The position numbers and the translations under genes are program-made. A DNA stretch of 64,000 nucleotides from an uncultured Aquimarina sp. (lineage in GTDB: Bacteria; Bacteroidota; Bacteroidia; Flavobacteriales; Flavobacteriaceae). The notes under the pieces were generated by a model, which was not told the origin of the DNA, searched no databases, and saw nothing but the letters and a program-made list of their open reading frames with translations. Shown here in pieces: positions 1 to 64,000 of the stretch. The number at the start of each line of letters is the position of its first letter. Positions within the stretch are counted from its first letter, which is position 1. The DNA lies in NCBI GenBank assembly GCA_947497175.1, contig CANMFM010000009.1, forward strand, positions 36,348-100,347. The letters are read 5' to 3'.

Positions 1-1
1 A

Positions 2-952
2 AAGGGTAGCACAACACGTAATGAAGATTTTCTAGAGCATTTATTTGTGGGTACAAATCACCAATATATGCTGTTCTTTACCCAAAAAGGGAAGTGTTTT
101 TGGATGCGGGTTTATGAAATACCTGAAGGAAGTAAAACCTCCAAGGGTAGAGCCATACAAAACCTTATCAATATTAGTAATGACGATAAAGTAAAAGCAT
201 TTATTTGTACTCAGGATCTTAAAGATGAAGAATATATCAATTCTCATTATGTCATAATGGCTACCAAAAAAGGGCAGGTCAAAAAGACATCATTAGAACA
301 ATATTCTAGACCAAGAACTAATGGTATCAATGCGATCACTATAAAAGATGATGATGAGCTTCTGGAAGCTAAATTAACTGACGGAAAGAGTCAAGTTATG
401 CTGGCCGTTAAATCTGGTAAAGCAATTCGTTTTGAAGAAGAGAAAACCAGACCGATGGGTCGTGGTGCTTCTGGAGTAAGAGGTATTCGTCTAGCAGATG
501 AAAATGACGAAGTCATTGGAATGGTAGCCGTAAATGATATGGAAAGCAATATTTTGGTTGTTTCTGAAAACGGATACGGAAAACGATCTAGCTTAGAAGA
601 TTACAGGATTACCAATCGAGGTGGTAAAGGAGTAAAAACAATTTCGGTTACCAAAAAAACCGGAAATTTGGTCGCTATAAAAAATGTAACTGACTTAGAT
701 GACCTAATGATTATCAATAAATCTGGTATTGCCATTCGATTGTCTGTTGAAGATTTACGGGTTATGGGGCGTGCAACACAAGGTGTTCGTCTGATTAATT
801 TAAAAGGTAAAGATTCAATAGCAGCGGTAGCAAAAGTAATGCATGATGAAGATGATATTGATGAAAATGGAATAGAAGATGAAAATATTTCTGTTCAGGA
901 TTCAGAATCTGCATCAGATGGCACAACTATTGATAAGGAAACAAAGGAATAA
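2..952 (+). CDS. gyrA: DNA gyrase subunit A, C-terminal beta-pinwheel domain with acidic tail (5' end outside window)
   Basis: The frame is open from nt 2 (KGSTTRNEDFLEHLFVGTNHQYMLFFTQKGKCFWMRVYEIPEG). It has repeated GyrA/ParC CTD blade motifs (GRGASGVRGIRL, NRGGKGVKTI, GRATQGVRLINL) and a D/E-rich tail. ParC is not fully excluded. Confidence 0.8.
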   Translation, partial: KGSTTRNEDFLEHLFVGTNHQYMLFFTQKGKCFWMRVYEIPEGSKTSKGRAIQNLINISNDDKVKAFICTQDLKDEEYINSHYVIMATKKGQVKKTSLEQYSRPRTNGINAITIKDDDELLEAKLTDGKSQVMLAVKSGKAIRFEEEKTRPMGRGASGVRGIRLADENDEVIGMVAVNDMESNILVVSENGYGKRSSLEDYRITNRGGKGVKTISVTKKTGNLVAIKNVTDLDDLMIINKSGIAIRLSVEDLRVMGRATQGVRLINLKGKDSIAAVAKVMHDEDDIDENGIEDENISVQDSESASDGTTIDKETKE

Positions 953-983
953 TTAAATCCCAATTTTAAAAAAAACTCAAGTA

Positions 984-2258
984 ATGAAAACTAAATTTAT
1001 CGTAGTATTATTTGTAACATTTAGTACTATAGGATTTTCTCAGAAACAAGAACTAAAATCAGCTTCTAAAGCTATAAAATCCGGTAATGTCGAAGCAGCT
1101 ACTGAAGCGCTAAAAGCGGCTGAGGGTCTTTTAGAGACTGCAGATCAAAAAATGAAAGCTCAATATTATTTTCTAAAGGGACAAGTTCTTTCTGCCTCTG
1201 CAGATACGTCTTTAGAAAAGATGGAAAATGCTGCTAGTGCGTATACGAAAGCAATCGAAATAGAAAATGAGTCAGGTATTTCTAAGTATTCGACAGAAGC
1301 TAATCAAAAAATTCAGACAATACGTCAGTCATTGATAGAAAATGCGATTAAAGATCAAAATGCTAAAAACTACAAAGGTGCTGCAGAAAAGCTGTATTTG
1401 GGATATACAACTAATAAAGTGGATACTATATATCTGTATTATGCTGCTGGTAATGCTGTAAACGGTAAGGATTATGATACCGCGTTAAAGTATTATGAAG
1501 AATTAAAAACCATTGGGTTTACTGGTATTACTGAAGAATTTGTGGCTACTAATAAAGAAACAGGAGAGGTTGAACCTTTCGATTCTAAGCAAACCAGAGA
1601 TCTTTCTGTCAAATCAGGTAAATATATCAAGCCAGACATACGCAAATTAGAATCTAAAAAAGGAGAAATCGTTAAAAACATCGCTTTGATTTATATGTCT
1701 CAAGGTAAAGACGAGGAAGCTATGAAGGCTATAGAAGAAGCTAGACAAGAAAATCCTGAAGATACTGCTTTGATGCAAGCACAGGCAGATATGTTTTACA
1801 AGCAGGGTAACATCGCTAAGTATAAAGAAATTATGGAGCAGATCGTTGCAAATGATCCTGAAAATCCTGATTTATTATACAATCTAGGTGTTAGTGCTTC
1901 TCGTTTAGGAGATAATGATCAGGCCATGGAGTATTATAAAAAAGCTCTAGAATTAAAACCTGATTATACTTCAGCCCAAATCAATATGGCTGCATTGATT
2001 CTTGGTGGTGAAAAGGCAATTGTTGAAGAAATGAACAACCTTGGTACTTCAAGTAAAGATTATAAGCGCTATGATGAGTTAAAAATCAAGAGAGAAGAAT
2101 TGTATAAAAGTGCTGTGCCTTATTTAGAAGGGGCACTAAAAAGTGATGCAGATAACATTGAAGCTGTGCGTACATTGATGAATATTTTTATGCAGTTAGA
2201 TGACCCAAAAGCTGATGCTTTAAAAAATAAATTAAAAGCTTTAGAAGGAGGTAATTAA
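984..2258 (+). CDS. Secreted tetratricopeptide-repeat protein
   Basis: Signal peptide MKTKFIVVLFVTFSTIGFSQ. Helical TPR-like repeats are present (e.g. AMEYYKKALELKPDY). Confidence 0.75.
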   Translation: MKTKFIVVLFVTFSTIGFSQKQELKSASKAIKSGNVEAATEALKAAEGLLETADQKMKAQYYFLKGQVLSASADTSLEKMENAASAYTKAIEIENESGISKYSTEANQKIQTIRQSLIENAIKDQNAKNYKGAAEKLYLGYTTNKVDTIYLYYAAGNAVNGKDYDTALKYYEELKTIGFTGITEEFVATNKETGEVEPFDSKQTRDLSVKSGKYIKPDIRKLESKKGEIVKNIALIYMSQGKDEEAMKAIEEARQENPEDTALMQAQADMFYKQGNIAKYKEIMEQIVANDPENPDLLYNLGVSASRLGDNDQAMEYYKKALELKPDYTSAQINMAALILGGEKAIVEEMNNLGTSSKDYKRYDELKIKREELYKSAVPYLEGALKSDADNIEAVRTLMNIFMQLDDPKADALKNKLKALEGGN

Positions 2259-2280
2259 TCCTTTGGCAAAATAAAGAATA

Positions 2281-2312
2281 AACGGGATCATGTTATTGAT
2301 CCCGTTTTTTTT
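2281..2312 (+). terminator. Rho-independent terminator after the TPR gene
   Basis: Stem AACGGGATCA/TGATCCCGTT followed by a T8 run. Confidence 0.75.
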
Positions 2313-2378
2313 ATCTTAAAGTTTTTATACATGTTTTTCTGTCTGAAAATAAAACTGATATCCTGAAAAATTAGAAGT

Positions 2379-2408
2379 AAAAAACGCCTTTTTTAATGTA
2401 AAGGCGTT
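2379..2408 (-). terminator. Rho-independent terminator after pheT
   Basis: On the minus strand, stem AACGCCTT/AAGGCGTT is followed by T6. It lies about 57 nt downstream of the pheT stop. Confidence 0.7.
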
Positions 2409-2464
2409 CTGATATAGATGCATAAAGGATCTTATGGGTGCTGTGTCAATTTTCAGAACTCAGG

Positions 2465-4891
2465 TTATCTGAGTTCAGCTCCTAATTTGCTCTCGAAATT
2501 ATGTTGTAGCTTATTCATAATTTTATCTATTTGTTTATCGGTAAGTGTTTTGTTCTCATCTTGTAATGTGAAACTCACGGCATATGATTTTTTTCCTTTA
2601 GGTAAGTTTTTACCTTGATAAACATCAAATAAATTTATGTCTTTTAAAAGCTGTTTTTCGGTCTGCTTTGCTATAGTATGAATCTCCTCAAATTTAACAG
2701 AATCATCTAAAAGCAGGGCAAAGTCTCGGCGCACTTCTGGAAATTTAGGGATATCTTTGTACCAGATTTTATTGTGTTTGGCAAAGTCTACTATAGCATC
2801 CCAGTTAAAATCGGCATATAGTACCTCCTGTGAAATAGAAAAATGCTTTAGAATAGATTTTTTGATAATCCCAAAATCTACAAGTTTGGCTTTGCCCAAA
2901 CTAAGAGAAAGTCCTTCAGAAAATAGATCATTCTTAACAGGAGTGGTTTTGATTTTTGTTAGTCCAAGACGCTGCAAAATAGATAATACCACACCTTTAA
3001 GATAAAAGAAATCACCGTGTACTTGCTTGGTTTTCCAGTTTTCTTTTATATGATTACCAGAAATAATAATGCTTAGATGTTTGTTTTCGATTCGTCCATT
3101 ATCGTAATCATGGTAGGTTTTACCAAATTCGAATAACTTTAAATCAGAGCGTTTTCTATTGATGTTATATGATACTGCTTCTAGACCTGAAAATAACATA
3201 GATTGTCTTAAAACTGCAAGATCATTACTAAGAGGATTTAACATCTCGACGTTATTTTCCATTTTAAGTTGTTCACTTAAATTAATATAATCTTGAGTGG
3301 TAAGCGAATTAGCCAACATCTCATTATATCCCTGTCCAACCAATTGATTTGATATGGTATTCTGTATCTTATGGTCAGAGAATTTATCAATATTAGAAAT
3401 CGAGGCATTTAACTTCTGTGTAAAATCTATGTTGTTATAGCCATATACTCTAAGGATTTCTTCAATGACATCAACTTCTCTTTGCACATCATTTCGATAT
3501 GCTGGTATCGTAAGTCCGATACCTTTTTCAGTTATGCTGTTTATTTTTATATCTAACGATGTAAGTATAGATTTGATGGTTTCCTGTGGAAGCTCTTCTC
3601 CAATCAACTTAGCAGTATTTTCGAAGGATAAAAACACCTGAAAATCTTCAATCTTTTTTGGATACAAATCTATAATTTCACTAGAAATATGCCCTCCGGC
3701 TAATTCTTGTATTAAAAGGGCAGCTCTTTTTAAAGCGTATTCGGTAATATTTGGATCAATACCTCTTTCAAACCTAAAAGAGGCATCTGTATTTAATCCA
3801 TGACGTTTTGCAGTTTTACGTACACTTATTGGATTAAAATAAGCACTCTCTAAAAATATTGATGTAGTATTATCTGTAACACCAGAGTGAATACCTCCAA
3901 ACACACCTGCAATACAAAGTGGTTTTACAGCATCGCAAATCATTAGATCTTCTTCATGCAATTCTCTTTCTACCTCATCTAAAGTGGTAAACTTAGTTCT
4001 AGCCTCTACTGTTTTTACTTCAATAATGTTACCTTCGATGTAGTGAGCGTCAAAAGCATGCAACGGTTGCCCTAATTCGTGTAATACATAATTAGTAACA
4101 TCGACAACATTATTTTTTGGAGTTATTCCTATTGCCTTTAGTCTGTGTTGTAACCAAGAGGGGGATTCTCCAACTTTAATATCAGAAATAGTAACTCCAC
4201 AATATCTAGGAGCCAAAGTGGGATCATTAACCTCAATATTAATTTTGTGCAACCTGTTCTCCACTCTAAAATTGCTCACAGATGGAGTAATAAATTCCAG
4301 GTTGATATCCTTTTGTTGTAACCCTGCTTTAAGGTCACGGGCGGTGCCCCAATGACTCATAGCGTCTGCACGATTAGGGGTAAGTCCTATCTCGAATATT
4401 TGATCATTTTCTATATCAAATACTTCAGCAGCCCTTGTGCCTACGGTGATATTAGTATCAAGAACCATAATTCCATCATGATTTTTTCCTAGACCTAATT
4501 CGTCTTCGGCACAAATCATACCATGGCTTTCTTCTCCACGAATTTTCCCTTTTTTGATAACCCATTCTTTACCGTCATCATCATATAACTTTGTACCTAT
4601 TGTGGCTACGGGTACTTTTTGACCAGCAGCAACATTTGGAGCACCACAAACAATCTGTACAGGGGTTCCGGTACCTAAATCAACTTTCGTTATTTTCAAT
4701 TTATCTGCATTGGGATGTTTTTCACAAGTAAGAACTTGTCCTACAACAACACCTTCTAATCCACCTTTAACACTTTGGTAGGCTTCAATTCCTTCTACTT
4801 CTAAGCCTAAATCTGTAAGCAATTCACCTGTTTTCTCAGCATCCCAATCTGGGTTAATGAATTGTTTTAGCCAGTTATATGAAATCTTCAT
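2465..4891 (-). CDS. pheT: Phenylalanine--tRNA ligase beta subunit
   Basis: 808 aa. N-terminus MKISYNWLKQFI, tRNA-binding domain motif HPNADKL, and B3/4, B5 and C-terminal anticodon-binding-like regions typical of PheT. Confidence 0.95.
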   Translation of the reverse strand: MKISYNWLKQFINPDWDAEKTGELLTDLGLEVEGIEAYQSVKGGLEGVVVGQVLTCEKHPNADKLKITKVDLGTGTPVQIVCGAPNVAAGQKVPVATIGTKLYDDDGKEWVIKKGKIRGEESHGMICAEDELGLGKNHDGIMVLDTNITVGTRAAEVFDIENDQIFEIGLTPNRADAMSHWGTARDLKAGLQQKDINLEFITPSVSNFRVENRLHKINIEVNDPTLAPRYCGVTISDIKVGESPSWLQHRLKAIGITPKNNVVDVTNYVLHELGQPLHAFDAHYIEGNIIEVKTVEARTKFTTLDEVERELHEEDLMICDAVKPLCIAGVFGGIHSGVTDNTTSIFLESAYFNPISVRKTAKRHGLNTDASFRFERGIDPNITEYALKRAALLIQELAGGHISSEIIDLYPKKIEDFQVFLSFENTAKLIGEELPQETIKSILTSLDIKINSITEKGIGLTIPAYRNDVQREVDVIEEILRVYGYNNIDFTQKLNASISNIDKFSDHKIQNTISNQLVGQGYNEMLANSLTTQDYINLSEQLKMENNVEMLNPLSNDLAVLRQSMLFSGLEAVSYNINRKRSDLKLFEFGKTYHDYDNGRIENKHLSIIISGNHIKENWKTKQVHGDFFYLKGVVLSILQRLGLTKIKTTPVKNDLFSEGLSLSLGKAKLVDFGIIKKSILKHFSISQEVLYADFNWDAIVDFAKHNKIWYKDIPKFPEVRRDFALLLDDSVKFEEIHTIAKQTEKQLLKDINLFDVYQGKNLPKGKKSYAVSFTLQDENKTLTDKQIDKIMNKLQHNFESKLGAELR

Positions 4892-5086
4892 TGATGATTA
4901 TTCTAAATTCAGTCGGTAAAGATAATATATTGAATAGAGGTTACAAATAAGAACCATTTTATCTTTCGTAAATTCATTAAAAAAGATCCTAATAAAGCCT
5001 TCTTGGACATAAATACCAGGATTATCTTTTTATCCAATTTATTAATACTTAATTTTTCATATTTTTGAATTCAAAAAGTATCAGAT

Positions 5087-5440
5087 ATGAATAAGGCAAA
5101 AAGTAAGAATTGGCTCATTATTGTGTTTTTGTTTAGTTGTTGGTGTACCTTTTCGCAAGAGGAAAAAGTAAATGTAAAAAAAGATACACGTACTATTAAA
5201 ATAAAAACTGATCAACCTGACAAGGTTCGGGAGGATACAAAAAACAATAAGGAATTTTTTCGGAAAAGTGAATTCAATACTACCGCTGAACGCTATTCGA
5301 AAGAGGGCTTAACTCCTTACATTGGTAAGGATGGACAGGCAGTATTTCCATTGGGTGAAGCTGAAGATAATACAACGAAAAAAGAAAGAAAGAAGAAAAC
5401 TAGTACTAAAAACTCAAAAAAGCAGTCATCCAAGAATTAA
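5087..5440 (+). CDS. Small secreted K/E-rich protein, unknown function
   Basis: Signal-like N-terminus MNKAKSKNWLIIVFLFSCWCTFSQ and a low-complexity lysine-rich tail. No recognisable domain. Confidence 0.5.
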   Translation: MNKAKSKNWLIIVFLFSCWCTFSQEEKVNVKKDTRTIKIKTDQPDKVREDTKNNKEFFRKSEFNTTAERYSKEGLTPYIGKDGQAVFPLGEAEDNTTKKERKKKTSTKNSKKQSSKN

Positions 5441-5568
5441 GAAGGAGTCTGTTTTAAATTAAATCTGATTTATAAATAACATTAGTTCTATACTTTTTAA
5501 TAGAGAGAAGATATTGCCTGGTTTTTTGCGGACTTATCTTTTAATCCCATACAATAATATTTTATTCA

Positions 5569-6798
5569 ATGAAAATCAACACCCTATGTTTTTTAGTTCT
5601 TACGCTTTTAATAGCATCTTGTAAGAAAAATGAGAAACAATCTTTTTTTGATTTCAAAAGTGGTCCCTGGAGGGCAACATTGAAGGTGCAAGACAACAAA
5701 CAACTTCCTTTTTTATTTGAAGTTATGGATGATCAGAGTTTAAAAATCTTTAACGCCGAAGAAGTTATAGATGTAAATGAAATAGAAATAAATGGAGACT
5801 CTATAAAAATTAAATTTCCTGTTTTTGAAGGGTATGTTGCTGCAAAATTTATAGACTCGATGAATATCTCCGGTAGTTTTATTAAAGAAAGTCTTGGTAG
5901 GGTAGTCCCTTTTGAGGCAAAATATGGGCAACAGGATCGGTTTAAAATTACCTCAAAACCCTCAAAAGACATCACCGGTAACTGGGAGACTGTTTTTAGT
6001 GAAGGTAATGCAGAAGATCGTTACGTAGCCAAAGGGATATTTTCTCAAAACGGTAATATTGTTACAGGAACATTTAGAACAACAACAGGAGATTATCGAT
6101 ATCTCGAGGGGGTTCTCAACGACGATCAACTACAGTTGTCAACCTTTGACGGCGCCCATGCATTTTTGTTTACAGCTCAAGTAAACGACAGTACAATTAA
6201 TGGTAATTTTTATTCAGGTAATCATTGGAAAGAGCCATTTACGGCTAAGAAAAATGAAAAGTATAAGTTACCATCAGAAGATTCATTAACTTTTCTTAAA
6301 AAGGGGTATGATACCTTTGATTTTGATTTTCCTAATGTGAAAGGAGATCAGGTTTCTCTAAAAGATTCACGATTTAAGGATAAGGTTGTTATTGTTCAAA
6401 TCATGGGAACATGGTGCCCTAATTGCATGGATGAAACCAAGTATTATGTCGATTTTTATAATGAGAATAAAGAAAAAGGTATAGCGATCGTGGCCTTAGC
6501 TTTCGAGTATGCCAAAACCAAAGAAAAAGCCTTTAATTCTATAAAGAGATTACAAGAAAAATTAAATGTAGAATACCCTATTCTTCTTGCCCAATTCGGG
6601 ACCTCAGATAAACAAAAAGCACAAGAAAAATTACCAATGCTTAACCATGTTTTATCGTATCCAACCACTATCTTTATTGATAAAAAAGGAGAAGTTCGTA
6701 AAATACACACAGGTTTTAATGGTCCGGCTACAGGACAGAAATATATTGACTTCAAAAAGGATTTCGAGGAGTTTGTAAATCAATTGGTAACAGAATAA
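5569..6798 (+). CDS. Lipoprotein with C-terminal TlpA/ResA-like thioredoxin-fold domain (thiol-disulfide oxidoreductase)
   Basis: Lipobox LLIASC. WCPNC redox motif lies in an AhpC/TSA-like C-terminal half. Confidence 0.8.
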   Translation: MKINTLCFLVLTLLIASCKKNEKQSFFDFKSGPWRATLKVQDNKQLPFLFEVMDDQSLKIFNAEEVIDVNEIEINGDSIKIKFPVFEGYVAAKFIDSMNISGSFIKESLGRVVPFEAKYGQQDRFKITSKPSKDITGNWETVFSEGNAEDRYVAKGIFSQNGNIVTGTFRTTTGDYRYLEGVLNDDQLQLSTFDGAHAFLFTAQVNDSTINGNFYSGNHWKEPFTAKKNEKYKLPSEDSLTFLKKGYDTFDFDFPNVKGDQVSLKDSRFKDKVVIVQIMGTWCPNCMDETKYYVDFYNENKEKGIAIVALAFEYAKTKEKAFNSIKRLQEKLNVEYPILLAQFGTSDKQKAQEKLPMLNHVLSYPTTIFIDKKGEVRKIHTGFNGPATGQKYIDFKKDFEEFVNQLVTE

Positions 6799-7037
6799 AC
6801 CAGTGTAACGATCAATTACAAATTTCATGATAATACAGAAAACCAAAAAAAGGGAAAAGAACAATTGATAGTATTTCTAAAATTGAGTATTCAAAAGGCT
6901 AAGAATTTTCTAAACTATTTGTACTGAGATTACAGTAAAATCATAAAGATTTGGTGGTGGTATAAAGTAGTTTTATTCCTTAATAGTTTTATGGTAAAGT
7001 TGTATTAGTGTATCTTTGTATCACCAAATTTAACCAC

Positions 7038-9131
7038 ATGAGTAAAGCCGTTTATATAGCCACTATTGAGCCAAATAGTGGTAAGTCTATAGTTGTTTTA
7101 GGAATGATGCGTATGCTACTGGGTAAAATAGCCAAAGTAGGATATTTTAGACCGATTATTGATGATCCTGCCTCGGGAGAGGTGGATAATCATATCAACA
7201 CCGTGATATCCCATTTCGAATTAGATATCAATTTTGAAAACGCGTATGCCTATACCAGAAGTGAGGTATTACAAAAATATAATCAAGGCAAATCAGGAGA
7301 AGTCATTGATGGTATCATCAGAAAATATAAAGACCTTGAAGAAAAATTCGATTTTATTTTAGTTGAAGGAACTGATTTTTCTGACGAAGGCAGTATTATC
7401 GAATTTGATATCAATGTAATCATTGCCAAGAATCTAGGAATACCCGCAGTTATTGTTGCCAGTGGCATTGATAAGAAAAATGAAGAAATTGTAGGAAACC
7501 TAAAACTGGCTTTTGATACGTTTAATAGCAAAGATGTAGAGGTTTTGGCTATGGTGGCTAACAAAGTAACACCCGGTTGCGAAAAGAACTTGAATGCCGC
7601 TTTTGAAAAGAGTTTTGAAAATGAGGTAGAGAGAATAATCATACCAAGGATAAATTCTTTAATCAATCCTACGATCAAAGAAATCGTAAATGAACTAAAG
7701 GGTACCGTTCTATTTGGTAAAGAGTATCTAAATAATCAAGCCGGTAATTTTGGAGTAGGAGCCATGCAGCTGCGTAATTATCTAACACATCTTAAAGAAA
7801 ATAGTTTAGTCGTAACACCGGGAGATCGTGCAGATATAATCCTTGGGGTATTACAAGCTAATATTTCAGATAATTATCCAAAAATTTCGGGGATTATACT
7901 TACCGGTGGAATTATCCCTGAAAAACCTATTCTTAAGTTAATAGAAGGGGTTTCTTTATCTTTTCCTATCATATCAGTTTCTAGCGGAACATTCTCTATT
8001 ACTAACCAGATAGGAGCTATTAAATCAAAAATATACGTCGACAATCTTCAAAAGATCAATACTTCGATCAGTACATTCGAAAAATACGTAGACGAAGATC
8101 GCTTGGCAGATCGATTGATTACCTTCAAATCTGAAGGGCTTACACCTCGTATGTTTCAGTATAACTTATTAAGAAGAGCGCTACAGCATAAAAAACGTAT
8201 TGTCTTACCGGAAGGAGCTGATGAAAGAATATTAAGAGCTACTTCCAGATTATTAGCTTCAGATGTAGTAGAGATCACATTGATTGGTGATGAAAAGAAA
8301 ATAAAGAATAAGGCGGTAAAGCTTGATATTCCCATTGATTTTAATAAGGTCAATGTTGTGTTTCCAACCAAGTCTCCGTATTACGACGATTATGTAGAAA
8401 CATTTTATGAGTTGAGAAAACATAAGAATGTGAATTTGGATATGGCCAAGGATATGATGGCAGATGTTTCATATTTTGGAACAATGATGATCTATAAAGG
8501 CCATGCAGATGGTATGGTTTCGGGAGCGATACATACCACACAGCACACGATAAGACCCGCTCTACAGTTTATCAAAACAAAACCTGGTGTAAAAGTAGTT
8601 TCTTCCGTATTTTTTATGTGTTTAGAAGATAGGGTTTCTGTGTTTGGCGATTGTGCGATAAATCCGAATCCAGATGCTGAACAATTGGCAGAAATAGCAA
8701 TTTCTTCTTCAGAATCAGCTTTAGCCTTTGGGATAGAACCTAAAGTAGCAATGCTGTCATATTCTTCTGGAACTTCGGGGAAAGGAGCAGACGTAGACAT
8801 TGTAAGAGCTGCTACCGCTATTGTTAAAGAAAAACGGCCTGATCTTAAAATTGAAGGTCCTATACAATATGATGCCGCTGTGGATATGAGAGTTGGACAA
8901 AGTAAGCTCCCTGATTCTGAAGTGGCGGGACAGGCTAGTGTTTTAATATTTCCAGATTTGAATACAGGAAACAATACCTATAAGGCAGTACAGCGAGAAA
9001 CTGGTGCGCTGGCAATCGGCCCAATGTTGCAAGGGTTAAATAAACCAGTAAATGATTTAAGCCGTGGCTGTACAGTAGATGATGTATACAACACAGTTAT
9101 CATCACAGCGATACAGGCACAGGGATTTTAA
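7038..9131 (+). CDS. pta: Phosphate acetyltransferase (long form)
   Basis: About 697 aa, with an N-terminal P-loop-like/DRTGG region and a C-terminal PTA_PTB domain. The ATG at 7038 (MSKAVYIATIEPNSGKS) is preferred over the GTG at 7008. ackA lies immediately downstream. Confidence 0.9.
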   Translation: MSKAVYIATIEPNSGKSIVVLGMMRMLLGKIAKVGYFRPIIDDPASGEVDNHINTVISHFELDINFENAYAYTRSEVLQKYNQGKSGEVIDGIIRKYKDLEEKFDFILVEGTDFSDEGSIIEFDINVIIAKNLGIPAVIVASGIDKKNEEIVGNLKLAFDTFNSKDVEVLAMVANKVTPGCEKNLNAAFEKSFENEVERIIIPRINSLINPTIKEIVNELKGTVLFGKEYLNNQAGNFGVGAMQLRNYLTHLKENSLVVTPGDRADIILGVLQANISDNYPKISGIILTGGIIPEKPILKLIEGVSLSFPIISVSSGTFSITNQIGAIKSKIYVDNLQKINTSISTFEKYVDEDRLADRLITFKSEGLTPRMFQYNLLRRALQHKKRIVLPEGADERILRATSRLLASDVVEITLIGDEKKIKNKAVKLDIPIDFNKVNVVFPTKSPYYDDYVETFYELRKHKNVNLDMAKDMMADVSYFGTMMIYKGHADGMVSGAIHTTQHTIRPALQFIKTKPGVKVVSSVFFMCLEDRVSVFGDCAINPNPDAEQLAEIAISSSESALAFGIEPKVAMLSYSSGTSGKGADVDIVRAATAIVKEKRPDLKIEGPIQYDAAVDMRVGQSKLPDSEVAGQASVLIFPDLNTGNNTYKAVQRETGALAIGPMLQGLNKPVNDLSRGCTVDDVYNTVIITAIQAQGF

Positions 9132-9148
9132 AAAACAAAAAAAGGGAA

Positions 9149-10339
9149 ATGCAAGTATTAGTAGTAAACTCGGGGAGCTCTTCTATAAAGTTTCAATTAT
9201 TTTCTATGCCACACGCACAAGTAATTTGTTCAGGTCTGGTCGAGCGTATTGGTCTAGAAAATGCTAAAATTACATATGCTGCTTCTAAGCAAGAAAAAAT
9301 AGAAAAAACAGGAAGTATTGCAAATCACCAGGAAGGTTTACAATTAATAGCTCAATATTTGATGAATAATGAAGTAGGAGTTATTCAATCGGCTTCAGAG
9401 ATTCATGTCGTTGGTCATCGGGTGGTGCATGGTGGTAGTACTTTTGCCGAAACGGTAGAAATCACAGAAGAAGTGAAACAAAAAATAGAAAAACTCTCTG
9501 CTTTAGCACCATTACATAATCCAGCTAATCTTGAAGGAATTTTAGTAGCCGAAGAAATTTTTCCTAAAGCCAGGCAGGTGGCTGTTTTTGATACAGCATT
9601 TCATCAAACGATTCCTATAGAAGCATATAAATATGCTATTCCCAATAAGTTTTTGTCTGAAAATAACATAAGAGTATATGGTTTTCATGGTACTAGTCAT
9701 AAGTATGTATCTGAAAAAGCAATTCAATATTTAGAAAAACCGAACTCCAAGATTATTACGATCCATTTAGGAAATGGTTGTAGTATGACAGCCATAAAAA
9801 ATGGTAAGAGTATAGATCATACTTTAGGTTTTGCTCCTATGAATGGATTAATCATGGGAACACGATCTGGAGATATCGATCCGGCAGTTATTTTTTATAT
9901 GGTCAACTCCTTGAAGTATACCTTAGCTGAGGTTAATTCACTTCTACAAAAAGAAAGCGGAATGCTCGGACTTACAGGCTATAGTGATCTTCGTGATATA
10001 GAGTCTGAGGCCGAAAAAGGTAATGAAGATTGTATTTCAGCCTTAAAAATGAATGCATATCGTATAAAAAAATTTATAGGAGCATATGCTTCAATAATGA
10101 ATGGATTAGATGCGATTGTATTTACAGCAGGTATAGGAGAAAATTCAGACGTGGTACGAGAATTAGTTTGTGAAGATCAAGAATTTTTAGGAATTCAGCT
10201 GGATAAAGAAAAAAACAGTAAACGGTCTAAAGAAACCAGAGATATTAGTACTTTATCTTCAAAGGTGAAAATTCTTGTAATTCCAACCAATGAAGAGCTT
10301 GAAATAGCCAAACAGTCTTTTGATCTACTTGAAAAATAA
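9149..10339 (+). CDS. ackA: Acetate kinase
   Basis: MQVLVVNSGSSSIKFQLF N-terminus. HRVVHGG, GFHGTSH and TAGIGENS motifs are present. The start is 18 nt after pta. Confidence 0.95.
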   Translation: MQVLVVNSGSSSIKFQLFSMPHAQVICSGLVERIGLENAKITYAASKQEKIEKTGSIANHQEGLQLIAQYLMNNEVGVIQSASEIHVVGHRVVHGGSTFAETVEITEEVKQKIEKLSALAPLHNPANLEGILVAEEIFPKARQVAVFDTAFHQTIPIEAYKYAIPNKFLSENNIRVYGFHGTSHKYVSEKAIQYLEKPNSKIITIHLGNGCSMTAIKNGKSIDHTLGFAPMNGLIMGTRSGDIDPAVIFYMVNSLKYTLAEVNSLLQKESGMLGLTGYSDLRDIESEAEKGNEDCISALKMNAYRIKKFIGAYASIMNGLDAIVFTAGIGENSDVVRELVCEDQEFLGIQLDKEKNSKRSKETRDISTLSSKVKILVIPTNEELEIAKQSFDLLEK

Positions 10340-10916
10340 AAAAAGCAAACCTTATGTTTGCCTCTTATGACCATACTTCTATTTATGCAAAAATAGAACG
10401 CCCCTATCTATCAAAATTTCTGGGTTCACAGAAGGTCCCATCCTATGTACTAAAACACCCTCCGCCAAAAAGACAACATCTTACTCTAAAAGATGCTCCT
10501 CTAACTTGTTTTTGCTGTTCTTTACTTGGTATACGAACTCCAGTTAAATTTAAGATTTTTTTCATTTGCTCTGTATATTTAAGTTAGCACACATATGTAA
10601 TTTAGAATATTGATAATCATATGATTAATCACTTAAAAAGAAATAAAGTTGATTGATAAATTTTTATCAGTCTAGTGTTGTTTTCGTGAAAAATGTTGAC
10701 GTATACTTTTGATTCCTGTTGTAAGAAATAACTTATTAACAAATGTTAAATTGGTTAAGTGTTTGTATATTAATTGTTTATCAATGTTTTTTAAACTAAA
10801 CACTACATTATCAACATACTACATAACGATATGGTAACATACGGTGCTGGTGAGTCTAATAAAATAATTTTAGTTTCGGGCTGGATTAAATAAACAAACT
10901 CACAATACAACACACA

Positions 10917-13496
10917 ATGAAAAAAGTACTACTATTTATGTTGGTGGTGTCGACTATTGGATATAGTCAGGTACCAACATATTATAATGATGTTAATCTT
11001 AATTTATCAGGAAATGCTCTTAAAAATGAATTAGGAGCAAAAGTGACAAATACCCACACTACGTTTCTTACTTATACACCTGGTGTTTGGGAAGCATTAA
11101 AACAAACCGATATAAATCCCGACAATCCTTCAGAAGTTATTTTGATTTATGGATATAATGATACCGATGGAAACTCTACTACAGACAGAACAAGAGGCAT
11201 AGAGAATAATGGAGGTGGGTCTACAGACTGGAACCGGGAGCATGTATATCCAAAATCACTGGGAACACCAAATTTGGGTACAGAAGGTCCTGGGGCCGAT
11301 GCGCATCATTTAAGACCCGCAGATGTGCAACGTAACTCATCAAGAGGAAATAGAAAGTTTGCGGATGGGTCAGGAAACTCTGGTGCAACAAATCAGGGAC
11401 ATTGGTATCCCGGAGACGAGTTTAAAGGAGATGTCGCCCGTATGATGATGTACATGTATATACGATATCCTAATCGCTGCTTACCCTCTAATGTAGGAGA
11501 AGGGGCGACAACCAGTAGTGATAATAATATGCTACAGGTGTTTCTTGAGTGGAATGCTGAAGATCCTGTATCACAACTGGAATTACAACGTAATCCCTTG
11601 TTAGAAAATATCCAGGGTAATAGAAACCCTTTTATTGATAATCCGGCTTTTGCTACGCAAATATGGGGTGGACCACAAGCCGAAGATAGATTTGGAAATA
11701 CAGGAGGGGGAGTAGATACAATGCCACCCAGCACTCCTACAAACCTTGTTGCAAGCAATACTACACAAACCACAACAACATTATCTTGGAATACTTCTAC
11801 AGATAATGTAGGAGTCACCGGATATTTTGTATATCAAAATGGAGGATTTATTGACTCTACAGTTTCTCCAGGTTATACGGTATCTGGATTAATGGCAAAT
11901 ACAAGTTATACTTTTTCTATAAAAGCTAAAGATGCAGCTGGAAATATATCTGCTGCCAGTACCTCAATTAACGTTACCACTCAGGATAATACTTCAGGTG
12001 GAGGAGGTGCTACAGAATTATTCTTTTCTGAGTATATAGAGGGCTCTTCAAATAATAAGGCTTTAGAAATAGCTAATTTTACAGGAACCTCAAGAAACCT
12101 TTCTGGTTATGTTATTAAAAAACAAACGAATGGATCGGGATCTTGGTCAGGGGGATTAAATCTTTCGGGAAGTATAGCAGATAATGATGTTTATGTTGCT
12201 GCTAATAGTTCAGCCTCTGCTACAATTAAAAATCAAGCCGATGTTTTATCATCTTCTACAGAAATGGTGTTTAATGGAAATGACGCGCTCGGATTATTTA
12301 AAAATGGAGTTTTAATTGATGTCATAGGAACATTTAATGGAGGTTCATCAAATTTTGCAAAAGATGTAACATTAAGAAGAAAACCTACCATTTCGACTCC
12401 TTCTACAACATATACTACATCCCAGTGGGATTCGTATCCACAAAATACCTTTAATAATTTGGGAGCGCATACGTTTAACGGAGGAGAAGGTAACACAGAT
12501 ACTACACCACCATCTGTACCGACAAATTTGATTGCATCTAATGTGAGTACAACTAGTGTGCGTCTCTCATGGACTGCGGCGAATGATAATACAGGAGTTT
12601 CTGGTTATAATGTATATCGCAATGGAGTGTTCTTAACTTCAGTAACAGAAACAAATTATAATGTAGTTTCTTTATCCCCTGGTACACAATATACTTTTGA
12701 AGTAAGCGCGTATGATGCTTCTCAAAATACATCTGGATTAAGTGACTTGGTTTCGGTATCAACACAAGATGTCGTTGTTTCGTATTGTGCTTCAAAAGGA
12801 AATACTACAAATTATGAGTTTATTGATTATGTTGAGATAGGTGGAATTTCTAATGCAACAGGGGCAAATGGCGGATATAGAGATTTTACATCTCAAATAG
12901 GAAATCTTTCTTACGGCACAAATACCATCATATTGAGCATCGGATTTGTGAGTTCTTCGTATACAGAGCATTGGGGAGTATGGATTGATTTTAATAAAAA
13001 TGGAACTTTTGAAACTTCTGAGAAAGTTGTAACCGGTTCTACATCAAACCCGGGTAACTTGTCGTACAATTTTTCTATTCCTTCAACAGTGCAAGCCGGT
13101 AATACGAGAATGAGGGTTTCTATGAAATGGAATGGAGCACCTGCTTCTTGTGAAACTTTTGGATACGGCGAAGTAGAGGACTATACGGTTACTATTGGAT
13201 CAGAAACAGTCAGAACAAAAAGGACTTCAGAAATAAGTATTGATGGTAAATTAGAGGAAGAAGGCAAAGTATTTACCGCAAATGTATATCCAAACCCGGC
13301 AACAAACTATATCAGTGTTGGTACAGCTGATAATCGAGAAGTGAAGTACAGATTAATCGATTTAAAAGGAAGTATCCTAAAGTTTGGAACGACAACAAGA
13401 AGTGACATTGCTGTGGACAATATGAAGCCAGGGATGTATATACTGGAAATTAATAATAATGGACGAATTATTTCAGAAAAGGTAATAATCGAATAA
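10917..13496 (+). CDS. T9SS-secreted multidomain nuclease: endonuclease I + FN3 + lamin-tail-like + FN3 + GEVED + Por C-terminal sorting domain
   Basis: Endonuclease I motifs NREHVYPKS, DAHHLRPAD and SSRGN. Two FN3 modules (PPSTPTNLVASN.., PPSVPTNLIASN..). LTD-like FSEYIEGSSNNKALEIANF. GYGEVEDYTV. C-terminal VYPNPATNYISV...GMYILEI. Confidence 0.8.
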   Translation: MKKVLLFMLVVSTIGYSQVPTYYNDVNLNLSGNALKNELGAKVTNTHTTFLTYTPGVWEALKQTDINPDNPSEVILIYGYNDTDGNSTTDRTRGIENNGGGSTDWNREHVYPKSLGTPNLGTEGPGADAHHLRPADVQRNSSRGNRKFADGSGNSGATNQGHWYPGDEFKGDVARMMMYMYIRYPNRCLPSNVGEGATTSSDNNMLQVFLEWNAEDPVSQLELQRNPLLENIQGNRNPFIDNPAFATQIWGGPQAEDRFGNTGGGVDTMPPSTPTNLVASNTTQTTTTLSWNTSTDNVGVTGYFVYQNGGFIDSTVSPGYTVSGLMANTSYTFSIKAKDAAGNISAASTSINVTTQDNTSGGGGATELFFSEYIEGSSNNKALEIANFTGTSRNLSGYVIKKQTNGSGSWSGGLNLSGSIADNDVYVAANSSASATIKNQADVLSSSTEMVFNGNDALGLFKNGVLIDVIGTFNGGSSNFAKDVTLRRKPTISTPSTTYTTSQWDSYPQNTFNNLGAHTFNGGEGNTDTTPPSVPTNLIASNVSTTSVRLSWTAANDNTGVSGYNVYRNGVFLTSVTETNYNVVSLSPGTQYTFEVSAYDASQNTSGLSDLVSVSTQDVVVSYCASKGNTTNYEFIDYVEIGGISNATGANGGYRDFTSQIGNLSYGTNTIILSIGFVSSSYTEHWGVWIDFNKNGTFETSEKVVTGSTSNPGNLSYNFSIPSTVQAGNTRMRVSMKWNGAPASCETFGYGEVEDYTVTIGSETVRTKRTSEISIDGKLEEEGKVFTANVYPNPATNYISVGTADNREVKYRLIDLKGSILKFGTTTRSDIAVDNMKPGMYILEINNNGRIISEKVIIE

Positions 13497-13520
13497 ACCT
13501 TGTTGTACTATGAAATGATG

Positions 13521-13553
13521 AAAAAACCCTGTAGTAATACAGGGTTTTTCATT
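13521..13553 (+). terminator. Rho-independent terminator after the nuclease gene
   Basis: Stem AAACCCTGTA/TACAGGGTTT followed by a T-run. Confidence 0.75.
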
Positions 13554-13652
13554 TTAAAATGAAATGATTCAAATATAGAGACTTATTTATATTTAATGTT
13601 TTTAATTGTAAATACTTATCTTGCAGAGGAATAACCAACACAAACCTCTTTT

Positions 13653-15614
13653 ATGTACAATATTAACCGGCTAAAAAGGCTTCTTGTAAAAGAAGGGCCA
13701 AAGACTCTATTCTTGCTTATTGTACTCGTTGGTATTCTCCCTGCGGTTGAAGATTTTTCACTTTTTGCTGTATTCGGTTTTTCAATATCCACATTTCATG
13801 TTCATGAAGAGTTTCGGTCATTATATACGATATCATTATACCTGATTCCTATAGGTTTAGCCTTGACCATGGGAGGCAAAAATTATTATCGTATTTTAGG
13901 ATTACTACCTACTTTTTTTTCAGCATATGTTTTTGTGATAGGAAACTCCGAAGAAGTGTCAATAGAGGAGTATCAAGCATTGATAGGAATTCTTCATTTT
14001 TTGTGTTATAAAATCGCATTTCTTTATTTCATTGTAAAAGGTAAACTACGCTCTGTACCTTTTTTCTTAACCCTAATATTAATCTGGATTTTACTCGATA
14101 TACAACACTTAGTATTGTTTTTAACATATACGGTACTTATTCGCTTCTTATTTCTTGCTTTCAAGCAAAATATTACCATTTTTAAAGAAACTGGGTTCAA
14201 AAAAACATGCACGTTGGCTTTAAAGTCATTTTTATACTGGTCACCACTGTTAATTTTTATCATTCCTGGCGCGATACTAAATAGTAAAATGAACAAAGCC
14301 TCTATTGATCAGCTCTATGATAACACATTTATAATGTCTACTAACGATAGCAGGAAGTATGAAAGAGATCAATTTGAGAAGGATCTTAAATTTTCTCTTG
14401 AAGCTGAAGTCATTTGTCTACATGAAGCTATAGAGAAAGGAAACAAAGAAATTGTGAGTATCGTTAATCGTAAAACTGATAGTATTCCTTCTCAGGTCGA
14501 TGCAATATTTAAAGGAATTTTTAAGCCAACATTGCCCAAAATGGCTCCAGTTTTTAAAGAGGAAGATTGCGGCTTTTGGGGGAAACTCAATTTTACTTGT
14601 CAGGCCAAAAATAGTGCAAAAAGAAGTGTCAACACATCTTATGTAAAACAACGTAATCGAATGAGGGAGCTTTTGGTTAATGAAGTTGATCAATCCGCCA
14701 AAGGTATTCAGGATGGAGTTGAAGGCTCGACAGATGGGATTAATGATCTAATGCAACAAGAGATTGATGCTATCATAGATAAGGTACAATTCACCATTCA
14801 ATCTACATTTGATACGCTACTGTTTATAAACCTCCTTCTAGACATAGCTTTTGGTTTTTTGATTCTTAAGAGTTTTTTATATGTATTCTCTAGAGTTGCC
14901 TTTTCTTCTGATGATGAAAACTATGTAACTTTATTAGAAGCAGATGATTATACTTCAGATGGATCACTTCATAATGCCGGAAATCAATATTCTATTGACC
15001 CTTCTTCTACCAAAGAAAACTATTTTATTTCTCGTTCTTTCGAGCCTAGTGGCAGAGCGCCAAAATTCTCATTACCTCAATGGAAATCAGCTTTTTTGGC
15101 TAGAATATTTACGCGTAACTATGCCATGAATAAGATAATTATGAAATCAAGACCCGAAGCAGTACATTTTAAAACTATGGGAAGTCATGAATTCGTAGAA
15201 TGGGATATCAAAGAAGGAGAAGAAGTCGTTTTTCACTTTAAAAATTTTGTAGGAATGAGCGCGGGTATAAAAATCTCGGCAATATTAAGCCTTAGACTAA
15301 CATCGCTTCTTTTTGGTCGTTTACTATTTACAACTGCAAAAGGACCAGGAAAATTGATTTTAATGACCAAAGGAGAACCTATTACAGCAGAACATACTAA
15401 TGCCAATGCTAGTGTAGCAACGAGTAGAATTTTGGCCTGGCAAAAAAATACACGCTTTAATGTAGAATCAGAACTTAACCTGATCGATGTATTTATGAGC
15501 GGTATTTACCTCAAAAAGAAAGAACATGATTTAATCCTAATAGATGCCGATATGAAAGGTCCTTCAAAAAACGGGATCGTACGGTTTATCAAGAATTTTA
15601 TTTTACCAATTTAA
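13653..15614 (+). CDS. Large polytopic membrane protein, unknown function
   Basis: 653 aa. The N-terminal ~220 aa hold about 6 TM helices, followed by a charged middle region, one more TM (LLFINLLLDIAFGFLILKSFLYVF) and a ~230-aa soluble C-terminal domain. That C-terminal domain is faintly AIM24-like by eye (AKGPGKLILMTKGEPIT). Confidence 0.6.
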   Translation: MYNINRLKRLLVKEGPKTLFLLIVLVGILPAVEDFSLFAVFGFSISTFHVHEEFRSLYTISLYLIPIGLALTMGGKNYYRILGLLPTFFSAYVFVIGNSEEVSIEEYQALIGILHFLCYKIAFLYFIVKGKLRSVPFFLTLILIWILLDIQHLVLFLTYTVLIRFLFLAFKQNITIFKETGFKKTCTLALKSFLYWSPLLIFIIPGAILNSKMNKASIDQLYDNTFIMSTNDSRKYERDQFEKDLKFSLEAEVICLHEAIEKGNKEIVSIVNRKTDSIPSQVDAIFKGIFKPTLPKMAPVFKEEDCGFWGKLNFTCQAKNSAKRSVNTSYVKQRNRMRELLVNEVDQSAKGIQDGVEGSTDGINDLMQQEIDAIIDKVQFTIQSTFDTLLFINLLLDIAFGFLILKSFLYVFSRVAFSSDDENYVTLLEADDYTSDGSLHNAGNQYSIDPSSTKENYFISRSFEPSGRAPKFSLPQWKSAFLARIFTRNYAMNKIIMKSRPEAVHFKTMGSHEFVEWDIKEGEEVVFHFKNFVGMSAGIKISAILSLRLTSLLFGRLLFTTAKGPGKLILMTKGEPITAEHTNANASVATSRILAWQKNTRFNVESELNLIDVFMSGIYLKKKEHDLILIDADMKGPSKNGIVRFIKNFILPI

Positions 15615-15651
15615 AAATGAATACATATTATTTTTATAATGAGTGTTTGTC

Positions 15652-16110
15652 TTATGATTTGTTCACAACATACAACAAATGACTACCGGCATCTGCAGAA
15701 GTATCCAGCATAACCGCAATGGTGCTTTTTTTAGTATCAAAAATATGAAGTGCTTTATTTTCTCCTTGTTTCTCAGATTTTATTTTTGAGTAGTCTGTCA
15801 TAAAACGAGATAATAAGCGCAATACATAGTTTTGATCGTTGGTTAAGTAAGTGACCTGCTTTGAGTTTTTATTGATGCGCACACCATAATAAAAACCATC
15901 AGTTTTTTTCCAATTGTAGAATATATACTTTTTATTTTCTTCGGTATCTTTTATAAAATCCTTTGTTTGTAAAAAATCACGTAACCCTTTCATATCATTA
16001 GAACTAGAAAAATTTGTCAATACAGCGCATTCCTGTTCGTTTAGATATTGTCCAAAAATTGGTTTAGAGGTTACAATAAGTAGAAGACTAATAATTAATG
16101 AATACTTCAT
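15652..16110 (-). CDS. Secreted protein, unknown function
   Basis: Signal peptide MKYSLIISLLLIVTSKPIFGQ. 152 aa. Confidence 0.55.
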   Translation of the reverse strand: MKYSLIISLLLIVTSKPIFGQYLNEQECAVLTNFSSSNDMKGLRDFLQTKDFIKDTEENKKYIFYNWKKTDGFYYGVRINKNSKQVTYLTNDQNYVLRLLSRFMTDYSKIKSEKQGENKALHIFDTKKSTIAVMLDTSADAGSHLLYVVNKS

Positions 16111-16225
16111 GTTTTTTTATGGTATTTGATCAAGGTCTTATTTAACAAGTAATAGTATCACTACTATCAGAAACGAATTTTTTACCTTTATATTTTTTGA
16201 ATGTGATTCTTTCAGATTATGGTTT

Positions 16226-17143
16226 TTATTCAATAGGAATACAAAAGTCAACAATACATTTCTTTTCTGGATGTTCATTGAAATTATTATGATAGATCTC
16301 AAAAGGATTTTTATTCGCTTTTTTATATCCATTTTCGTTCATCCATACAAATAATCCAGTCCAGGATTTTTCAAATTCATCCATTCTGATTTCATAACGA
16401 CTTATAATACATTTTCCTTGCTCTATTGCAGTCAAAGCTATTTCACCTTCTGTTTCAACGGGTTTATTTAGTATAATACAAGCACTAGTTCTTACTTTAT
16501 CCGCTTCTGTTATTTTGAAGCTGTCGTGATAAATTGTAACCATTTTAGCTTGTTTATCAACTAATCCTTTTGGTGTAGCCCATCGAATTAATTTTTGATA
16601 CGCAATTTCAATATTTTGTGCACCGATGCTTGAGACATAAGCCAAACTCATTTTTGGCATTTCTTTTATTTCAATTTTTGCATTCATTTTTGTCCAATTT
16701 TTAAGATTATTCATGATGCAAATATATTCTTCCCTGTTTGGATACTCTTTACCATTCTTGCTTTGAAGTTGACATATCTTGCTAAACTTATTTGGATGTT
16801 GTTTTCTAAATTCTATAGGGCTTACCCCGTAGTATTTTTTAAATGCTCTTGTAAACGATGAATTGTTATTGAACCCATAGGCAATAGAAATTTCGGATAT
16901 TTTAAGAGTGGTATGCAATAGATTAGAAGCCGACTTTTCAATTCTTTGTCTTGTTATATATTCATTTAAGGTTTCTGAGTGAATATATTTGAATATTCTA
17001 TGAAAATGAAATGGAGAAAAACAGGCAATCTCTGAAATTGTATTCAATGATAGAGAAGCATCCAGATTTGTATCAATATATTGATAAACGTTATTCATCC
17101 TAATTTTGTAATCAGCTAGAATTTTCTCTTCTACCATTGTCAT
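16226..17143 (-). CDS. AraC-family transcriptional regulator with C-terminal GyrI-like effector-binding domain
   Basis: N-terminal HTH_18-type region (FSPFHFHRIFK..., SSFTRAFKKYYGVSP) and a C-terminal GyrI-like half. Confidence 0.8.
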   Translation of the reverse strand: MTMVEEKILADYKIRMNNVYQYIDTNLDASLSLNTISEIACFSPFHFHRIFKYIHSETLNEYITRQRIEKSASNLLHTTLKISEISIAYGFNNNSSFTRAFKKYYGVSPIEFRKQHPNKFSKICQLQSKNGKEYPNREEYICIMNNLKNWTKMNAKIEIKEMPKMSLAYVSSIGAQNIEIAYQKLIRWATPKGLVDKQAKMVTIYHDSFKITEADKVRTSACIILNKPVETEGEIALTAIEQGKCIISRYEIRMDEFEKSWTGLFVWMNENGYKKANKNPFEIYHNNFNEHPEKKCIVDFCIPIE

Positions 17144-17584
17144 TTTTCCAATTTAAAATATTGGTAAATATAGCAAACATTGTCTTTGTCAGGGGGTGTT
17201 ACCAGATAATAATCTTCGTTTCTAAGTAGTTTTTTTAATGGGAAGAAGTTCCTTGTAGGTCAAACATCTCCAAACCCATTCTAAAGGACCAAACCGAAAA
17301 TAAGTTAACCAATTTTACTTAATAATACTTGGACTATAAACACTAAGATTGCTGTTAATAGTGTTTCTGATGGGCTTCTTTAAATTTTTGAAGAGTATCA
17401 GTAAGTATACGTTTTTACCAAACTCTAAATAAGAAATAACCGATTTATTCTTAATAAGAATGCAAAATGCTATTTTTGCTATTCTTATTTTCGAAATTGT
17501 AGCAACGATATCTTTTTAAGTGCTGTACTATTTGATATGTGGTTGAGCAATATGGAATGCAAAAATATAATATTTTTAAAGTAA

Positions 17585-19486
17585 GTGAGTAAGATTATTA
17601 GCTATCGCCCCGATATTGATGGTTTAAGAGCAGTTTCGGTGTTTCTTGTGATTCTTTTTCATGTCGATCTTTCATTATGTAGTGGTGGATATGTTGGTGT
17701 CGATGTATTCTTTGTGATTTCAGGCTATCTGATTACTAGTTCAATAAACAAGCAAATTCATAATGCTACATTTTCGTTCAAAGAATTTTATTTAAGAAGA
17801 ATACGAAGAATTATTCCTGTTCTGGTTTTTGTCTTAGTCTCGATCACTATTCCTGCCTATTTGTTTTTATTTCCGAATGATTTTGAAAGTTATTCTCGTA
17901 CGGTTTTACATACTATGTTGAGCACTAATAATTTTTATTTGTGGTCTGCCAGTACTGATTATTTTGCCGAGAATACCGAGTTAATGCCTTTATTGCATAC
18001 ATGGTCCTTATCGGTTGAAGAACAATTTTATTTTGTTTGGCCCATCGTTTTAGTACTCCTTCATCGGTTTCTCAACCTCAAAAATAGGGTATATGTAATT
18101 GCCGTTTTTTTGATGAGTACACTGCTATTATCCATTTATTTGACAGCAGAAGATAAATCGATGGCTTATTTTTTATTACCGGCCCGATTTTTTGAAGTTT
18201 TAATGGGCGCACTTTTAGCTATAGTGTGGGATAAAATTCCAAAACTTTCAAAATCCTCAAATCATACCCTTTCCGTTTTAGGGATTTTACTGGTTTTTAT
18301 ACCTTCTATACTGTTAACCGAAGAAAGTGTTTTTCCGGGGTTGAACGCTTTTTGGCCATGTCTGGGTGCAGTATTCCTAATTTTGTCAGGTAAAGAAGAA
18401 AGATCAAAAGGTATTATTAATCGTATATTAGAGTTGCGTAGTATCGTATTTTTAGGTTTATTATCGTATTCTATGTATTTATGGCATTGGCCCATAATAG
18501 TATTTATAAAATATTTAGGCTTTGAGCTCACATTACCGCTCATTATGATAATTATTACAGCTACAATTCTAGTCTCATATTTTTCATGGAAATTTGTCGA
18601 ACAGCCATTTAGACGTGTATTTAAATTTACATTTTCAAAAACAATATACATTATCTTTTTACCAAGTTTGTTGGTTACTGGTTTGATTTATGGAATAATT
18701 GATAGTAACGATGGGTTTCCTAATCGTTTTCCTAATTTGGTAGAATTTAATAGAAAATCAAATTTTCCGGATGAGGTAAGGTCTGATTGTTACAATACGC
18801 ATAGCATTGGTAGTAGTACACCGTGTGCTGTTGGAGTGGTTAAAAATGAAGTTGACGGTATTTTGATAGGGGACTCGTTTGCGAATCACTCGACCTATTT
18901 TGTTGACGTATTGGCTAAAGATGCAAACCTATTTTTTGATGTTAGTGCGGCGGCTGGTTATCCATTATTGCGTAATTTGGATTTTCCTGATAGCTCTGGT
19001 GATGATTATGGAAAGAAAAGATTCGAATATGCTAAACATATGGATATTATTTGCATTGCAGCATTTTGGGAAGCTATAAGAGTTGATTCAGAAAATTATT
19101 ATCAAATACTCAAATCTATAAAAGAGCTAGTAGCTTTGAAGAAAAATGTAGTGATCATTGATCACTTACGGATGACAACCGAAGCAAATGTACATAAAAT
19201 GAAGTTGTACAAAACCAATTTAGGGGCTGATTTTGTAAAAAAAGATTTATTAGTTCCACGTTATGAACGTCCGGAAAAATATATTGTAAATGAAATCAAA
19301 AAAAGATTTCCGTCAGTAATAATAATTGATTTAAATGATGTGATGTGTGATGAAGAAGTATGTGATTACATGATAAATAATCAAATTGTGTATCGTGATT
19401 TTTATCATTTAAATATAAGTGGAGCAAGGTTGATCGCAAAAAAATATCTTGAGAAGAAAGGTAATCCTTTACGATTTCTAAAATAA
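17585..19486 (+). CDS. Acyltransferase family 3 (OafA-like) membrane protein with C-terminal SGNH-like domain
   Basis: GTG start. YRPDIDGLRAVSVFLVILFH motif, about 10 TM helices and a ~250-aa extracytoplasmic C-terminal domain. Confidence 0.85.
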   Translation: MSKIISYRPDIDGLRAVSVFLVILFHVDLSLCSGGYVGVDVFFVISGYLITSSINKQIHNATFSFKEFYLRRIRRIIPVLVFVLVSITIPAYLFLFPNDFESYSRTVLHTMLSTNNFYLWSASTDYFAENTELMPLLHTWSLSVEEQFYFVWPIVLVLLHRFLNLKNRVYVIAVFLMSTLLLSIYLTAEDKSMAYFLLPARFFEVLMGALLAIVWDKIPKLSKSSNHTLSVLGILLVFIPSILLTEESVFPGLNAFWPCLGAVFLILSGKEERSKGIINRILELRSIVFLGLLSYSMYLWHWPIIVFIKYLGFELTLPLIMIIITATILVSYFSWKFVEQPFRRVFKFTFSKTIYIIFLPSLLVTGLIYGIIDSNDGFPNRFPNLVEFNRKSNFPDEVRSDCYNTHSIGSSTPCAVGVVKNEVDGILIGDSFANHSTYFVDVLAKDANLFFDVSAAAGYPLLRNLDFPDSSGDDYGKKRFEYAKHMDIICIAAFWEAIRVDSENYYQILKSIKELVALKKNVVIIDHLRMTTEANVHKMKLYKTNLGADFVKKDLLVPRYERPEKYIVNEIKKRFPSVIIIDLNDVMCDEEVCDYMINNQIVYRDFYHLNISGARLIAKKYLEKKGNPLRFLK

Positions 19487-19743
19487 CCACGCCCGAAGGC
19501 TTTATAAACCGTCTCTACGCTTAACTCTATTATGGAAATATAGGCTATAAATCAAAATGAATTACCAGCTTCTTAAAGTTCCATTTGTAGGATACTTCAT
19601 TCTATTTTTAACACTAGAATCATCTCTATGATTTCATAATTTTTACAGATGTGTTTACGAAATAATCAACCAATATAAAAGTAATTAATTTTATTAAATT
19701 AGGCCGAGGGTAGTAGACTATTGACTTTATTGACAGGAGTTAT

Positions 19744-20169
19744 TTACACCATAAAATAACTGACTAGTGAGTCATAATTTAGAGTCAAATATAATAGGGT
19801 TGCCATATTTGCATAAATTAATATAGGGATAAGCCAAACTAAGAAAACGAAAGTTCCTCCATGTAAAAAGACAATTAGTAAGGGTAGGAGTAGTCCGATA
19901 TATAAGTCAATTACGATTTGACGTCCCCAAAGCATTTTATGTACACCAATAAGCGTCTTAAAAAAATTTTCCTTAGAACTTGCATAAATTGAGTACGTTA
20001 AGAAACAAAAGAAGATTACCCAGCTCATATATTTTCCAATGGCAAACGGACTTTGACTAGCAAAAATAAACGTATCTTCTCTTGAGCAAATTGCAAAAAA
20101 TGCAAAGCCAAAAAACAGAATCCACAAAACATTCTGTTTCAGAAATCGGGTAGTGTTTTTTCTTTTCAT
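19744..20169 (-). CDS. Small membrane protein (about 4 TM), unknown function
   Basis: 141 aa, hydrophobic throughout. Confidence 0.5.
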   Translation of the reverse strand: MKRKNTTRFLKQNVLWILFFGFAFFAICSREDTFIFASQSPFAIGKYMSWVIFFCFLTYSIYASSKENFFKTLIGVHKMLWGRQIVIDLYIGLLLPLLIVFLHGGTFVFLVWLIPILIYANMATLLYLTLNYDSLVSYFMV

Positions 20170-20294
20170 TTTATAGAATTATATAGGAATAGGAGCGTGG
20201 GTATGTGGGGTTAAACGAATTGATTAATTTGCTCGTTTTTTCTCTATGCTATCTCCAAACTGATCTACATTTTTTTTGTTCTGATCGATGCTCG

Positions 20295-20918
20295 TTATTT
20301 TTTTCGTCCAATAAATCGTATAACAGCGCCTTTTCCATTATGATAAAGCCCTTCATTTAATTCAATTTCTTCTTCGGCCAATAATAGAATTTCGTAATTC
20401 TCAAAATCTGATTTGAGTTCATCAATTGAAAATAGCGAACTTAAGTCTGAAGGTCCTCCAATTTTGGGATTATCGTTTCGATATTTAAGATGGTTTTTAC
20501 TAAAGGCCTCGAATACTATAATCCCGCCTTCTTTCAATTTTTTACTTAGTAATTTGTGGTATTTGGATTTGATACTAGATGGGAAATGAGCATAAATAAG
20601 GGCTATTGCATCAAATTCTTCATTTTCATACTTCAATTCAGGTAATTGTCCGATTTGATAGTCGATTGAGACCTTATTTTCTTTTGCAAGTTCGAGTGCC
20701 TTGTTTTTTCCTTCAATACTTATATCAAATGCAGATGTAGTCCAACCCATTTTTGCGGCATAAACCGCATTTCTGCCTTCACCCTCGGCTCCAAAAAGAA
20801 TTTTTCCAGTTTTAAATTTTTGGATTTGTTCTTCAAGAAATTTGTTGGGTTGGATTCCATAGGCAAATTCCTTTTGCCGATACCTATCATCCCATCTTTT
20901 TAACCAAATGTCCGTCAT
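20295..20918 (-). CDS. Class I SAM-dependent methyltransferase
   Basis: Motif I-like [19 protein letters not shown]. 207 aa. Overlaps the upstream gene by 32 nt. Confidence 0.75.
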
Positions 20919-21690
20919 TTTTTAATTCCTTATTTTTAAGTAGTGGATACATTTTGTTATCTACGGTTTTTCTTATTTTATCTACATTAGCATTCATTAA
21001 ATATCGTACAAAATTTTGATACATCCATTTTTTTAAAAAATTTAATTTTTGTTGATGCTTGCTATAAAATTCATCAGGTGTATCAAATAATCCAAAGTCC
21101 TGATTAATTCCTTTATCCTGAATATATGTATGGTTCATCTCCCATTCGATTTCTGGTTTCTGGAAATTATCTGTGTATGCTCCATACCCACAAAACGTTG
21201 TTTTACAATTCGAAAACTTTTTTTGTAAAGCGGTTAGATATGGCATGTCGAGTATCAACCCTTCCAGGTTAAACCACTTTCCATGCACGTATACTTCAAC
21301 CCAACTATGAAGAATGTTTTTGGGTGCTATCATATACCAAATACCGGTAATTGCTCCTTTTTGCAGGGCTTTGTGAATTGTAAAACCGTGTATTCTGTTA
21401 GGTATTCCAACTGCTCTTAAGAGAGCCATAAAAAGATTGGCTTTGGTATTGCACTGACCAAATCCATCATCCAGTACCTGAGAAGCAGATATACTGTCGT
21501 CAATATTATACCCAAATTTTATATCATCTCTCACATAGTTGTATACGTTTTTTATCTTCTTGGTATCTGTTAATTTGTTCCAGCCTTTTTCCTGGATTAA
21601 ATCTTTTATAGTGGGCGCATCGTAATCTAAGATCTTCGTGCTTTTAAGATAATTTTTGAAATCCACTGAATTTTTGAGTTGCTGTATCAT
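20887..21690 (-). CDS. Transglutaminase-like cysteine protease superfamily protein
   Basis: [22 protein letters not shown] ... HSWVEVY arrangement, consistent with a Cys/His core. Confidence 0.75.
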
Positions 21691-21736
21691 AATAAGTGAT
21701 TCTTTATTGATAACAAAGTTCAGAAGGTAAGAACAC

Positions 21737-22477
21737 TTATACTTGAATAAACTGGCTAATCTTTAAAAATTCACGTGGGCTAAAGCCAAAATTTTCTTTA
21801 AAAACCCTACTAAAATGAGCACTGTCTGAAAAACCGACCAGATGGGCTATTTCTGAAAGAGACTTTTTTCCGAAATAGGGCAAACTTTGTAAAAGTTTGT
21901 TCCATAATTGAGCTCTTCTATATGTAATTCCTGTTTCTTCTTTGAAGAGATGAAGAAATCGGCTCGGTGATATACAGCAATGATTTGCAATTTCATCAAG
22001 TGGTACGATTCTTTCAAAATGATTAGATAAATAGACGATAGCTTCATTTATTCGCTTATCACCCATATGAACCGCAGAACTACAAGAACAGTCGTATTTT
22101 TCTATGATTGAGTTCAACTCAGCTATGGGTAATGATGACTGGTTCTGATCGGCCAAAATTCTTTTCAACTCCAGGGCAGGAGCAAAGCTAACTTCTCGAA
22201 TTTCGTTGTCAGAAGTACAATTCCAAAAGTGTCCAAGGGTGGAAGCAGGATTAATTAATAGCAGAAAATGTCGAGAAACCGAAACAATTTGATGAGGTAC
22301 ATTTGACTTAATTAGTGTTGGGCTTTCAGATTCGAAAGTGGTATTTCTTGTATTTATAATGATTTTATTCTCAAGCGGAATGCTGAGCTGTAAGGCATAG
22401 TGTTTATGTTTTTGGTTATTGTCAAAATGGCCAATGAACCAACCAAAATTTCTGTTAATATGGATTTGATTTTTCAT
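21737..22477 (-). CDS. AraC-family transcriptional regulator
   Basis: C-terminal HTH (SPSRFLHLFKEETGITY..., DSAHFSRVFKENFGFSP). Confidence 0.8.
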   Translation of the reverse strand: MKNQIHINRNFGWFIGHFDNNQKHKHYALQLSIPLENKIIINTRNTTFESESPTLIKSNVPHQIVSVSRHFLLLINPASTLGHFWNCTSDNEIREVSFAPALELKRILADQNQSSLPIAELNSIIEKYDCSCSSAVHMGDKRINEAIVYLSNHFERIVPLDEIANHCCISPSRFLHLFKEETGITYRRAQLWNKLLQSLPYFGKKSLSEIAHLVGFSDSAHFSRVFKENFGFSPREFLKISQFIQV

Positions 22478-22542
22478 TATAGTATTCTAAATAAATCACA
22501 AAAGCATACCTGTAAATCTTTGATGTTTTGTGCATATTCTCA

Positions 22543-22971
22543 TTAATTATCGGCATAGCCTTGATCCCATGTTTTTCCGGGGTTATGGTTTCTAAGATCA
22601 CATTGGAAGTCGGCTGTTGCCTTAAGATTCATAAGTACCGAAACCCATCCTGCTTTGGTTTCACAAAACTCGCTTTCAGGTACATTTTCATTAATTAAGG
22701 TAAGATCAGTTCCGCCATTCTCTAAAGGAATTAATAGAAACTTCACCAAACTATTAAAATAGTCCAAATGGAATTCTTTATTCGGAGTAATTTTTATTAT
22801 CTGACTATCATAGGTTTGACCGTTAGGAAATAAAAATTGAATGATGTTACCTTTCTCGACTTCATTTTCGCACCAGAATTTACTTCTGCCACTAGAAGTT
22901 GTGAGGAAGTTAAACACTGAATTTGGGTCAGATTTTAGATGTAATTTCCAAGTGATTGTTTTCATATGCAA
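22543..22971 (-). CDS. SRPBCC/AHSA1-like small-molecule-binding protein
   Basis: About 140 aa with an AHSA1-like pattern (..GWVSVLMNLKA..). Ends 4 nt from the upstream gene. Confidence 0.6.
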   Translation of the reverse strand: MHMKTITWKLHLKSDPNSVFNFLTTSSGRSKFWCENEVEKGNIIQFLFPNGQTYDSQIIKITPNKEFHLDYFNSLVKFLLIPLENGGTDLTLINENVPESEFCETKAGWVSVLMNLKATADFQCDLRNHNPGKTWDQGYADN

Positions 22972-22975
22972 TTAG

Positions 22976-23851
22976 TTATGAATTATAGACGGTGTTTTGC
23001 AATGTTCTTTTTTGCTTTATTTTTAAATAAGATAAAGAAAATAGCAGCATAGTACCAAAGCCTATAAGGCCTAATACGCCAGCCTCTGGACCATATTCAC
23101 CCCCTGTAAGTAAATCTGATTTTTGATTCTCAATGCGATATAATGAATTTATAGCTTTGTTTCCGCTCATCGTAAATCCTAATAAAGTTTGAGTAAAATT
23201 CCATGCAAAATGTAATCCGATAGACAGTCCTAAATTTTTTGTAATTGCAAAAGGTATACACCAAACCATTCCATTTATTGTTAGAAATGCAATTGAAAGA
23301 ATCGATGCATTATGATTACCGAAATGCGCAAGTCCAAATAGTACAGATGAGAGAAATAAAGAGAACAAAAATACTTTTTTTTCGGATGTTTTTTCTGAAG
23401 TAAAACCTCCATAGAGGGTAGTAAATAAGTATCCTCTAAAAAATGTTTCTTCCAGGATACTTACAAGAAACATTTTAAAAGCAAAAAGCAATACTACTGA
23501 CAATTTTGGGATTGACAAGAAGTCAGAGATTTTTAAAATTCCAGTTATCTTTCCAATAAGTACTAGCAGGATAACTGAAAAAACTCCGATTAGAATACCT
23601 ATAAAAACATATACAAAAGTTTCTGTTTTGAGTACAATACCGTATTCAGAAAAATTTCTTTTATCAAGATATTTAGAATTGATATATAAAGCAAATAGTA
23701 ATATGAATACAGCTCCGATAAATTGTAAATATGAGTTGTTGATTAGAATAAGTGGTGAAATTGCGAAAGAAAATAATAAAACAAAAATAATTATTCGCCA
23801 GAACGTTCTTATTTGGTTGTCATCATTGTAATATAACTTTCTACCGTTCAT
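22976..23851 (-). CDS. CPBP-family intramembrane glutamic endopeptidase (CAAX protease-like)
   Basis: EETFFRGYLF and FGLAHF motifs plus a later H (HFAWNF) in a polytopic protein. Confidence 0.85.
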   Translation of the reverse strand: MNGRKLYYNDDNQIRTFWRIIIFVLLFSFAISPLILINNSYLQFIGAVFILLFALYINSKYLDKRNFSEYGIVLKTETFVYVFIGILIGVFSVILLVLIGKITGILKISDFLSIPKLSVVLLFAFKMFLVSILEETFFRGYLFTTLYGGFTSEKTSEKKVFLFSLFLSSVLFGLAHFGNHNASILSIAFLTINGMVWCIPFAITKNLGLSIGLHFAWNFTQTLLGFTMSGNKAINSLYRIENQKSDLLTGGEYGPEAGVLGLIGFGTMLLFSLSYLKIKQKRTLQNTVYNS

Positions 23852-23914
23852 GTTATCTTCACTATATTCTTTCTTTTCAGAAATGTGCTTTATGACTTTG
23901 ATATTTAAATGAAT

Positions 23915-24208
23915 TTAATCTAAAAATATGGTTAAGGAGTAGCATAGAAAAATAAAAACAGGTATTGATATTCCGCTAAGAGCTATTCTTTTTCTATCTC
24001 TTTTTAAGAATATTGGAAGTAATAAAATGCCTGAAAAAAGCGCAATTAATCCCCTGCCATATCCTTTTAAAAATTCTTCAATTTTTGTTCCAAACAACTC
24101 CCAATGACTTCCTTGGTTTACAAAAGTCCATAAATAGCAAGTTGCCAGAATTCCTAGAAGACTTAATCCGACACTTACTTTTAAATCAATATCTTTTATT
24201 GGCTTCAT
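23915..24208 (-). CDS. Small membrane protein, unknown function
   Basis: 97 aa with 3 predicted TM segments. Confidence 0.45.
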   Translation of the reverse strand: MKPIKDIDLKVSVGLSLLGILATCYLWTFVNQGSHWELFGTKIEEFLKGYGRGLIALFSGILLLPIFLKRDRKRIALSGISIPVFIFLCYSLTIFLD

Positions 24209-24216
24209 TTAAAGAT

Positions 24217-24346
24217 TGCTAACAGTTTTCTGTATGTTTTTATGGTGTATTTCAATACCTAATTTATAAAGTATGAGTTGAATAGAACCCCGATAGATAA
24301 GTGTAAGTAGCTGAATATTGGTAATACATTGTACACCTTGTTTTAC
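24217..24346 (-). repeat. attC-like imperfect palindrome (family C-like, distal remnant)
   Basis: On the + strand it begins TGCTAAC-AGTTTTCTGTATG and ends TGTACACCTT-GTTTTAC. Both ends resemble the site at 35079..35209 (CCAACGGTTTTGTATAT ... TATACACCTTGTTATG). Confidence 0.45.
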
Positions 24347-24353
24347 GTAGCTT

Positions 24354-25586
24354 TTATTCTATTTTACTATTCATGAGCTCAATTGCTTTTTCAAATGTTT
24401 CATCTTTTTTAGTCGTCGATTGTTTCACATAGTAGGTGGGTACATATTTTTCTCTTGGCGTTCCATCAACATGAAAAAGTTTAGCCGTCGAAAGACGATA
24501 TCCAAAAGTTTGATTTTTAAATGAAAATCCGCTCATTTCACCGGCCAATCGTTCCATTTCAGAACCGACAATTTCTGCTCTTTTCATCCCATCAAAGCCA
24601 ATAGCAAGTCCCTCACCCATACTTCCTGTCCATCGTCCAACCAGAATCACTACTGGGTTTTTATAGTGTTCTTTTCTTGGGCTTACATACTCAACCCAGC
24701 TTCTTTCAATTTTTGGATTCTTACCATATTGTTCGGTTGTCCAATGTTTTTGATACGGTTTCATTTCTTTAATAAATCTGCCCATAATTGCGCGAGCAAC
24801 ATAGGAGTTTCCACCGTCAACCGTATTTCTCAAGTCGATTATCAAACCTTTAGAATTCATTAATTTATCAAGGGCATTATCAAATAAGTGTATCAGATTA
24901 TTGTTTCCTAATGAATTATTTATGCGCAGTATTCCGATACCATTTTCTTTAGTTGATGTTAGAAGTTCTGAAGTCAATTTACTTTTGAGTGTATCCAGAT
25001 CAAGTTCGATCGTTTTTTTATTCTCTAATTTTAAAGTCAGAATTCTTGGTTGATTATAACGACCTGCTAAAATTTTGTTTGCAATCCATTCTCTTACGTT
25101 TTGAGAATTTTTATCATTACAATGGGTTGGAAATTGCTCAATGGCTACATGAAAATCTACTCCGTTTATTTTTAGTAATTCTGCTCCAATTATATTCTGT
25201 TCAAAATCCTTTATTTGAGTTTGCCATACATTAGAAATGATAGGTTTTCCACTTTTAAGAGTTGCATATACTGGTGAGAATAATCGAAAAGAGGAGCTTC
25301 TGTTGGTATTTAAAATCAAATGGCTATCGTAAAATTCGTCTAACAAATACTCGAAGAAAAGTACAATTTGATCTTCGGTTTTAATCTTTGGAATTTGTTT
25401 CTCATAATATTCTTTAATGCAATTTAAGTCAATATTTTTTTCTTGTAGATACACGTAATTCTGTGATATATCGGCAATGATTTCGTTTACATCTTCTTTG
25501 ATTTTTAGCGGGTCAATTTTGCTGTCTTGTGAAGTAGCACAAGAAAAATTAAGAATACTAATAAACGTTAAAATCAATTTTTTCAT
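24354..25586 (-). CDS. S41-family peptidase lipoprotein
   Basis: Lipobox NFSC, LIIDLRNTVDGGNS and VGRWTGSMGEGLA motifs. Confidence 0.8.
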   Translation of the reverse strand: MKKLILTFISILNFSCATSQDSKIDPLKIKEDVNEIIADISQNYVYLQEKNIDLNCIKEYYEKQIPKIKTEDQIVLFFEYLLDEFYDSHLILNTNRSSSFRLFSPVYATLKSGKPIISNVWQTQIKDFEQNIIGAELLKINGVDFHVAIEQFPTHCNDKNSQNVREWIANKILAGRYNQPRILTLKLENKKTIELDLDTLKSKLTSELLTSTKENGIGILRINNSLGNNNLIHLFDNALDKLMNSKGLIIDLRNTVDGGNSYVARAIMGRFIKEMKPYQKHWTTEQYGKNPKIERSWVEYVSPRKEHYKNPVVILVGRWTGSMGEGLAIGFDGMKRAEIVGSEMERLAGEMSGFSFKNQTFGYRLSTAKLFHVDGTPREKYVPTYYVKQSTTKKDETFEKAIELMNSKIE

Positions 25587-25770
25587 TTATGTATAGATTG
25601 TTGTTTTCAAATTACATGAACCACAGTAGCCTAAAGGTTAATGATTATTTTTTATGAATACTATTGAATGTAATTGCGAAATGATTCTTAGTACTTTGTT
25701 AGTGCTCTTGTCAAAATATGTTGTTGATAAAGATAAAAATTTGGTACACGTGCTAAATTAGTTTACGACC

Positions 25771-26424
25771 TTATCGTTTTTTTAAAGTCATATTCCTAAA
25801 TCTTCCAGAAGAACCGAACCCTGTCCAAATTCCTATGGTTTTTGATTTTATTGAAGTTAATCTATCAACAACTAGGACTGGCTCTGGTATATTGTTTACA
25901 TATACTTGTACCTTATCGTCATCAATTTTAAGTGTTGCTTTGAACCAATCATTAGGATTTGGTGGTGTTTTAATTTCATTTTCAAATTCTCCTGTATTTT
26001 CTTCTCTAAGTTTTCTCCATGTAAATTCGGGATGGTAAATGTATTGAACCATATGCGCTTTTCTTGTTTGTTCTTTTGCGACAAAATTAAAGGGCCTGAA
26101 ATATATAGCTTCATATGTTTGGTCATTTTGAATATTAAAAGCTATTCCAATAAAACTTTTACCCGGATTATTCTCGCCTAGAAGTTCAACCTCAATGATC
26201 CCTTGCCCGAATTCGATACCTTCTAAAATTCCAAGGCCATCAGTATTCTTTGCATCCATTTCAATCGCATTCTTAAGATCTCCATACACTGATATATTGC
26301 GGTTTATAGCTTTTACTTTTTTGTTCTGAAATTGGTCTGACAAGTTTATTTGTTGTTGTCCAAACGAACATGTAGCTAGCAACCATAATATTCCGAAAAC
26401 CGCTTTTATTTTTTGTTTTTTCAT
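25771..26424 (-). CDS. Secreted concanavalin-A-like (DUF1080/LamG-type) protein
   Basis: Signal peptide. GIIEVELLGE..GKSFIGIAFN...YEAIYFRP pattern. Confidence 0.5.
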   Translation of the reverse strand: MKKQKIKAVFGILWLLATCSFGQQQINLSDQFQNKKVKAINRNISVYGDLKNAIEMDAKNTDGLGILEGIEFGQGIIEVELLGENNPGKSFIGIAFNIQNDQTYEAIYFRPFNFVAKEQTRKAHMVQYIYHPEFTWRKLREENTGEFENEIKTPPNPNDWFKATLKIDDDKVQVYVNNIPEPVLVVDRLTSIKSKTIGIWTGFGSSGRFRNMTLKKR

Positions 26425-26658
26425 ATGGCTAGTTATTTTAATTACCTTCAGTCGGTTTGTTTATAATTAAATGAGATAATGTATATCAGGACTTCATATT
26501 GCTCTTAAAGATAATTAATGTAAATGAATTTCAACTATGGAAATTTTGCATCTCTAATTCTACACTTTCTCAATAAACATTTTTTGTCTACTACGGTAGT
26601 TTTTGCAAATTTATTCCTGCTTATGGTTAGAGTTTGATATCATAATTATGGAAACAAT

Positions 26659-26819
26659 TTCTAACATAAATAAATATGTTAATAGGCTCTCTTATTTTAA
26701 AGTCTGGATGAGTGTTAACTGTTTTTGTAATTTACTGGCATACCATATTTGTGTAATACCAAATATTTGTCAACCTTTCGATTATTGATCAAAAGTGGCT
26801 AAGATCATATATATCGTAT
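26659..26819 (-). repeat. Degenerate family-A attC-like element
   Basis: The right half CAACCTTTCGATTATTGATCAAAAGTGGCTAAGATCATATATATCGTATTATAAG aligns with family A (CAATCTTTCGATTCATCGCTTAGCTGCTATGAGCACATATATGGCGTTGTATAAT). The left end TTTCTAAC-ATAAATAAATATG aligns with CACAAC-GTTTAATATATATG. GTT is mutated to GTA. Confidence 0.45.
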
Positions 26820-26829
26820 TATAAGAAGT

Positions 26830-27963
26830 TTAGTCTTTATGACCTACAAGAGTTTTATACAGGTTATTTCTATCTATAATATAAACAGTATCATTTCTTA
26901 CATCAAGCCCATAAGAATCTCCCACAAAAAATACGTTGCTGTCGGTTTTGGTTAAAAAAGGTCGAAAATTGCTTTCTTTGTCATTTATAGAGTAAACAAA
27001 CGTCTCCCTCTCTTCGTTATTGAATGATTGAGCTGAAGTAATTAAGATCTGGTCTTTTAAAAACAAAATATCGCTTATATTGCTCTTAACAGACTCTCGG
27101 GGTACTTCGATCGTATTCCAAGTTTTTCCACCATCATTTGTGTTTAATAATGTACCGTTTGATCCACCAATAAAACCTGTATTTATATCTTTAAAATCAA
27201 TAGAATTTAGTTGCTTGTATTCATTTTCACTTCTATAAAGTAATTCCCAATTATTGCCTTGATCTATACTTTTATAACATTTCCCAGATTGTGTAACCAG
27301 GATAACTTCATTTTCTGACATTATTTTAAAATCTGTTATGGCAGACTCTTTACCAACTAATCCTTTTGTTTCAATAATACTCCAATCAGCTCCTCCGTTT
27401 ATTGTTTTTAGCAAAACTGAATGTCCGTTTTGTTCTCCTGCAATAAAACCTAACAGGTGATTAAAAAAATGTATTTTATAATATTTGACTTGAAGTATAT
27501 CATTAGTTTTAAAAAGATATTCTGTATTAAATACACTCCAGTTTTCTCCAAAATCTGAGCTTTTAAAAATGTATTTACTTTCACCAACAATGAAAAGTGA
27601 TTTTTCAGAGAATGATATAGAATGAAACGAATTAGCAAAGCTTGAAAAACGAAATTGTTTCCAGGTTTCGCCTCCGTTTTCCGTTATTCTTACTCTAAGC
27701 CCTGTTCCTCCGACTAATACACCTATATTTTCCGTTTTAAACTTTACACTGTTATAGAAATGAAATCCAGTTTCTTCCAAATGATGTAATACAGATACTT
27801 TTTGGTTCGTATTTGTATTCAAAAAATCGTATTTCTTTTGAGTTATATTATTGACAATATCAACTTCTAATTCTAAAACTTCATGTATATCAATGTAGTT
27901 ATTCTTAGAACAAGAGTAAACAATGCAAAGCGTTAATAAAAAATGAATTTTGAAGTTCTTCAT
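26830..27963 (-). CDS. BNR/Asp-box repeat beta-propeller protein (Ycf48-like)
   Basis: Repeated SxDxGxTW-type boxes: TENGGETWK, SDFGENWS, INGGADWS, IDQGNNWE, TNDGGKTWN. Confidence 0.8.
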   Translation of the reverse strand: MKNFKIHFLLTLCIVYSCSKNNYIDIHEVLELEVDIVNNITQKKYDFLNTNTNQKVSVLHHLEETGFHFYNSVKFKTENIGVLVGGTGLRVRITENGGETWKQFRFSSFANSFHSISFSEKSLFIVGESKYIFKSSDFGENWSVFNTEYLFKTNDILQVKYYKIHFFNHLLGFIAGEQNGHSVLLKTINGGADWSIIETKGLVGKESAITDFKIMSENEVILVTQSGKCYKSIDQGNNWELLYRSENEYKQLNSIDFKDINTGFIGGSNGTLLNTNDGGKTWNTIEVPRESVKSNISDILFLKDQILITSAQSFNNEERETFVYSINDKESNFRPFLTKTDSNVFFVGDSYGLDVRNDTVYIIDRNNLYKTLVGHKD

Positions 27964-28003
27964 AATATTTGTTAAGGTAGATATATCGATAGCAATACTA
28001 CTA

Positions 28004-28903
28004 TTATTGTTTTGATCTTAATTTTTCTAAAACCTGTGTACTTACCCAAAAAATATCTACATTTTCGTAATCTTTTGAACCCATATTTCTATTGAAGAAA
28101 AGGTATTTACCATCAGGTGTAACGCTGGCACAGGCTTCCCAAGCATTTGTATTTATTTTATCTCCTAAATTAATAGGGTCACCCCAAGAACCATTTTGCT
28201 TACGAAAACTAATGTAAATATCTGAATCACCGTATCCATCTTCTCTAGTGCTATCAAATATTAGGTAAGATTCATCTGGCGCAATAAAGGGATGAAAACT
28301 TTTTCCTGTATTAATTTTTTTATTTAGCAACTTTGGTTCTTCATGTTTTCCATTTATAATTCGTGAATAACGAATATCGCCAGTAAGGTCACGTTTAAAT
28401 TCATCAAAAAAATAAGTACCCTTGGAAGAAACGGTAAGACGCATTGTAGGTAAACTGTCAAAAGGAGGTTCGAGTTTTCTTATTTCGGACCAGCTTCCAT
28501 TATGGGTACGTTCTCTATATTTTCTGCTCAAATACATAGTTTTTCCATCGGGAGAGATAAAAGGTGTTCCCAATCTTGGCGATACGACAGATTTTTGCCA
28601 TTGATTATTGTTATTTTGAACGACCACTAGTTTCATTTTATCATCTTCATCTTTCTCCTCAGCTTGTCTAAGGAAATAAAATTCTTTGAGGTCAGGTGAA
28701 AAACCACCACAATTTTCCCATCCATCTGTGGTAACGAGTCCCGGAGCAAAAGGTTCAGGTATGAGACCAGGAGTTTTTTGGCCAAGGTAAGGACTGTCTT
28801 GAGTTGATGAACGCTTCTCTTTGGAGTTTGTTTTTTGAGTATTGCAGGCATTTAGAAGTAATGAAAATACCAGTACAGAAAATATGATTACGTAATTTCT
28901 CAA
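28004..28903 (-). CDS. PD40 (TolB-like) beta-propeller repeat lipoprotein
   Basis: TTG start, lipobox LLNAC. PD40 motifs ISPDGKTMYLSR, IAPDESYLIFDS and VTPDGKYLFFNR. Confidence 0.75.
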   Translation of the reverse strand: MRNYVIIFSVLVFSLLLNACNTQKTNSKEKRSSTQDSPYLGQKTPGLIPEPFAPGLVTTDGWENCGGFSPDLKEFYFLRQAEEKDEDDKMKLVVVQNNNNQWQKSVVSPRLGTPFISPDGKTMYLSRKYRERTHNGSWSEIRKLEPPFDSLPTMRLTVSSKGTYFFDEFKRDLTGDIRYSRIINGKHEEPKLLNKKINTGKSFHPFIAPDESYLIFDSTREDGYGDSDIYISFRKQNGSWGDPINLGDKINTNAWEACASVTPDGKYLFFNRNMGSKDYENVDIFWVSTQVLEKLRSKQ

Positions 28904-28925
28904 TGTTTAACATGTTTTTAATTAC

Positions 28926-28998
28926 GACCAACGGTTACTATATCATTTTGTAGCGGGATGGTCTAAAATTAAGGTTCCGCATTGCTCAAAGGTAACAA
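28926..28998 (-). repeat. attC-like imperfect palindrome (short, family C-like)
   Basis: GACCAAC-GGTTACTATATCATTTTGTAGCGGGA ... TTCCGCATTGCTCAAAG-GTAACAA. The GTAGCGGGA/TTCCGCAT arms are inverted. The right box is degenerate. Confidence 0.5.
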
Positions 28999-29103
28999 AT
29001 GCATGTGAAATTCTATTAAGAATATCAGTTGCTATCATTCCATATTTGTAATATCTGGTTTTTTTTAAAAATAATTTTGTAAAGCTACCGAGGTGAATTA
29101 ATG

Positions 29104-29266
29104 ATTGCTTGTGTTTGTTTTTAGAATTTAGATATCAGTGCATAATGCCCTGAGCTTTGAGTAATTGTGTAAAGAGTGACGTTTGACCTTGCAATACCAA
29201 AGTGAAAATTATTGAAGATTTTTGAAAGTAGGCGAGAACAGGCAATAATTGAGAACATTGTTGGTC
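29104..29266 (-). repeat. attC-like element (family B, left end degenerate)
   Basis: The right half GATTTTTGAAAGTAGGCGAGAACAGGCAATAATTGAGAACATTGTTGGTC aligns with 43561..43611. The left end ATTGCTTGT-GTTTG lacks the AAC/AAT box seen at 30454. Confidence 0.5.
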
Positions 29267-29448
29267 AGCTACTTTTGCTTCAATAAATTCTATAGTCTTT
29301 CTATGAGCTTAAGTGTCTCAAAAGTCAGAGCCTTTCTAATCTTTGGAAACATGTCCTTACCAAACTGTTGCTTAGGCTTTAATGGTAGTTATTTTTTATT
29401 TTGTTTTTTTAAAACTCCAGTTACATTCTCAATATTTTTACCAATCAT

Positions 29449-29874
29449 TTATTGTATTTGGATTAGTGTTCTTAATCCGTGTATCATTATCATTGATGCT
29501 TTTCCAGTTTCAATGAAGTATTTGATTTCGGTTCCATTTTCTAATTGTAAAAGACCAAATGTAAGAGGTTCCCCATTTAACCCTTTAAAGTCTCCGTATG
29601 ATTTGAGAGTTGCACCATTCACATTTCCAATATTTTCAATTTTGTTCTCGTTGGTGATTAGCTTTTGAGTTGTCAAAATGCTGTAGTGTTCAGAATCAAT
29701 AACGGTTGAGCAGATAATTAATTCATTTTCTATTCGTTCGAGTTGAAGTCCAGAATATTGAAATTCAGCATTGGATTCATAAAACTTGGTCCATTTAAAG
29801 TCATACGGCTTAATGGTACTTCTTTTTATAGAAGCTACAGAAATATGATGTATAGCTTTGTCAGACTTCCTCAT
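29449..29874 (-). CDS. Hypothetical protein (cassette-borne)
   Basis: 141-aa ORF with plausible composition. No recognisable motif. Confidence 0.5.
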   Translation of the reverse strand: MRKSDKAIHHISVASIKRSTIKPYDFKWTKFYESNAEFQYSGLQLERIENELIICSTVIDSEHYSILTTQKLITNENKIENIGNVNGATLKSYGDFKGLNGEPLTFGLLQLENGTEIKYFIETGKASMIMIHGLRTLIQIQ

Positions 29875-29911
29875 TTTTCAGTATTGCTAATATTCTGAAT
29901 AAATACTCGTT

Positions 29912-30448
29912 TTAGTCACGGTTATTTTTTGTTAAACGTTTTTTGTTACACCAATACCAGACGGCATCTTCACTCCCAGGTTCATAGGGAGCAAATTTGT
30001 CAAATTCCATCCCGACTTTTTCCAGTACTCTGATCGATGCTTTGTTTTCTTTCATTGCAATCGCAATTATCCTTTCTAATTTGAGTTTATCAAATCCATA
30101 AGTCAAAATTGCATGAGATGCTTCTGTTGCAATACCTGATCCCCAAAATGCAGGTAAGAATCTATAGCCAATGTCGATTTCATCAAATTCTGGCAGATAT
30201 GCCAAACCAGCCCAACCTACAAATTGCATCCCATTCTTCAGCACAGTAGCCCATCTTCCGTATCCATACTTCTTGTAGTTGGCAATTCTTATCTGTATTG
30301 CCTTTTCTATTTCGTCTATAGATTGAACTACAGGTTCTCCTGTATATTTTTGTACCTCTGGATCTGAATGTAACTTAAATATTTCCTCCTTATCATCCAG
30401 AGTGATTTTTCTTAACAATAATCTTTCTGTTTCTAGTAGAGGTTTCAC
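29912..30448 (-). CDS. GNAT-family N-acetyltransferase (RimJ/RimL-like)
   Basis: GTG start. LLLRKITLDD...GYRFLPAFWGSGIATEA pattern. Confidence 0.85.
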   Translation of the reverse strand: MKPLLETERLLLRKITLDDKEEIFKLHSDPEVQKYTGEPVVQSIDEIEKAIQIRIANYKKYGYGRWATVLKNGMQFVGWAGLAYLPEFDEIDIGYRFLPAFWGSGIATEASHAILTYGFDKLKLERIIAIAMKENKASIRVLEKVGMEFDKFAPYEPGSEDAVWYWCNKKRLTKNNRD

Positions 30449-30456
30449 TTTATTGC

Positions 30457-30588
30457 TTGTAATGGGTTTGTCTAGTAATATTTATGCTGTTTAAGTATCT
30501 AATATAGTAAATACAAACCGAATCGAAAGTTCCCTTGGATGTTTACAAGTAGGCGAGTACTGGTAATGAATCATGCCCGGAGTTATTT
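30457..30588 (-). repeat. attC-like imperfect palindrome (family B-like)
   Basis: Left TGCTTGTAAT-GGGTTTGTCTAG. Right half AAACCGAATCGAAAG...AGTAGGCGAGTACTGGTAATGAATCATGCCCGGA-GTTATTT aligns with 33530..33601. The stop codon of 30583..30771 lies inside the GTTA box. Confidence 0.55.
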
Positions 30589-30771
30589 TTTCACAGGTCT
30601 ATAATTGCAAGCTCTATTTTCTGCGTATTCAATTTTATGTTCAGATAGAAGTTGTGAAATTATTTCTCTCGTTTCATTTTCGTCAAGATATAATTTTTCA
30701 CCAAGGTCAATTTCATTTAGCCGACCATTGTTTTTTATGAATGCGTCATAATACCGTTTTTTATTTTCCAT
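30583..30771 (-). CDS. Small hypothetical protein
   Basis: 62 aa. Overlaps the upstream methyltransferase gene by 11 nt, which suggests translational coupling. Confidence 0.45.
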   Translation of the reverse strand: MENKKRYYDAFIKNNGRLNEIDLGEKLYLDENETREIISQLLSEHKIEYAENRACNYRPVKK

Positions 30772-31600
30772 AAGTGTTTTGTTTTTTTACAGCGATCATC
30801 ATATGTGGGCTAAATGATAATAAGTTACTGTCGTTTTCTGTTACTTTTATAAGCTCTAATAGCGTTTTTTTCTTTTTATCATGTAGCATATTAATAAAAT
30901 AATCTTTATCTAGCCAAGACATTCCCTCTACTGCATATGTGTTAATGTAAGTTAGTTTTTGAGTTGTAAATTCTTGTTTAAGTTGTTCTGGTTTATGATA
31001 ATAACCTTCAGTTAATAGCCAAGGAAAATCATCAGGTGGATTATGTATTCCACTTGTCAACTCTTGTTTACACATTTCAAAAAATGTCTTTTTATGAATT
31101 AAACCGTTTAATAAACCAACCAAAGTTGATGCAGTATAATTAATGGCAAACCCCAAAATTATTCCATTATTTTTAAGAACACGTTTAGCTTCACGTATGG
31201 TTAAATCTCTATCTTCTTTTTTTTGAAGATGATAAAGAGGGCCGTGTAAGATTATCAAGTCGGCAAAATTATTAGGAAATTCTAATTTTCGAGATTCGCC
31301 TAATTGAACACAAAATTTGTTTTTTAATTTGTTTGCTCTGTTTTTAGCTATTTCAATATGTTTTGAAATAGGTTCTATTAAATAAACTTGATGTCCTTTT
31401 TTTGCAAGCCATTCAGAATATTTTCCAGTGCCACCTCCAACATCTATTATTTTTGAACTTGAGGATGATATGTATTTTTCTATAAGTGATTTAATTCTTT
31501 CAAATTCAAAAACTCCCATGCCCTTGTTAAGTCTAGTTTCTTCTGATGCTTTATTGTAGAATAGTTCTATGTTTCTACTAATTAATTGTTTATGGTTCAT
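30761..31600 (-). CDS. Class I SAM-dependent methyltransferase
   Basis: Motif I IIDVGGGTGKYSEWLAKKG. 279 aa. Confidence 0.85.
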   Translation of the reverse strand: MNHKQLISRNIELFYNKASEETRLNKGMGVFEFERIKSLIEKYISSSSSKIIDVGGGTGKYSEWLAKKGHQVYLIEPISKHIEIAKNRANKLKNKFCVQLGESRKLEFPNNFADLIILHGPLYHLQKKEDRDLTIREAKRVLKNNGIILGFAINYTASTLVGLLNGLIHKKTFFEMCKQELTSGIHNPPDDFPWLLTEGYYHKPEQLKQEFTTQKLTYINTYAVEGMSWLDKDYFINMLHDKKKKTLLELIKVTENDSNLLSFSPHMMIAVKKQNTYGK

Positions 31601-31860
31601 TTCTAATTATTATATTATCATCACATATTGAAATGTCGAATACATTACAAAGTGATAAAACCGATTTATAATCAATTGATTTATTTAAAATTTGATACGA
31701 TTATCTGTGCATTAAAAATTAGAAAGATTTCTATGCATTAGTTACTCATTTTTTTGAGTATGTCTTTTGAGAAAGACTCAGATAGTATGTTTAATTAGTA
31801 TAACAGACTTCAAAGATAGAAATTCTGAATTTATTTTCTGATTTTGTTGGTTTTAATTGT

Positions 31861-31980
31861 AGGTAACCGTCTTGTCTAAACGTAGTAGCGGATTATACAT
31901 ATTAAATTTTATTTTGGTAATCTACTTAAATAAATACAATAGCAGTTCGAGTTTGTATGCAAACCGCTATTGCGTTTATA
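31861..31980 (-). repeat. attC-like imperfect palindrome (family C)
   Basis: AGGTAAC-CGTCTTGTCTAAACGTAGTAGCGG ... CCGCTATTGC-GTTTATA. The GTAGTAGCGG/CCGCTAT arms are the same as in 35079..35209. Confidence 0.6.
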
Positions 31981-32045
31981 CTATTTTAGCTGCTGGCTTT
32001 TTATTGTCCAAATGTTCAGAAAACGAATCTATTTGTAATAAGAAT

Positions 32046-32429
32046 TTAGTCTATCACTTTTTCTAAATGCCAAATTTTGGATACTATCTGCCAGCCATCT
32101 TCTCCATTAACAAAACCAAGATGGTCTACAAATACATTATTGTGAGCTCTGATTCTTATTTTTACTGTTGCACAGTTTGATGATAACCAGTCAATCATTA
32201 GAATTTCAGCTTTGGGCTCTTGTCCTTTGCTTGCAGGTGATACTCTTCCTCCCACGTCTTTACTAAAACTGTCAATAGATTCGACAAAAACCTTACTTGT
32301 ATCAACATCAAATAGGCTAGAACTTTTGTGAAATGCTTTGTTGAGAAGCTCAGTATCACAATAATAAAGGGCATCGAAATAGGTTTGTACTGCATTTATT
32401 AAATCGGTAGGTGAATTTAATTTTCCCAT
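32046..32429 (-). CDS. NTF2-like (SnoaL/lumazine-binding-like) small protein
   Basis: 127 aa with an alpha+beta cone-type pattern (YFDALYYCDTELL..., WQIVSKIWH). Divergent from a LysR gene. Confidence 0.6.
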   Translation of the reverse strand: MGKLNSPTDLINAVQTYFDALYYCDTELLNKAFHKSSSLFDVDTSKVFVESIDSFSKDVGGRVSPASKGQEPKAEILMIDWLSSNCATVKIRIRAHNNVFVDHLGFVNGEDGWQIVSKIWHLEKVID

Positions 32430-32564
32430 AATTTCTAAATTTTAGTTCTCGACAAAATTATATGGCCAATAATTAGATTTAAAGTCTTGAAATTGAATGT
32501 TTCAAAGTTGAAGTTGAATTTTTTTCATATTGAAGGATGCTGCTAATTGTTAACTTTGTAACCT

Positions 32565-33455
32565 ATGGAAATTAAATATTTCAGACTCATAAAAACAATC
32601 GAAGAAGAGGGTAGTATCGCCAATTCTGCTGATAAATTGTTTTTAACGCAATCTGCATTAAGTCACCAATTAAGAGAGTTGGAAGAGCGTTTAGGATTTA
32701 AAGTATTTTATAGAAAGCGTAATAAATGGCAGTTAACAGAAGAAGGTGCAGAACTTTATAAATTAGGTAATTCTATACTTGATAGTATTGAACAAGGATT
32801 TCACAATATAGAACAGTTGCGAACAGGTTCTGTTGGTACTATTAAAGTTAGTACAGAATGTTATAGCTTTTATCAAGGGTTATCTTCTTTCATACAGAAA
32901 ATGGGGCTTCTGTATCCCGAAATTGAAGTTGATTTAATTCTTGAAGCCACACATCAACCTATTTCAAAAATTTTATCAAATGAGATTGATATTGCTATTG
33001 TTAGCCAAAAACCTATGAACAAAGGTTTATCAATTATAGACGTATATGAGGACGAAATATTTGCTGTTATCCACAAAGAAAATCCGTTACTTCGAGTCGA
33101 GTTTTTGGAAGCTAACGATTTCTCAGATATTCATCTTATAATTCATTCTTTTCCATTAGAAACTGTCTCGGTCTATAACCAGTTTTTAAAACCGAATAGG
33201 ATTACTCCATTAAAGATTTCCGCAATTCCCCTAACAGAAGTTGCTTTGGAAATGGTTGTTGCCAATATGGGGGTTATGTGTATGCCTAAATGGGCGTTAA
33301 AGTCATTCAAATTACCTGAATGTTTAGCGTTTAGACGAATAAGTCAGAATGGTTTGAAAAGAACACATTATTTAGTTTTTCGTACATCTGACAAAGATAA
33401 AAAATACATAAATGACTTTATTTCCAACTTTGAGGAAGATTTTTCAAAGTCTTGA
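32565..33455 (+). CDS. LysR-family transcriptional regulator
   Basis: N-terminal HTH (FRLIKTIEEEGSIANSADKLFLTQSALSHQLRELEERLG) plus a substrate-binding domain. It is the only plus-strand gene inside the array. Confidence 0.9.
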   Translation: MEIKYFRLIKTIEEEGSIANSADKLFLTQSALSHQLRELEERLGFKVFYRKRNKWQLTEEGAELYKLGNSILDSIEQGFHNIEQLRTGSVGTIKVSTECYSFYQGLSSFIQKMGLLYPEIEVDLILEATHQPISKILSNEIDIAIVSQKPMNKGLSIIDVYEDEIFAVIHKENPLLRVEFLEANDFSDIHLIIHSFPLETVSVYNQFLKPNRITPLKISAIPLTEVALEMVVANMGVMCMPKWALKSFKLPECLAFRRISQNGLKRTHYLVFRTSDKDKKYINDFISNFEEDFSKS

Positions 33456-33469
33456 CTCGTTCAGTTTGT

Positions 33470-33601
33470 TGTTAACGTGTTTGTGTATGATTTCGTTGCG
33501 TGTTTCAGTAACTAATTTGGCAAATATGAACCAAATAGAAAACCCGAGAGGATTTTCGTAGGTAGGCGAGTACTAGCGATGAATTATACACGGTGTTGCC
33601 A
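33470..33601 (-). repeat. attC-like imperfect palindrome (family B)
   Basis: TGTTAAC-GTGTTTGTGTATGATTTCGTTGCGTG ... AAACCCGAGAGGATTTTCGTAGGTAGGCGAGTACTAGCGATGAATTATACACGGT-GTTGCCA. Confidence 0.7.
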
Positions 33602-33619
33602 GTAGTTTTTTATTTCGTT

Positions 33620-34033
33620 TTAGTCAAAAGGAACCAAGTCAGGTTCTAAAAATTCCGTTTTGGCTTTTTTAGAGTTATAAATATCAAATCCATAGTGACA
33701 ATCCATTAATTCTTTGAAATTATATTTCAGTCGTGGAAATTCGTATATAAAGTCTTTAAAATTGTCAGAATTTGATTTGAGCATAAAATGATTTACTGCT
33801 TTAACAGCTGCCAAAGTCAAAGTCATATTGTATTTGTCTTTTGCTCCGACAAATTCTACAAACTTTTGCAATTGATTTTGGATATTTTTTTCAGCTTGTT
33901 TAGTTCCGTATTTATTAATGTTAATCCACGCTAATCTCAAGTGAGCTTCGTGAGTAAAGTCCGATGGATTTAATCCGCAACTAATGAATTTTTTTTCAAA
34001 ATCGGAATCAGAAAGATCAAAATGTTTTTCCAT
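33620..34033 (-). CDS. Hypothetical protein (cassette-borne)
   Basis: 137 aa, helical. No recognised motif. Confidence 0.5.
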   Translation of the reverse strand: MEKHFDLSDSDFEKKFISCGLNPSDFTHEAHLRLAWININKYGTKQAEKNIQNQLQKFVEFVGAKDKYNMTLTLAAVKAVNHFMLKSNSDNFKDFIYEFPRLKYNFKELMDCHYGFDIYNSKKAKTEFLEPDLVPFD

Positions 34034-34092
34034 AATTAGGTTTCTTATTTTTTCATAGTTTTCAATTTCAAAAAGAGCGTTTCTCAGATTAC

Positions 34093-34261
34093 TGGCAACG
34101 TTAAATATGTATCGTAGCAGAGCAAAATGTTACCTTGATTTTCGATATTTCTGCGCATTGGTTGCTAACTTTTTCATTCTGAAAGCATTGCGCCTTTATA
34201 AAAATACAACAATCTTTCGATTCATCGCTTAGCTGCTATGGCATCATATATGCTGTTGGTA
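34093..34261 (-). repeat. attC-like imperfect palindrome (family A)
   Basis: TGGCAAC-GTTAAATATGTATCGTAGCAGAGCAAAATGTTACC ... TTCTGCGCATTGGTTGCTAAC ... CTTTCGATTCATCGCTTAGCTGCTATGGCATCATATATGCT-GTTGGTA. Confidence 0.7.
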
Positions 34262-34268
34262 AATCGTT

Positions 34269-35066
34269 TTATTTTTTAGATTCCATTTGAGGAAGAATTT
34301 GACCATCTTTCCATTGCAATTCACGACTTATTTTTTTAACTTCCATCCAATTAGTGGTTTCGTCTTTGTAACTTCCAACTTCTTTTTGATAAACAATTTT
34401 ACCTTTTATTCCATTTTTGTCTTCTGGAAAGATTAAATCCTCAGAGAGCCAATAAACTCCAGCATCCGAAATTTGAGATATTTCGAATACTTTTTTAAGT
34501 TCATCTTTTACTTGAAAGAAATATATACCGCCTCCATCTATACCGCAAGCTTCGGCTAAATAATTAATAAAAAGTATATGGCTTACTCCATCAATTCCTT
34601 TGTTATTATGGAGTTCAATTGAGAGGTCATTTGTGGTTAATTCTACTATAGTTTCTTTGATTTGAAGTTGTTGGTTAAGATGTCGAGTTATAAGTGAATA
34701 TTGTTCTCGATCTTTTTTATAAACAAAAAAGAACTTAGAACTACCGACTTCTTTTTTCTCTAATGATATTAGACCTCCTAAAATATAACCAACTTGATTT
34801 TTATATTTAACCTTGTAAAAGGGAGATTCAATTCCATTATATTTTATAGTTTCTCCTGATTTTTTAAGTATTTTAACCTCAGTTCCAATTTTTAATAATT
34901 CTAACACCTCAGATTTGAGATCTGGAAGATTTCTAAATTTGACATTGTCACCAAATAGGTAATAATACTCTCCATTATTGAAGTCAGAATATGGATTGTG
35001 ATATTTGATATCTTGTCCAAACATAAAACTTGTAACAAATAATAGTATTATTAATATTCTTTCCAT
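34269..35066 (-). CDS. Secreted protein, possible SH3b-like N-terminal domain
   Basis: The ATG at 35066 gives signal peptide MERILIILLFVTSFMFGQ. The TTG at 35084 in the ORF track lies inside the R' box. DNVKFRNLPDLKSEVLELLKIGTEVKILK is SH3b-like by eye. Confidence 0.55.
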   Translation of the reverse strand: MERILIILLFVTSFMFGQDIKYHNPYSDFNNGEYYYLFGDNVKFRNLPDLKSEVLELLKIGTEVKILKKSGETIKYNGIESPFYKVKYKNQVGYILGGLISLEKKEVGSSKFFFVYKKDREQYSLITRHLNQQLQIKETIVELTTNDLSIELHNNKGIDGVSHILFINYLAEACGIDGGGIYFFQVKDELKKVFEISQISDAGVYWLSEDLIFPEDKNGIKGKIVYQKEVGSYKDETTNWMEVKKISRELQWKDGQILPQMESKK

Positions 35067-35078
35067 TTTTTTAATGTT

Positions 35079-35209
35079 TACCAACGGTTTTGTATATAAG
35101 TAGTAGCGGATTTTGACTAACTATGTTTCGGTAAGAAATATAGTAAATTAAACGTAAAAACGGTTCGGGTTAGCACCTAAACCGCTATTACTTATACACC
35201 TTGTTATGT
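35079..35209 (-). repeat. attC-like imperfect palindrome (family C)
   Basis: TACCAAC-GGTTTTGTATATAAGTAGTAGCGG ... CCGCTATTACTTATACACCTT-GTTATGT. Confidence 0.7.
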
Positions 35210-35286
35210 ACCGTACTATTTCACTATAAGAAAGTACATATTTTAGTTTAAAGACTTGTTCAGAAATAACCACTAAGAACTAAGCA

Positions 35287-36126
35287 TCAATCAAAATTTG
35301 TATTTATAGCAACTTCTTTCCAAGTTTTTAATTCATTCAGCAAATGCTCTGCATGTTCCTTTACAGCATTTATAGCATCCTCACCTAATTGAAGTCTTAG
35401 AGGTGTTTTATCAGATTGAAGGGCAATATCTATGGCTTTAGCAGCTTTCAAAGGGTCACCTTCTTGGGTGCCATCCATTTCCTTCGCAAAATCGCGAGTT
35501 CCTCCTACAATTTCGTTATATGCCTCTATTTTTGGCATATGCCTGAATCCATCTCCAGCAAAATCCGTTCGAAAGGCACCTGGTTCCACTATCATAGTTT
35601 TGATTCCAAATGGAGCTACCTCTTGAGCTAAAGCTTCCGAAGCTCCTTCCAATGCAAACTTTGAAGCTGAATATGCACTGAAACCCCCAAAACTCATATT
35701 ACCGCCCATACTGCTTATATTAACTATAGCACCACTTTTCTGTTTCCTCAAATAGGGTAAAACTTCTTGCGTCACGGCAACGGCACCAAAGAAGTTGGTT
35801 TCCATTTGACTTCGAAGTTCCTTTTCAGGAGTCTCTTCCAGAGCTCCAACAATGCCATATCCCGCATTATTAATCAGTACGTCTATTTTACCATATTTTT
35901 CAATGGCTTTTTGAACGGTATTTTTAATTTCTTCGCGTTTAGTGACATCCATTGAAATTGGTAATATTTGTTCGGATGCTGCCTTGGCAAGTTGTTCCAA
36001 TTTTTCCTGCCTTCTTGCGGTTGCCACTACATTATAGCCTTGAGAGACCGCATATTGAGCGAATGCTTTTCCAAAGCCTGAAGAGGCTCCTGTTATGAAC
36101 CAAACTTTACTATTTTCTTTCGTCAT
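35287..36126 (-). CDS. Short-chain dehydrogenase/reductase (classical SDR)
   Basis: TGASSGFG cofactor motif, NNAG, and the YSASK catalytic Y-x3-K. Confidence 0.9.
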   Translation of the reverse strand: MTKENSKVWFITGASSGFGKAFAQYAVSQGYNVVATARRQEKLEQLAKAASEQILPISMDVTKREEIKNTVQKAIEKYGKIDVLINNAGYGIVGALEETPEKELRSQMETNFFGAVAVTQEVLPYLRKQKSGAIVNISSMGGNMSFGGFSAYSASKFALEGASEALAQEVAPFGIKTMIVEPGAFRTDFAGDGFRHMPKIEAYNEIVGGTRDFAKEMDGTQEGDPLKAAKAIDIALQSDKTPLRLQLGEDAINAVKEHAEHLLNELKTWKEVAINTNFD

Positions 36127-36154
36127 ATCTATTTACTTTTTATTGAACTTACTT

Positions 36155-37087
36155 TTATCCTGTATATCTGGCATTACCTCCTGCTGCTACATCTAACACC
36201 AAACCACTAATAAACTTTGAATTATCTGAAGCTAAAAAAGTTGCTGATTGTGCAATGTCTACAGGGTCCAAAGCTGGTGTAGGTAATGCGTGGTAACCCA
36301 TCATTGCATTATCTTGATCCTCAAAGGACGACATTCCCGTAGACGTGTATTGACCTTCGCTTCTATATAACGGAGTATTGACGGCTGTTGGCGCAATAGA
36401 ATTTACTCGAACATTATACTTTCCCAATTCTAAGGACAACGTTTTGGTAAGCCCTATTACCGCCCATTTAGTGGATGCATAATTGGCAACTCCAGGAACA
36501 CCTTGTCTTCCACCAATTGAGCTTAGCGTAATAATACTTCCACTTTTTTGTTTCTTTAATTGAGGAAGTGAAGCCCATACCGTATTTGCCACTCCAGTTA
36601 GATTAACATCGATAACATCTTTCCATTGTTTTTCATTCATATCCTCAAAAGGGGACCAAATACCCACACCGGCATTGGCGACCACAATATCAAGTCCACC
36701 TAATTCCGAAATGGTTCTGTCTACAGCTTTTTTCATAGCTTCCAGATTCCGAACGTCGGCTTGAATGCCAATAGCTTTCACTCCCAGTTTTTGAATTTCT
36801 TTTGTGGCTGAATCAAGTTCCGATTTGTTTGCTAAACGATACCCTTCAATTGCCATTCCACCTTTAGGGTCAGCAATATCCAATAATGCAACATTGATAC
36901 CCTGTTTTGCGAAATCGACAGCTATACCAAGCCCAATACCTCTTGCGGCACCAGTCACTAAGGCTGTTTTTCCTTTTAGGTCTGTTAGGTTTTTTTTATC
37001 TATTCTCTGTGCAAAAGCACCTGTAGTACTGACGGCAACTCCTGCGGTGGCCAAGCCTATTGATTTAAGAAAGTTTTTTCTGTTCAT
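36155..37087 (-). CDS. SDR-family oxidoreductase with Tat-like signal peptide
   Basis: MNRKNFLKSIGLATAGVAVSTTGAFAQ is an RK variant of the RRxFLK Tat motif. TGAARGIG, NAG and YASTK motifs are present. Confidence 0.85.
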   Translation of the reverse strand: MNRKNFLKSIGLATAGVAVSTTGAFAQRIDKKNLTDLKGKTALVTGAARGIGLGIAVDFAKQGINVALLDIADPKGGMAIEGYRLANKSELDSATKEIQKLGVKAIGIQADVRNLEAMKKAVDRTISELGGLDIVVANAGVGIWSPFEDMNEKQWKDVIDVNLTGVANTVWASLPQLKKQKSGSIITLSSIGGRQGVPGVANYASTKWAVIGLTKTLSLELGKYNVRVNSIAPTAVNTPLYRSEGQYTSTGMSSFEDQDNAMMGYHALPTPALDPVDIAQSATFLASDNSKFISGLVLDVAAGGNARYTG

Positions 37088-37169
37088 ATCTATTTTTTTT
37101 GGTTATACATTTAATACAACTCAAAATTAGAGATGAGCAAAACCAAAAAATTGTAAATTCTTGGGGTAT

Positions 37170-38054
37170 TTAAACAGATTTATAAAATTGTCTTGGCGTT
37201 ACTCCATAAAATCTTTTAAAACTATTGGTGAAGTGACTTTGGTCATAAAATCCTATAGAATGGGCAATCTCGGTCAGGCTTGTTTTCTTTAAACGTATGA
37301 GCTCACTTGCTTTCTCAAGTCGTAGCTTGAGAACGAATTGATGTGGAGATAGTCCGGTCGTATTTTTAAATACCTTGGCAAAATGATAAGGGCTCTGATG
37401 AACTATCTCCGATAAAGATTGTAAACTAAGGTCTTGATAGAGATTGGACATTACATAGTCCAATATGTTTTTTGTTTGTATGCCGAAAAGTTTTCCAGTG
37501 GGGGTTTTAATTTTCTTGCCACCCGTTGAGTATTGGTTCAAAAGATATGTTGCAAAAGCCATTCCTAGTGTATCTCGATATAGCTTTGCATGACCTCTAT
37601 TTTTTAAAAGCTCATTTTGAAAAAGCTCTGTAAAAAGAATTATGTTTTTGTCAAGAGTACCCCTCTGGGTCATAAATTCCAATTCACGATAGTTTGTATT
37701 GGGTAGGATTTTTTCGTAATACTTTGGTTTGATAGCTATTGCCAAAAATTGATAGTCCTCCATCCATCTTGGAACACCAAAATCACCGTGGTTTTGCATA
37801 TTGAAAGAACCAGGATGAAGTGATAATGGCTTCCAAGTCCCTTTTTCCCTGTGCTCAAAAGGTATTGAATTGCTACCCAAAGTTATAGCGAGTCTGTGGT
37901 CTATGATAGTATGTTCTGGTAGTTCGCCTTTTTGCAAAAAATGATGTTCAACTATCACTCCGTTAAAATCCAATGAATTATTAACCGAAGATTTGGGAGC
38001 TGAGGGAATTATTTCTCCATTTTTTAGGAGTGATATCTTGGAGCCTTTACTCAT
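37170..38054 (-). CDS. AraC-family transcriptional regulator
   Basis: C-terminal HTH (SPYHFAKVFKNTTGLSP..., DQSHFTNSFKRFYGVTP). Confidence 0.85.
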   Translation of the reverse strand: MSKGSKISLLKNGEIIPSAPKSSVNNSLDFNGVIVEHHFLQKGELPEHTIIDHRLAITLGSNSIPFEHREKGTWKPLSLHPGSFNMQNHGDFGVPRWMEDYQFLAIAIKPKYYEKILPNTNYRELEFMTQRGTLDKNIILFTELFQNELLKNRGHAKLYRDTLGMAFATYLLNQYSTGGKKIKTPTGKLFGIQTKNILDYVMSNLYQDLSLQSLSEIVHQSPYHFAKVFKNTTGLSPHQFVLKLRLEKASELIRLKKTSLTEIAHSIGFYDQSHFTNSFKRFYGVTPRQFYKSV

Positions 38055-38145
38055 TTGAATAATGAGAATTTTACGTGATTATTATTTTAAATCTCTTGTC
38101 GATGTCATCAAGTGGAACGCTTAGCGTAAATTAATTTCGTATGGT

Positions 38146-38316
38146 ACACAACGTTTAATATATATGTCATAACAGAGTAAAATGTTACCTAGCTATCGAT
38201 ATATTCTGCGCATTGATCGCTAACTTTTACTTTTTGCAAGCATTGCGCCTTTATAAAAATACAACAATCTTTCGATTCATCGCTTAGCTGCTATGAGCAC
38301 ATATATGGCGTTGTAT
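38146..38316 (-). repeat. attC-like imperfect palindrome (family A)
   Basis: ACACAAC-GTTTAATATATATGTCATAACAGAGTAAAATGTTACC ... CTTTCGATTCATCGCTTAGCTGCTATGAGCACATATATGGC-GTTGTAT. Confidence 0.7.
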
Positions 38317-38323
38317 AATATTT

Positions 38324-38713
38324 TTAATTTTTCTCTTCTTCATTTCTTTTGCGATAGATCTTTAATAAGTATTCCAATCTTGATGAGTTGGTATCCAAGT
38401 TATTGATAAATATTTTGAATTCTCTAGATCTCGCTTTAAAAGTTAAATATTCAGGTGCATTCCATGGAGAAGCCATATAGGGTTCAATTATAACCTTTTC
38501 CTCAGAAATAGAATTCCAACTTATAGGTCTTCGACCTTCTATTGAAATTCCTTTATTGGAGAGTTCAATTTGTATTCTATTGCTTTTTACTAATTTTAAA
38601 AACTTTGGTATATCCCTAAATGTAAATAATATATAAAAAAACAAACAGTATTCCAAGTATCCAGTACTTAGGGAATAAAAAATAACCGCCAATAGAAATC
38701 CAGAATATTGCAA
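38324..38713 (-). CDS. Small membrane protein with C-terminal PH/GRAM-like domain, unknown function
   Basis: 129 aa with 2 N-terminal TM segments. A 62-aa ORF (38616..38804) overlaps its 5' end in another frame, so a frameshifted longer gene is possible. Confidence 0.5.
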   Translation of the reverse strand: MQYSGFLLAVIFYSLSTGYLEYCLFFYILFTFRDIPKFLKLVKSNRIQIELSNKGISIEGRRPISWNSISEEKVIIEPYMASPWNAPEYLTFKARSREFKIFINNLDTNSSRLEYLLKIYRKRNEEEKN

Positions 38714-38839
38714 TTAAGATTTGCCAATAATAATAGTTTTTAGATAAGTATATTTTTGTTTGTTGAGGCGCTTTTTTGTTTTCTACAAAAAGTTCTGAGA
38801 TCATTTTGATTTAGTTCTTTATGTGTATGTATAATATTA

Positions 38840-39010
38840 CACAACGTTCAATATATATGTGTTGTAATAGAGCAAAATGTTACAGAGCTATCGATATTTC
38901 TGCGCATTGATTGTTAACTTTTACTTCTTACGAGAATTGCGTCATTGCAAGAATACAAAACCATTCGATTCATCACTTAGCTGCTATGACATCATACTTG
39001 GTGTTGTGCT
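38840..39010 (-). repeat. attC-like imperfect palindrome (family A)
   Basis: ACACAAC-GTTCAATATATATGTGTTGTAATAGAGCAAAATGTTAC ... CGATTCATCACTTAGCTGCTATGACATCATACTTGGT-GTTGTGC. Confidence 0.7.
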
Positions 39011-39017
39011 TAGTTTT

Positions 39018-39464
39018 TTATATAACGATTCTTATTTTTTTTCGCTGTTCGATTAGTATTTTTTCATTATTCGCTCCGATGTCAATATATCGTCCATTTT
39101 TGGCTTTTAAAATCGTATCAAAATTTAGAGTTCGATTGATTTTTAAACCTAATGCTCTGTCAATTATTTCAGTCGTTTTGAAGGTTCCAGAAACTCGAAA
39201 CTCTTTTCCACTTACATAAATTGATGAGTTTTTAGAAATTCCCCATTCAGGCATCATTTCAATTCGGTGATTTTTAAATCTTATGCTGTTATTAACTTTT
39301 ACGTGCAAAGTATCATTTTCAAATACAGAATGGAAAGAAACATTAGATTGTCCTTTCGGAAGATTTCTATAAGAATTACAGGAAATGAGTCCGATAATGA
39401 GTATCAGAATTAATATAAGTTTATTAGTTAGTCTATTTTTTCTCAATTCTGTCAAATTAGGCAC
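39018..39464 (-). CDS. Lipoprotein, unknown function
   Basis: GTG start overlapping the R' box. Lipobox LISC. 148 aa. Confidence 0.55.
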   Translation of the reverse strand: MPNLTELRKNRLTNKLILILILIIGLISCNSYRNLPKGQSNVSFHSVFENDTLHVKVNNSIRFKNHRIEMMPEWGISKNSSIYVSGKEFRVSGTFKTTEIIDRALGLKINRTLNFDTILKAKNGRYIDIGANNEKILIEQRKKIRIVI

Positions 39465-39594
39465 AACGTTTATGTATATAAAATGTTGCGTATTTGTGTG
39501 CGAGTATTTTCCGAAGGAAAATCAGAAGCTAGCAGACAAAGCAACTCACTTTGGTTAAGCCTAAAACAGCAATTTTTGATATACTGTATTGTAG
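39461..39594 (-). repeat. attC-like imperfect palindrome (B-like)
   Basis: GCACAAC-GTTTATGTATATAAAATGTTGCGTATTTGTG ... TTTTTGATATACTGT-ATTGTAG. The right box is ATT instead of GTT. Confidence 0.6.
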
Positions 39595-39598
39595 TGCA

Positions 39599-40150
39599 TT
39601 AATTTATTTTTTCGTTCAGTTTTTCAATCCACTTTTCTCTTTCATTAACAACAAAGTCAAATTCATTTCCGTCATTAGTTTTTATTCTAATTCCGTTGTC
39701 AATTAGTTTCGCCGTTTTTCTTTTTATTATTTCCGTAATGTTCTTGTAAAGTATGTCAGTTTGTCCTTTTTGGATATTTATTTTATGAGACTTAAATACT
39801 ACTTTTTTATTAGTTAAAAACAACTTTCCGCCAACACCTTCAATTCCACGAAATAAGTTTGCAGGACCTTCAATTTCAATAGTTTCGTCTTGAGTCAATT
39901 CGGGTTTCATATTTTTACCGATTTTAGAAGTAAATTTCGTTCCAAATTTTTGTGTTATATACGGAAATCCGATTCCCATAAAAACTCCGAAAAATATTCC
40001 TTGAAATAAGTAACTATTCAGACTTTGAAATTCTCCATCTAAGAAATAATCCATAAGACAAATTATCCCAATAAATAAAAATCCTGTTAAAATTGCTGAC
40101 ACAATTCTAAACTTCCAATTAAGTTTTATCATCTTATTTCCTATTTCCAT
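39599..40150 (-). CDS. Membrane protein with C-terminal GRAM/PH-like domain
   Basis: 2-3 N-terminal TM segments. LFLTNKKVVFKSHKINIQKGQTDILYKNITEI...IRIKTNDGNEFDF is GRAM/bPH-like. Confidence 0.6.
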   Translation of the reverse strand: MEIGNKMIKLNWKFRIVSAILTGFLFIGIICLMDYFLDGEFQSLNSYLFQGIFFGVFMGIGFPYITQKFGTKFTSKIGKNMKPELTQDETIEIEGPANLFRGIEGVGGKLFLTNKKVVFKSHKINIQKGQTDILYKNITEIIKRKTAKLIDNGIRIKTNDGNEFDFVVNEREKWIEKLNEKIN

Positions 40151-40168
40151 AAAGTTTGTTTTAATGCA

Positions 40169-40336
40169 CTATAACGTTTATATATGTGTCGTAGCAGGGC
40201 AAAATGTTACCTTGATTTTCTATATTTCTGTGCATTGGTTGCTAACTTTTACTTTTTGCAAGCATTACGCCTTTATAAATATACAACAACCAATCGATTG
40301 ATCACTTTGCTGCTATGATCACATATAAAGTTTTAG
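40169..40336 (-). repeat. attC-like imperfect palindrome (family A)
   Basis: CTATAAC-GTTTATATATGTGTCGTAGCAGGGCAAAATGTTACC ... CAATCGATTGATCACTTTGCTGCTATGATCACATATAAA-GTTTTAG. Confidence 0.65.
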
Positions 40337-40345
40337 CAAATGTCC

Positions 40346-40980
40346 TTAATATATAATCTCCGTTACAATTAACCTTTTGATAAAATAATTTGAAAAATCT
40401 ACTTTATCATTTAGCATTTCATAAGCAAGCATAGGAGGATGTAAGATTCCTGCCGCTTCTGTCATATCTAAATATTTTGCAATAAATTTATTGTCGTTAG
40501 CCACAGATTTAAGAGCAGCTCTATATTTTCCATGATAATTGATGCTCATATACTTTTTATATATCTTTATAATCGAATCATCACTCTGGGACTTTAGGTC
40601 GTTAAATGAAGACTCTGACCTTCCAATCCAATATGTTCCATCTTGTTTTAAGAATTTCAGACGAGTCTTAATCCTTGGAACGGAATTATGAAGACTTAAG
40701 GTATCGGGATTTCTTTCAATCCAAACAGAATCGGGAATCCCATATATTTGTAATTTTAAATTACTATTGTCAAATACCTTTCTGCTTTTTTTCGATAAGC
40801 TTTTTCAATGTCTAAATTGGGATAATTCCTTTTTAAAAAATCATTTTCAAAGTCAGATACTAAGTAAGTTAAAGTTTCGCTATTTTCTTTTCCCAAAATA
40901 TTCTCAAATTCAGTAATTCGTTTTTTATTAGAACAACTAACTATTAAAATCAGAATGAAGAATAGTTTTATGTATTTCAT
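40346..40980 (-). pseudogene. Frameshifted lipoprotein gene, with frames meeting at an A7 tract
   Basis: The 74-aa ORF 40756..40980 has a lipoprotein signal (LIVSCS). A second frame is open from about 40812 down to 40346 but has no start codon until 40549. Adding one A to the A7 run (T7 on the + strand, about 40786..40792) fuses them into a protein of about 210 aa. Confidence 0.6.
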
Positions 40981-40994
40981 TGAGTTTTTATGTT

Positions 40995-41061
40995 TGCTAA
41001 CGGTAAATGTATGAGGTGAATGTCTCTTTAGAGCATTATAACTTCATACATCGTGTTAGCA
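40995..41061 (-). repeat. attC-like imperfect palindrome (short, 67 bp)
   Basis: TGCTAAC-GGTAAATGTATGAGGT ... ACTTCATACATCGT-GTTAGCA. The TGTATGAGGT/ACTTCATACA arms are inverted. Confidence 0.7.
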
Positions 41062-41066
41062 AATTG

Positions 41067-42716
41067 TTATTCCATATTCTTCGAGGTAACGACTTTTAGG
41101 TGTAAGTTACCAGTTATTGGTTTTGAAAGTTTAACTTTTAGAGAGTTTCCATCAACTCCTATAAAATTACCAATGACAGGCTCTCCGCCAAAATAGTTAG
41201 TAACTCCTAGATAAAATTCTTGAACTCTACCGATTAGATGTTTTTTACTTATATCAATAAATGAAATATTATTTGTTGGAGGAGTTGTAATTGATTCCTT
41301 GATTGAATAATGAGTTCCTCGCATATTAACATTGCCATCAGAAGTATTATTCGTAATATATGTATCAAAAATTTGATCTTGATTGAAATAAAAATTTCTT
41401 GGTGTAAGAATTTTAAATGCTTCTATTTGAATATTACTTTGAAAAATATTGTTTGTAACTGTAAATCCTCGAATATTTTGATTTGTCCAATTTGATTCTA
41501 TTTCAAAAGGCGCATAATTGGTATCATCATCAACATAAATGAAATAACAGTTAGTAACTGAGGTCATTTTAGGTCCTCCAATATTCAATTTACAATTATC
41601 AAAATAACAAGCCGTTATTCTGTTGGCTGAAGTATTACCTTCTAATTTCATTCCATAAAATGAATCATATATATGTATTTTATCGTATACGTTTGCTGTA
41701 GATCCAATGGACCTAACACCATATTCTAGTCCTTTCATTGCAATATTAGTAAAGTGGTGATCCGAATTCGAGAAATTTCCATTGTTTTCTAATCTGATAC
41801 CTGTTCCAGTTCTATGCTCAACGCCTTCATCAAAATAATCTCCATCTTTGTTAATAAAAAAAGAATTCGTTATAATTATTTCATTTGATTCTCCGTGTAC
41901 TAAAACTCCGCTCATATCCTTATCAATATCAAAAACTGAAAAGTTATCGAATACCCATCTAATACTATTAGCTAACCTTATACCACTAGTTTTGTAATTA
42001 CAGTTGAGTGTAATGTTTTTGAAAATGATATTTTCTCTATTAAACCTTCTTTCGTCAGTTGAAGATGTTTTTTCAATATACGTATCAAATAAGAAATCAC
42101 CTGTAAAACTATCATTTGCTCTTATAATCCCATTAGACAATTGAAAGGTGCTAGTTTCTGGAAGTAATACTTTGTTTTCTAAGACAAATTCTCCTCCCGC
42201 AAAATCTAAAAGAATATTACTGTTGTTAGTTTTTGTATCATTAATTTTTATCCTTGTAACCGCTTTTTGTCTCCGCATAATGAAATTCAAAGATTGTTTT
42301 ATGCTATCATCATCAGGAATAGTGTCATTTTGGACAGCACCCCACCAATGGGGATATACTTTTTTAATTTTTGAATTTCCTAATATTTCTGCATTGTTGT
42401 TGAGTTTGAATATTTGTTGTAATCCGGCATCAATACTTCCATTAAGGGTTAATTTGACGTTATTATCTATTATTAGTTTATTTCCGTTAAAAAAATGGAG
42501 TTCTATACCTTTTGGAATTATAAAATTATTTTTTAAAATAATGTCTCCTTTAATCGTTAATGTCCCAATACCATTTAATTCAGAAATCGCATCTGACAGA
42601 ACATTATTAATAGTTGGATTATTATCTTGAACTCCTCCAAGTATTACTAATTCTGTAGTTTGTCCGATTATCGATAGAGAAACTAATAAAAATAAGGTAG
42701 TAAATTTTCTTTTCAT
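41067..42716 (-). CDS. Secreted right-handed parallel beta-helix (pectate-lyase-fold) protein
   Basis: Signal peptide. VYPHWWGAVQNDTIPDDDSIKQSLNFI resembles the N-terminus of pectate_lyase_3-type domains. N/I/F-rich repeats fit beta-helix coils. Confidence 0.65.
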   Translation of the reverse strand: MKRKFTTLFLLVSLSIIGQTTELVILGGVQDNNPTINNVLSDAISELNGIGTLTIKGDIILKNNFIIPKGIELHFFNGNKLIIDNNVKLTLNGSIDAGLQQIFKLNNNAEILGNSKIKKVYPHWWGAVQNDTIPDDDSIKQSLNFIMRRQKAVTRIKINDTKTNNSNILLDFAGGEFVLENKVLLPETSTFQLSNGIIRANDSFTGDFLFDTYIEKTSSTDERRFNRENIIFKNITLNCNYKTSGIRLANSIRWVFDNFSVFDIDKDMSGVLVHGESNEIIITNSFFINKDGDYFDEGVEHRTGTGIRLENNGNFSNSDHHFTNIAMKGLEYGVRSIGSTANVYDKIHIYDSFYGMKLEGNTSANRITACYFDNCKLNIGGPKMTSVTNCYFIYVDDDTNYAPFEIESNWTNQNIRGFTVTNNIFQSNIQIEAFKILTPRNFYFNQDQIFDTYITNNTSDGNVNMRGTHYSIKESITTPPTNNISFIDISKKHLIGRVQEFYLGVTNYFGGEPVIGNFIGVDGNSLKVKLSKPITGNLHLKVVTSKNME

Positions 42717-42728
42717 TTTTTTAATATT

Positions 42729-42918
42729 TGCTAACGTTCAGCTATGCGTAGTGCGGGAGCAAAAAAACATTGGTTTTCGATCAAGCACTTAGCCAAAGTT
42801 TATGTTTTGTTTTTATCTTTTCTAAAATACTAAATTTAAATCTTTGGCGACAAATCAAATAAACAATAGTCTTTCGATTAAACCTATATTCCGCATTATC
42901 GCATAGGTGTTGTTCTAA
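42729..42918 (-). repeat. attC-like imperfect palindrome (190 bp)
   Basis: TGCTAAC-GTTCAGCTATGCGTAGTGCGGGA ... TTCCGCATTATCGCATAGGTGTT-GTTCTAA. The CTATGCG..GCGGGA/TTCCGC..CGCATAG arms are inverted. The TAG stop of 42915..43466 lies inside the box. Confidence 0.7.
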
Positions 42919-43466
42919 GTCGTTTTTTTATTTTTCCATCCTCTTTTTTCAAAACTTCTCACATTCTTACTATCCTTTATTGAGTTCAGATATTCCGCAA
43001 GAATTTTCAATTCCGAGTCAGTTTGGTCTCCTTCAAAGGCGGTCACATATACCGCATTGCCATAATTATCCTTTGTTTTTTCAGGAGAATCGTCAATCAT
43101 CAGTATCCGTTCAATTGAGAAACCTTTCTTTTTTACTTTTTTAAGTCTTTTTTCGTGAACATATTCGTCAAGTTGATAATCCCTTTTTGTGGTACAGCGA
43201 GTTCTTCCCCAAACAAATTCAAATTCAATATTTTCAGGTTTTATTTTTTTTACTATTTCCTTAACATACTTATCGTCAGCAGATGACCAAATAGCTAATT
43301 TAAAATTAACACTCATAGACTCTAAAAACCATTCAAGATTTGGTCTTCTATAAATGAAATAATCAGCATATTGAAAGTCAAAATCAATTTCGAGTTTATG
43401 TTCAGTTGCGTGAATAAGAGTTTCGTCCAAATCCAGTACTAGTAGTATTTTGTTTTTAATTTCCAA
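42915..43466 (-). CDS. HAD-superfamily NIF/FCP1-like phosphatase
   Basis: TTG start. LVLDLDETLIH carries the DxDxT motif in the characteristic DLDETL context of NLI-interacting-factor-like phosphatases. MIDDSP motif IV-like region. Confidence 0.75.
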   Translation of the reverse strand: MEIKNKILLVLDLDETLIHATEHKLEIDFDFQYADYFIYRRPNLEWFLESMSVNFKLAIWSSADDKYVKEIVKKIKPENIEFEFVWGRTRCTTKRDYQLDEYVHEKRLKKVKKKGFSIERILMIDDSPEKTKDNYGNAVYVTAFEGDQTDSELKILAEYLNSIKDSKNVRSFEKRGWKNKKTT

Positions 43467-43480
43467 ATTTCGTTAATGGC

Positions 43481-43611
43481 TTAGAACGTGTTTGTATATG
43501 GTTTGTTGCGTGGTTTAGCACGTAATTTAGCAAATAAAAACCGAATAGAAAATCCGCGAGGATTTTCAGAAGTAGGTGAGAACCAGCAATTACTTATAGC
43601 CATTGTTGGCT
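43481..43611 (-). repeat. attC-like imperfect palindrome (family B)
   Basis: TTAGAAC-GTGTTTGTATATGGTTTGTTGCGTGG ... AAACCGAATAGAAAATCCGCGAGGATTTTCAGAAGTAGGTGAGAACCAGCAATTACTTATAGCCATT-GTTGGCT. Confidence 0.7.
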
Positions 43612-43622
43612 ACAGTTATTTG

Positions 43623-45128
43623 TTATTCATAATTGCCTTCTGGGTCTGTTTTATAAACTAATAGTTCTGGTTTTTCTTCTCCATAATAATAGTTTTTACT
43701 CAAACTTCCTGCAACTCTATATCCTCCATCTTCTTCAGGCAATATTGAACGACCATATAGGTAGGTGAAACTTTCTTGATATTTCTTGTTCCATTCCTCT
43801 GTACCCGAACTAGAAAATTTGTAAATTCCTAATGCGCCATAATTACCTAAATCAACATGTCCTGTTGTAATGAATCCACCATCCATGGTTTCAGCTATAG
43901 AGAAAGTTGAAGATAATTCTGTAGAAACATTCCAAACTTCTGTACCTTCAGGGTCGATTTCAAAGATTCTACCCCCACTTATGTCATAAGCACCCCAGCT
44001 ATATCCTGCAAAAGCATAATTTCCATTACTCTTTGTTATTATTTTTCTCGGAAAATCATAACGACCATCTCCAAAAGTATTTTCCCATAAAGTTTCTCCA
44101 TCATTTGTTAGCTTTAAAACCCAGAAGTCAATTTGTTCATCTTGTGTAGAAGTTGCTCCATTCGTTTCAGTTGACCCTAATACTATAAGGTTATTCGCAT
44201 TTGTAATAATAATATCGTAGAAAAAATTTCGTCGTGAGGGTTCAAAAATTTTCTCCCATTGAATTATTCCAGAAGAATTAAGTTTTGTCAATACAGCTTG
44301 TTGTTTTATCAGAGAGTTATCAGAACCTCTACCTCCAACAATAAATATACTTCCTTCAGAATCTTGGGCAACAGATTTTATATCAGCAGAACCATCTAGA
44401 ATACCATAGCTATCAATTTTTTTATACCAGATAATATTTCCTTCACTATCCAAACTTAAAACATGATGATGACTAACCAAAATAAAACCAGTTAGTGAAT
44501 TAATAATAGTTGGATTCCAACCATCAGTTAGGTCATAATCATAAAATTTTTTCCATAATTCATTTCCATCATAATCAATTTTTGAAACGAAAAGGCGATA
44601 CCCATTTCCATTTGGAAATACAGATGCTCCAGCGATAATATAATTTTGGTCATTGGATTTTATCATGGTATTAGGACCTCCATAAGCATAACCATTCGGG
44701 CCATAACTATATTCACCATAATCATATTTTTTGAGGTATTTTAAATAGTATTTTTCAGTTTGAAAAGAAAAAGTAACCTCTGTTTGATTGTTTTCAGTAT
44801 CTTTTGCAATTATTTTTCCAGAATAGTCAGTTAATTCTTCAAGGTCAATAAATTCATATGTGAGTTCAGTAATGTTTTCAATAACTAATTCTTGGTTTAA
44901 ATAAATATCATAGATTACCGTATCATTTTCTGGGTCAGTAGCTTGATTCCAATTAAGTGTTGCGCCTTCAGATGAAACATTGATAATTTCAATATCAAAA
45001 TTATTCGGCGCAAGATTAATTATTTCTTCTTCTTCTTCTTCTTCTTCTATAATTTCATTTATAGAATCATCTTTCGAACATCCTATTATTAAAAAGATAA
45101 TTAATAATGTAGAATAAAATTTTTCCAT
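43623..45128 (-). CDS. Lipoprotein with E-rich linker, FN3 domain and beta-propeller-like C-terminal region
   Basis: The internal ATG at 45128 gives MEKFYSTLLIIFLIIGCS (lipobox). The 18-codon upstream extension in the ORF track reads through the attC-like site. FN3-like region APNNFDIEIINVSSEGATLNWNQATDPE. Confidence 0.7.
   Translation of the reverse strand: MEKFYSTLLIIFLIIGCSKDDSINEIIEEEEEEEEIINLAPNNFDIEIINVSSEGATLNWNQATDPENDTVIYDIYLNQELVIENITELTYEFIDLEELTDYSGKIIAKDTENNQTEVTFSFQTEKYYLKYLKKYDYGEYSYGPNGYAYGGPNTMIKSNDQNYIIAGASVFPNGNGYRLFVSKIDYDGNELWKKFYDYDLTDGWNPTIINSLTGFILVSHHHVLSLDSEGNIIWYKKIDSYGILDGSADIKSVAQDSEGSIFIVGGRGSDNSLIKQQAVLTKLNSSGIIQWEKIFEPSRRNFFYDIIITNANNLIVLGSTETNGATSTQDEQIDFWVLKLTNDGETLWENTFGDGRYDFPRKIITKSNGNYAFAGYSWGAYDISGGRIFEIDPEGTEVWNVSTELSSTFSIAETMDGGFITTGHVDLGNYGALGIYKFSSSGTEEWNKKYQESFTYLYGRSILPEEDGGYRVAGSLSKNYYYGEEKPELLVYKTDPEGNYE
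45025..45048. repeat. (TTC)8 / (GAA)8 microsatellite inside a CDS
   Basis: Eight perfect TTC units on the + strand encode the E8 run of the lipoprotein. Confidence 0.9.
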
Positions 45129-45146
45129 TTTCTTGTTTTTAATTGT

Positions 45147-45213
45147 GGCCAACGTTTCTTGTATGTTGCGTTTGCTTCCCAATTAAGCAAATGAAATATA
45201 CAAACTGTTGTAG
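45147..45213 (-). repeat. attC-like imperfect palindrome (short, 67 bp)
   Basis: GGCCAAC-GTTTCTTGTATGTTGCGTTTGCTT ... AAGCAAATGAAATATACAAACT-GTTGTAG. The inverted arms are GTTT.TTGTAT/ATACAAAC and TTTGCTT/AAGCAAA. Confidence 0.7.
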
Positions 45214-45217
45214 TGCG

Positions 45218-47374
45218 TTATTTTTTTAATTTATTTTCGATGTTTTTAATAAATGTATGGTTGTTATCAAAATAATCTTTAGCTATATCTAATGCTTGAT
45301 TATATTTTTCAATTGCTAGAGAATTGTTTCGTTGATTCTCTTTAATTATGTCTCCTTCTAAGTTTAGTAAATATGCATCATATATCGTTATATCTTTATT
45401 AAAACAATTTGCCTTTGTTAAGCGTGCTTTTTTTAAAAAGTCCAAACTTTCAATATATTTTCTTTGATTTAATTTCGATTCTATAATATTTAAATAACAT
45501 ACAAGCTGATTTACACTCCGTTGTTTACCATAATAATCATCAAGTTTTTTTATAGCAATTTTATATAATGAATCAGCTTTTTTATATTTTTCAAAATGCA
45601 TCAAATTGGTTGCTAAGCCATTGTATGCAATTCCTAAATTAGAAGATTTACTTATGCCAAAATTCTTATGACACTCAATTGTTACTTTAAAAATAGAATC
45701 AGATAGTTTTGAGTTAAATCCGATATTAATGTTACCTAAATCATTATGAAAAACCGTATTGCTTGGATAAGTAGTTTCGTATTCTGCTAAAAAGTTGAGA
45801 ACACTTGAGCTAATACTGTTTTTATCATAACTGATGTCTAATTCATCATTTATTTGAGCTATATTTAATTCAAGAGAATTTTTTTTAACTACATTAAGAT
45901 TTTTATAGAAATTAAGAGCTTTTTTGTAATGTTTTTTAGATTCGACATAATTCCCTTTTATGAAATTATATTGACCTAAAAGTTCATCTATATACGCTTG
46001 GCCGTAGTTATTGTTCTTGGTTTTTGAAATTAAACTTTGTGTGATTAGAATTTCCTGTTCAAAGTCTTTAAAATCAGAGTTTTTAAGTTCTAATTGCAGT
46101 AGTAGAATTTTTGAAACAAGTAAACTAGAAGGTTTGTTTTCTTGTTTATAACAATCACAAGTTCTATTAGCTAGCTTTAAAGCTTCTTTGATGTTTTCTT
46201 TTTGATATATACTAGTTTTATATAGCAAATATTTACAGTTGTTACTTGAAACTATGTTTTCGTATTCTGTTAAATATGTTTTAGCATTTTGAATACTATC
46301 GGTAGCTAGATAATTTTTAATTAACCGGATATAAGTATTCTCAAATGAATTTAGATTACTTATGCTGTCATGATTTAAGATTTGCAAAGATAATTTGTTT
46401 AATGATATTGCATCACCATAAAATGAACGGTCATAGGAATTTTCAGCTACATTTTCTATAATATAGTAGTAGTCAATATCGACGGTATCTTTTACTTTTG
46501 AGTAATTATCTATTAAATATTCAAATTCAGAATCATAATTATCGTAATCTAACAGCTTATTGTATGTTAATAAAAGATTATACCTGTTCCAATAGATATC
46601 ACTTTCTGTGGATTTTATATATTTTGGTTTATGCTCTTTATGAGTTAAAATACTATCTGCTTTAATATAATTTTTTAAAGCAAGGGGGTAATTTTTGTTA
46701 TCGTAAAAGTTATCTCCGTTGGCTATATAGGCATCTGCTAAAAATTCATATGTTCCAGAAAAATCTTGATAGCGTAAAGTGTCATAATTCCTCCATTCTT
46801 TGCCATATAATATTGCCTCTTTAGCATTAATTATAGCTTTGTCATATTTTTTAAGATTCATTAAGTCCTCGTAATTATGTATTCTGTCAAACATTAATAA
46901 GTTATAATAAACACTAGAATCAGGAGAAACCATTCTTAGTAAGATGTTTCTATACATATTAAAATGAATGCTGGAAAAAGAAAAAAATGACGTGAAAATG
47001 GCAATAACTATGGATCGGTAAAATATGTATTTAAGTTTTTTAGTAAAATTATTTTTTTTATAAATCCATAAGCCAATTAATGTAAGTGAAAAGATAATAT
47101 TTATTGAAATTAGAACTTTTCTGAAAATAGATACTGGTAACCATAATGTAAAGGCGAAAATACCTAAAGCTGAGCCTAAAATTATTCCTACTAATATGTT
47201 CACTTCATCTTGGTCATTTTGGTAACTTAAAAAATAAAACCCACCTATGATATAGCATATACTTAGAATAGATGTGCTTATCAGTAAAGGTGTTGTAAAA
47301 TGATTTCCGAATATTAAGACCCCAAGGAAAAGTAAAAGAATAGTTCCAATTAGAATTTTTTCACTTTTTTTCAT
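45218..47374 (-). CDS. Membrane-anchored tetratricopeptide-repeat protein
   Basis: 718 aa. The N-terminal ~140 aa hold about 5 TM helices. The rest is Y/N/K-rich TPR-like repeats (YDKAIINAKEAILYGK..., ALKNYIKADSIL...). Confidence 0.65.
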   Translation of the reverse strand: MKKSEKILIGTILLLFLGVLIFGNHFTTPLLISTSILSICYIIGGFYFLSYQNDQDEVNILVGIILGSALGIFAFTLWLPVSIFRKVLISINIIFSLTLIGLWIYKKNNFTKKLKYIFYRSIVIAIFTSFFSFSSIHFNMYRNILLRMVSPDSSVYYNLLMFDRIHNYEDLMNLKKYDKAIINAKEAILYGKEWRNYDTLRYQDFSGTYEFLADAYIANGDNFYDNKNYPLALKNYIKADSILTHKEHKPKYIKSTESDIYWNRYNLLLTYNKLLDYDNYDSEFEYLIDNYSKVKDTVDIDYYYIIENVAENSYDRSFYGDAISLNKLSLQILNHDSISNLNSFENTYIRLIKNYLATDSIQNAKTYLTEYENIVSSNNCKYLLYKTSIYQKENIKEALKLANRTCDCYKQENKPSSLLVSKILLLQLELKNSDFKDFEQEILITQSLISKTKNNNYGQAYIDELLGQYNFIKGNYVESKKHYKKALNFYKNLNVVKKNSLELNIAQINDELDISYDKNSISSSVLNFLAEYETTYPSNTVFHNDLGNINIGFNSKLSDSIFKVTIECHKNFGISKSSNLGIAYNGLATNLMHFEKYKKADSLYKIAIKKLDDYYGKQRSVNQLVCYLNIIESKLNQRKYIESLDFLKKARLTKANCFNKDITIYDAYLLNLEGDIIKENQRNNSLAIEKYNQALDIAKDYFDNNHTFIKNIENKLKK

Positions 47375-47397
47375 TTAAGTATTTTTCTTTTGGTAAT

Positions 47398-47572
47398 GCA
47401 CTACAACGCCAAATATATGAATCGGAGCAAGGCAAGTATACCTGAACCAATTGATCTATCTGCGCATTTTTATTTCTTATTAAACTTATAAAAACTTAGC
47501 GCTTTTGCAAAAAAATGAAATAATCTGTCGATCCAGTAGTAAATTGCTCTAATTTTATATATCATGTTAGGC
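47398..47572 (-). repeat. attC-like imperfect palindrome (divergent family A)
   Basis: GCACTACAAC-GCCAAATATATGAATCGG ... TCTGCGCATT ... TTTTATATATCAT-GTTAGGC. The TAA stop of 47567..47974 lies inside GCCTAAC on the minus strand. Confidence 0.7.
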
Positions 47573-47974
47573 AATGTTCTCTATTTCCGTCATACTTAAT
47601 TTTTCAATCAATATCTTTTTCAGATTAAACTCTTCCCTAAAATTAGTGGGGTTTTCAATGAGAATTTGACTTAGAGCTTCGAAATGAAACCTTAGTTTAA
47701 CTGGGGTATATTTTTTCGTTTTCCTATGCCAAAGTAAAACTCCATTTAAATCGAAGTTTCTATTAAACTTATCTTTAGTTTTTTTATGAGTTTTGCTATC
47801 AAAACTTCTGCTTATTGCAATAGAATTTTGTTTTTTTGGAAATCCAATTCCATCAAACTTTGATATTGTCAAAGTTTCTTTATAAAGTGGAAATTCACTT
47901 TCAAGAATTTTCGCCAAATCTTTATCGAATTGTTCTAAATGTTCTCTTCTTAATTTTTTATAAAAGATTTTCAT
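47567..47974 (-). CDS. Hypothetical protein (cassette-borne)
   Basis: 135 aa. No recognised motif. Confidence 0.5.
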   Translation of the reverse strand: MKIFYKKLRREHLEQFDKDLAKILESEFPLYKETLTISKFDGIGFPKKQNSIAISRSFDSKTHKKTKDKFNRNFDLNGVLLWHRKTKKYTPVKLRFHFEALSQILIENPTNFREEFNLKKILIEKLSMTEIENIA

Positions 47975-47983
47975 CTCAACATT

Positions 47984-48154
47984 GCCTAACGTTTAATATA
48001 TATGTCATAACAGGGCAAAATGTTACCTTGCTTTTTGATTTTTCTGCGCATTGGTTGCTAACTTTTCCATTCTGCAAGCATTGCGCCTTACCAAATATAC
48101 AAGAACCAATCAATTGATCACTTAGCTGCTATGATCGCATATATAATGTTAGGC
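47984..48154 (-). repeat. attC-like imperfect palindrome (family A)
   Basis: GCCTAAC-GTTTAATATATATGTCATAACAGGGCAAAATGTTACC ... CAATCAATTGATCACTTAGCTGCTATGATCGCATATATAAT-GTTAGGC. These match the canonical RYYYAAC / GTTRRRY boxes. Confidence 0.75.
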
Positions 48155-48163
48155 AATGTTTTA

Positions 48164-48604
48164 TTATTCAGTTTTTTTATCCATTTTTTTTCCTACGGAA
48201 TCTATTTTATCGTTTAATGAATTCAGTTGAATTTCAAGTAAATTATTCCGCTCTCGTATAATCTCGTTTTGGGTACTTAATTTTTTGTTTATCTGTTGTA
48301 GTTGGTTAATTTGGTCATTTTGCCATTTTTGATCTCCTCTGTAATCAATACTAGCGAAAACAACACCAATTATTGATAAGATAATTGCGATTACTGATAG
48401 AACTATAACAAAATTTGTAAGCTTGGTAGATTTTTTTGCAAATTCATTATTTGATCTTCTTACTAATTCATTATGAGATAAGTTTGCGATATCTCTTTTA
48501 ACGTTTGGAGATTTAGTGGTGTCTAAAAAATCATTAGAATTGTTAGTGTATAACTTCTTAAGTTCCTCCTCGGACATTTCAAATATTTCAAGTTTTTCAG
48601 TCAT
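48164..48604 (-). CDS. Hypothetical single-TM coiled-coil protein
   Basis: 146 aa, with a central TM (FVIVLSVIAIILSIIGVVFA) and a Q/N-rich coiled-coil C-terminus. Confidence 0.5.
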   Translation of the reverse strand: MTEKLEIFEMSEEELKKLYTNNSNDFLDTTKSPNVKRDIANLSHNELVRRSNNEFAKKSTKLTNFVIVLSVIAIILSIIGVVFASIDYRGDQKWQNDQINQLQQINKKLSTQNEIIRERNNLLEIQLNSLNDKIDSVGKKMDKKTE

Positions 48605-48624
48605 TAAATTCTTGTATTTTCGAT

Positions 48625-49056
48625 TTACTTTAACTTAAATTTACTCCCTTCCTTATATCCAACTGGTAATTTGGGACTTTTAATTCCGAAAGGTCCAGAT
48701 CCATTATGATTGTAATAAAATTCTTCTTTGTTGTCCGAATATCTTCCTGCACAAAGAAGATTAAATGTTGTACTTTTTCTACTAGATTTTAACACATTTA
48801 TATCAATCCATACTGGAACTTTACCTTTTCTATATAACAAATCTACCACTTCATTATCCGATAAGTCAAGTTGCATTTTACCAGTATCTTCAGGATAAAT
48901 ATCAAATTGTGGTAGATTTGGATCGTCCGTTGAGGCGTTTAGAATAACATTATATTTGAAGTCAGTAGTTAGTTTATTTTTGACATAGTTTTCAGCAAAC
49001 TTAAGAGCTACTAAACTCGCTCCTTGTAGATGAAATAAGAATTCTTCTTTTGTCAT
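48625..49056 (-). CDS. Hypothetical protein (first gene of the array)
   Basis: 143 aa. It ends 20 nt before the next ORF with no palindrome between them, so the two form a two-gene unit. Confidence 0.5.
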   Translation of the reverse strand: MTKEEFLFHLQGASLVALKFAENYVKNKLTTDFKYNVILNASTDDPNLPQFDIYPEDTGKMQLDLSDNEVVDLLYRKGKVPVWIDINVLKSSRKSTTFNLLCAGRYSDNKEEFYYNHNGSGPFGIKSPKLPVGYKEGSKFKLK

Positions 49057-49067
49057 TTTTTAATATT

Positions 49068-49074
49068 GCCTAAC
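49068..49074 (-). other. Terminal R'-like box (GTTAGGC on minus strand) at the promoter-proximal end of the array
   Basis: The + strand ATATTGCCTAAC lies 12 nt from the 49056 start. It is the reverse complement of GTTAGGCAATGT at 48148, the other end of the same unit (11/12 matches). No palindromic partner was recognised to its right. Confidence 0.5.
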
Positions 49075-49295
49075 AATCTTACAAAGGATATATATCCTTT
49101 ATATTTCATGTATGTTTATTTACAAATCTAATGGATTTTTGATCGACTCGAAAGAATTTAAGGCAACTTGGGGTACGGTCTTAGTCAATTTGTTTTATTT
49201 TAAAGTATTCTTTTACATGCTATCGGCTTTGCCTTAAGGCATCTTTAAGTGTATATGCCCTAAACGGTAAGGCGTTCTCAATATAAAAATAGCCC

Positions 49296-49672
49296 CTGCA
49301 GCTTGCAGGAAGGTTTCGCCAACCGGCGATTTGCTCCTGAAGTTTGCAGGAGCGTTTCGCCAACCCGCGATTTGCTCCTGAAGTTTGCAGGAGTGTTTCG
49401 CCAACCCGCGATTTGCCCCTGAAGTTTGCAGGAAGGTTTCGCCAACCCGCGATTTGCTCCTGAAGTTTGCAGGAGTGTTTCGCCAACCCGCGATTTGCTC
49501 CTGAAGTTTGCAGGAGTGTTTCGCCAATCCGCGATTTGCTCCTGAAGTTTGCAGGAGTGTTTCGCCAACCCGCGATTTGCTCCTGAAGTTTGCAGGAGTG
49601 TTTCGCCAACCCGCGATTTGCTCCTGAAGTTTGCAGGAAAATTTCGGCAACCCACGATTTGCTCCTGCAAAC
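49296..49672. repeat. 41-bp tandem repeat, 9 copies plus a partial tenth, GC-rich, with a hairpin in each unit
   Basis: Unit CTGAAGTTTGCAGGAGTGTTTCGCCAACCCGCGATTTGCTC starts at 49296, 49337, 49378, 49419, 49460, 49501, 49542, 49583 and 49624. The inner copies differ from the consensus by 0-3 nt and the two end copies by about 5. CTCCTG...CAGGAG forms a 6-7-bp stem across each unit junction. Confidence 0.9.
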
Positions 49673-49804
49673 TATAGGGGCCTTTTTTGAGTACTAAAAA
49701 GAATAGGGTATTTTTGCGTATAGTTTTCGTAAGATTTTTATATATACCATTTTGATTTCCAAATCATTTTTGTAGTTTGTAGATACTCTTTAAACCTATA
49801 TTTT

Positions 49805-50575
49805 ATGAAAACTATTAAAACTGCTTTCACCAACAAATACCGAAACGGTGAATTAATTCAATTCGTAGATGATATCACAGTACTTACTCAAAAAAGAGGG
49901 CCAGTACATGAAAAACTACACATTCGATATATCGAATTGAGAACTGCAAACACTAAAGCTTCAGAAGCCTTTGAGCCTAGTAGAAAACTTGTTAATACAA
50001 AAGAGCTTATTGCTATCGATAAACGCAGAGATGAGCTTACCATAGGATTGCGTACGCTGCTTGTGGGGCTTACCAAACATCCTTCTTTGCAATATCAAGA
50101 AGCTGCAGAACGTCTACTAGAGCGATTGGATAGTTATGGTAAAGCTATTTATCGGTACAACTACCAGTTACAAACACAAACGACCAAAGACCTTATCAAT
50201 GCGCTGACTACAGACAAAAAATTTGATGCCGATGTAAACACACTCCTTGTGGTTCGGGATTATATTAAAGCACTGCAACATGCAAATAGTAATTTTGCCG
50301 AAATATTTGTAAAGCGTACCCAAGAAAAAGGAGAGCAAATAGAAGCAGAAATGGCAGACTTGATCACTACCCTCGAAGAATCCTATAGAGCTTTTATAAT
50401 CAGACTTAATGCTATTGTAGAGATGGATGAGAGTTATCATGCAGATAACCTGATCAATGATATCAATGCGACTATTGATCAATATAACCAGGTCGTATTG
50501 GACCGAAGAGGAAAAGGTGAGTCCTCTTCAGAAACCAACAATCCACAAGATACTACAGAAGATTTTATAGCATAG
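49805..50575 (+). CDS. Helical protein of unknown function, divergent from the cassette array
   Basis: 256 aa, predicted all-helical, with an acidic C-terminus. No tyrosine-recombinase R..HxxR..Y pattern was seen. Confidence 0.6.
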   Translation: MKTIKTAFTNKYRNGELIQFVDDITVLTQKRGPVHEKLHIRYIELRTANTKASEAFEPSRKLVNTKELIAIDKRRDELTIGLRTLLVGLTKHPSLQYQEAAERLLERLDSYGKAIYRYNYQLQTQTTKDLINALTTDKKFDADVNTLLVVRDYIKALQHANSNFAEIFVKRTQEKGEQIEAEMADLITTLEESYRAFIIRLNAIVEMDESYHADNLINDINATIDQYNQVVLDRRGKGESSSETNNPQDTTEDFIA

Positions 50576-50590
50576 ATTATCAATCACCTT

Positions 50591-50624
50591 AAAAAAAAGC
50601 AACTCTGCTACAGGGTTGCTTTTA
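50591..50624. terminator. Bidirectional rho-independent terminator between convergent genes
   Basis: A8 - AGCAAC ... GTTGCT - T4, located between the 50575 (+) and 50652 (-) stops. Confidence 0.65.
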
Positions 50625-50651
50625 TAGTTTCACATTAAAAGATCATCGCTA

Positions 50652-52754
50652 TTAACTGATGTAATTCCAGATATTTTTATGCTTTGCCATTTGCTGATAG
50701 GTATACAGCAATACTTTGTTTTTTTCTGCAGATAATGCCGGATCTTCATTCAGGATTTTCATCGCATAATATCGAGCCGTTTTTAAAATATCATTGTCTT
50801 TAACGATATCGGCTATTTTTAAATTTAATACGCCACTTTGTTGGGTACCCATAATATCACCGGGGCCTCGAAGTTTTAGATCTACTTCGGCAATATCAAA
50901 TCCATCGTTAGTGCGCACCATGGTTTCGAGCCGGGTTTTACTGTCTGAGGATAGTTTATGGCTGGTCATCAAGATGCAATAACTTTGTTCTGCGCCTCGA
51001 CCTACACGTCCGCGCAATTGATGCAGTTGCGATAACCCGAACCGCTCTGCACTTTCGATAATCATAACACTGGCATTGGGTACATTGACCCCAACCTCAA
51101 TTACTGTAGTAGCAACCATGATATGGGTTTCTCCTTTTACAAAACGCTCCATTTCATAATCTTTATCAGCCGGTTTCATTTGGCCGTGCACAATAGAAAT
51201 TTGATATTCTGGAGTAGGGAAGGAGCGCGAAATACTTTCATATCCATCCATAAGATCTTTGTAGTCCATGGCTTCAGATTCCTGTATCAACGGATACACA
51301 ATATAAATTTGCCTTCCTTTTTGAATCTCATCGGCAATAAACTTAAACACCTTTAAACGATTACTATCATAGCGATGTACTGTTTTAATTGATTTCCTTC
51401 CTGGTGGCAACTCATCAATTACCGAAATATCCAGGTCTCCATACAGACTCATCGCCAAAGTTCGGGGGATGGGTGTTGCAGTCATGACCAAAATATGTGG
51501 TGGATACGTGTTTTTGTGCCATAATTTTGCGCGTTGCGCCACACCAAATCGGTGTTGCTCATCGATAATGGCCAATCCCAGGTTTTTAAACTGTACCTTA
51601 TCTTCCAGGATGGCGTGTGTACCAATCAAAATATGTAAGGTACCGTCTTCTAATTCTTGGTGAATACTCCTACGTTCTTTGGTAGTAGAACTCCCCATCA
51701 ATAATTTTACGTTGATATCCAGATCTTGAGTGAGTTCTTTGATCCCGAGGTAGTGTTGATTAGCCAGGATAGCGGTCGGAGCCATCAAACAAGCCTGAAA
51801 TCCATTATCTATAGCCAATAGCATAGTCATCAACCCTACAATGGTTTTACCCGAACCTACATCTCCTTGCAGCAACCGGTTCATCTGGGCACTGCTACCA
51901 ATATCATTTCTAATCTCTTTAATCACCCGTTTTTGAGCATTAGTAAGTTCAAATGGCAAATGATTTTTGTAGAAAGAATTGAAATGTTCTCCTACTTCGG
52001 TAAAAGGAAACCCTTTAATTTTTTGTTTGCGGATTAATTTTTTGGTAATAAGCTGTAGCTGAATATAAAACAACTCTTCAAATTTAAGGCGATATTGAGA
52101 TTTGGCTAATAATTCCTGGCTCTTCGGAAAATGAACATTAAAAACGGCCTCGCTTTTTGAAATCAGTTTAAGCTCATCCAAAATTTCTTTAGTTAGCGTA
52201 TCATAAAACCGCACATTTGTTTCAACAAAGAGTTGCTGCATCATTTTCATGAGTACCCGATTGGTAATTCCTTTATTTGAAAGTTTTTCGGTTGAAGGAT
52301 ATACCGGTTGCATGGCTGTTCTTAGATTACCTTTATGCTCCTCAAGGAGTTCCATCTCAGGATGGGGCATACTAAACCCGTTGTAGTATTTTGTTTTTCC
52401 AAAGATGACATAAGGAGTATTCAGCTTTAAATTTTCACGAATCCATTTTTGCCCTCTAAACCAAACCAGTTCCATCTCCCCGGTATCATCGATAAATTTT
52501 GCAACCAATCGTTTTCCTTTCTTTTGTTCTACAGTTTTGAGGTTAATAATCTTTCCGATAATCTGTACTTCGGCAGAGTTGCGTTGTAGTTGGTTGATTT
52601 TATAATACTGTGTTTTATCAATATATCGATTTGGAAATAAATTGATCAAATCCTGATAGGTATGAATTCCTAACTCTGATCGAAGCAATGCTGCACGAGA
52701 AGGGCCAACGCCTTTGAGATAATCTATCGGAGTTTGTAAAATATTAGAATTCAT
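50652..52754 (-). CDS. recG: ATP-dependent DNA helicase RecG
   Basis: Wedge domain followed by helicase motifs GDVGSGKT, DEQHRFG and TATPIPRT, and the TRG region QLRGRVGRG. The ATG at 52754 (MNSNILQTPIDYLKGVGP) gives a typical ~700-aa RecG. The ORF-track start at 52862 adds 36 unlikely residues. Confidence 0.9.
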   Translation of the reverse strand: MNSNILQTPIDYLKGVGPSRAALLRSELGIHTYQDLINLFPNRYIDKTQYYKINQLQRNSAEVQIIGKIINLKTVEQKKGKRLVAKFIDDTGEMELVWFRGQKWIRENLKLNTPYVIFGKTKYYNGFSMPHPEMELLEEHKGNLRTAMQPVYPSTEKLSNKGITNRVLMKMMQQLFVETNVRFYDTLTKEILDELKLISKSEAVFNVHFPKSQELLAKSQYRLKFEELFYIQLQLITKKLIRKQKIKGFPFTEVGEHFNSFYKNHLPFELTNAQKRVIKEIRNDIGSSAQMNRLLQGDVGSGKTIVGLMTMLLAIDNGFQACLMAPTAILANQHYLGIKELTQDLDINVKLLMGSSTTKERRSIHQELEDGTLHILIGTHAILEDKVQFKNLGLAIIDEQHRFGVAQRAKLWHKNTYPPHILVMTATPIPRTLAMSLYGDLDISVIDELPPGRKSIKTVHRYDSNRLKVFKFIADEIQKGRQIYIVYPLIQESEAMDYKDLMDGYESISRSFPTPEYQISIVHGQMKPADKDYEMERFVKGETHIMVATTVIEVGVNVPNASVMIIESAERFGLSQLHQLRGRVGRGAEQSYCILMTSHKLSSDSKTRLETMVRTNDGFDIAEVDLKLRGPGDIMGTQQSGVLNLKIADIVKDNDILKTARYYAMKILNEDPALSAEKNKVLLYTYQQMAKHKNIWNYIS

Positions 52755-52913
52755 TAAAGCGAATATAGTACTTATTAGAAAATAGTTCAACCTGTTTTTG
52801 TGTATGGATGTCATTATGATATCGTTCCGATACCTATCAGGGTTTATTATGTTATTTGTCACATTAGTAGTCTAAAATCGTTATTTTGGCAAAACATTTG
52901 ATTATATCAGAAT

Positions 52914-54998
52914 ATGCGAAGTATTGTATACATAATTATAAGTCTCATTTCTTTTGGAGGCGTTGCACAACAAGTCAATTCGGTAGATTTTTTAAAAGGC
53001 CAGGTTGATATTACGGTAGATGCTAAAGCAAAAGCAGTGCAAGGAGAAGTTACCTACACTTTTAAGATCTTAGAACCTACAAAGTCTATTTTTATCGACG
53101 CACAAAAGATGACGGTAGCTGGTGTCAAACTCGATGGAAAAAATATCGATTTTGAATATGATGATAAAAAAATTACACTACTTTCAAATTTCAAAAAGGA
53201 TGCCGATCACAGTATTACAATAGGCTATACTGCCACTCCTAAAAAGGCGCTTTACTTTGTTAAAGATTATGAAGGGAATAATCAAATATGGACCCAGGGA
53301 CAAGGAAAATACACATCAAATTGGCTCCCTAGTTTTGATGACATGAATGAAAAAGTAGCGTTTGATCTCACGATCAATTACACCAAAGGTTTTGAAGTAG
53401 TGGCTAATGGCAAATTAATTAAAAATGAAGCCGTTAACGATTCAATCCAACGTTGGCATTATGATATGCAACAACCCATGAGTAGTTACTTATTGGCATT
53501 AGCGATTGGTAAATACGATAAAGTTGTAGAAACTTCGGCCAGCGGTATTCCTTTAGAAATGTATTATTATCCAACGCATAAAGATAAGTTTGAGCCAACG
53601 TATAGACATACTAAAAGGATATTTGATTTTCTGGAAGACGAAATAGGATATGCTTTTCCGTGGCAAAATTATAAGCAGATCCCGGTAAAAGATTTTTTAT
53701 ACGCCGGTATGGAAAATACAGGGGCGACCATTTTTTCTGATGCCTTTGTAGTAGATGAAATTGCCTATGTGGATCGCAATTATATCAATGTTAATGCTCA
53801 TGAGCTTGCACATCAATGGTTTGGAGATCTGGTCACAGAAACTGAAGGGACTCACCATTGGCTGCAAGAAGGATTTGCCACCTATTATGCCTTACTAGTC
53901 GAAAAAGAGATTTTCGGAGAAGATTATTTTCTATATAAGCTCTATGAAAGTGCAGAACAGCTTACCGCACTTTCTAAAACACCAAATGCAACCCCGTTAT
54001 TAGATCCAAAAGCCAGCTCGCTCACCTTTTATCAAAGAGGTGCCTGGGCTATTCATGCACTAAGAAATTTAATAGGCAATACCAATTTTAAAATTACGGT
54101 TCATAATTATCTCGAGAAATATAAGTTTAAGAATGCTACAACAGACAATTTTATTAGCATAGCAGAAGAGGTGAGTGGCAAGGATTTATCAGACTATAAA
54201 ATGGTATGGTTAGAAAATGTTACATTTCCTTCGCAGGAAGCTTTGGATATCCTTACCAAATCTTCATTTATTCAAAAATATTTGAGTTTAGCGCAAGAGC
54301 GTACGCAGCCTATGGCGGGTAAGTGGAAAACTTTAGAGAATGCTTTGAGGTTCCCTACTAATGATTATCTGGGGCAGGAGGCCATCTATCAATTAGAAGG
54401 AAAAACGTCTCCAGAAGCGATAGCGCTCTATGATAAGGGTTTTGCTACCAATAACATTTTTGTTAGACAGGCTATTGCCAATACGTTAAGTAGAGTACCA
54501 GTAGAATTAAAAGAACAATATGAATCCTTGTTACAAGATTCGTCTTATGCGACTATAGAGCCTGCTTTATATCATTTATGGTCTAGTTTTCCAGAAGATC
54601 GTAAAAAATATCTGGATGCTACCAAAGAAATTATCGGATTTAGTGATAAGAATATAAGAGTGCTTTGGTTGGTTCTGGCGCTAAGCACCGAGGACTATCA
54701 AACCGATAAGCATCAAAATTTTTTTAATGAACTTTCTGGGTATACCTCACCAAAACACCATTTTAGCGTCAGAGAAAATGCTTTTGCCTATCTAGAAAGT
54801 TTACAAGCCTTTTCCGACCCATCCTTAAAAGATCTTATAGATGGCGCTACACATCATAATTGGCGATTTAGAAACTCCTGCCGGAAAATCCTTGATAAAT
54901 TATTAAAAAATGAAAAATATAAAAAGAAATATGTAGTTTTAAAGAATGATTTATCAAAGAATCAACAAGATTTTTTACAAAAAAAATTAACCCCATAG
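52914..54998 (+). CDS. M1-family zinc aminopeptidase (aminopeptidase N-like)
   Basis: Signal peptide. GxMEN-type YAGMENTG, and HELAHQWFGD...WLQEGFATY (HExxH-x18-E). Confidence 0.9.
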   Translation: MRSIVYIIISLISFGGVAQQVNSVDFLKGQVDITVDAKAKAVQGEVTYTFKILEPTKSIFIDAQKMTVAGVKLDGKNIDFEYDDKKITLLSNFKKDADHSITIGYTATPKKALYFVKDYEGNNQIWTQGQGKYTSNWLPSFDDMNEKVAFDLTINYTKGFEVVANGKLIKNEAVNDSIQRWHYDMQQPMSSYLLALAIGKYDKVVETSASGIPLEMYYYPTHKDKFEPTYRHTKRIFDFLEDEIGYAFPWQNYKQIPVKDFLYAGMENTGATIFSDAFVVDEIAYVDRNYINVNAHELAHQWFGDLVTETEGTHHWLQEGFATYYALLVEKEIFGEDYFLYKLYESAEQLTALSKTPNATPLLDPKASSLTFYQRGAWAIHALRNLIGNTNFKITVHNYLEKYKFKNATTDNFISIAEEVSGKDLSDYKMVWLENVTFPSQEALDILTKSSFIQKYLSLAQERTQPMAGKWKTLENALRFPTNDYLGQEAIYQLEGKTSPEAIALYDKGFATNNIFVRQAIANTLSRVPVELKEQYESLLQDSSYATIEPALYHLWSSFPEDRKKYLDATKEIIGFSDKNIRVLWLVLALSTEDYQTDKHQNFFNELSGYTSPKHHFSVRENAFAYLESLQAFSDPSLKDLIDGATHHNWRFRNSCRKILDKLLKNEKYKKKYVVLKNDLSKNQQDFLQKKLTP

Positions 54999-55008
54999 TA
55001 AAAATTAT

Positions 55009-55932
55009 ATGCGAGCATTGGTGATTTCCGGAGGAGGCAGTAAAGGCGCTTATGCTGGTGGCGTAGCACAATATTTAATGAATGAGGCAGGTCGAAAGTA
55101 CGATTTGTTTTTGGGTACTTCTACGGGTAGCTTATTAGTTCCTCAACTTGCTTTAGGTAATATTGGTAAGATGTACGACATCTATACAAATGTGAATCAA
55201 CATACCATTTTTAATGTGAATCCGTTTGTAGTGCGCAGAAAAGGAAATAGAGAATTCGTTTCTATTAACTTTTTTGCTTCGTTATGGCAATTTATTAAAA
55301 GAAAGCGAACTTTTGGAGAAAGCAAAAACCTAAGGTATTCTATACGCAAAAACTTCTCTGAAGCTGAATTTAGATTGGCGCGTAGAAAATCTGTTGACGT
55401 AGTGGTCACGGTATCAAACCTCACTAAAAACAGAACAGAATATAAATCTATTAATGATTTTTCGTATGAAGATTTTTGTGATTGGATCTGGATATCATGT
55501 AATTATGTACCTTTTATGAGTTTGGTTACCAAAAACGGATACGAATATGCAGATGGAGGTTTTGGATGTATGGTTCCCATACGTGAGGCGATACGTAGAG
55601 GAGCAACCGAAGTTGATGCGATTATTTTAGAGTCTGAGAATATGGAGCATAACAAAGTATTGGGTAAAAATCCGTTTTCTTTGATGGTCAATTTATTTGG
55701 TTATATGCTCGATCAGGTCGAAGGTCACGATACTGTGGTAGGTAAGTTAGCGGCAATCAATAAAAATGTTCCTTTAAATTTATATTATACCCCATCAAAG
55801 CTCACTGAAAATTCATTAATTTTTGATAAAAAATTAATGGGTAACTGGTGGCGACAAGGATATACTTATGCGGCACGAAAAGCCAAACAAGCCGAAGAAA
55901 ATAAGCTAAAAGATATTGATATGGCAGGGTAG
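55009..55932 (+). CDS. Patatin-like phospholipase
   Basis: GGGSKGAYAGG oxyanion motif, the GTSTGS nucleophile elbow (GxSxG) and an ADGG catalytic Asp motif. Confidence 0.9.
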   Translation: MRALVISGGGSKGAYAGGVAQYLMNEAGRKYDLFLGTSTGSLLVPQLALGNIGKMYDIYTNVNQHTIFNVNPFVVRRKGNREFVSINFFASLWQFIKRKRTFGESKNLRYSIRKNFSEAEFRLARRKSVDVVVTVSNLTKNRTEYKSINDFSYEDFCDWIWISCNYVPFMSLVTKNGYEYADGGFGCMVPIREAIRRGATEVDAIILESENMEHNKVLGKNPFSLMVNLFGYMLDQVEGHDTVVGKLAAINKNVPLNLYYTPSKLTENSLIFDKKLMGNWWRQGYTYAARKAKQAEENKLKDIDMAG

Positions 55933-55937
55933 TGCTT

Positions 55938-56456
55938 TTAAAACAAATCCCCGATCTCTTCTTTAATAAATGCCAGTGCTGTATCACTTGGGGCACCCTT
56001 TTCTATAATTTCAGTAAGGATAATCTCTCTCATTTTATCAGCAGAGGTCACCTCGTCTTTTAATACCGTTTTTCTAATGATTGCAATGGTGGTATTCTTT
56101 GCCGTTTTGATAGCATTCCAGCACTCGTCGGATACATATATCTGTTGCGTAAGATTGTGTTCAAATTCCTGTTCAATGGTATGGACCAACAGAGACTCAT
56201 AACTTTTTTTGTCTTCTCCTACGGGTGGCATTCGGGTAAGTAATTTACCCGGAGAAATTCTTTCTAAAAAGAGTACCATACGTTCATACGCCTGAAGTTT
56301 TAACGGTAATGCCTGCTTTTGATTTTCTCTATGTAAAATAAAACGACGGCGCCTTTCTTCGTTTGTAGTATGAAGTTTGAAAAAATAAAAGGCAATGAGT
56401 GTTACCAGTAATGCAGGAATCAGAGAAAAGACTAAAGGTAGAATATCGAAATCCAT
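55938..56456 (-). CDS. Single-TM protein, unknown function
   Basis: 172 aa with an N-terminal TM (ILPLVFSLIPALLVTLIAFYFF). Confidence 0.5.
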   Translation of the reverse strand: MDFDILPLVFSLIPALLVTLIAFYFFKLHTTNEERRRRFILHRENQKQALPLKLQAYERMVLFLERISPGKLLTRMPPVGEDKKSYESLLVHTIEQEFEHNLTQQIYVSDECWNAIKTAKNTTIAIIRKTVLKDEVTSADKMREIILTEIIEKGAPSDTALAFIKEEIGDLF

Positions 56457-56502
56457 TCGTTAATTTTATTGTGGTTTAGTAATGTACTATTTTAAGTTCT
56501 TT

Positions 56503-58065
56503 TTATTTGTTGTAATATCCGCCAAGATACGTACAATCTTTCAAATCTTGAGCACAGGTATAAGTAACCGGAGTTTTACCGTATTTAAAAGATTCTTCAA
56601 GAGTCTTGGTCAATTCGCCATCATCAACATTTAAATCGATATCCTGCATAGTAAATTGACAAGGATGTTCATATCCTGCGGCGTGTGTAATTTCTATAAA
56701 CTCTTTTCTAAATGTTTTAAAGTACTGCGCTAAGCGATCTGATTTTAGAGGGATATTAATTCCCCTTTGTAACCATTTGCTTTGTGTAGCTACACCACTG
56801 GGGCATCGGTTTGTATGACATACCTGTGCTTGTATGCAACCGATACTCATCATGGCTTCTCGAGCAACGTTTATACAATCAACACCCATTGCAAATGCCA
56901 TAGCAGCTTTGCCAGGAAATCCGAGCTTACCACTTCCAATAAAAACGATACGTTCTGTAAGATTATAGTTCTGAAAAATTTTATAGATTGCAGTAAAGCC
57001 ATAGACCCACGGCAAGGATACGTGATCAGCAAAGCTTGGTGGAGCGGCACCAGTGCCACCTTCGCCACCATCTATGGTTATAAAATCAGGGCCTCTGTTG
57101 CTTTTACTCATAAGTTCTGCCAGTAACTCCCATTGTTCGGTTTTGCCAATAGCGGCTTTAATACCTACAGGAAGCCCGGTTTCTTGAGCGATATCTTCAA
57201 TAAATTGTAATAGTTCTGGAACATTGGTAAAAGCTGTATGCGAAGAAGGTGATAGTACATCTTTGCCAACCTCAACGCCTCGTATTTTAGCAATTTCTGA
57301 AGAGATTTTTGTTCCTGGTAGCACACCTCCTTTACCCGGTTTAGCCCCTTGCGAAAGTTTAATTTCGATTGCCTTGATAAAAGGGTTTTTACTTACTAAT
57401 TCTTTCAATTTTTGCATTGAGAAATTACCATTTTCATCTCGAACTCCAAAATATCCTGTTCCAAAATGAAAAACAACATCTCCACCATTGCTGTGATAGG
57501 GAGAAAGACCACCTTCTCCGGTATTATGAAAAGCATTAGCTTTTTGCACACCAATATTTAGTGATTCTACTGCCCTGGCAGAAAGAGAACCAAAACTCAT
57601 GGCAGAAACATTAACAACAGAACCAGGACGGTATGGTTTTTTACGCTGGTTGTATAGCCCCATTACTTTGGCACAGGGAAGAAAAGTTTTATCCTTTTTA
57701 TTTGGATGGCCTTTTTCCATTTTAAAAGGAATCATGCAATTTTTTATAAAAATATGTTGATGCAAATAAATATCCCGATCAGTACCAAAACCTTCGTAGT
57801 TATTCTCATTTTTTGAAGAAGCATAAATCCACCCTCTTTCAATTCTGTTAAAAGGTAGTTCTTCCCGGTTATTTGCTACAAAATATTGTCTCATTTCTGG
57901 ACCAATACTCTCCAACATGTAACGCAGGTGTCCTACAACCGGGTAATTATGCCTTATGGTGTGTTCTTTACTAAAAAAAATATCCTTTATCGCTATGATC
58001 ACCAACGCAATAATAATCCACATCCACCATGGTATTGAACTCAAAAAGTTGATACTATCTTCCAT
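56503..58065 (-). CDS. FMN-binding glutamate-synthase-family protein (GltB central-domain-like)
   Basis: N-terminal TM. ITIDGGEGGTGAAP and SGKLG..GKAAMAFAMGVD motifs are typical of the Glu_synthase domain. Confidence 0.85.
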   Translation of the reverse strand: MEDSINFLSSIPWWMWIIIALVIIAIKDIFFSKEHTIRHNYPVVGHLRYMLESIGPEMRQYFVANNREELPFNRIERGWIYASSKNENNYEGFGTDRDIYLHQHIFIKNCMIPFKMEKGHPNKKDKTFLPCAKVMGLYNQRKKPYRPGSVVNVSAMSFGSLSARAVESLNIGVQKANAFHNTGEGGLSPYHSNGGDVVFHFGTGYFGVRDENGNFSMQKLKELVSKNPFIKAIEIKLSQGAKPGKGGVLPGTKISSEIAKIRGVEVGKDVLSPSSHTAFTNVPELLQFIEDIAQETGLPVGIKAAIGKTEQWELLAELMSKSNRGPDFITIDGGEGGTGAAPPSFADHVSLPWVYGFTAIYKIFQNYNLTERIVFIGSGKLGFPGKAAMAFAMGVDCINVAREAMMSIGCIQAQVCHTNRCPSGVATQSKWLQRGINIPLKSDRLAQYFKTFRKEFIEITHAAGYEHPCQFTMQDIDLNVDDGELTKTLEESFKYGKTPVTYTCAQDLKDCTYLGGYYNK

Positions 58066-58176
58066 AGTTAAGCTACCTGATTTTTATTCGACAATCGAGA
58101 TTTAAATGCTCCGAGGCTTGCCTCGAAATCAAAATTATTTTTCAACCGATGCCTCATGGGCTTGCCCTGAGGTAGT

Positions 58177-59472
58177 TTATTGTGCATTTAGATAATCAAT
58201 GGTTAATTGCGACATCACTTTAACACCTAATAACAAACCACTTTCGTCTATATAAAAATCTGGAGTATGATGTGCGGCTGCCTTTTCTACCCCTTTAGAT
58301 TTTCCTCCTAAAAAGAAATAGAAACCTGGCACTACCTCCTGAAAATATGAAAAATCTTCACCTCCGGTAGTCGCTTTTGATAAGATTACATTTTCTTTAC
58401 CTGCGATACCTTGAAGAGTGGGTAGCATCTTTTTTACCAAATCGGGATCATTATAGGTGATTGATGTATTATTTTGAAATTCTATGGTCGCCTCTCCACC
58501 ATATGCTTTGGCAATAGCAGGGACCATCTCATTCATTCTTCTAATAATCAGTTCTCTCATTTTTGGATCCAGTGTTCTAACCGTCCCAATCATTTCTGCA
58601 CTTTCAGGTATGATATTAAATCGCACCCCACTCGTTATTTTACCTACTGTGATCACTGCAGCTTCTTTAACTAATGGTGATTCTCTACTAATGATAGTTT
58701 GCAGTCCATCAATTATTTTAGCCGAAATTAATACAGGGTCAACACCTGACCACGGAGCAGAACCATGAGTTTGTTTTCCTTTTACATTAATTACAAAACG
58801 TTCTACAGCGGCCATTGTACCTCCGGGCTTGTAGCGAATTTTACCGACTTCGGTACCAGAATTGATATGTAATCCAAAAATAGCATCTACATTCGGGTTT
58901 TTTAATACCCCTTCTTTAATCATTAGTTTTGCACCACCTTCTTCTCCAGGAGGCGGACCTTCTTCTGCAGGTTGGAAAATAAATTTAACCGTACCATTAA
59001 TTTTATCTTTATGCTTAGAAAGAATCTCTGCTACTCCCATTAATATAGCAACATGGGTATCATGCCCACAGGCATGACTAACGCCAACTTCGGTATCAAG
59101 AAAAGTGGTTTTTACATTTGATTTAAAAGGAACATCAACCCTTTCGGTAACCGGTAATGCATCTATATCTGCTCGTAGCGCAACGGTTTTTCCTTTATTG
59201 TTCCCTTTCAAAAGACCCACAACTCCTGTTTTAGCTACATTTTCTGTTACTTCAAGGCCAAGTTCTTTAAGATGTTTTGCAATTTTTTTTGCTGTTTCGA
59301 ATTCACGATTCGAAAGTTCAGGATTTTGGTGAAAATCTCTTCTCCATTCAATTACTTTAGCTTCTAACTTTTCGGCCATCGAATTAATCTCGGGATTAAT
59401 CTGTTGTGCTTGTATAGAACAAAAAGCAAATAATAGAATTAGAAATAAAATAGATTGTGTGTTTGTGTTCAT
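58177..59472 (-). CDS. M20-family amidohydrolase (M20D, hippurate hydrolase/aminoacylase-like), secreted
   Basis: Signal peptide. HACGHDTH metal-binding motif and PAEEG. Confidence 0.85.
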   Translation of the reverse strand: MNTNTQSILFLILLFAFCSIQAQQINPEINSMAEKLEAKVIEWRRDFHQNPELSNREFETAKKIAKHLKELGLEVTENVAKTGVVGLLKGNNKGKTVALRADIDALPVTERVDVPFKSNVKTTFLDTEVGVSHACGHDTHVAILMGVAEILSKHKDKINGTVKFIFQPAEEGPPPGEEGGAKLMIKEGVLKNPNVDAIFGLHINSGTEVGKIRYKPGGTMAAVERFVINVKGKQTHGSAPWSGVDPVLISAKIIDGLQTIISRESPLVKEAAVITVGKITSGVRFNIIPESAEMIGTVRTLDPKMRELIIRRMNEMVPAIAKAYGGEATIEFQNNTSITYNDPDLVKKMLPTLQGIAGKENVILSKATTGGEDFSYFQEVVPGFYFFLGGKSKGVEKAAAHHTPDFYIDESGLLLGVKVMSQLTIDYLNAQ

Positions 59473-59477
59473 CAGGT

Positions 59478-60041
59478 TTAGAAATTAATAAGTCTATAGT
59501 TTTCGTTTTGTAGTTGTACCAATGCGGTCATGGCTGATAGTGCATATTGAACCTCTGGAAGTGATTGTGTCTTTGTAATCTTACGATATGCTGCAGTTTG
59601 ACCGCATAAAATTATTTGAACTCCCTTTTCAGATAATGCAGATACCAGTTTTGTATTTGGATTATCTATGCCATATTTCGTTTTGTAGTTCTTGTTATTT
59701 AAAATATCGTGTGCAGCGCTACCATGAATGACCATAGCCACTTTTAACTTTTCAAGAGAAACACCTGCTTCTTCGTGCATATTGAGAAATCTTGCTGCCG
59801 TATTGATAAGGGGATTGACCTTTGAACTATCCGCAAAGGTTCTTCCGATATCAAATACAACCTTTAAGTTATTGATAGTATCAGTTTTATACTCTGGATT
59901 TACTACTGTAAAGGTCTTACCGTACTCTGTTATTACGTTACCCTTTTTTTGAGATAACATGAGGAACGGTACTACAAAAATAAAATACGTTGCTAGTTTG
60001 CTTTTCAAATGTTTTGATTTTTGGTTTCTAAAGATATTCAA
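59478..60041 (-). CDS. DsrE/DsrF-like family protein
   Basis: VAMVIHGSAAHDIL...VQIILCGQTAAY...ALSAMTALVQLQNENYRLI pattern. The stop is 6 nt from the upstream gene's start. Confidence 0.6.
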   Translation of the reverse strand: MNIFRNQKSKHLKSKLATYFIFVVPFLMLSQKKGNVITEYGKTFTVVNPEYKTDTINNLKVVFDIGRTFADSSKVNPLINTAARFLNMHEEAGVSLEKLKVAMVIHGSAAHDILNNKNYKTKYGIDNPNTKLVSALSEKGVQIILCGQTAAYRKITKTQSLPEVQYALSAMTALVQLQNENYRLINF

Positions 60042-60089
60042 AAATCTATTAAAGGAAAGTTAAAATAAAGCCTAGAAATTTTTATATGC

Positions 60090-60124
60090 AAAAAAAGCAT
60101 ACTATCGGTTAACTGATAGTATGC
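60090..60124 (-). terminator. Rho-independent terminator after the metzincin gene
   Basis: On the minus strand, stem GCATACTATC/GATAGTATGC is followed by T7. Confidence 0.75.
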
Positions 60125-60148
60125 TTTGATATCTTTGACAATAGTCTT

Positions 60149-63013
60149 TTATTCTTTGATAAACTTCCCTACAGGTTTGTTATTGATCAAAAGAATGTAC
60201 AACCCATTTGATAATTCTGATAAATTTAATTGAGAAACAGGGGACGATTTTAATAATATTTGACCCTGAATGTTTACAACTTGCACATCATAATCATCTA
60301 TTGTAAACCCTTCAATATTTAAAAGGCCATCTGATTTTACTGGATTAGGATAGTATCTATATACTTTAGTACCTCTAATTGCATTTAGCATAGACTCGTT
60401 TACTGCAAATTTTTCTGAAATAGCATTGCATCCCGCATCATTAAACACTTCTATCTGATACTCTCCACTTTGTAAGGGTTGATAAGAAGCCAGATTTGAA
60501 TCCTCTATCGGAGTGTTATTATAATACCACTGGTATGATGAAAACTCAGAAGAAATGGTTAAGTTCTGATTTTGACTTACAAAAATGCTCGGTATACCGG
60601 GGTTTTCTGATACGATAGCATTAACTTCTGTTCTTGTCGTTGTAATACAGTCGCCAATTACACCTTCTATATAATATGTTTTTGATGACGTAAGTGTCGG
60701 AGTCTCAAACCTATCTCCTGTAGCTATTGCTGTACCTCCGTTTGGGGTATCATACCAATTAAAATTACTATTTCCAGATACGGTTATAATAGTAGATTCT
60801 CCACTACAAATATTTTGGTCAGATGCTGTGGGTTGATTAATAGATTGTGCTACTTCAACTCTAACTTCAGTTCTTGTAGAAGTAGTGCAATCTCCAAGAA
60901 TACCTTCAACATAATACGTCTTAGAAGAAGTGAGGGTAGGGGTTTCATACGTGCTTCCTGAAGCTATACTTGTACCCCCAGTTGATGTATCATACCATCT
61001 ATACTCGCTATTTCCAGATACTGATACTGTAACTGATTCTCCACTACAAATCCTTTGATCAGATGCCGTTGGTTGATTTGGACCGGGAGCAACATTTACA
61101 GTTACTTGTGTTCGGGTAGCGGTGGTACACCCTCCAATTACTCCTTCGATATAATAGGTTTGATTAGAAGTAAGCGCAGGAGTTGTATAGGTTGCTCCAG
61201 AAGCTATAGGGTTACCCTCTGTCGGAGTTGTATACCATCTAAAATCACTGTTTCCGGTAACTGATAACGTAATCGACTCTCCGCTACAACTATTTTGATT
61301 TGAAATAACCGGCTGATCTGGAGTTCTTACCGTGATAAAATCAAGTTTCACTTCAGTATCACTACCCGAGTCATTAGTTGTGGTTAATGATACGGTAAAG
61401 TCACCTTCAGTAGTATATGTATGTGAAGGGTTTTGTTGTGTAGAGGTTTGGCCATCTCCAAAATTCCATAAATATGAGTTTATTCTGTTTGTTGAAGTAC
61501 TTGTAAATTGAATTTGTGTACAATCCTGTGAAGCCTCAAATTCTGATAAAGGTGGGTTGTTATCATCTCCGGGAATATAGCTTCCAGAAATAGTATAGTT
61601 ACCCAAGGATGAAAGATCAGAATATCCGTTATTTACATTTCCTTCGCCTACACCATCAATCTCAATAAAATAAATACCCTCAGTAAGATTTTGTGTTATG
61701 GATGCCGAAAGTCCTGCAGGATCTGAAATAGCTACCTCTTGACCAAGCTCGTTTAGGATTCTTGCTTGTATATTTAAGTTAGGATAATCAGGGTCTGGTT
61801 CAAAAGAAAAAGACACAGGACCGGTTTCTATGGCAAAAGTAAAAACATCTTGATCATCTCTTGTGCTTATGAGTCCAAAATTCTGACTAGCACTTACATT
61901 TCCGGCCGGACTCACTTTTATTGATGTAGCGGTATTAATATCATCACCGTGATCATCATCCTGAAACCCCACTCCATTTCTACTATTCGCGATAATGGCT
62001 ACATCATCTTGCCCGGGATTAGAGGCGCCTTCATATTCTCCGGCACTCCAGTGTCCTATGGGTTTGCTAGCACTCCATCCCATAATGGGACTCCATTGCC
62101 CATGACCGCGATAATATGTTGTAGATCCTTTTCCGTGATGTCTTAGTCCTAATGTATGACCTACTTCGTGTGATCCAGTCTCTCCGGCAGCTCGTATCGA
62201 TAAATTATATACCCAACATGGATTATTGTTATTAGCAGAAAATGAATTTATATAGGCTACTCCACCAGATTCCGGAGCAGCGTCTGTAGTAGGAGTAAAA
62301 ATGCACATCATTCTACGGTTTCTGGGGGCCGCATCAAAAAGATCTCTACGTGTGGTAACATTTAGATTAAAAGGGCGAAAATCCTCGGCCATGATTTTCC
62401 ATATTTCTGTAATCTGTGCATTTGTATAATTTGGAGACTTTGCATCTATAGTTGCGCCCGATAACCAGCTCGTATTAGAAACTACCTCACCATCAAAGTC
62501 TAAGTATATAATGCCAGTTGCGCCTGGTAAACTTTCAAGTTGTGGCGCTGCCATCGCTATTGATGATGATTTTCTTGATATTCTTTTTTGTTCAGGAGTT
62601 TTTTCCAGGTCTACACACAGAATCGAGTCAATGTTTTTGGGTTTAATATATACCTTTCCATCATCTTCAGAATATAAAGAATACGCTTCTTTAGTTTTAG
62701 GCAAAACAATAGACCCTTCAAGTTTGCCATTTATTTCTGAAAAAGTAAATGAGGATAATTGCTCCCCATTAACATCTCCTATTAAAGTAAGTGTTTGATC
62801 AAATTCCTTTTTTACCTTAAGATTAAAAGTGAAAGATTGACCGGTACTAATTTTTAGTGCAGCAGATTTAGATTTTTTTGAATTGAGTAGAGTATTTATA
62901 AATGTTTTTTGATTCTTTGATATTAAATGGGGTTCGCCTGATTGTGCATTAGCAACATGAGCATTAATAAGTATAAAGATTAGAAGAAAATACTTCAATA
63001 ATTTCTTTCTCAT
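60149..63013 (-). CDS. T9SS-secreted metzincin (reprolysin/M12B-like) with PKD domain, three tandem Ig-like repeats and Por C-terminal sorting domain
   Basis: HEVGHTLGLRHHG (HExxHxxGxxH). PKD motif WNFGDGQTSTQQNPSHTY. Three ~78-aa repeats (CSGES..V.GNS.F.WY.TP.GG..IA.G..YETPTLTSSKTYY.EG..G.C.T.TRTEV). C-terminal YYPNPVKSDGLLNIEG...GLYILLI. Confidence 0.85.
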   Translation of the reverse strand: MRKKLLKYFLLIFILINAHVANAQSGEPHLISKNQKTFINTLLNSKKSKSAALKISTGQSFTFNLKVKKEFDQTLTLIGDVNGEQLSSFTFSEINGKLEGSIVLPKTKEAYSLYSEDDGKVYIKPKNIDSILCVDLEKTPEQKRISRKSSSIAMAAPQLESLPGATGIIYLDFDGEVVSNTSWLSGATIDAKSPNYTNAQITEIWKIMAEDFRPFNLNVTTRRDLFDAAPRNRRMMCIFTPTTDAAPESGGVAYINSFSANNNNPCWVYNLSIRAAGETGSHEVGHTLGLRHHGKGSTTYYRGHGQWSPIMGWSASKPIGHWSAGEYEGASNPGQDDVAIIANSRNGVGFQDDDHGDDINTATSIKVSPAGNVSASQNFGLISTRDDQDVFTFAIETGPVSFSFEPDPDYPNLNIQARILNELGQEVAISDPAGLSASITQNLTEGIYFIEIDGVGEGNVNNGYSDLSSLGNYTISGSYIPGDDNNPPLSEFEASQDCTQIQFTSTSTNRINSYLWNFGDGQTSTQQNPSHTYTTEGDFTVSLTTTNDSGSDTEVKLDFITVRTPDQPVISNQNSCSGESITLSVTGNSDFRWYTTPTEGNPIASGATYTTPALTSNQTYYIEGVIGGCTTATRTQVTVNVAPGPNQPTASDQRICSGESVTVSVSGNSEYRWYDTSTGGTSIASGSTYETPTLTSSKTYYVEGILGDCTTSTRTEVRVEVAQSINQPTASDQNICSGESTIITVSGNSNFNWYDTPNGGTAIATGDRFETPTLTSSKTYYIEGVIGDCITTTRTEVNAIVSENPGIPSIFVSQNQNLTISSEFSSYQWYYNNTPIEDSNLASYQPLQSGEYQIEVFNDAGCNAISEKFAVNESMLNAIRGTKVYRYYPNPVKSDGLLNIEGFTIDDYDVQVVNIQGQILLKSSPVSQLNLSELSNGLYILLINNKPVGKFIKE
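60590..61330 (-). repeat. Three tandem ~234-bp intragenic repeats (Ig-like modules of the metzincin)
   Basis: The repeats are visible at protein level. Recurring strings such as ACCTTCAACATAATACGT / ACCTTCTATATAATATGT / TCCTTCGATATAATAGGT show them at DNA level. Confidence 0.6.
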
Positions 63014-63273
63014 TTTTGTGGGTTATTTAGCATTAATTTTTTTGGTTCTGTAAGTTGGTATTCTTCTAATTACTTGATTTTCGCATGGTATAGGTTACGT
63101 TAAGGTATTCATATGAATTTACTAACGACTAAAGATTAAATATCTTGTATTGTAAAATGGTTAAGACGTATTTTGTTAACAAAATACGTCTCCTACCAAA
63201 AAATAAGAGTTTTAAAAAAAAAACTCGAATTTTGTTATATCAATTGCATAGGGTATTGATGTTGGGGTAAAAA

Positions 63274-63561
63274 TCATGTAATACTTATGATTCTCTCTAA
63301 GGGTATAATTGTGGATTGTTTTAGTATAACCTCTTTGTCAGTTATACCCCATATGGTAGTTTCTACTTTTTTAAAACCTTGATCATCTACAAAAATGATT
63401 CGTACTTTTTGATGTTCGAGATTGCCAAGTGAAAGTGCTCTTTGAAGTTCTAAAAAACGATCGATCTGATCTTTTCTTTTGTTTAAGACATCTTTTTTAG
63501 GAAACTTCAATAATTTGATCTGTTCTTTTTCAATAATTTGTACATTCAAGTTTGGGGCCAT
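63274..63561 (-). CDS. Small hypothetical protein
   Basis: 95-aa ORF with plausible composition. Confidence 0.45.
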   Translation of the reverse strand: MAPNLNVQIIEKEQIKLLKFPKKDVLNKRKDQIDRFLELQRALSLGNLEHQKVRIIFVDDQGFKKVETTIWGITDKEVILKQSTIIPLERIISIT

Positions 63562-63913
63562 AGTGTTAGATTTGGTTACATTTTTAATCGTATAAAAATT
63601 GATTTTAGATTTAAATTTTTCATAAATATATTAATTTTATCTTAAAATAATGCTTTTTATCTATTTTTTTTACTTTTAAATTGATATTACGTAAGAATAA
63701 ACCTTCTTTTTTAAAGATTTGATATTTTCGTTTTAAATTCAAAAATCGGGCGTTCACCTGGTATTGCCTCCAAATTCAAATTAAGATCAAACTGATTTTT
63801 TACAGGGTTTTAAGAGTAAAAGTTATTGACTAAGATTTGTTCACAAAAAGAGCTGATTATGGTTTTAAAACCATCATTCTTTGCTTAAATTTCACTTTTT
63901 AAAAATTGTTACA

Positions 63914-64000
63914 TTGGAAGAATATTTAGCAGAGTTAAATGACGCACAGAGGGCACCTGTTCTTCAGAAAGATGGACCCATGATAGTAATAGCCGGAGCA
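63914..64000 (+). CDS. UvrD/PcrA/Rep-family DNA helicase, N-terminus (3' end outside window)
   Basis: (L/M)EEYLAELNDAQRAPVLQKDGPMIVIAGA is the conserved helicase N-terminus just before the GSGKT Walker A. A TTG start at 63914 is assumed. Confidence 0.6.
   Translation, partial: MEEYLAELNDAQRAPVLQKDGPMIVIAGA

Follow-up and report, generated by a model that had tools for sequence, protein, structure and literature searches.

Sedentary chromosomal integrons, such as the superintegron of Vibrio cholerae, whose sites are called VCRs, are arrays of co-oriented, mostly single-gene and apparently promoterless cassettes. Each cassette terminates in a hairpin site bearing RYYYAAC/GTTRRRY boxes, and crossover takes place within the bottom-strand AAC. 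A few very similar site families, as the VCRs, dominate a host genus, and close strains differ in their arrays. Integrons are also known for insertion sequences and introns at attC (named IS1111-attC and group IIC-attC). In the 'inverted integrase' integrons (e.g. Treponema denticola), the recombinase is on the cassette strand, with the insertion site beside its 3' end. The Xer recombinases, including archaeal XerA and bacterial XerC/D, use a single 28-bp dif site to resolve dimers; Xer enzymes also act on single-stranded folded sites, as with the CTX phage, and on pdif modules, whose short sites (28 bp) alternate in orientation. A cluster of attC sites lacking an integron integrase is termed a CALIN (Cury et al. 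2016, PMC4889954).

The window analysed here, a stretch of 64,000 nt from an uncultured Aquimarina sp. (Flavobacteriaceae), bears hairpin sites spanning ∼24.2–49.07 kb. In our judgement this region is probably a chromosomal integron-type gene-cassette array, with an Xer/IntI-related recombinase as its putative cognate enzyme. Together with its relatives it shares the above traits of the sedentary integrons, but its host belongs to a phylum in which surveys found almost no integrons (PMC9024848). Each unit consists of one gene, occasionally two or three, on the minus strand, followed by a hairpin site of 67–190 bp, and the unit ends fall within a conserved AAC on the plus strand (G/TT on the coding strand). 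The plus strand is the 'bottom' strand of the sites, and the insertion point is 49072–49074. The cassette genes have unrelated functions and many are without a Pfam match. The well-preserved part (33470–49074, genes on the minus strand) comprises 13 cassettes:

47990–49073, minus strand: cassette 1, ORFs 48625–49056 (143 aa) and 48164–48604 (146 aa), site 1
47407–47989, minus strand: cassette 2, ORF 47567–47974 (135 aa), site 2
45153–47406, minus strand: cassette 3, 718-aa membrane/TPR protein, site 3
43487–45152, minus strand: cassette 4, lipoprotein-like ORF 43623–45128, site 4
42735–43486, minus strand: cassette 5, NIF-type phosphatase, site 5
41001–42734, minus strand: cassette 6, 549-aa secreted protein, site 6
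40175–41000, minus strand: cassette 7, two small ORFs (67 and 74 aa), site 7
39467–40174, minus strand: cassette 8, GRAM/PH-domain membrane protein, site 8
38845–39466, minus strand: cassette 9, 148-aa ORF, site 9
38152–38844, minus strand: cassette 10, 129-aa ORF, site 10
35085–38151, minus strand: cassette 11, three genes (AraC regulator and two short-chain dehydrogenases), site 11
34099–35084, minus strand: cassette 12, SH3-domain protein, site 12
33476–34098, minus strand: cassette 13, 137-aa ORF, site 13

Thirteen sites at 33.47–48.15 kb are intact, five decayed ones reach down to 24.2 kb, and the orientation is identical across all of them. The preliminary description had nearly every intergenic gap from 28.9 to 49.07 kb filled by a palindrome. 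This holds for 33.47–49.07 kb, which has the 13 intact sites and the terminal AAC junction, but not for 28.9–33.4 kb, where the sites are decayed or partial. The recognisable sites are as follows:

47984–48154, plus strand: attC-like site 1, family A, 171 bp, GCCTAAC...GTTAGGC
47401–47572, plus strand: attC-like site 2, divergent family A, 172 bp, in the cassette common to the sister strain L001
45147–45213, plus strand: attC-like site 3, short, 67 bp
43481–43611, plus strand: attC-like site 4, family B, 131 bp
42729–42918, plus strand: attC-like site 5, divergent family A, 190 bp
40995–41061, plus strand: attC-like site 6, short, 67 bp, TGCTAAC...GTTAGCA
40169–40336, plus strand: attC-like site 7, family A, 168 bp
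39461–39594, plus strand: attC-like site 8, 134 bp, 3' box ATT and not GTT
38839–39009, plus strand: attC-like site 9, family A, 171 bp
38146–38316, plus strand: attC-like site 10, family A, 171 bp
35079–35209, plus strand: attC-like site 11, family C, 131 bp
34093–34261, plus strand: attC-like site 12, family A, 169 bp
33470–33601, plus strand: attC-like site 13, family B, 132 bp
31861–31992, plus strand: decayed family-C-like site, AGGTAAC...TTTTAGC, G of GTT gone, below a two-gene LysR/lumazine-binding unit (32046–33455)
30470–30588 (approximate), plus strand: decayed family-B-like site below a methyltransferase unit, 3' half intact (GTTATTT at 30582), 5' box gone
28926–29266, plus strand: composite 341-bp site, 5' half family-C-like (GACCAAC at 28926), 3' half family-B-like (GTTGGTC at 29260)
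24217–24346, plus strand: outermost recognisable attC-like site, 130 bp, TGCTAAC...GTTTTAC, below an S41 peptidase gene, probably the old array end

The last of these falls outside the range covered by the preliminary description.

The GTT flank below a gene had been described as the complement of the AAC flank above the same gene, and all 13 tabulated pairs are present in the sequence. Their coordinates are correct except for GTTGTGCTT, which begins at 39003 and not 39004, and ATTACACAAC, which begins at 38836 and not 38837; the 40330/40991 pair aligns only if a 1-nt indel is allowed, as had been noted. When 9 nt outside each AAC/GTT were scored, the cassette pairing (GTT flank of one site versus AAC flank of the next site up) matched at 93/117 positions, while shuffled pairings gave a mean of 44.6 (sd 6.6, maximum 80) and reached 93 in none of 200,000 permutations. 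The two flanks of one and the same site matched at only 49/117 positions. The inner arms also co-vary within sites: own arms folded with a mean of −8.4 kcal/mol versus −2.8 for arms swapped among site families, and the observed value was reached in 0/100,000 permutations. Reconstituted sites form long hairpins with R stems of 10–14 bp. Unlike in the sedentary integrons, the spacers are asymmetric (5–6 nt on the AAC arm versus 2–3 nt on the other), and no consistent extrahelical G/T bases were observed in these sites. A model that we built from class 1 sites recovered none of the array sites, but it also missed its own long training sites.

At the head of the array, the window retains only the end of a recombinase gene:

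49072–49074, plus strand: terminal AAC (G/TT on the minus strand), junction of the first cassette with the conserved attI-like region, where identity to the sister strain starts
49075–49119, minus strand: attI-like region, from the recombinase stop codon to the junction, with the palindrome AAAGGATATATATCCTTT at 49083–49100
49120–49194, minus strand: tyrosine recombinase stub, last ∼16–24 codons (...VALNSFESIKNPLDL) at 49123–49194, stop codon at 49120–49122
49295–49667, no strand assigned: 41-bp tandem repeat, 9.1 copies with a short hairpin per unit, in the position expected for the recombinase body

The array has thus lost its own recombinase gene, the rest of which is missing, and no recombinase is encoded within the 64-kb window. 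The tblastn match of the stub is weak if taken alone (E=0.014); 22 of 23 nt are identical to the 3' end of the recombinase gene of locus L090, at the same distance from the junction. The order of stop codon, 8–15 nt, 18–24-bp palindrome, 4–9 nt and GTT was found in 11/11 other array heads examined. An attI-like site that is itself a small palindrome and follows the stop codon of a recombinase on the cassette strand sets these arrays apart from sedentary integrons.

Sites of the same family recur in at least 119 stretches drawn from species-representative genomes, with Aquimarina making up nearly all of them. Among 473 sites in 121 sources, no locus has sites in both orientations; the longest inter-site ORF is on the expected strand in 301/312 intervals, and the median cassette unit is 859 bp. 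An intact recombinase gene heads the array in nine Bacteroidota loci (L049, L055, L090, L121, L122, L123, L128, L129 and L130), always on the cassette strand and with the first junction ∼45–60 bp past its stop codon. IS110-family elements interrupt the sites of L123, a group II intron is located at a site in L128, and the arrays of L129 and L130 contain IS110 and ltrA genes. The ∼376-aa protein is about equidistant from Xer and IntI and retains the catalytic R-K-H-R-H-Y residues. Its nearest kin by sequence and fold of the core are the Xer recombinases (best solved relatives XerA 4A8E and 5HXY), which like it lack the IntI insertion; Xer enzymes, however, are not dedicated to long co-oriented arrays of hairpin sites and do not carry its novel N-terminal domain (∼105 aa). 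Neither does this domain occur in the integrases of sedentary integrons, and the 'inverted integrase' enzymes, similar in gene arrangement, have the IntI-specific domain (PMC4889954) that the Bacteroidota enzyme lacks.

An ordinary integron remnant is an unlikely source of the array, though much in the sites would fit it. A canonical IntI with the IntI-specific domain, now elsewhere in the genome or lost, would have built a CALIN, and the Xer-like recombinase would be a passenger or have another role. In their R boxes (RYYYAAC/GTTRRRY) and conserved AACG the sites are canonical, as are the position of the crossover, the shared orientation and the size of the cassettes, and CALINs often have no intI in their vicinity (PMC4889954). 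The present array resembles them in having no integrase gene nearby and an origin probably by integrase loss, but it keeps a recognisable stub of the lost gene, and this gene was not a canonical intI. Moreover, tblastn with IntI1 over the window and 120 array-bearing loci (L001–L120) returned the Xer-like family only and no canonical IntI. In 15 array heads, which represent several genera and two orders, a member of this family, intact or decayed, lies at a constant spacing from the first junction. The site geometry leaves canonical attC exactly where the extra domain of IntI would act, and almost no complete integrons have been reported by surveys in Bacteroidetes (PMC9024848).

We compared the window with its sister strain L001 (GCA_947494615.1). 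recG and the neighbouring core genes are 99.3–99.9% identical, yet the cassette sets differ. Identity stops exactly at the AAC at 3/3 junctions examined, namely the array/flank junction and both ends of the sole shared cassette; at the first junction, ...TTGCCTAAC/AATCTTACAAAGG in the window aligns with ...GTACACAAC/AATCTTACAAAGG in L001, and identity begins at 49072–49074. The shared unit, cassette 2, is 99% identical to L001 ∼181–763, where it has a different array position, and consists of a gene plus the hairpin on its low-coordinate (3') side. Together with the flank pairing, these AAC-exact breaks and the displaced cassette led us to conclude that the array is of the integron type. The cassettes common to the window and four other species also end at the AAC box. 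Part of cassette 7 is 94% identical to Aquimarina rubra (L063), the match beginning at AAC; the LysR/lumazine-binding unit is 77% shared with A. mytili (L062), and the methyltransferase unit 83% with A. litoralis (L105). In cassette 5, the gene and R boxes are 93% identical to L041 and the site body differs, a pattern not expected from simple cassette mobility. The window and L001 could differ in part because homologous recombination in the flanks replaced the whole array.

By analogy with the integron paradigm, each unit would once have been a circle closed at one hairpin site, and a tyrosine recombinase would cut the folded bottom (plus) strand in AAC and insert units at 49072–49074, adjoining the small palindromic attI-like site. 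The cognate enzyme is presumably the ∼376-aa recombinase found at the head of such arrays in other Bacteroidota. The stub and the 41-bp repeat are common to the window and L001, the repeat being seen only in these two and with differing copy numbers. Both strains share them, yet their arrays already diverge at cassette 1. Cassettes therefore appear to have kept turning over at this locus once the recombinase was lost, which distinguishes it from a CALIN, and a paralogue elsewhere in the genome would act on the array in trans.

A fossil array, whose sites are relics and whose strain differences arose by homologous recombination and deletion in the absence of an active recombinase, is quite improbable. 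It would account for the loss of the gene here and its decay at five further array heads, for the decayed sites in the lower part (24–33 kb) and for the exchanged site body of cassette 5. It does not explain why two strains that have both the stub and the repeat block in common diverge at the first base beyond the AAC junction, or how one cassette with AAC-exact ends came to different positions; the boxes and hairpins of the 13 upper sites are intact, and some Aquimarina genomes have several recombinase paralogues (P0015, P0018 and P0063 in one).

That the palindromes, which are intergenic, AT-rich, imperfect and downstream of genes, are dispersed repeats (MITE/REP-type, terminators) or, given the Xer-like enzyme, dif-type module boundaries served by host XerC/D is hardly tenable and already disfavoured by the flank pairing across genes, the AAC breakpoints and the co-orientation; the sites are 67–190-bp hairpins restricted to arrays, neither the short alternating sites of pdif nor the target-site duplications that MITEs bear are seen here, and the recombinase is dedicated, multi-copy and array-linked with an extra domain, unlike housekeeping XerC/D.

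The integron-type cassette reading put forward in the preliminary description is therefore supported by the permutation test and the sister-strain breakpoints. The caveats, i.e. that the window has no integrase and that the recombinase heading related arrays is not a canonical IntI, touch family membership and not the cassette reading. The related arrays are headed by an Xer-like recombinase without the domain held to define integron integrases.

The window (G+C ~32%) contains, between 33.4 and 49.1 kb, a run of - strand genes in which every gap is occupied by an imperfect palindrome reading ...YAAC to GTTR... on the + strand. All the recognisable sites of this kind have the + orientation and lie within 24.2-48.2 kb; those below 33.4 kb are decayed or composite, and the totals are 13 intact and 5 decayed sites. 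The intact sites end in YAAC...GTTR, bar one with ATT, and their R boxes read RYYYAAC (R', bottom strand) and GTTRRRY (R''). Site lengths range from 67 to 190 bp. Three sequence groups were distinguished, family A (~170 bp) and families B and C (~130 bp), together with two short sites of 67 bp; the five family-A sites of the window are mutually 78-87% identical. The composite site at 28926-29266 (341 bp) has a family-C-like 5' half and a family-B-like 3' half, and its boxes, GACCAAC and GTTGGTC, complement each other. The site may have arisen by fusion when the cassettes between the two halves were lost. No tRNA genes were found in the window, and no Rfam family was matched in it at gathering thresholds, a result that is uninformative on attC.

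A preliminary description made by a model had listed 13 pairs in which the GTT flank below a gene is complementary to the AAC flank above the same gene, and proposed an integron-type cassette array. All 13 pairs were found in the sequence, and the coordinates were right except for two start positions that were off by one. We then compared the 9 nt outside each AAC/GTT box with 200,000 shuffled pairings. The GTT flank below a gene matched the reverse complement of the AAC flank above it at 93 of 117 positions, and the pairing thus withstood the permutation test. Shuffled pairings gave a mean of 44.6 matches (sd 6.6, maximum 80), with 93 or more in 0 of 200,000. The two flanks of one palindrome matched at only 49 of 117 positions. 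The flanks place the crossover inside AAC (G|TT), the outer part of R' being that of the neighbouring cassette, with a resolution of the 3-nt AAC.

Each cassette's own site was rebuilt by joining its upper AAC flank to its lower site body. The rebuilt sites folded at -13.6 to -34.5 kcal/mol, most of them into long hairpins whose R stems span 10-14 bp. As a MAFFT alignment of the trimmed window sites followed sequence and not the pairing register, we used arm-swap energies instead of a covariance model for these sites. The inner arms were found to be site-specific: own arms paired at a mean of -8.4 kcal/mol versus -2.8 for cross-family swaps, and 0 of 100,000 permutations reached the observed value. 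Structure is thus kept over sequence, as in attC, with L boxes and a variable terminal part in the hairpin. Generic scans for AAC...GTT hairpins, ranked by energy or stem length, were unable to tell genuine sites from background in DNA so rich in A+T. An inverted-repeat search of the window recovered just two sites and missed most of them because their arms contain bulges.

In canonical attC sites, recombination occurs between the A and C of 5'-AAC-3' in R'; each arm has an unpaired central spacer of 5-6 nt, and the arm opposite AAC carries extrahelical bases, a G in L'' and then a T six base pairs farther along (PMC5027507). For comparison, plasmid records supplied nine class 1 attC sites, of which eight were scored with the script used on the window sites.

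Geometry of class 1 attC sites and of the sites in the window and its relatives
Feature; class 1 attC; window and relatives
R boxes; RYYYAAC / GTTRRRY; same
Base that follows AAC; G; G
Spacer, AAC arm; ~6 nt; 5-6 nt
Spacer, opposite arm; 5 nt and an extrahelical G, which makes the arms almost symmetric; 2-3 nt (window) or 3-4 nt (Rufibacter)
Bulges; at fixed positions; in some sites (1-3 nt), position not fixed

The base after AAC was G in all 13 intact window sites, the same as in the class 1 attCs from plasmid records. The spacers of the window sites were asymmetric, with 5-6 nt on the AAC arm and usually 2-3 nt on the opposite arm (8 of the 13 sites; range, 1-6), whereas the class 1 controls were symmetric. 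Of the expected fold with R and L boxes and extrahelical bases, the hairpins and boxes were present, but extrahelical bases at fixed positions were not. The L stem consensus is loose (TRTATG/CATAYA). The attI-like region next to the array (49075-49119) is also a small palindrome. A substitute covariance model built from the nine class 1 sites matched no window site, but its insensitivity to long sites makes this result uninformative: it gave 50-58 bits to its own 60-nt training sites and 12-24 bits to the long ones.

There is no tyrosine recombinase ORF in the 64-kb window. A tblastn search of all the loci with IntI1, a sequence that scored 799 bits on NF011946 and matched annotated intI1 genes at 100% identity, brought up a ~376-aa recombinase in three of them. 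In those three loci it heads the array on the same strand as the cassettes, and the first AAC/GTT junction lies ~45-60 bp past its stop. The window retains a stub at 49123-49194, the last ~16-24 recombinase codons, ending in ...VALNSFESIKNPLDL and the stop. Compared with the 3' end of the gene in a relative with an intact copy (L090), 22 of 23 nt are identical, in the same place relative to the junction. The same stub is present in the sister strain GCA_947494615.1 (L001). These observations show that the array has lost its own recombinase gene. At five other array heads, the recombinase copies are truncated or frameshifted, two of them beside IS ends.

The recombinase family is large and carries the PGAP name 'site-specific tyrosine recombinase/integron integrase'. 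Three homologues, those of Aureibaculum, 'bacterium SCSIO 12643' and another Aquimarina, lie at the heads of arrays whose sites are co-oriented and share this architecture, and cassette-end complementarity was verified in the SCSIO 12643 array. Full-length homologues of 40-45% identity head such arrays on plasmids of Chondrinema and Rufibacter (Cytophagales) and of Chryseobacterium. Several paralogues occur in some Aquimarina genomes.

Of the nine loci whose recombinase is intact, six have a small ORF (~120-130 aa) directly upstream on the opposite strand, as listed below.

Small ORFs on the strand opposite to the recombinase, directly upstream of it
L049, 6200-6568
L055, 3792-4154
L090, 814-1185
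L121, 9507-9902
L123, 9540-9908
L128, 6336-6725

The copies compared (L049, L055 and L090) are ~120 aa long and 60-66% identical, and have an N-terminal CxxC...CxxxC zinc ribbon. This ORF matches no Pfam family and is absent from the window; its product is possibly an accessory factor. Between the stub and the DUF6261 gene of the window lies a 41-bp tandem repeat (49295-49667; 9.1 copies, 94% identity) with a short hairpin in each unit (GCTCCTGAAGTTTGCAGGAG), found only here and in the sister strain (L001 9623-9864, ~6 copies). A sigma-70 promoter scan near the array head gave chance-level matches, and the consensus is in any case unsuited to Bacteroidota promoters.

The best NCBIfam match of the recombinase is XerA (215-241 bits; cut-off, 220). 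The integron integrase model TIGR02249 gave 189-203 bits in two pieces, below its cut-off of 265, and NF011946 gave 116-128 bits against a cut-off of 435. When aligned with IntI1, the catalytic residues R-K-H-R-H-Y are complete, ~41 residues are missing at the IntI-specific domain, and there is an N-terminal extension of ~105 residues. This additional domain, ~35 residues near patch III, is held to be both defining and necessary for activity (PMC4889954, PMC9668308); the array-head recombinase does not have it. Its closest solved structures are XerA (4A8E, 5HXY), then IntI4 (2A3V), then XerD. The N-terminal part has no Pfam match and is predicted by AlphaFold (pLDDT 77.7) to form a compact beta-beta-alpha-beta-beta-alpha-beta fold. 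Judged by its sequence, the enzyme at the array heads is not a canonical IntI. It is possible that a canonical IntI is encoded elsewhere in the genome; however, the IntI1 tblastn search detected none in the window or in the 120 array-bearing loci L001-L120.

We also compared the window with the sister strain. The 256-aa DUF6261 protein beside the array is identically encoded in the two strains, and recG, the M1 peptidase gene and neighbouring genes are 99.3-99.9% identical. Exact-sequence look-ups of four other window proteins gave no match. The array of L001 adjoins DUF6261/recG at the same locus (one other strain was compared), but its content is different. Variation between sister strains had been expected to break at the boxes, and identity with L001 does begin exactly after the ...AAC at 49074 (window, TTGCCTAAC/AATCTT; L001, GTACACAAC/AATCTT). 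One cassette (47407-47989) is common to both, 99% identical at a different array position, and its identity starts and stops at AAC on both sides. The shared unit consists of the gene and the low-coordinate palindrome and does not include the upper palindrome. Therefore, the crossover lies in the + strand AAC box, each site belongs 3' of its gene, and the + strand is the attC bottom strand. Cassettes with counterparts in four other Aquimarina species (77-94% identity) likewise end at the AAC box. Taken together, these data show that the cassettes are discrete units bounded in AAC, and that they change place within arrays and pass from genome to genome. It is unlikely that the array is purely a fossil, as nearly identical strains differ exactly at AAC.

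Some individual units were also compared. The NIF-phosphatase cassette (42735-43486) and its counterpart in Aquimarina sp. AU474 (L041 5423-6001) are 93% identical over the gene and both R boxes, while the site body is of a divergent type in the window and of ordinary family A in AU474, which points to site bodies being exchanged or converted between cassettes. A divergent two-gene unit at 32046-33455, with a LysR regulator (+) and a lumazine-binding protein (-), behaves as one cassette and recurs in A. mytili (L062) at 77% identity, ending at the AAC box. Away from the array, L001 encodes a 580-aa amidohydrolase that the window lacks, its gene lying between the patatin gene and the one next to it (window 55932-55938 versus L001 16128-17930); this indel is unrelated to the array.

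The functions of the window cassette genes are unrelated to one another: GNAT, methyltransferase, LysR, SH3, dehydrogenases with AraC, GRAM, NIF phosphatase and TPR. Many of the genes have no Pfam match. An AraC-type regulator with a GyrI-like/'Cass2 integron-associated effector binding' domain (16226-17143) lies 7 kb below the last recognisable site and has no adjacent hairpin site. Among 473 sites counted in 121 sources, both orientations were found at 0 loci. The longest ORF was on the strand that places the site 3' of the gene in 301 of 312 inter-site intervals (median unit, 859 bp), and the arrays thus show the co-orientation and the 3' site position of cassette arrays. A search of species-representative genomes for a 22-nt core of family A gave at least 119 matching stretches, almost all from Aquimarina and a few labelled Tenacibaculum, Dokdonia, Sungkyunkwania, Saprospiraceae or Alcanivoracaceae; the genus of the window is thereby established. 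Two of the matching stretches are from metagenome bins outside Flavobacteriaceae (L106, a MAG labelled Alcanivoracaceae, and L057, a Saprospiraceae MAG) and reflect either cross-family cassette spread or binning error. Core matches are scattered over 136-224 kb of the complete genome NZ_CP159328.1, and no match to a family-A site was found in the plasmid collection. Co-orientation, unit size, gene variety and distribution are the anatomy of an integron cassette array.

MITE/REP repeats, which are dispersed and have their own terminal repeats and target duplications, and Xer/dif modules, whose dif-like sites are short (28-bp) and alternate in orientation, fail as explanations, since here the flanks pair across genes and the sites are co-oriented, far longer (67-190 bp) and confined to arrays; the exclusion of MITEs and REP elements in the preliminary description is hence borne out.

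Integrons are also targets of IS and intron families that insert at attC (IS1111-attC and group IIC-attC), and insertions in the Bacteroidota arrays mirror this. IS110-family elements interrupt hairpin sites in one relative (L123 15047-16628 and 17169-19013). In another, a group II intron lies at a site (L128 8616-10637), with its start, GTGTG, replacing the GTT box. Two further arrays (L129 and L130) contain IS110 and ltrA genes.

Flank pairing, AAC-exact strain differences and folding all support the initial observation and its reading as an integron-type cassette array. The element is best classed among integron-like cassette arrays of the CALIN type, its recombinase having been lost; it has at least two clustered sites and no nearby integron integrase gene, if the sites count as attC. 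Sedentary chromosomal integrons have one fixed locus and similar sites, and are large, with more than 19 sites (PMC4889954). The window has ~18 recognisable sites, and the same locus is occupied in the one other strain compared. The array is part of a lineage in Bacteroidota that departs from the integron definition in its recombinase and in the geometry of its sites.

In the most likely scheme, circular cassettes would be inserted at 49072-49074 and excised between sites by the Xer-like recombinase, with folded bottom strands as its substrate. The strand would be chosen through spacer asymmetry and not through extrahelical bases, in keeping with the absence of the IntI domain. Both sister strains have the stub and the 41-bp repeat block; therefore, the recombinase deletion is older than their split. 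Activity at the window locus would probably be supplied in trans, because the two strains share this old deletion yet differ from the first cassette on, and paralogues that could do so exist in some Aquimarina. On balance, we lean slightly towards the view that Bacteroidota (Flavobacteriales and Cytophagales, on chromosomes and plasmids) have an integron lineage of their own. Its recombinase would be Xer/IntI-related, lacking the IntI-specific domain and having a new domain at the N terminus, and would be accompanied by the zinc-ribbon ORF in six of the nine loci. The enzyme would act on attC-type hairpins and on an attI-like hairpin located after its stop codon.

Large surveys have reported nearly no (complete) integrons in Bacteroidetes (PMC4889954, PMC9024848). 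Our literature search, which was not exhaustive, found nothing relevant on integrons of Aquimarina or Flavobacteria, or on integron-like arrays with non-IntI recombinases. In practice, integrons are defined by an integrase with the extra domain, which is regarded as necessary for recombination of folded attC. The window and its relatives show large, actively varying cassette arrays in marine Flavobacteriaceae, and arrays of the same architecture occur on plasmids of Chryseobacterium (Flavobacteriales) and two Cytophagales, all tied to a recombinase devoid of that domain. If Bacteroidota do have an integron lineage of their own, the 'necessary' domain would be dispensable for cassette recombination at folded sites, and integron surveys based on intI_Cterm would overlook the entire cassette pool of one phylum. 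In the window alone, the array explains 20-25 kb of strain-specific genes. If the link between recombinase and sites is functional, it would widen the host range and enzymology of cassette capture, offer a natural experiment on strand choice at hairpin sites without extrahelical-base recognition, and reveal a large pool of mostly uncharacterised cassette genes in abundant marine bacteria.

What the first reader, a model, noticed from the sequence alone, without database searches (positions are those of the whole stretch)
49296..49690. GC-rich 41-bp x 9 tandem hairpin repeat at the upstream end of the array
The repeat begins about 220 bp beyond the first cassette boundary box (49068..49074). 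Nine near-identical 41-bp units follow, CTGAAGTTTGCAGGAGTGTTTCGCCAACCCGCGATTTGCTC.

- Its GC content is far above the surrounding DNA.
- Each unit junction forms a CTCCTG/CAGGAG stem.
- Each unit contains GCCAAC (GTTGGC on the cassette strand), the same core as the R box of the cassette at 43605/45147.
- The block is bracketed by inverted GCCCCTGCAG ... CTGCA..AGGGGC and ends in GGGGCCTTTTTT.

This is the position where attI and the integrase promoter region sit in canonical integrons. The repeat could therefore be a multi-site protein-binding platform, a structured RNA or an insulator/terminator. Because 41 is not a multiple of 3 and the unit has no minus-strand stop codon, it creates three overlapping phantom ORFs.
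Basis: partly seen in the sequence, partly recalled or inferred. Interest (0 to 1): 0.7.

Follow-up and report, generated by a model that had tools for sequence, protein, structure and literature searches.

The report
Repeat array partnered with DUF6261 gene
The nine-copy 41-bp hairpin repeat is real, but it belongs to the uncharacterised DUF6261 gene beside it rather than to the integron: almost every DUF6261 gene examined across Bacteroidota carries a 41-42-base periodic array just upstream, an undescribed two-part module whose function is unknown.

Summary
There are 9 units of 41 bp at 49292-49660, plus a terminal hairpin and T-run. The array is 54% GC in ~30% GC DNA and occurs only once in the window.

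The integron reading is only partly right. The left flank is a genuine cassette array, with attC-like sites, a cassette junction at 49068-49074 and a 24-codon intI remnant.

The repeat instead travels with the gene on its right, DUF6261 (49805-50575).
- In 38 of 40 DUF6261 loci, the 600 nt upstream show a dominant 41/42-nt period (or its double). The control rate is 39 of 342 windows.
- These loci include 8 Aquimarina loci and more than 30 metagenomic loci whose proteins are only 27-40% identical.
- The contexts vary widely: integron, cas9-cas1, XRE and housekeeping genes.
- Array orientation always matches the gene.
- Units share two boxes: a TGCA-type dyad and GTTTCGG..CCGAAA.
- A sister strain has 6 copies.

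No match was found in Rfam, Pfam (beyond the DUF itself), PADLOC, PDB, fold libraries or the literature.

Best reading: the array is the cognate nucleic-acid partner of DUF6261. It is probably a sense-strand multi-hairpin RNA, with an architecture like type III toxin-antitoxin systems. A DNA operator array is the main rival. The mechanism is unproven.

The parts
49292..49660 (+). Nine 41-bp units, starting at 49292, 49333, 49374, 49415, 49456, 49497, 49538, 49579 and 49620. Each unit has a B box (GCTCCTGAAGTTTGCAGGAG, a 6-bp dyad around a 7-nt centre), then TG, then an A box (TTTCGCCAACCCGCGATTT, a 4-bp dyad TCGC/GCGA).
   Evidence: Homology of the boxes to the family-wide unit.
49661..49688 (+). 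Terminal modified B box (GCTCCTGCAAACTATAGGGGC) followed by CTTTTTT. It looks like an intrinsic terminator on the sense strand. It is also the right arm of the inverted bracket around the array.
   Evidence: (I1).
49283..49311 (-). On the minus strand, the first B box (GCCCCTGCAGCTTGCAGGAA) forms a hairpin followed by CTATTTTTAT. This is a terminator-like site facing the cassette array.
49765..49796 (+). Block conserved among Aquimarina loci, CATTTTTGTAGTTTGTAGATACTCTTTAAACC. It resembles the Bacteroidota -7 box (TAnnTTTG), is a candidate DUF6261 core promoter or short leader, and ends ~9 nt before the ATG.
   Evidence: In-register comparison of 8 loci. The promoter assignment is inference only.
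49805..50575 (+). DUF6261 gene (256 aa), the constant partner of the array. The protein is an all-helical, acidic, 9-helix protein of unknown function.
   Evidence: Pfam PF19775, E = 5.5e-27. AF2 model pLDDT 91.7. No structural or sequence relatives.
49123..49194 (-). Remnant (last 24 codons) of an integron-type tyrosine recombinase gene. The rest of intI and a 123-aa ORF present in A. mytili are deleted here.
   Evidence: tblastn with the A. mytili integrase, alignment and integrase typing.
49068..49103 (-). attI-like cassette junction: GCCTAAC (GTTAGGC on the cassette strand) plus the palindrome TACAAAGGATAT/ATATCCTTTATA. Homology with the sister strain starts at the AAC.
   Evidence: (I4).
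48625..49056 (-). First cassette ORF (143 aa). The sister strain has a different 154-aa gene here. This ORF is context only and is not part of the module.
49220..49670 (-). Three overlapping phantom ORFs (129-138 aa, TTG starts) created by the stop-free repeat. They are not genes.
   Evidence: No such ORF is conserved in related arrays, whose unit sequences differ.

Best explanation
The repeat is the local version of a conserved 41-42-nt periodic array that accompanies DUF6261 genes throughout Bacteroidota. Here it is expanded, homogenised and GC-rich.

The array and the gene form one self-contained module. That module has landed in many genomic contexts, and in this Aquimarina it sits beside a decayed integron platform.

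Shown:
- The linkage between array and gene.
- The constant position, orientation and period.
- The shared two-box unit.
- Concerted evolution within arrays.
- Rapid divergence between species.

Inferred:
- The array is the cognate nucleic-acid partner of the DUF6261 protein or of its expression.
- It is most likely transcribed on the gene's strand as a string of hairpin units. Each unit is about 37 nt (A arm, B box, A arm), and units are joined by short AA-led linkers.
- DUF6261 would bind these units, or they would control it. This is the architecture of type III toxin-antitoxin systems: tandem-repeat RNA, then a palindrome, then the protein gene.
- In the window, the terminal hairpin plus U-run would set the ratio of repeat RNA to DUF6261 mRNA.

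The stated confidence refers to the RNA-partner mechanism. The module linkage itself I hold at about 0.9.
For: Linkage:
- A 41-bp array lies directly upstream of DUF6261, in the same orientation, in the window, a sister strain (6 copies), A. mytili, A. sediminis, A. algicola and three further Aquimarina contigs. The unit sequences are only about half identical between species.
- The same holds for proteins only 27-40% identical, in unrelated contexts.
- The best autocorrelation lag is 41/42/82-85 in 38 of 40 upstream regions, against 39 of 342 control windows.
- The shared unit anatomy is a B box plus GTTTCGG-loop-CCGAAA.

Co-evolution:
- Between the window and A. mytili, RecG is 95.9% identical, the M1 peptidase 87% and DUF6261 72.7%. 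The array is largely rewritten.

Evidence for RNA on the sense strand:
- In the A dyad, G.T mismatches outnumber A.C mismatches: 54:15 when anchored on the left arm and 41:17 when anchored on the right arm.
- G.T exceeds A.C in 10 lineages and the reverse holds in 1.
- At the innermost pair there are 13 GU against 5 AC.
- In cas9 and XRE contexts, arrays start within ~10-20 nt of the stop codon of a co-oriented upstream gene, which allows read-through.
- Arrays begin with an orphan right arm (CCCGAAA), as expected if the unit is arm-B-arm.
- The window has a hairpin plus T6 between array and gene.
- Repeat length, copy number and layout fall within the published type III TA criteria (PMC3401426).
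Against: - There is no expression data.
- The A dyad is conserved rather than covarying. Covariation is no better than in shuffled alignments.
- Whole-array folding energy shows no strand bias (15 of 25 lineages).
- A terminator-like site between array and gene is found only in the window and one other lineage, out of 26 loci.
- The B box is not a hairpin in A. sediminis-type units. Only its right half is kept.
- Arrays in very AT-rich genomes (13-14% GC) would fold weakly as RNA.
- DUF6261 is acidic (family median pI 5.3). It has no recognisable RNA-binding or nuclease fold.
- The G.T excess comes from related, non-independent units.
Confidence: 0.42

Rival explanations
1. DNA-level operator or enhancer array. 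The units are double-stranded binding sites, all placed on one face of the helix. They would be bound by DUF6261 itself (autoregulation) or by a co-evolving regulator. The array would sit just upstream of the DUF6261 core promoter and tune its expression through cooperative binding or DNA wrapping.
For: - The period is strictly 41-42 bp, about 4 helical turns, across very different sequences and GC contents.
- The A box is a sequence-conserved palindrome (TTTCGGG-N4-CCCGAAA) with no covariation, as expected of an operator.
- Some B boxes are near-perfect palindromes with a 1-nt centre that cannot form good hairpins, for example TCAAGTCATTGACATGA in A. mytili.
- Arrays at 13-14% GC keep their dyads and phased A/T tracts but fold poorly as RNA.
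- A conserved promoter-like block lies between the array and the ATG in Aquimarina.
- In one clade, an XRE-type HTH gene abuts the array.
Against: - DUF6261 has no HTH, RHH or other known DNA-binding fold, and it is acidic.
- No regulator gene is consistently adjacent.
- The sense-strand G.T over A.C asymmetry is not expected for duplex DNA sites.
- Arrays start with half a dyad.
- The fixed orientation relative to the gene is not required for symmetric operators.
Confidence: 0.3
2. Non-specific structural element. The array would be a slippage-prone run of hairpins acting only as a bidirectional terminator or insulator, or as an mRNA-stabilising stem-loop block, between the cassette array (or upstream gene) and DUF6261. 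There would be no specific partner.
For: - Terminator-like hairpins with T-runs face outward at both ends in the window.
- The fold is very stable on both strands (z = -8.9 and -8.0).
- Copy number varies between sister strains.
- The array often lies between co-oriented genes.
Against: A generic insulator would not keep the following across proteins only 27% identical:
- a 41-42-nt period;
- two specific boxes;
- a fixed orientation;
- exclusive linkage to one gene family.

In addition, most related arrays lack terminator-like ends.
Confidence: 0.12
3. Integron platform element. The array would be a multi-site recombinase-binding platform, or the attI/Pint/Pc region of the cassette array.
For: - It lies 218 bp from a true cassette junction and 100 bp from an intI remnant.
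- In four Aquimarina loci it neighbours intI or an intI remnant.
- GCCAAC resembles an R-box core.
Against: - Homologous arrays occur without any integron in more than 30 loci.
- In A. mytili, the attI-like site lies downstream of intI, about 1.7 kb from the array, with intI and a 123-aa ORF in between.
- GCCAAC is absent from the units of all other lineages.
- The array survives where intI has been deleted.
Confidence: 0.03
4. REP/BOX/MITE-like dispersed selfish repeat with terminal inverted arms and an expandable internal module, like the pneumococcal BOX element.
For: The array has imperfect inverted arms at both ends and a variable number of internal units.
Against: - There is only one locus in the 64-kb window.
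- There is only one per related locus.
- The unit 24-mer has no exact match in 185,579 species genomes or in JGI metagenomes.
- The position and orientation relative to one gene family are fixed.
Confidence: 0.03

Closest known systems
Type III toxin-antitoxin loci (toxIN, cptIN, tenpIN; Blower et al. 2012, PMC3401426)
   Same: - A tandem array of short direct repeats lies directly upstream of, and co-oriented with, a single protein gene. Published arrays are 31-62 nt x 1.9-5.6 copies. Here they are 41-42 nt x 3-9.
- In the window, a palindrome plus T-run separates the array from the gene.
- It is a small self-contained module found in varied contexts, including defence loci.
- Repeat and protein diverge rapidly and in parallel.
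   Different: - DUF6261 is an acidic, all-helical protein of 240-260 aa, with no similarity to ToxN, CptN or TenpN or to any nuclease.
- Most related loci lack the terminator.
- Units are dominated by simple dyads, not demonstrated pseudoknots.
- Toxicity, processing and RNA-protein binding are all untested.
- No type III family has been reported in Bacteroidota in that survey.
Iteron or operator arrays upstream of autoregulated genes (plasmid Rep iterons; parC/ParR and ParG operator repeats)
   Same: Several evenly spaced, same-orientation repeats sit immediately upstream of the gene whose product would bind them. The spacing is an integral number of helical turns, and copy number is variable.
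   Different: - The unit is much longer (41-42 bp against 11-22 bp) and contains two different dyads.
- The partner protein has no known DNA-binding fold.
- The loci are chromosomal and are not linked to replication or partition genes.
Integron attI / attC sites
   Same: The array lies next to a real cassette array. It is hairpin-forming and contains a GCCAAC string reminiscent of the R box (RYYYAAC).
   Different: - It is not at the crossover point. The true junction is at 49068-49074.
- It is not dependent on an integron.
- It is a head-to-tail repeat without cassettes.
- Its orientation and conservation follow DUF6261.
Pneumococcal BOX elements / REP / MITEs
   Same: Modular structure with end modules that pair, and a tandemly repeated internal module (boxB is 45 bp, 0-8 copies; from my own knowledge).
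   Different: BOX and REP elements are dispersed in tens to hundreds of copies. This array is single-copy and gene-linked.
CRISPR arrays
   Same: Repeats of 36-47 nt containing a dyad. In eight metagenomic loci the module sits between cas9 and cas1.
   Different: - There are no spacers, because units abut head to tail.
- Rfam CRISPR-DR models do not match the array.
- The genuine CRISPR repeats in L020 lie elsewhere.

Membership tests
DUF6261-associated 41-42-nt array (defined here) | Lies directly upstream of a DUF6261 gene, within ~40-520 nt of the ATG, in the gene's orientation. | tested here: met
   The window array at 49292-49681 ends 124 nt before the ATG at 49805. The same layout is seen in 38 of 40 loci.
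DUF6261-associated 41-42-nt array (defined here) | Period of 41 or 42 nt. | tested here: met
   Period 41, with no indels.
DUF6261-associated 41-42-nt array (defined here) | The unit is a B box (TGCA-type dyad) followed by an A box (GTTTCGG-loop-CCGAAA). | tested here: inconclusive
   - By eye the window unit aligns with the family unit. For example, window unit 1 (GCCCCTGCAGCTTGCAGGAAGGTTTCGCC) aligns with L029 (CTTCCTGCAGCCTGCAGGAGATTTTCGGG).
- Models built only from metagenomic units place their top window hits inside the array on the + strand.
- Those hits are weak: nhmmer E = 0.014-3.4 and CM 13-15 bits, E = 0.15-0.36.
- The A dyad is reduced to 4 bp in the window.
Type III toxin-antitoxin system | Tandem array of nucleotide repeats upstream of the protein gene. 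| tested here: met
   Criteria as quoted.
Type III toxin-antitoxin system | Short palindromic repeat acting as a terminator between the repeats and the gene. | tested here: inconclusive
   Present in the window (49661-49681 plus T6). By the same criteria it is absent in the sister strain and in about 21 of 26 related loci.
Type III toxin-antitoxin system | The protein is an endoribonuclease of the ToxN, CptN or TenpN families. | tested here: not met
   There are no Pfam hits other than DUF6261 even at E <= 10. There is no PADLOC hit, and no PDB or BFVD fold match with E < 0.01.
Type III toxin-antitoxin system | The protein is toxic, and the repeat RNA is processed to units that neutralise it. 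| not testable with these tools
   This needs expression, rescue and RNA-processing experiments.
Integron attI / platform | Contains the recombination crossover (GTT of the R box) where cassettes are inserted. | tested here: not met
   The junction between variable cassette and conserved DNA is at 49068-49074, 218 bp from the array.
Integron attI / platform | Occurs with integron integrases or cassette arrays and not elsewhere. | tested here: not met
   Homologous arrays lie next to cas9/cas1, XRE, TrkH/nuo, trigger factor and SSF transporter genes.
REP / BOX / MITE dispersed repeats | Many copies at unrelated intergenic sites of one genome. | tested here: not met
   There is one site in 64 kb. 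The 24-mer has 0 matches in genome and metagenome collections. The complete genome of this strain was not available.
CRISPR array | Repeats separated by unique spacers. | tested here: not met
   Units are contiguous.
Any Rfam RNA family | Score at or above the family's gathering threshold. | tested here: not met
   There are 0 matches at gathering threshold. Only chance-level hits appear in E-value mode, in the window and in 7 related loci.
Iteron / operator array | Repeats spaced by an integral number of helical turns. | tested here: met
   A period of 41-42 bp corresponds to 3.9-4.0 turns at 10.5 bp per turn. It is conserved in 38 of 40 loci.
Iteron / operator array | A cognate sequence-specific DNA-binding protein. 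| not testable with these tools
   DUF6261 shows no known DNA-binding fold. Binding must be measured experimentally.

The most novel reading that the evidence does not exclude
DUF6261 plus its 41-42-nt repeat array is a new, Bacteroidota-wide RNA-protein module of the type III toxin-antitoxin or abortive-infection kind. The processed repeat hairpins would hold an unrelated, all-helical effector in check. Such a module would act as an addiction or defence element, which would explain why it sits in integron platforms and inside cas9-cas1 operons. The protein fold and the RNA unit would both be new.
Probability: 0.22. Interest if true: 0.85.

Novelty: new variant of a known kind. Interest (0 to 1): 0.66.

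Why it matters
DUF6261 is a large family, with at least 1,153 clusters at 50% identity. It has no known function and no literature.

A strictly conserved repeat array in front of nearly every member examined gives the first concrete handle on it. It points to a nucleic-acid partner whose unit length, boxes and orientation are defined and can be tested directly by RNA-seq, EMSA and toxicity/rescue assays.

If the array is RNA, this would extend repeat-RNA/protein systems, so far limited to three endoribonuclease families, to a new phylum and a new fold. It would also add a candidate stabilising module for integrons and type II-C CRISPR loci. If the array is DNA, it is an unusually long, phase-locked operator design.

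There is also a practical annotation point. The repeat generates phantom ORFs, and it breaks or collapses short-read assemblies upstream of these genes.

Tried and rejected
- **Exact search for the unit 24-mer** (GATTTGCYCCTGAAGTTTGCAGGA). It found nothing in GTDB species genomes or JGI metagenomes. The element evolves too fast for exact DNA searching, and the protein anchor worked instead.
- **Rfam.** Both gathering and E-value modes were run on the window and 7 loci, and nothing real came back.
- **Function of DUF6261.** I tried Pfam at E <= 10, NCBIfam, PADLOC, a PDB sequence profile, and Foldseek against PDB and BFVD with a pLDDT 91.7 model. All returned only coiled-coil-like noise.
- **Homology of the window units to the family consensus.** nhmmer and a covariance model built from metagenomic units pick the right place and strand, but not at significant scores.
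- **Covariation in the A dyad.** It is no better than in shuffles. A cognate versus non-cognate arm test was weakly positive overall, but not for the window lineage (the first version of that test was mis-specified).
- **Strand bias of folding energy.** None was found.
- **Generalising the terminator between array and gene.** This fails in most loci.
- **Viral contigs.** There was one chance hit without a DUF6261 gene.
- **Considered by eye and dropped:**
  - sigma-54 -24/-12 boxes and NtrC-type TGCACC..GGTGCA sites in the B box (wrong spacing);
  - CsrA-type GGA sponges (GGA is not in the loops, and to my knowledge Bacteroidota lack CsrA);
  - tracrRNA for the cas9-linked loci (the Bacteroidota II-C tracrRNA is reported upstream of cas9);
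  - a coding repeat (41 is not a multiple of 3, unit sequences are not conserved at protein level, and starts are TTG).
- **Literature.** Searches for DUF6261, for the motif, and for Aquimarina integrons found nothing relevant.

Full report
**1. The observation**

The repeat is exactly as described.
- Tandem Repeats Finder reports 49295-49667, period 41, 9.1 copies, 94% matches and no indels.
- Printed in register, there are nine complete units from 49292 to 49660, then a 21-nt terminal element and CTTTTTT.
- Each half of the unit occurs nine times here and nowhere else in the 64 kb. Chance expectation is about 0.
- The array is 54% GC, while the DNA to its left is 25-30% GC.

The structural details also hold.
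- The CTCCTG/CAGGAG dyads, the imperfect inverted arms at the two ends, and hairpin-plus-T-run motifs facing outward on both strands are all present.
- So are the three stop-free minus-strand ORFs.
- GCCAAC is in 7 of the 9 units.
- Both strands fold far better than shuffles (z = -8.9 and -8.0). This is expected of any array of dyads and does not identify a strand.

**2. The surroundings in the window**

The array sits in a 749-bp gap between divergent genes.

To the left is a ~30-kb run of minus-strand genes with typical cassette content: GNAT, methyltransferases, AraC/Cass2, lumazine-binding and NIF phosphatase. Between these genes lie ~170-nt repeats. The one at 47975-48165 folds, on the cassette strand, with GCCTAAC paired to GTTAGGC, the attC layout.

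A sister genome (GCA_947494615.1) is 99-100% identical in RecG and DUF6261, but it carries a different first cassette. The two sequences become homologous exactly after GCCTAAC (window) / ACACAAC (sister) at 49068-49074.

Just inside that junction lie a palindrome (49080-49103) and, at 49123-49194, the last 24 codons of a tyrosine recombinase gene. In Aquimarina mytili the full gene is present. It scores as 'tyrosine recombinase/integron integrase' (NF040815, 241 bits against a cut-off of 220), and it is oriented like the cassettes.

Here the integrase has been deleted. No other integrase was found among the ORFs I annotated between 15.6 and 59 kb. I did not annotate the ORFs at 1-15 kb.

**3. 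What the repeat goes with**

To the right is a 256-aa DUF6261 gene (49805-50575), followed by recG and an M1 peptidase gene.

I fetched the loci of DUF6261 homologues. All of the following carry a 41-bp periodic array directly upstream of the gene, in the same orientation:
- the sister strain (6.1 copies);
- A. mytili (about 5.5 copies);
- A. sediminis (5.3 copies);
- A. algicola (about 6 degenerate units);
- an uncultured Aquimarina (5.1 copies);
- two further contigs.

The unit sequences differ strongly between species. In A. mytili, the intact integrase and a 123-aa zinc-ribbon ORF lie between attI and the array. In A. sediminis there is no recG and no integrase nearby. The array therefore follows DUF6261, not attI.

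**4. Generality**

DUF6261 is a large family: 1,153 clusters at 50% identity with E < 1e-3.

Distant members, 27-29% identical to the window protein, were fetched from ENA assemblies. Three of four again show lag-41 periodicity upstream. Two of these have arrays of only 13-14% GC.

A scan of JGI metagenomes gave 30 more loci. In 29 of them, the strongest autocorrelation lag between 12 and 99 is 41, 42, 83, 84 or 85, located 180-260 nt before the ATG.

Overall, 38 of 40 upstream regions show this period, against 39 of 342 control windows from the same loci. The loci fall into roughly 20 independent lineages.

The contexts are diverse:
- next to the integron (Aquimarina);
- cas9 - array - DUF6261 - IS200-like gene - cas1 - cas2 (8 loci; Cas9 confirmed by RuvC_III and HNH domains);
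- directly after an XRE-type HTH gene (10 loci);
- between TrkH and nuo genes;
- after trigger factor;
- next to an HD-PycTM gene;
- after an SSF transporter.

The module therefore behaves as one portable unit.

**5. Anatomy of the unit**

Across lineages, the unit has two boxes.
- The B box has the form (C)TGCA(C)-N2-4-(G)TGCA(R), and is often but not always palindromic.
- The A box has the form GTTTCGGGAA-NNN-CCCGAAAG, with 7-bp arms and usually a 4-nt centre.

The window unit is GCTCCTGAAGTTTGCAGGAG-TG-TTTCGCCAACCCGCGATTT, and it aligns with this pattern. Its first unit is close to units of an unrelated metagenomic lineage.

The statistical support for that alignment is weak. Sequence and covariance models built without Aquimarina data place their best window hits in the array on the + strand, but only at E of about 0.01-0.4. 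In the window, the A dyad is reduced to TCGC/GCGA, while the B dyad is strong.

Arrays usually open with an orphan CCCGAAA arm right after the upstream gene's stop codon. They close with a B box plus a left arm or a full dyad. They lie 40-105 nt from the ATG.

Within an array, units are homogenised. Between congeneric species they are about half rewritten. Over the same comparison, DUF6261 is 72.7% identical, against 95.9% for RecG.

**6. RNA or DNA?**

For sense-strand RNA:
- G.T mismatches in the A dyad outnumber A.C by about 3:1, whichever arm is used to find the units (54:15 and 41:17).
- G.T exceeds A.C in 10 lineages and the reverse holds in 1.
- At the innermost pair, GU is 13 against AC 5.
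- The orientation is fixed.
- Read-through from co-oriented upstream genes is possible.
- The window has a terminator-like end.

For DNA:
- The A dyad is conserved, not covarying (91.6% paired, no excess over shuffles).
- The period equals four helical turns.
- Some B boxes are palindromes unsuited to hairpins, or not dyads at all.
- AT-rich arrays fold poorly.
- Folding energy shows no strand bias.
- A terminator between array and gene is the exception, not the rule.

The protein gives no help. It is a confident nine-helix model (pLDDT 91.7) with no relatives in PDB, BFVD, Pfam, NCBIfam or PADLOC, and it is acidic (median pI 5.3).

I favour RNA at about 0.42 and DNA at about 0.30.

**7. Comparison with known systems**

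The layout meets the published working criteria for type III toxin-antitoxin loci in repeat length, copy number and position. In the window it also has the palindrome plus T-run. It fails the protein criterion, and in most relatives it fails the terminator criterion.

It is not an attI, a REP/BOX element, a CRISPR array or any Rfam family (see the membership table).

Neither the DUF6261 family nor the motif appears in the searchable literature. A survey of structured RNAs in CRISPR operons does not mention such an array in the passages I searched.

**8. Verdict**

It is one instance, the longest and most homogeneous seen here, of a family-wide, undescribed pairing between a repeat array and a gene.

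The linkage is well supported. The mechanism is inferred and needs the experiments listed under next steps.

Caveats:
- Only 64 kb of this genome could be searched.
- The sister genome is a metagenome-assembled genome, so the 9 versus 6 copy difference could partly reflect assembly collapse.
- The 40 loci are not phylogenetically independent.

Noticed in passing
window 19700-49075 (minus strand); attC-like sites at 38155-38321, 38853-39045, 40177-40343 and 47975-48165: A ~30-kb integron-type cassette array has unusually long (~170-nt) attC-like sites bounded by GCCTAAC...GTTAGGC. The first cassette differs from the sister strain, and the junction falls exactly at the R-box AAC. No integrase is present, so this is a CALIN (a cluster of attC sites lacking an integrase) derived by intI deletion.
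   Followed up: partly
window 49123-49194 (-); L002 4018-5094 (-) and 5238-5609 (+): Only the last 24 codons of the integron-type recombinase survive in the window and the sister strain. A. mytili keeps the full 358-aa gene, oriented like its cassettes and carrying a ~90-aa N-terminal extension. It also keeps a divergent 123-aa CxxC...CxxC ORF of unknown function.
   Followed up: partly
L017, L018, L020-L023, L041, L045 (e.g. L021 3-2240 cas9, 2501-3229 DUF6261, 3429-4034, 4237-5151 cas1, 5371-5703 cas2): In one metagenomic lineage, the array-DUF6261 module plus an IS200-like Y1 transposase gene sits inside a type II-C operon, between cas9 and cas1. L020 has CRISPR-DR49-like repeats at 4183-4305.
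   Followed up: partly
L028, L031-L035, L039, L040, L042, L044 (e.g. L044 228-614): A co-oriented XRE-family HTH gene with a C-terminal coiled coil ends ~10-20 nt before the array. It may be a lineage-specific regulator of the module.
   Followed up: no
L028 3323-4489 (-): An HD-domain plus PycTM (Pycsar effector) gene lies immediately downstream of DUF6261, which suggests a defence-island context.
   Followed up: no
L013 2042-2560: A separate GC-rich repeat of ~124 bp lies upstream of the AT-rich DUF6261 array and is interrupted by a run of N. It contains the hairpins GCGAGCGTCCCGCTCGTGC and GGTACGAGCGTGACGCTCGCAC. L012 carries a related single copy.
   Followed up: no
window 49805-50575 compared with L002: DUF6261 is 72.7% identical between the window and A. 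mytili, whereas the adjacent RecG is 95.9% and the M1 peptidase 87%. This indicates fast evolution or horizontal replacement of the module.
   Followed up: partly
L004 5618-6606 and L008 2691-3760: In A. algicola the array is degenerate and the gene is called at only 201 aa. In the uncultured Aquimarina 637-3Z the gene is split into 60-aa and 161-aa ORFs. The modules in these genomes may be decaying.
   Followed up: no
window 45024-45048; 16650-16702; 31685-31740; 48158-48191: Minor tandem repeats occur elsewhere in the window: (TTC) x 8.3 inside the 519-aa ORF, and 23-, 26- and 13-bp repeats of ~2 copies.
   Followed up: no
L004 6836-9345 and 11162-12035: The A. algicola locus holds many heptamer microsatellites (AGTTATG, TGAGTTA, TACTCAC x 8.7) and a 147-bp x 5.9 coding repeat, lying between DUF6261 and recG.
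   Followed up: no
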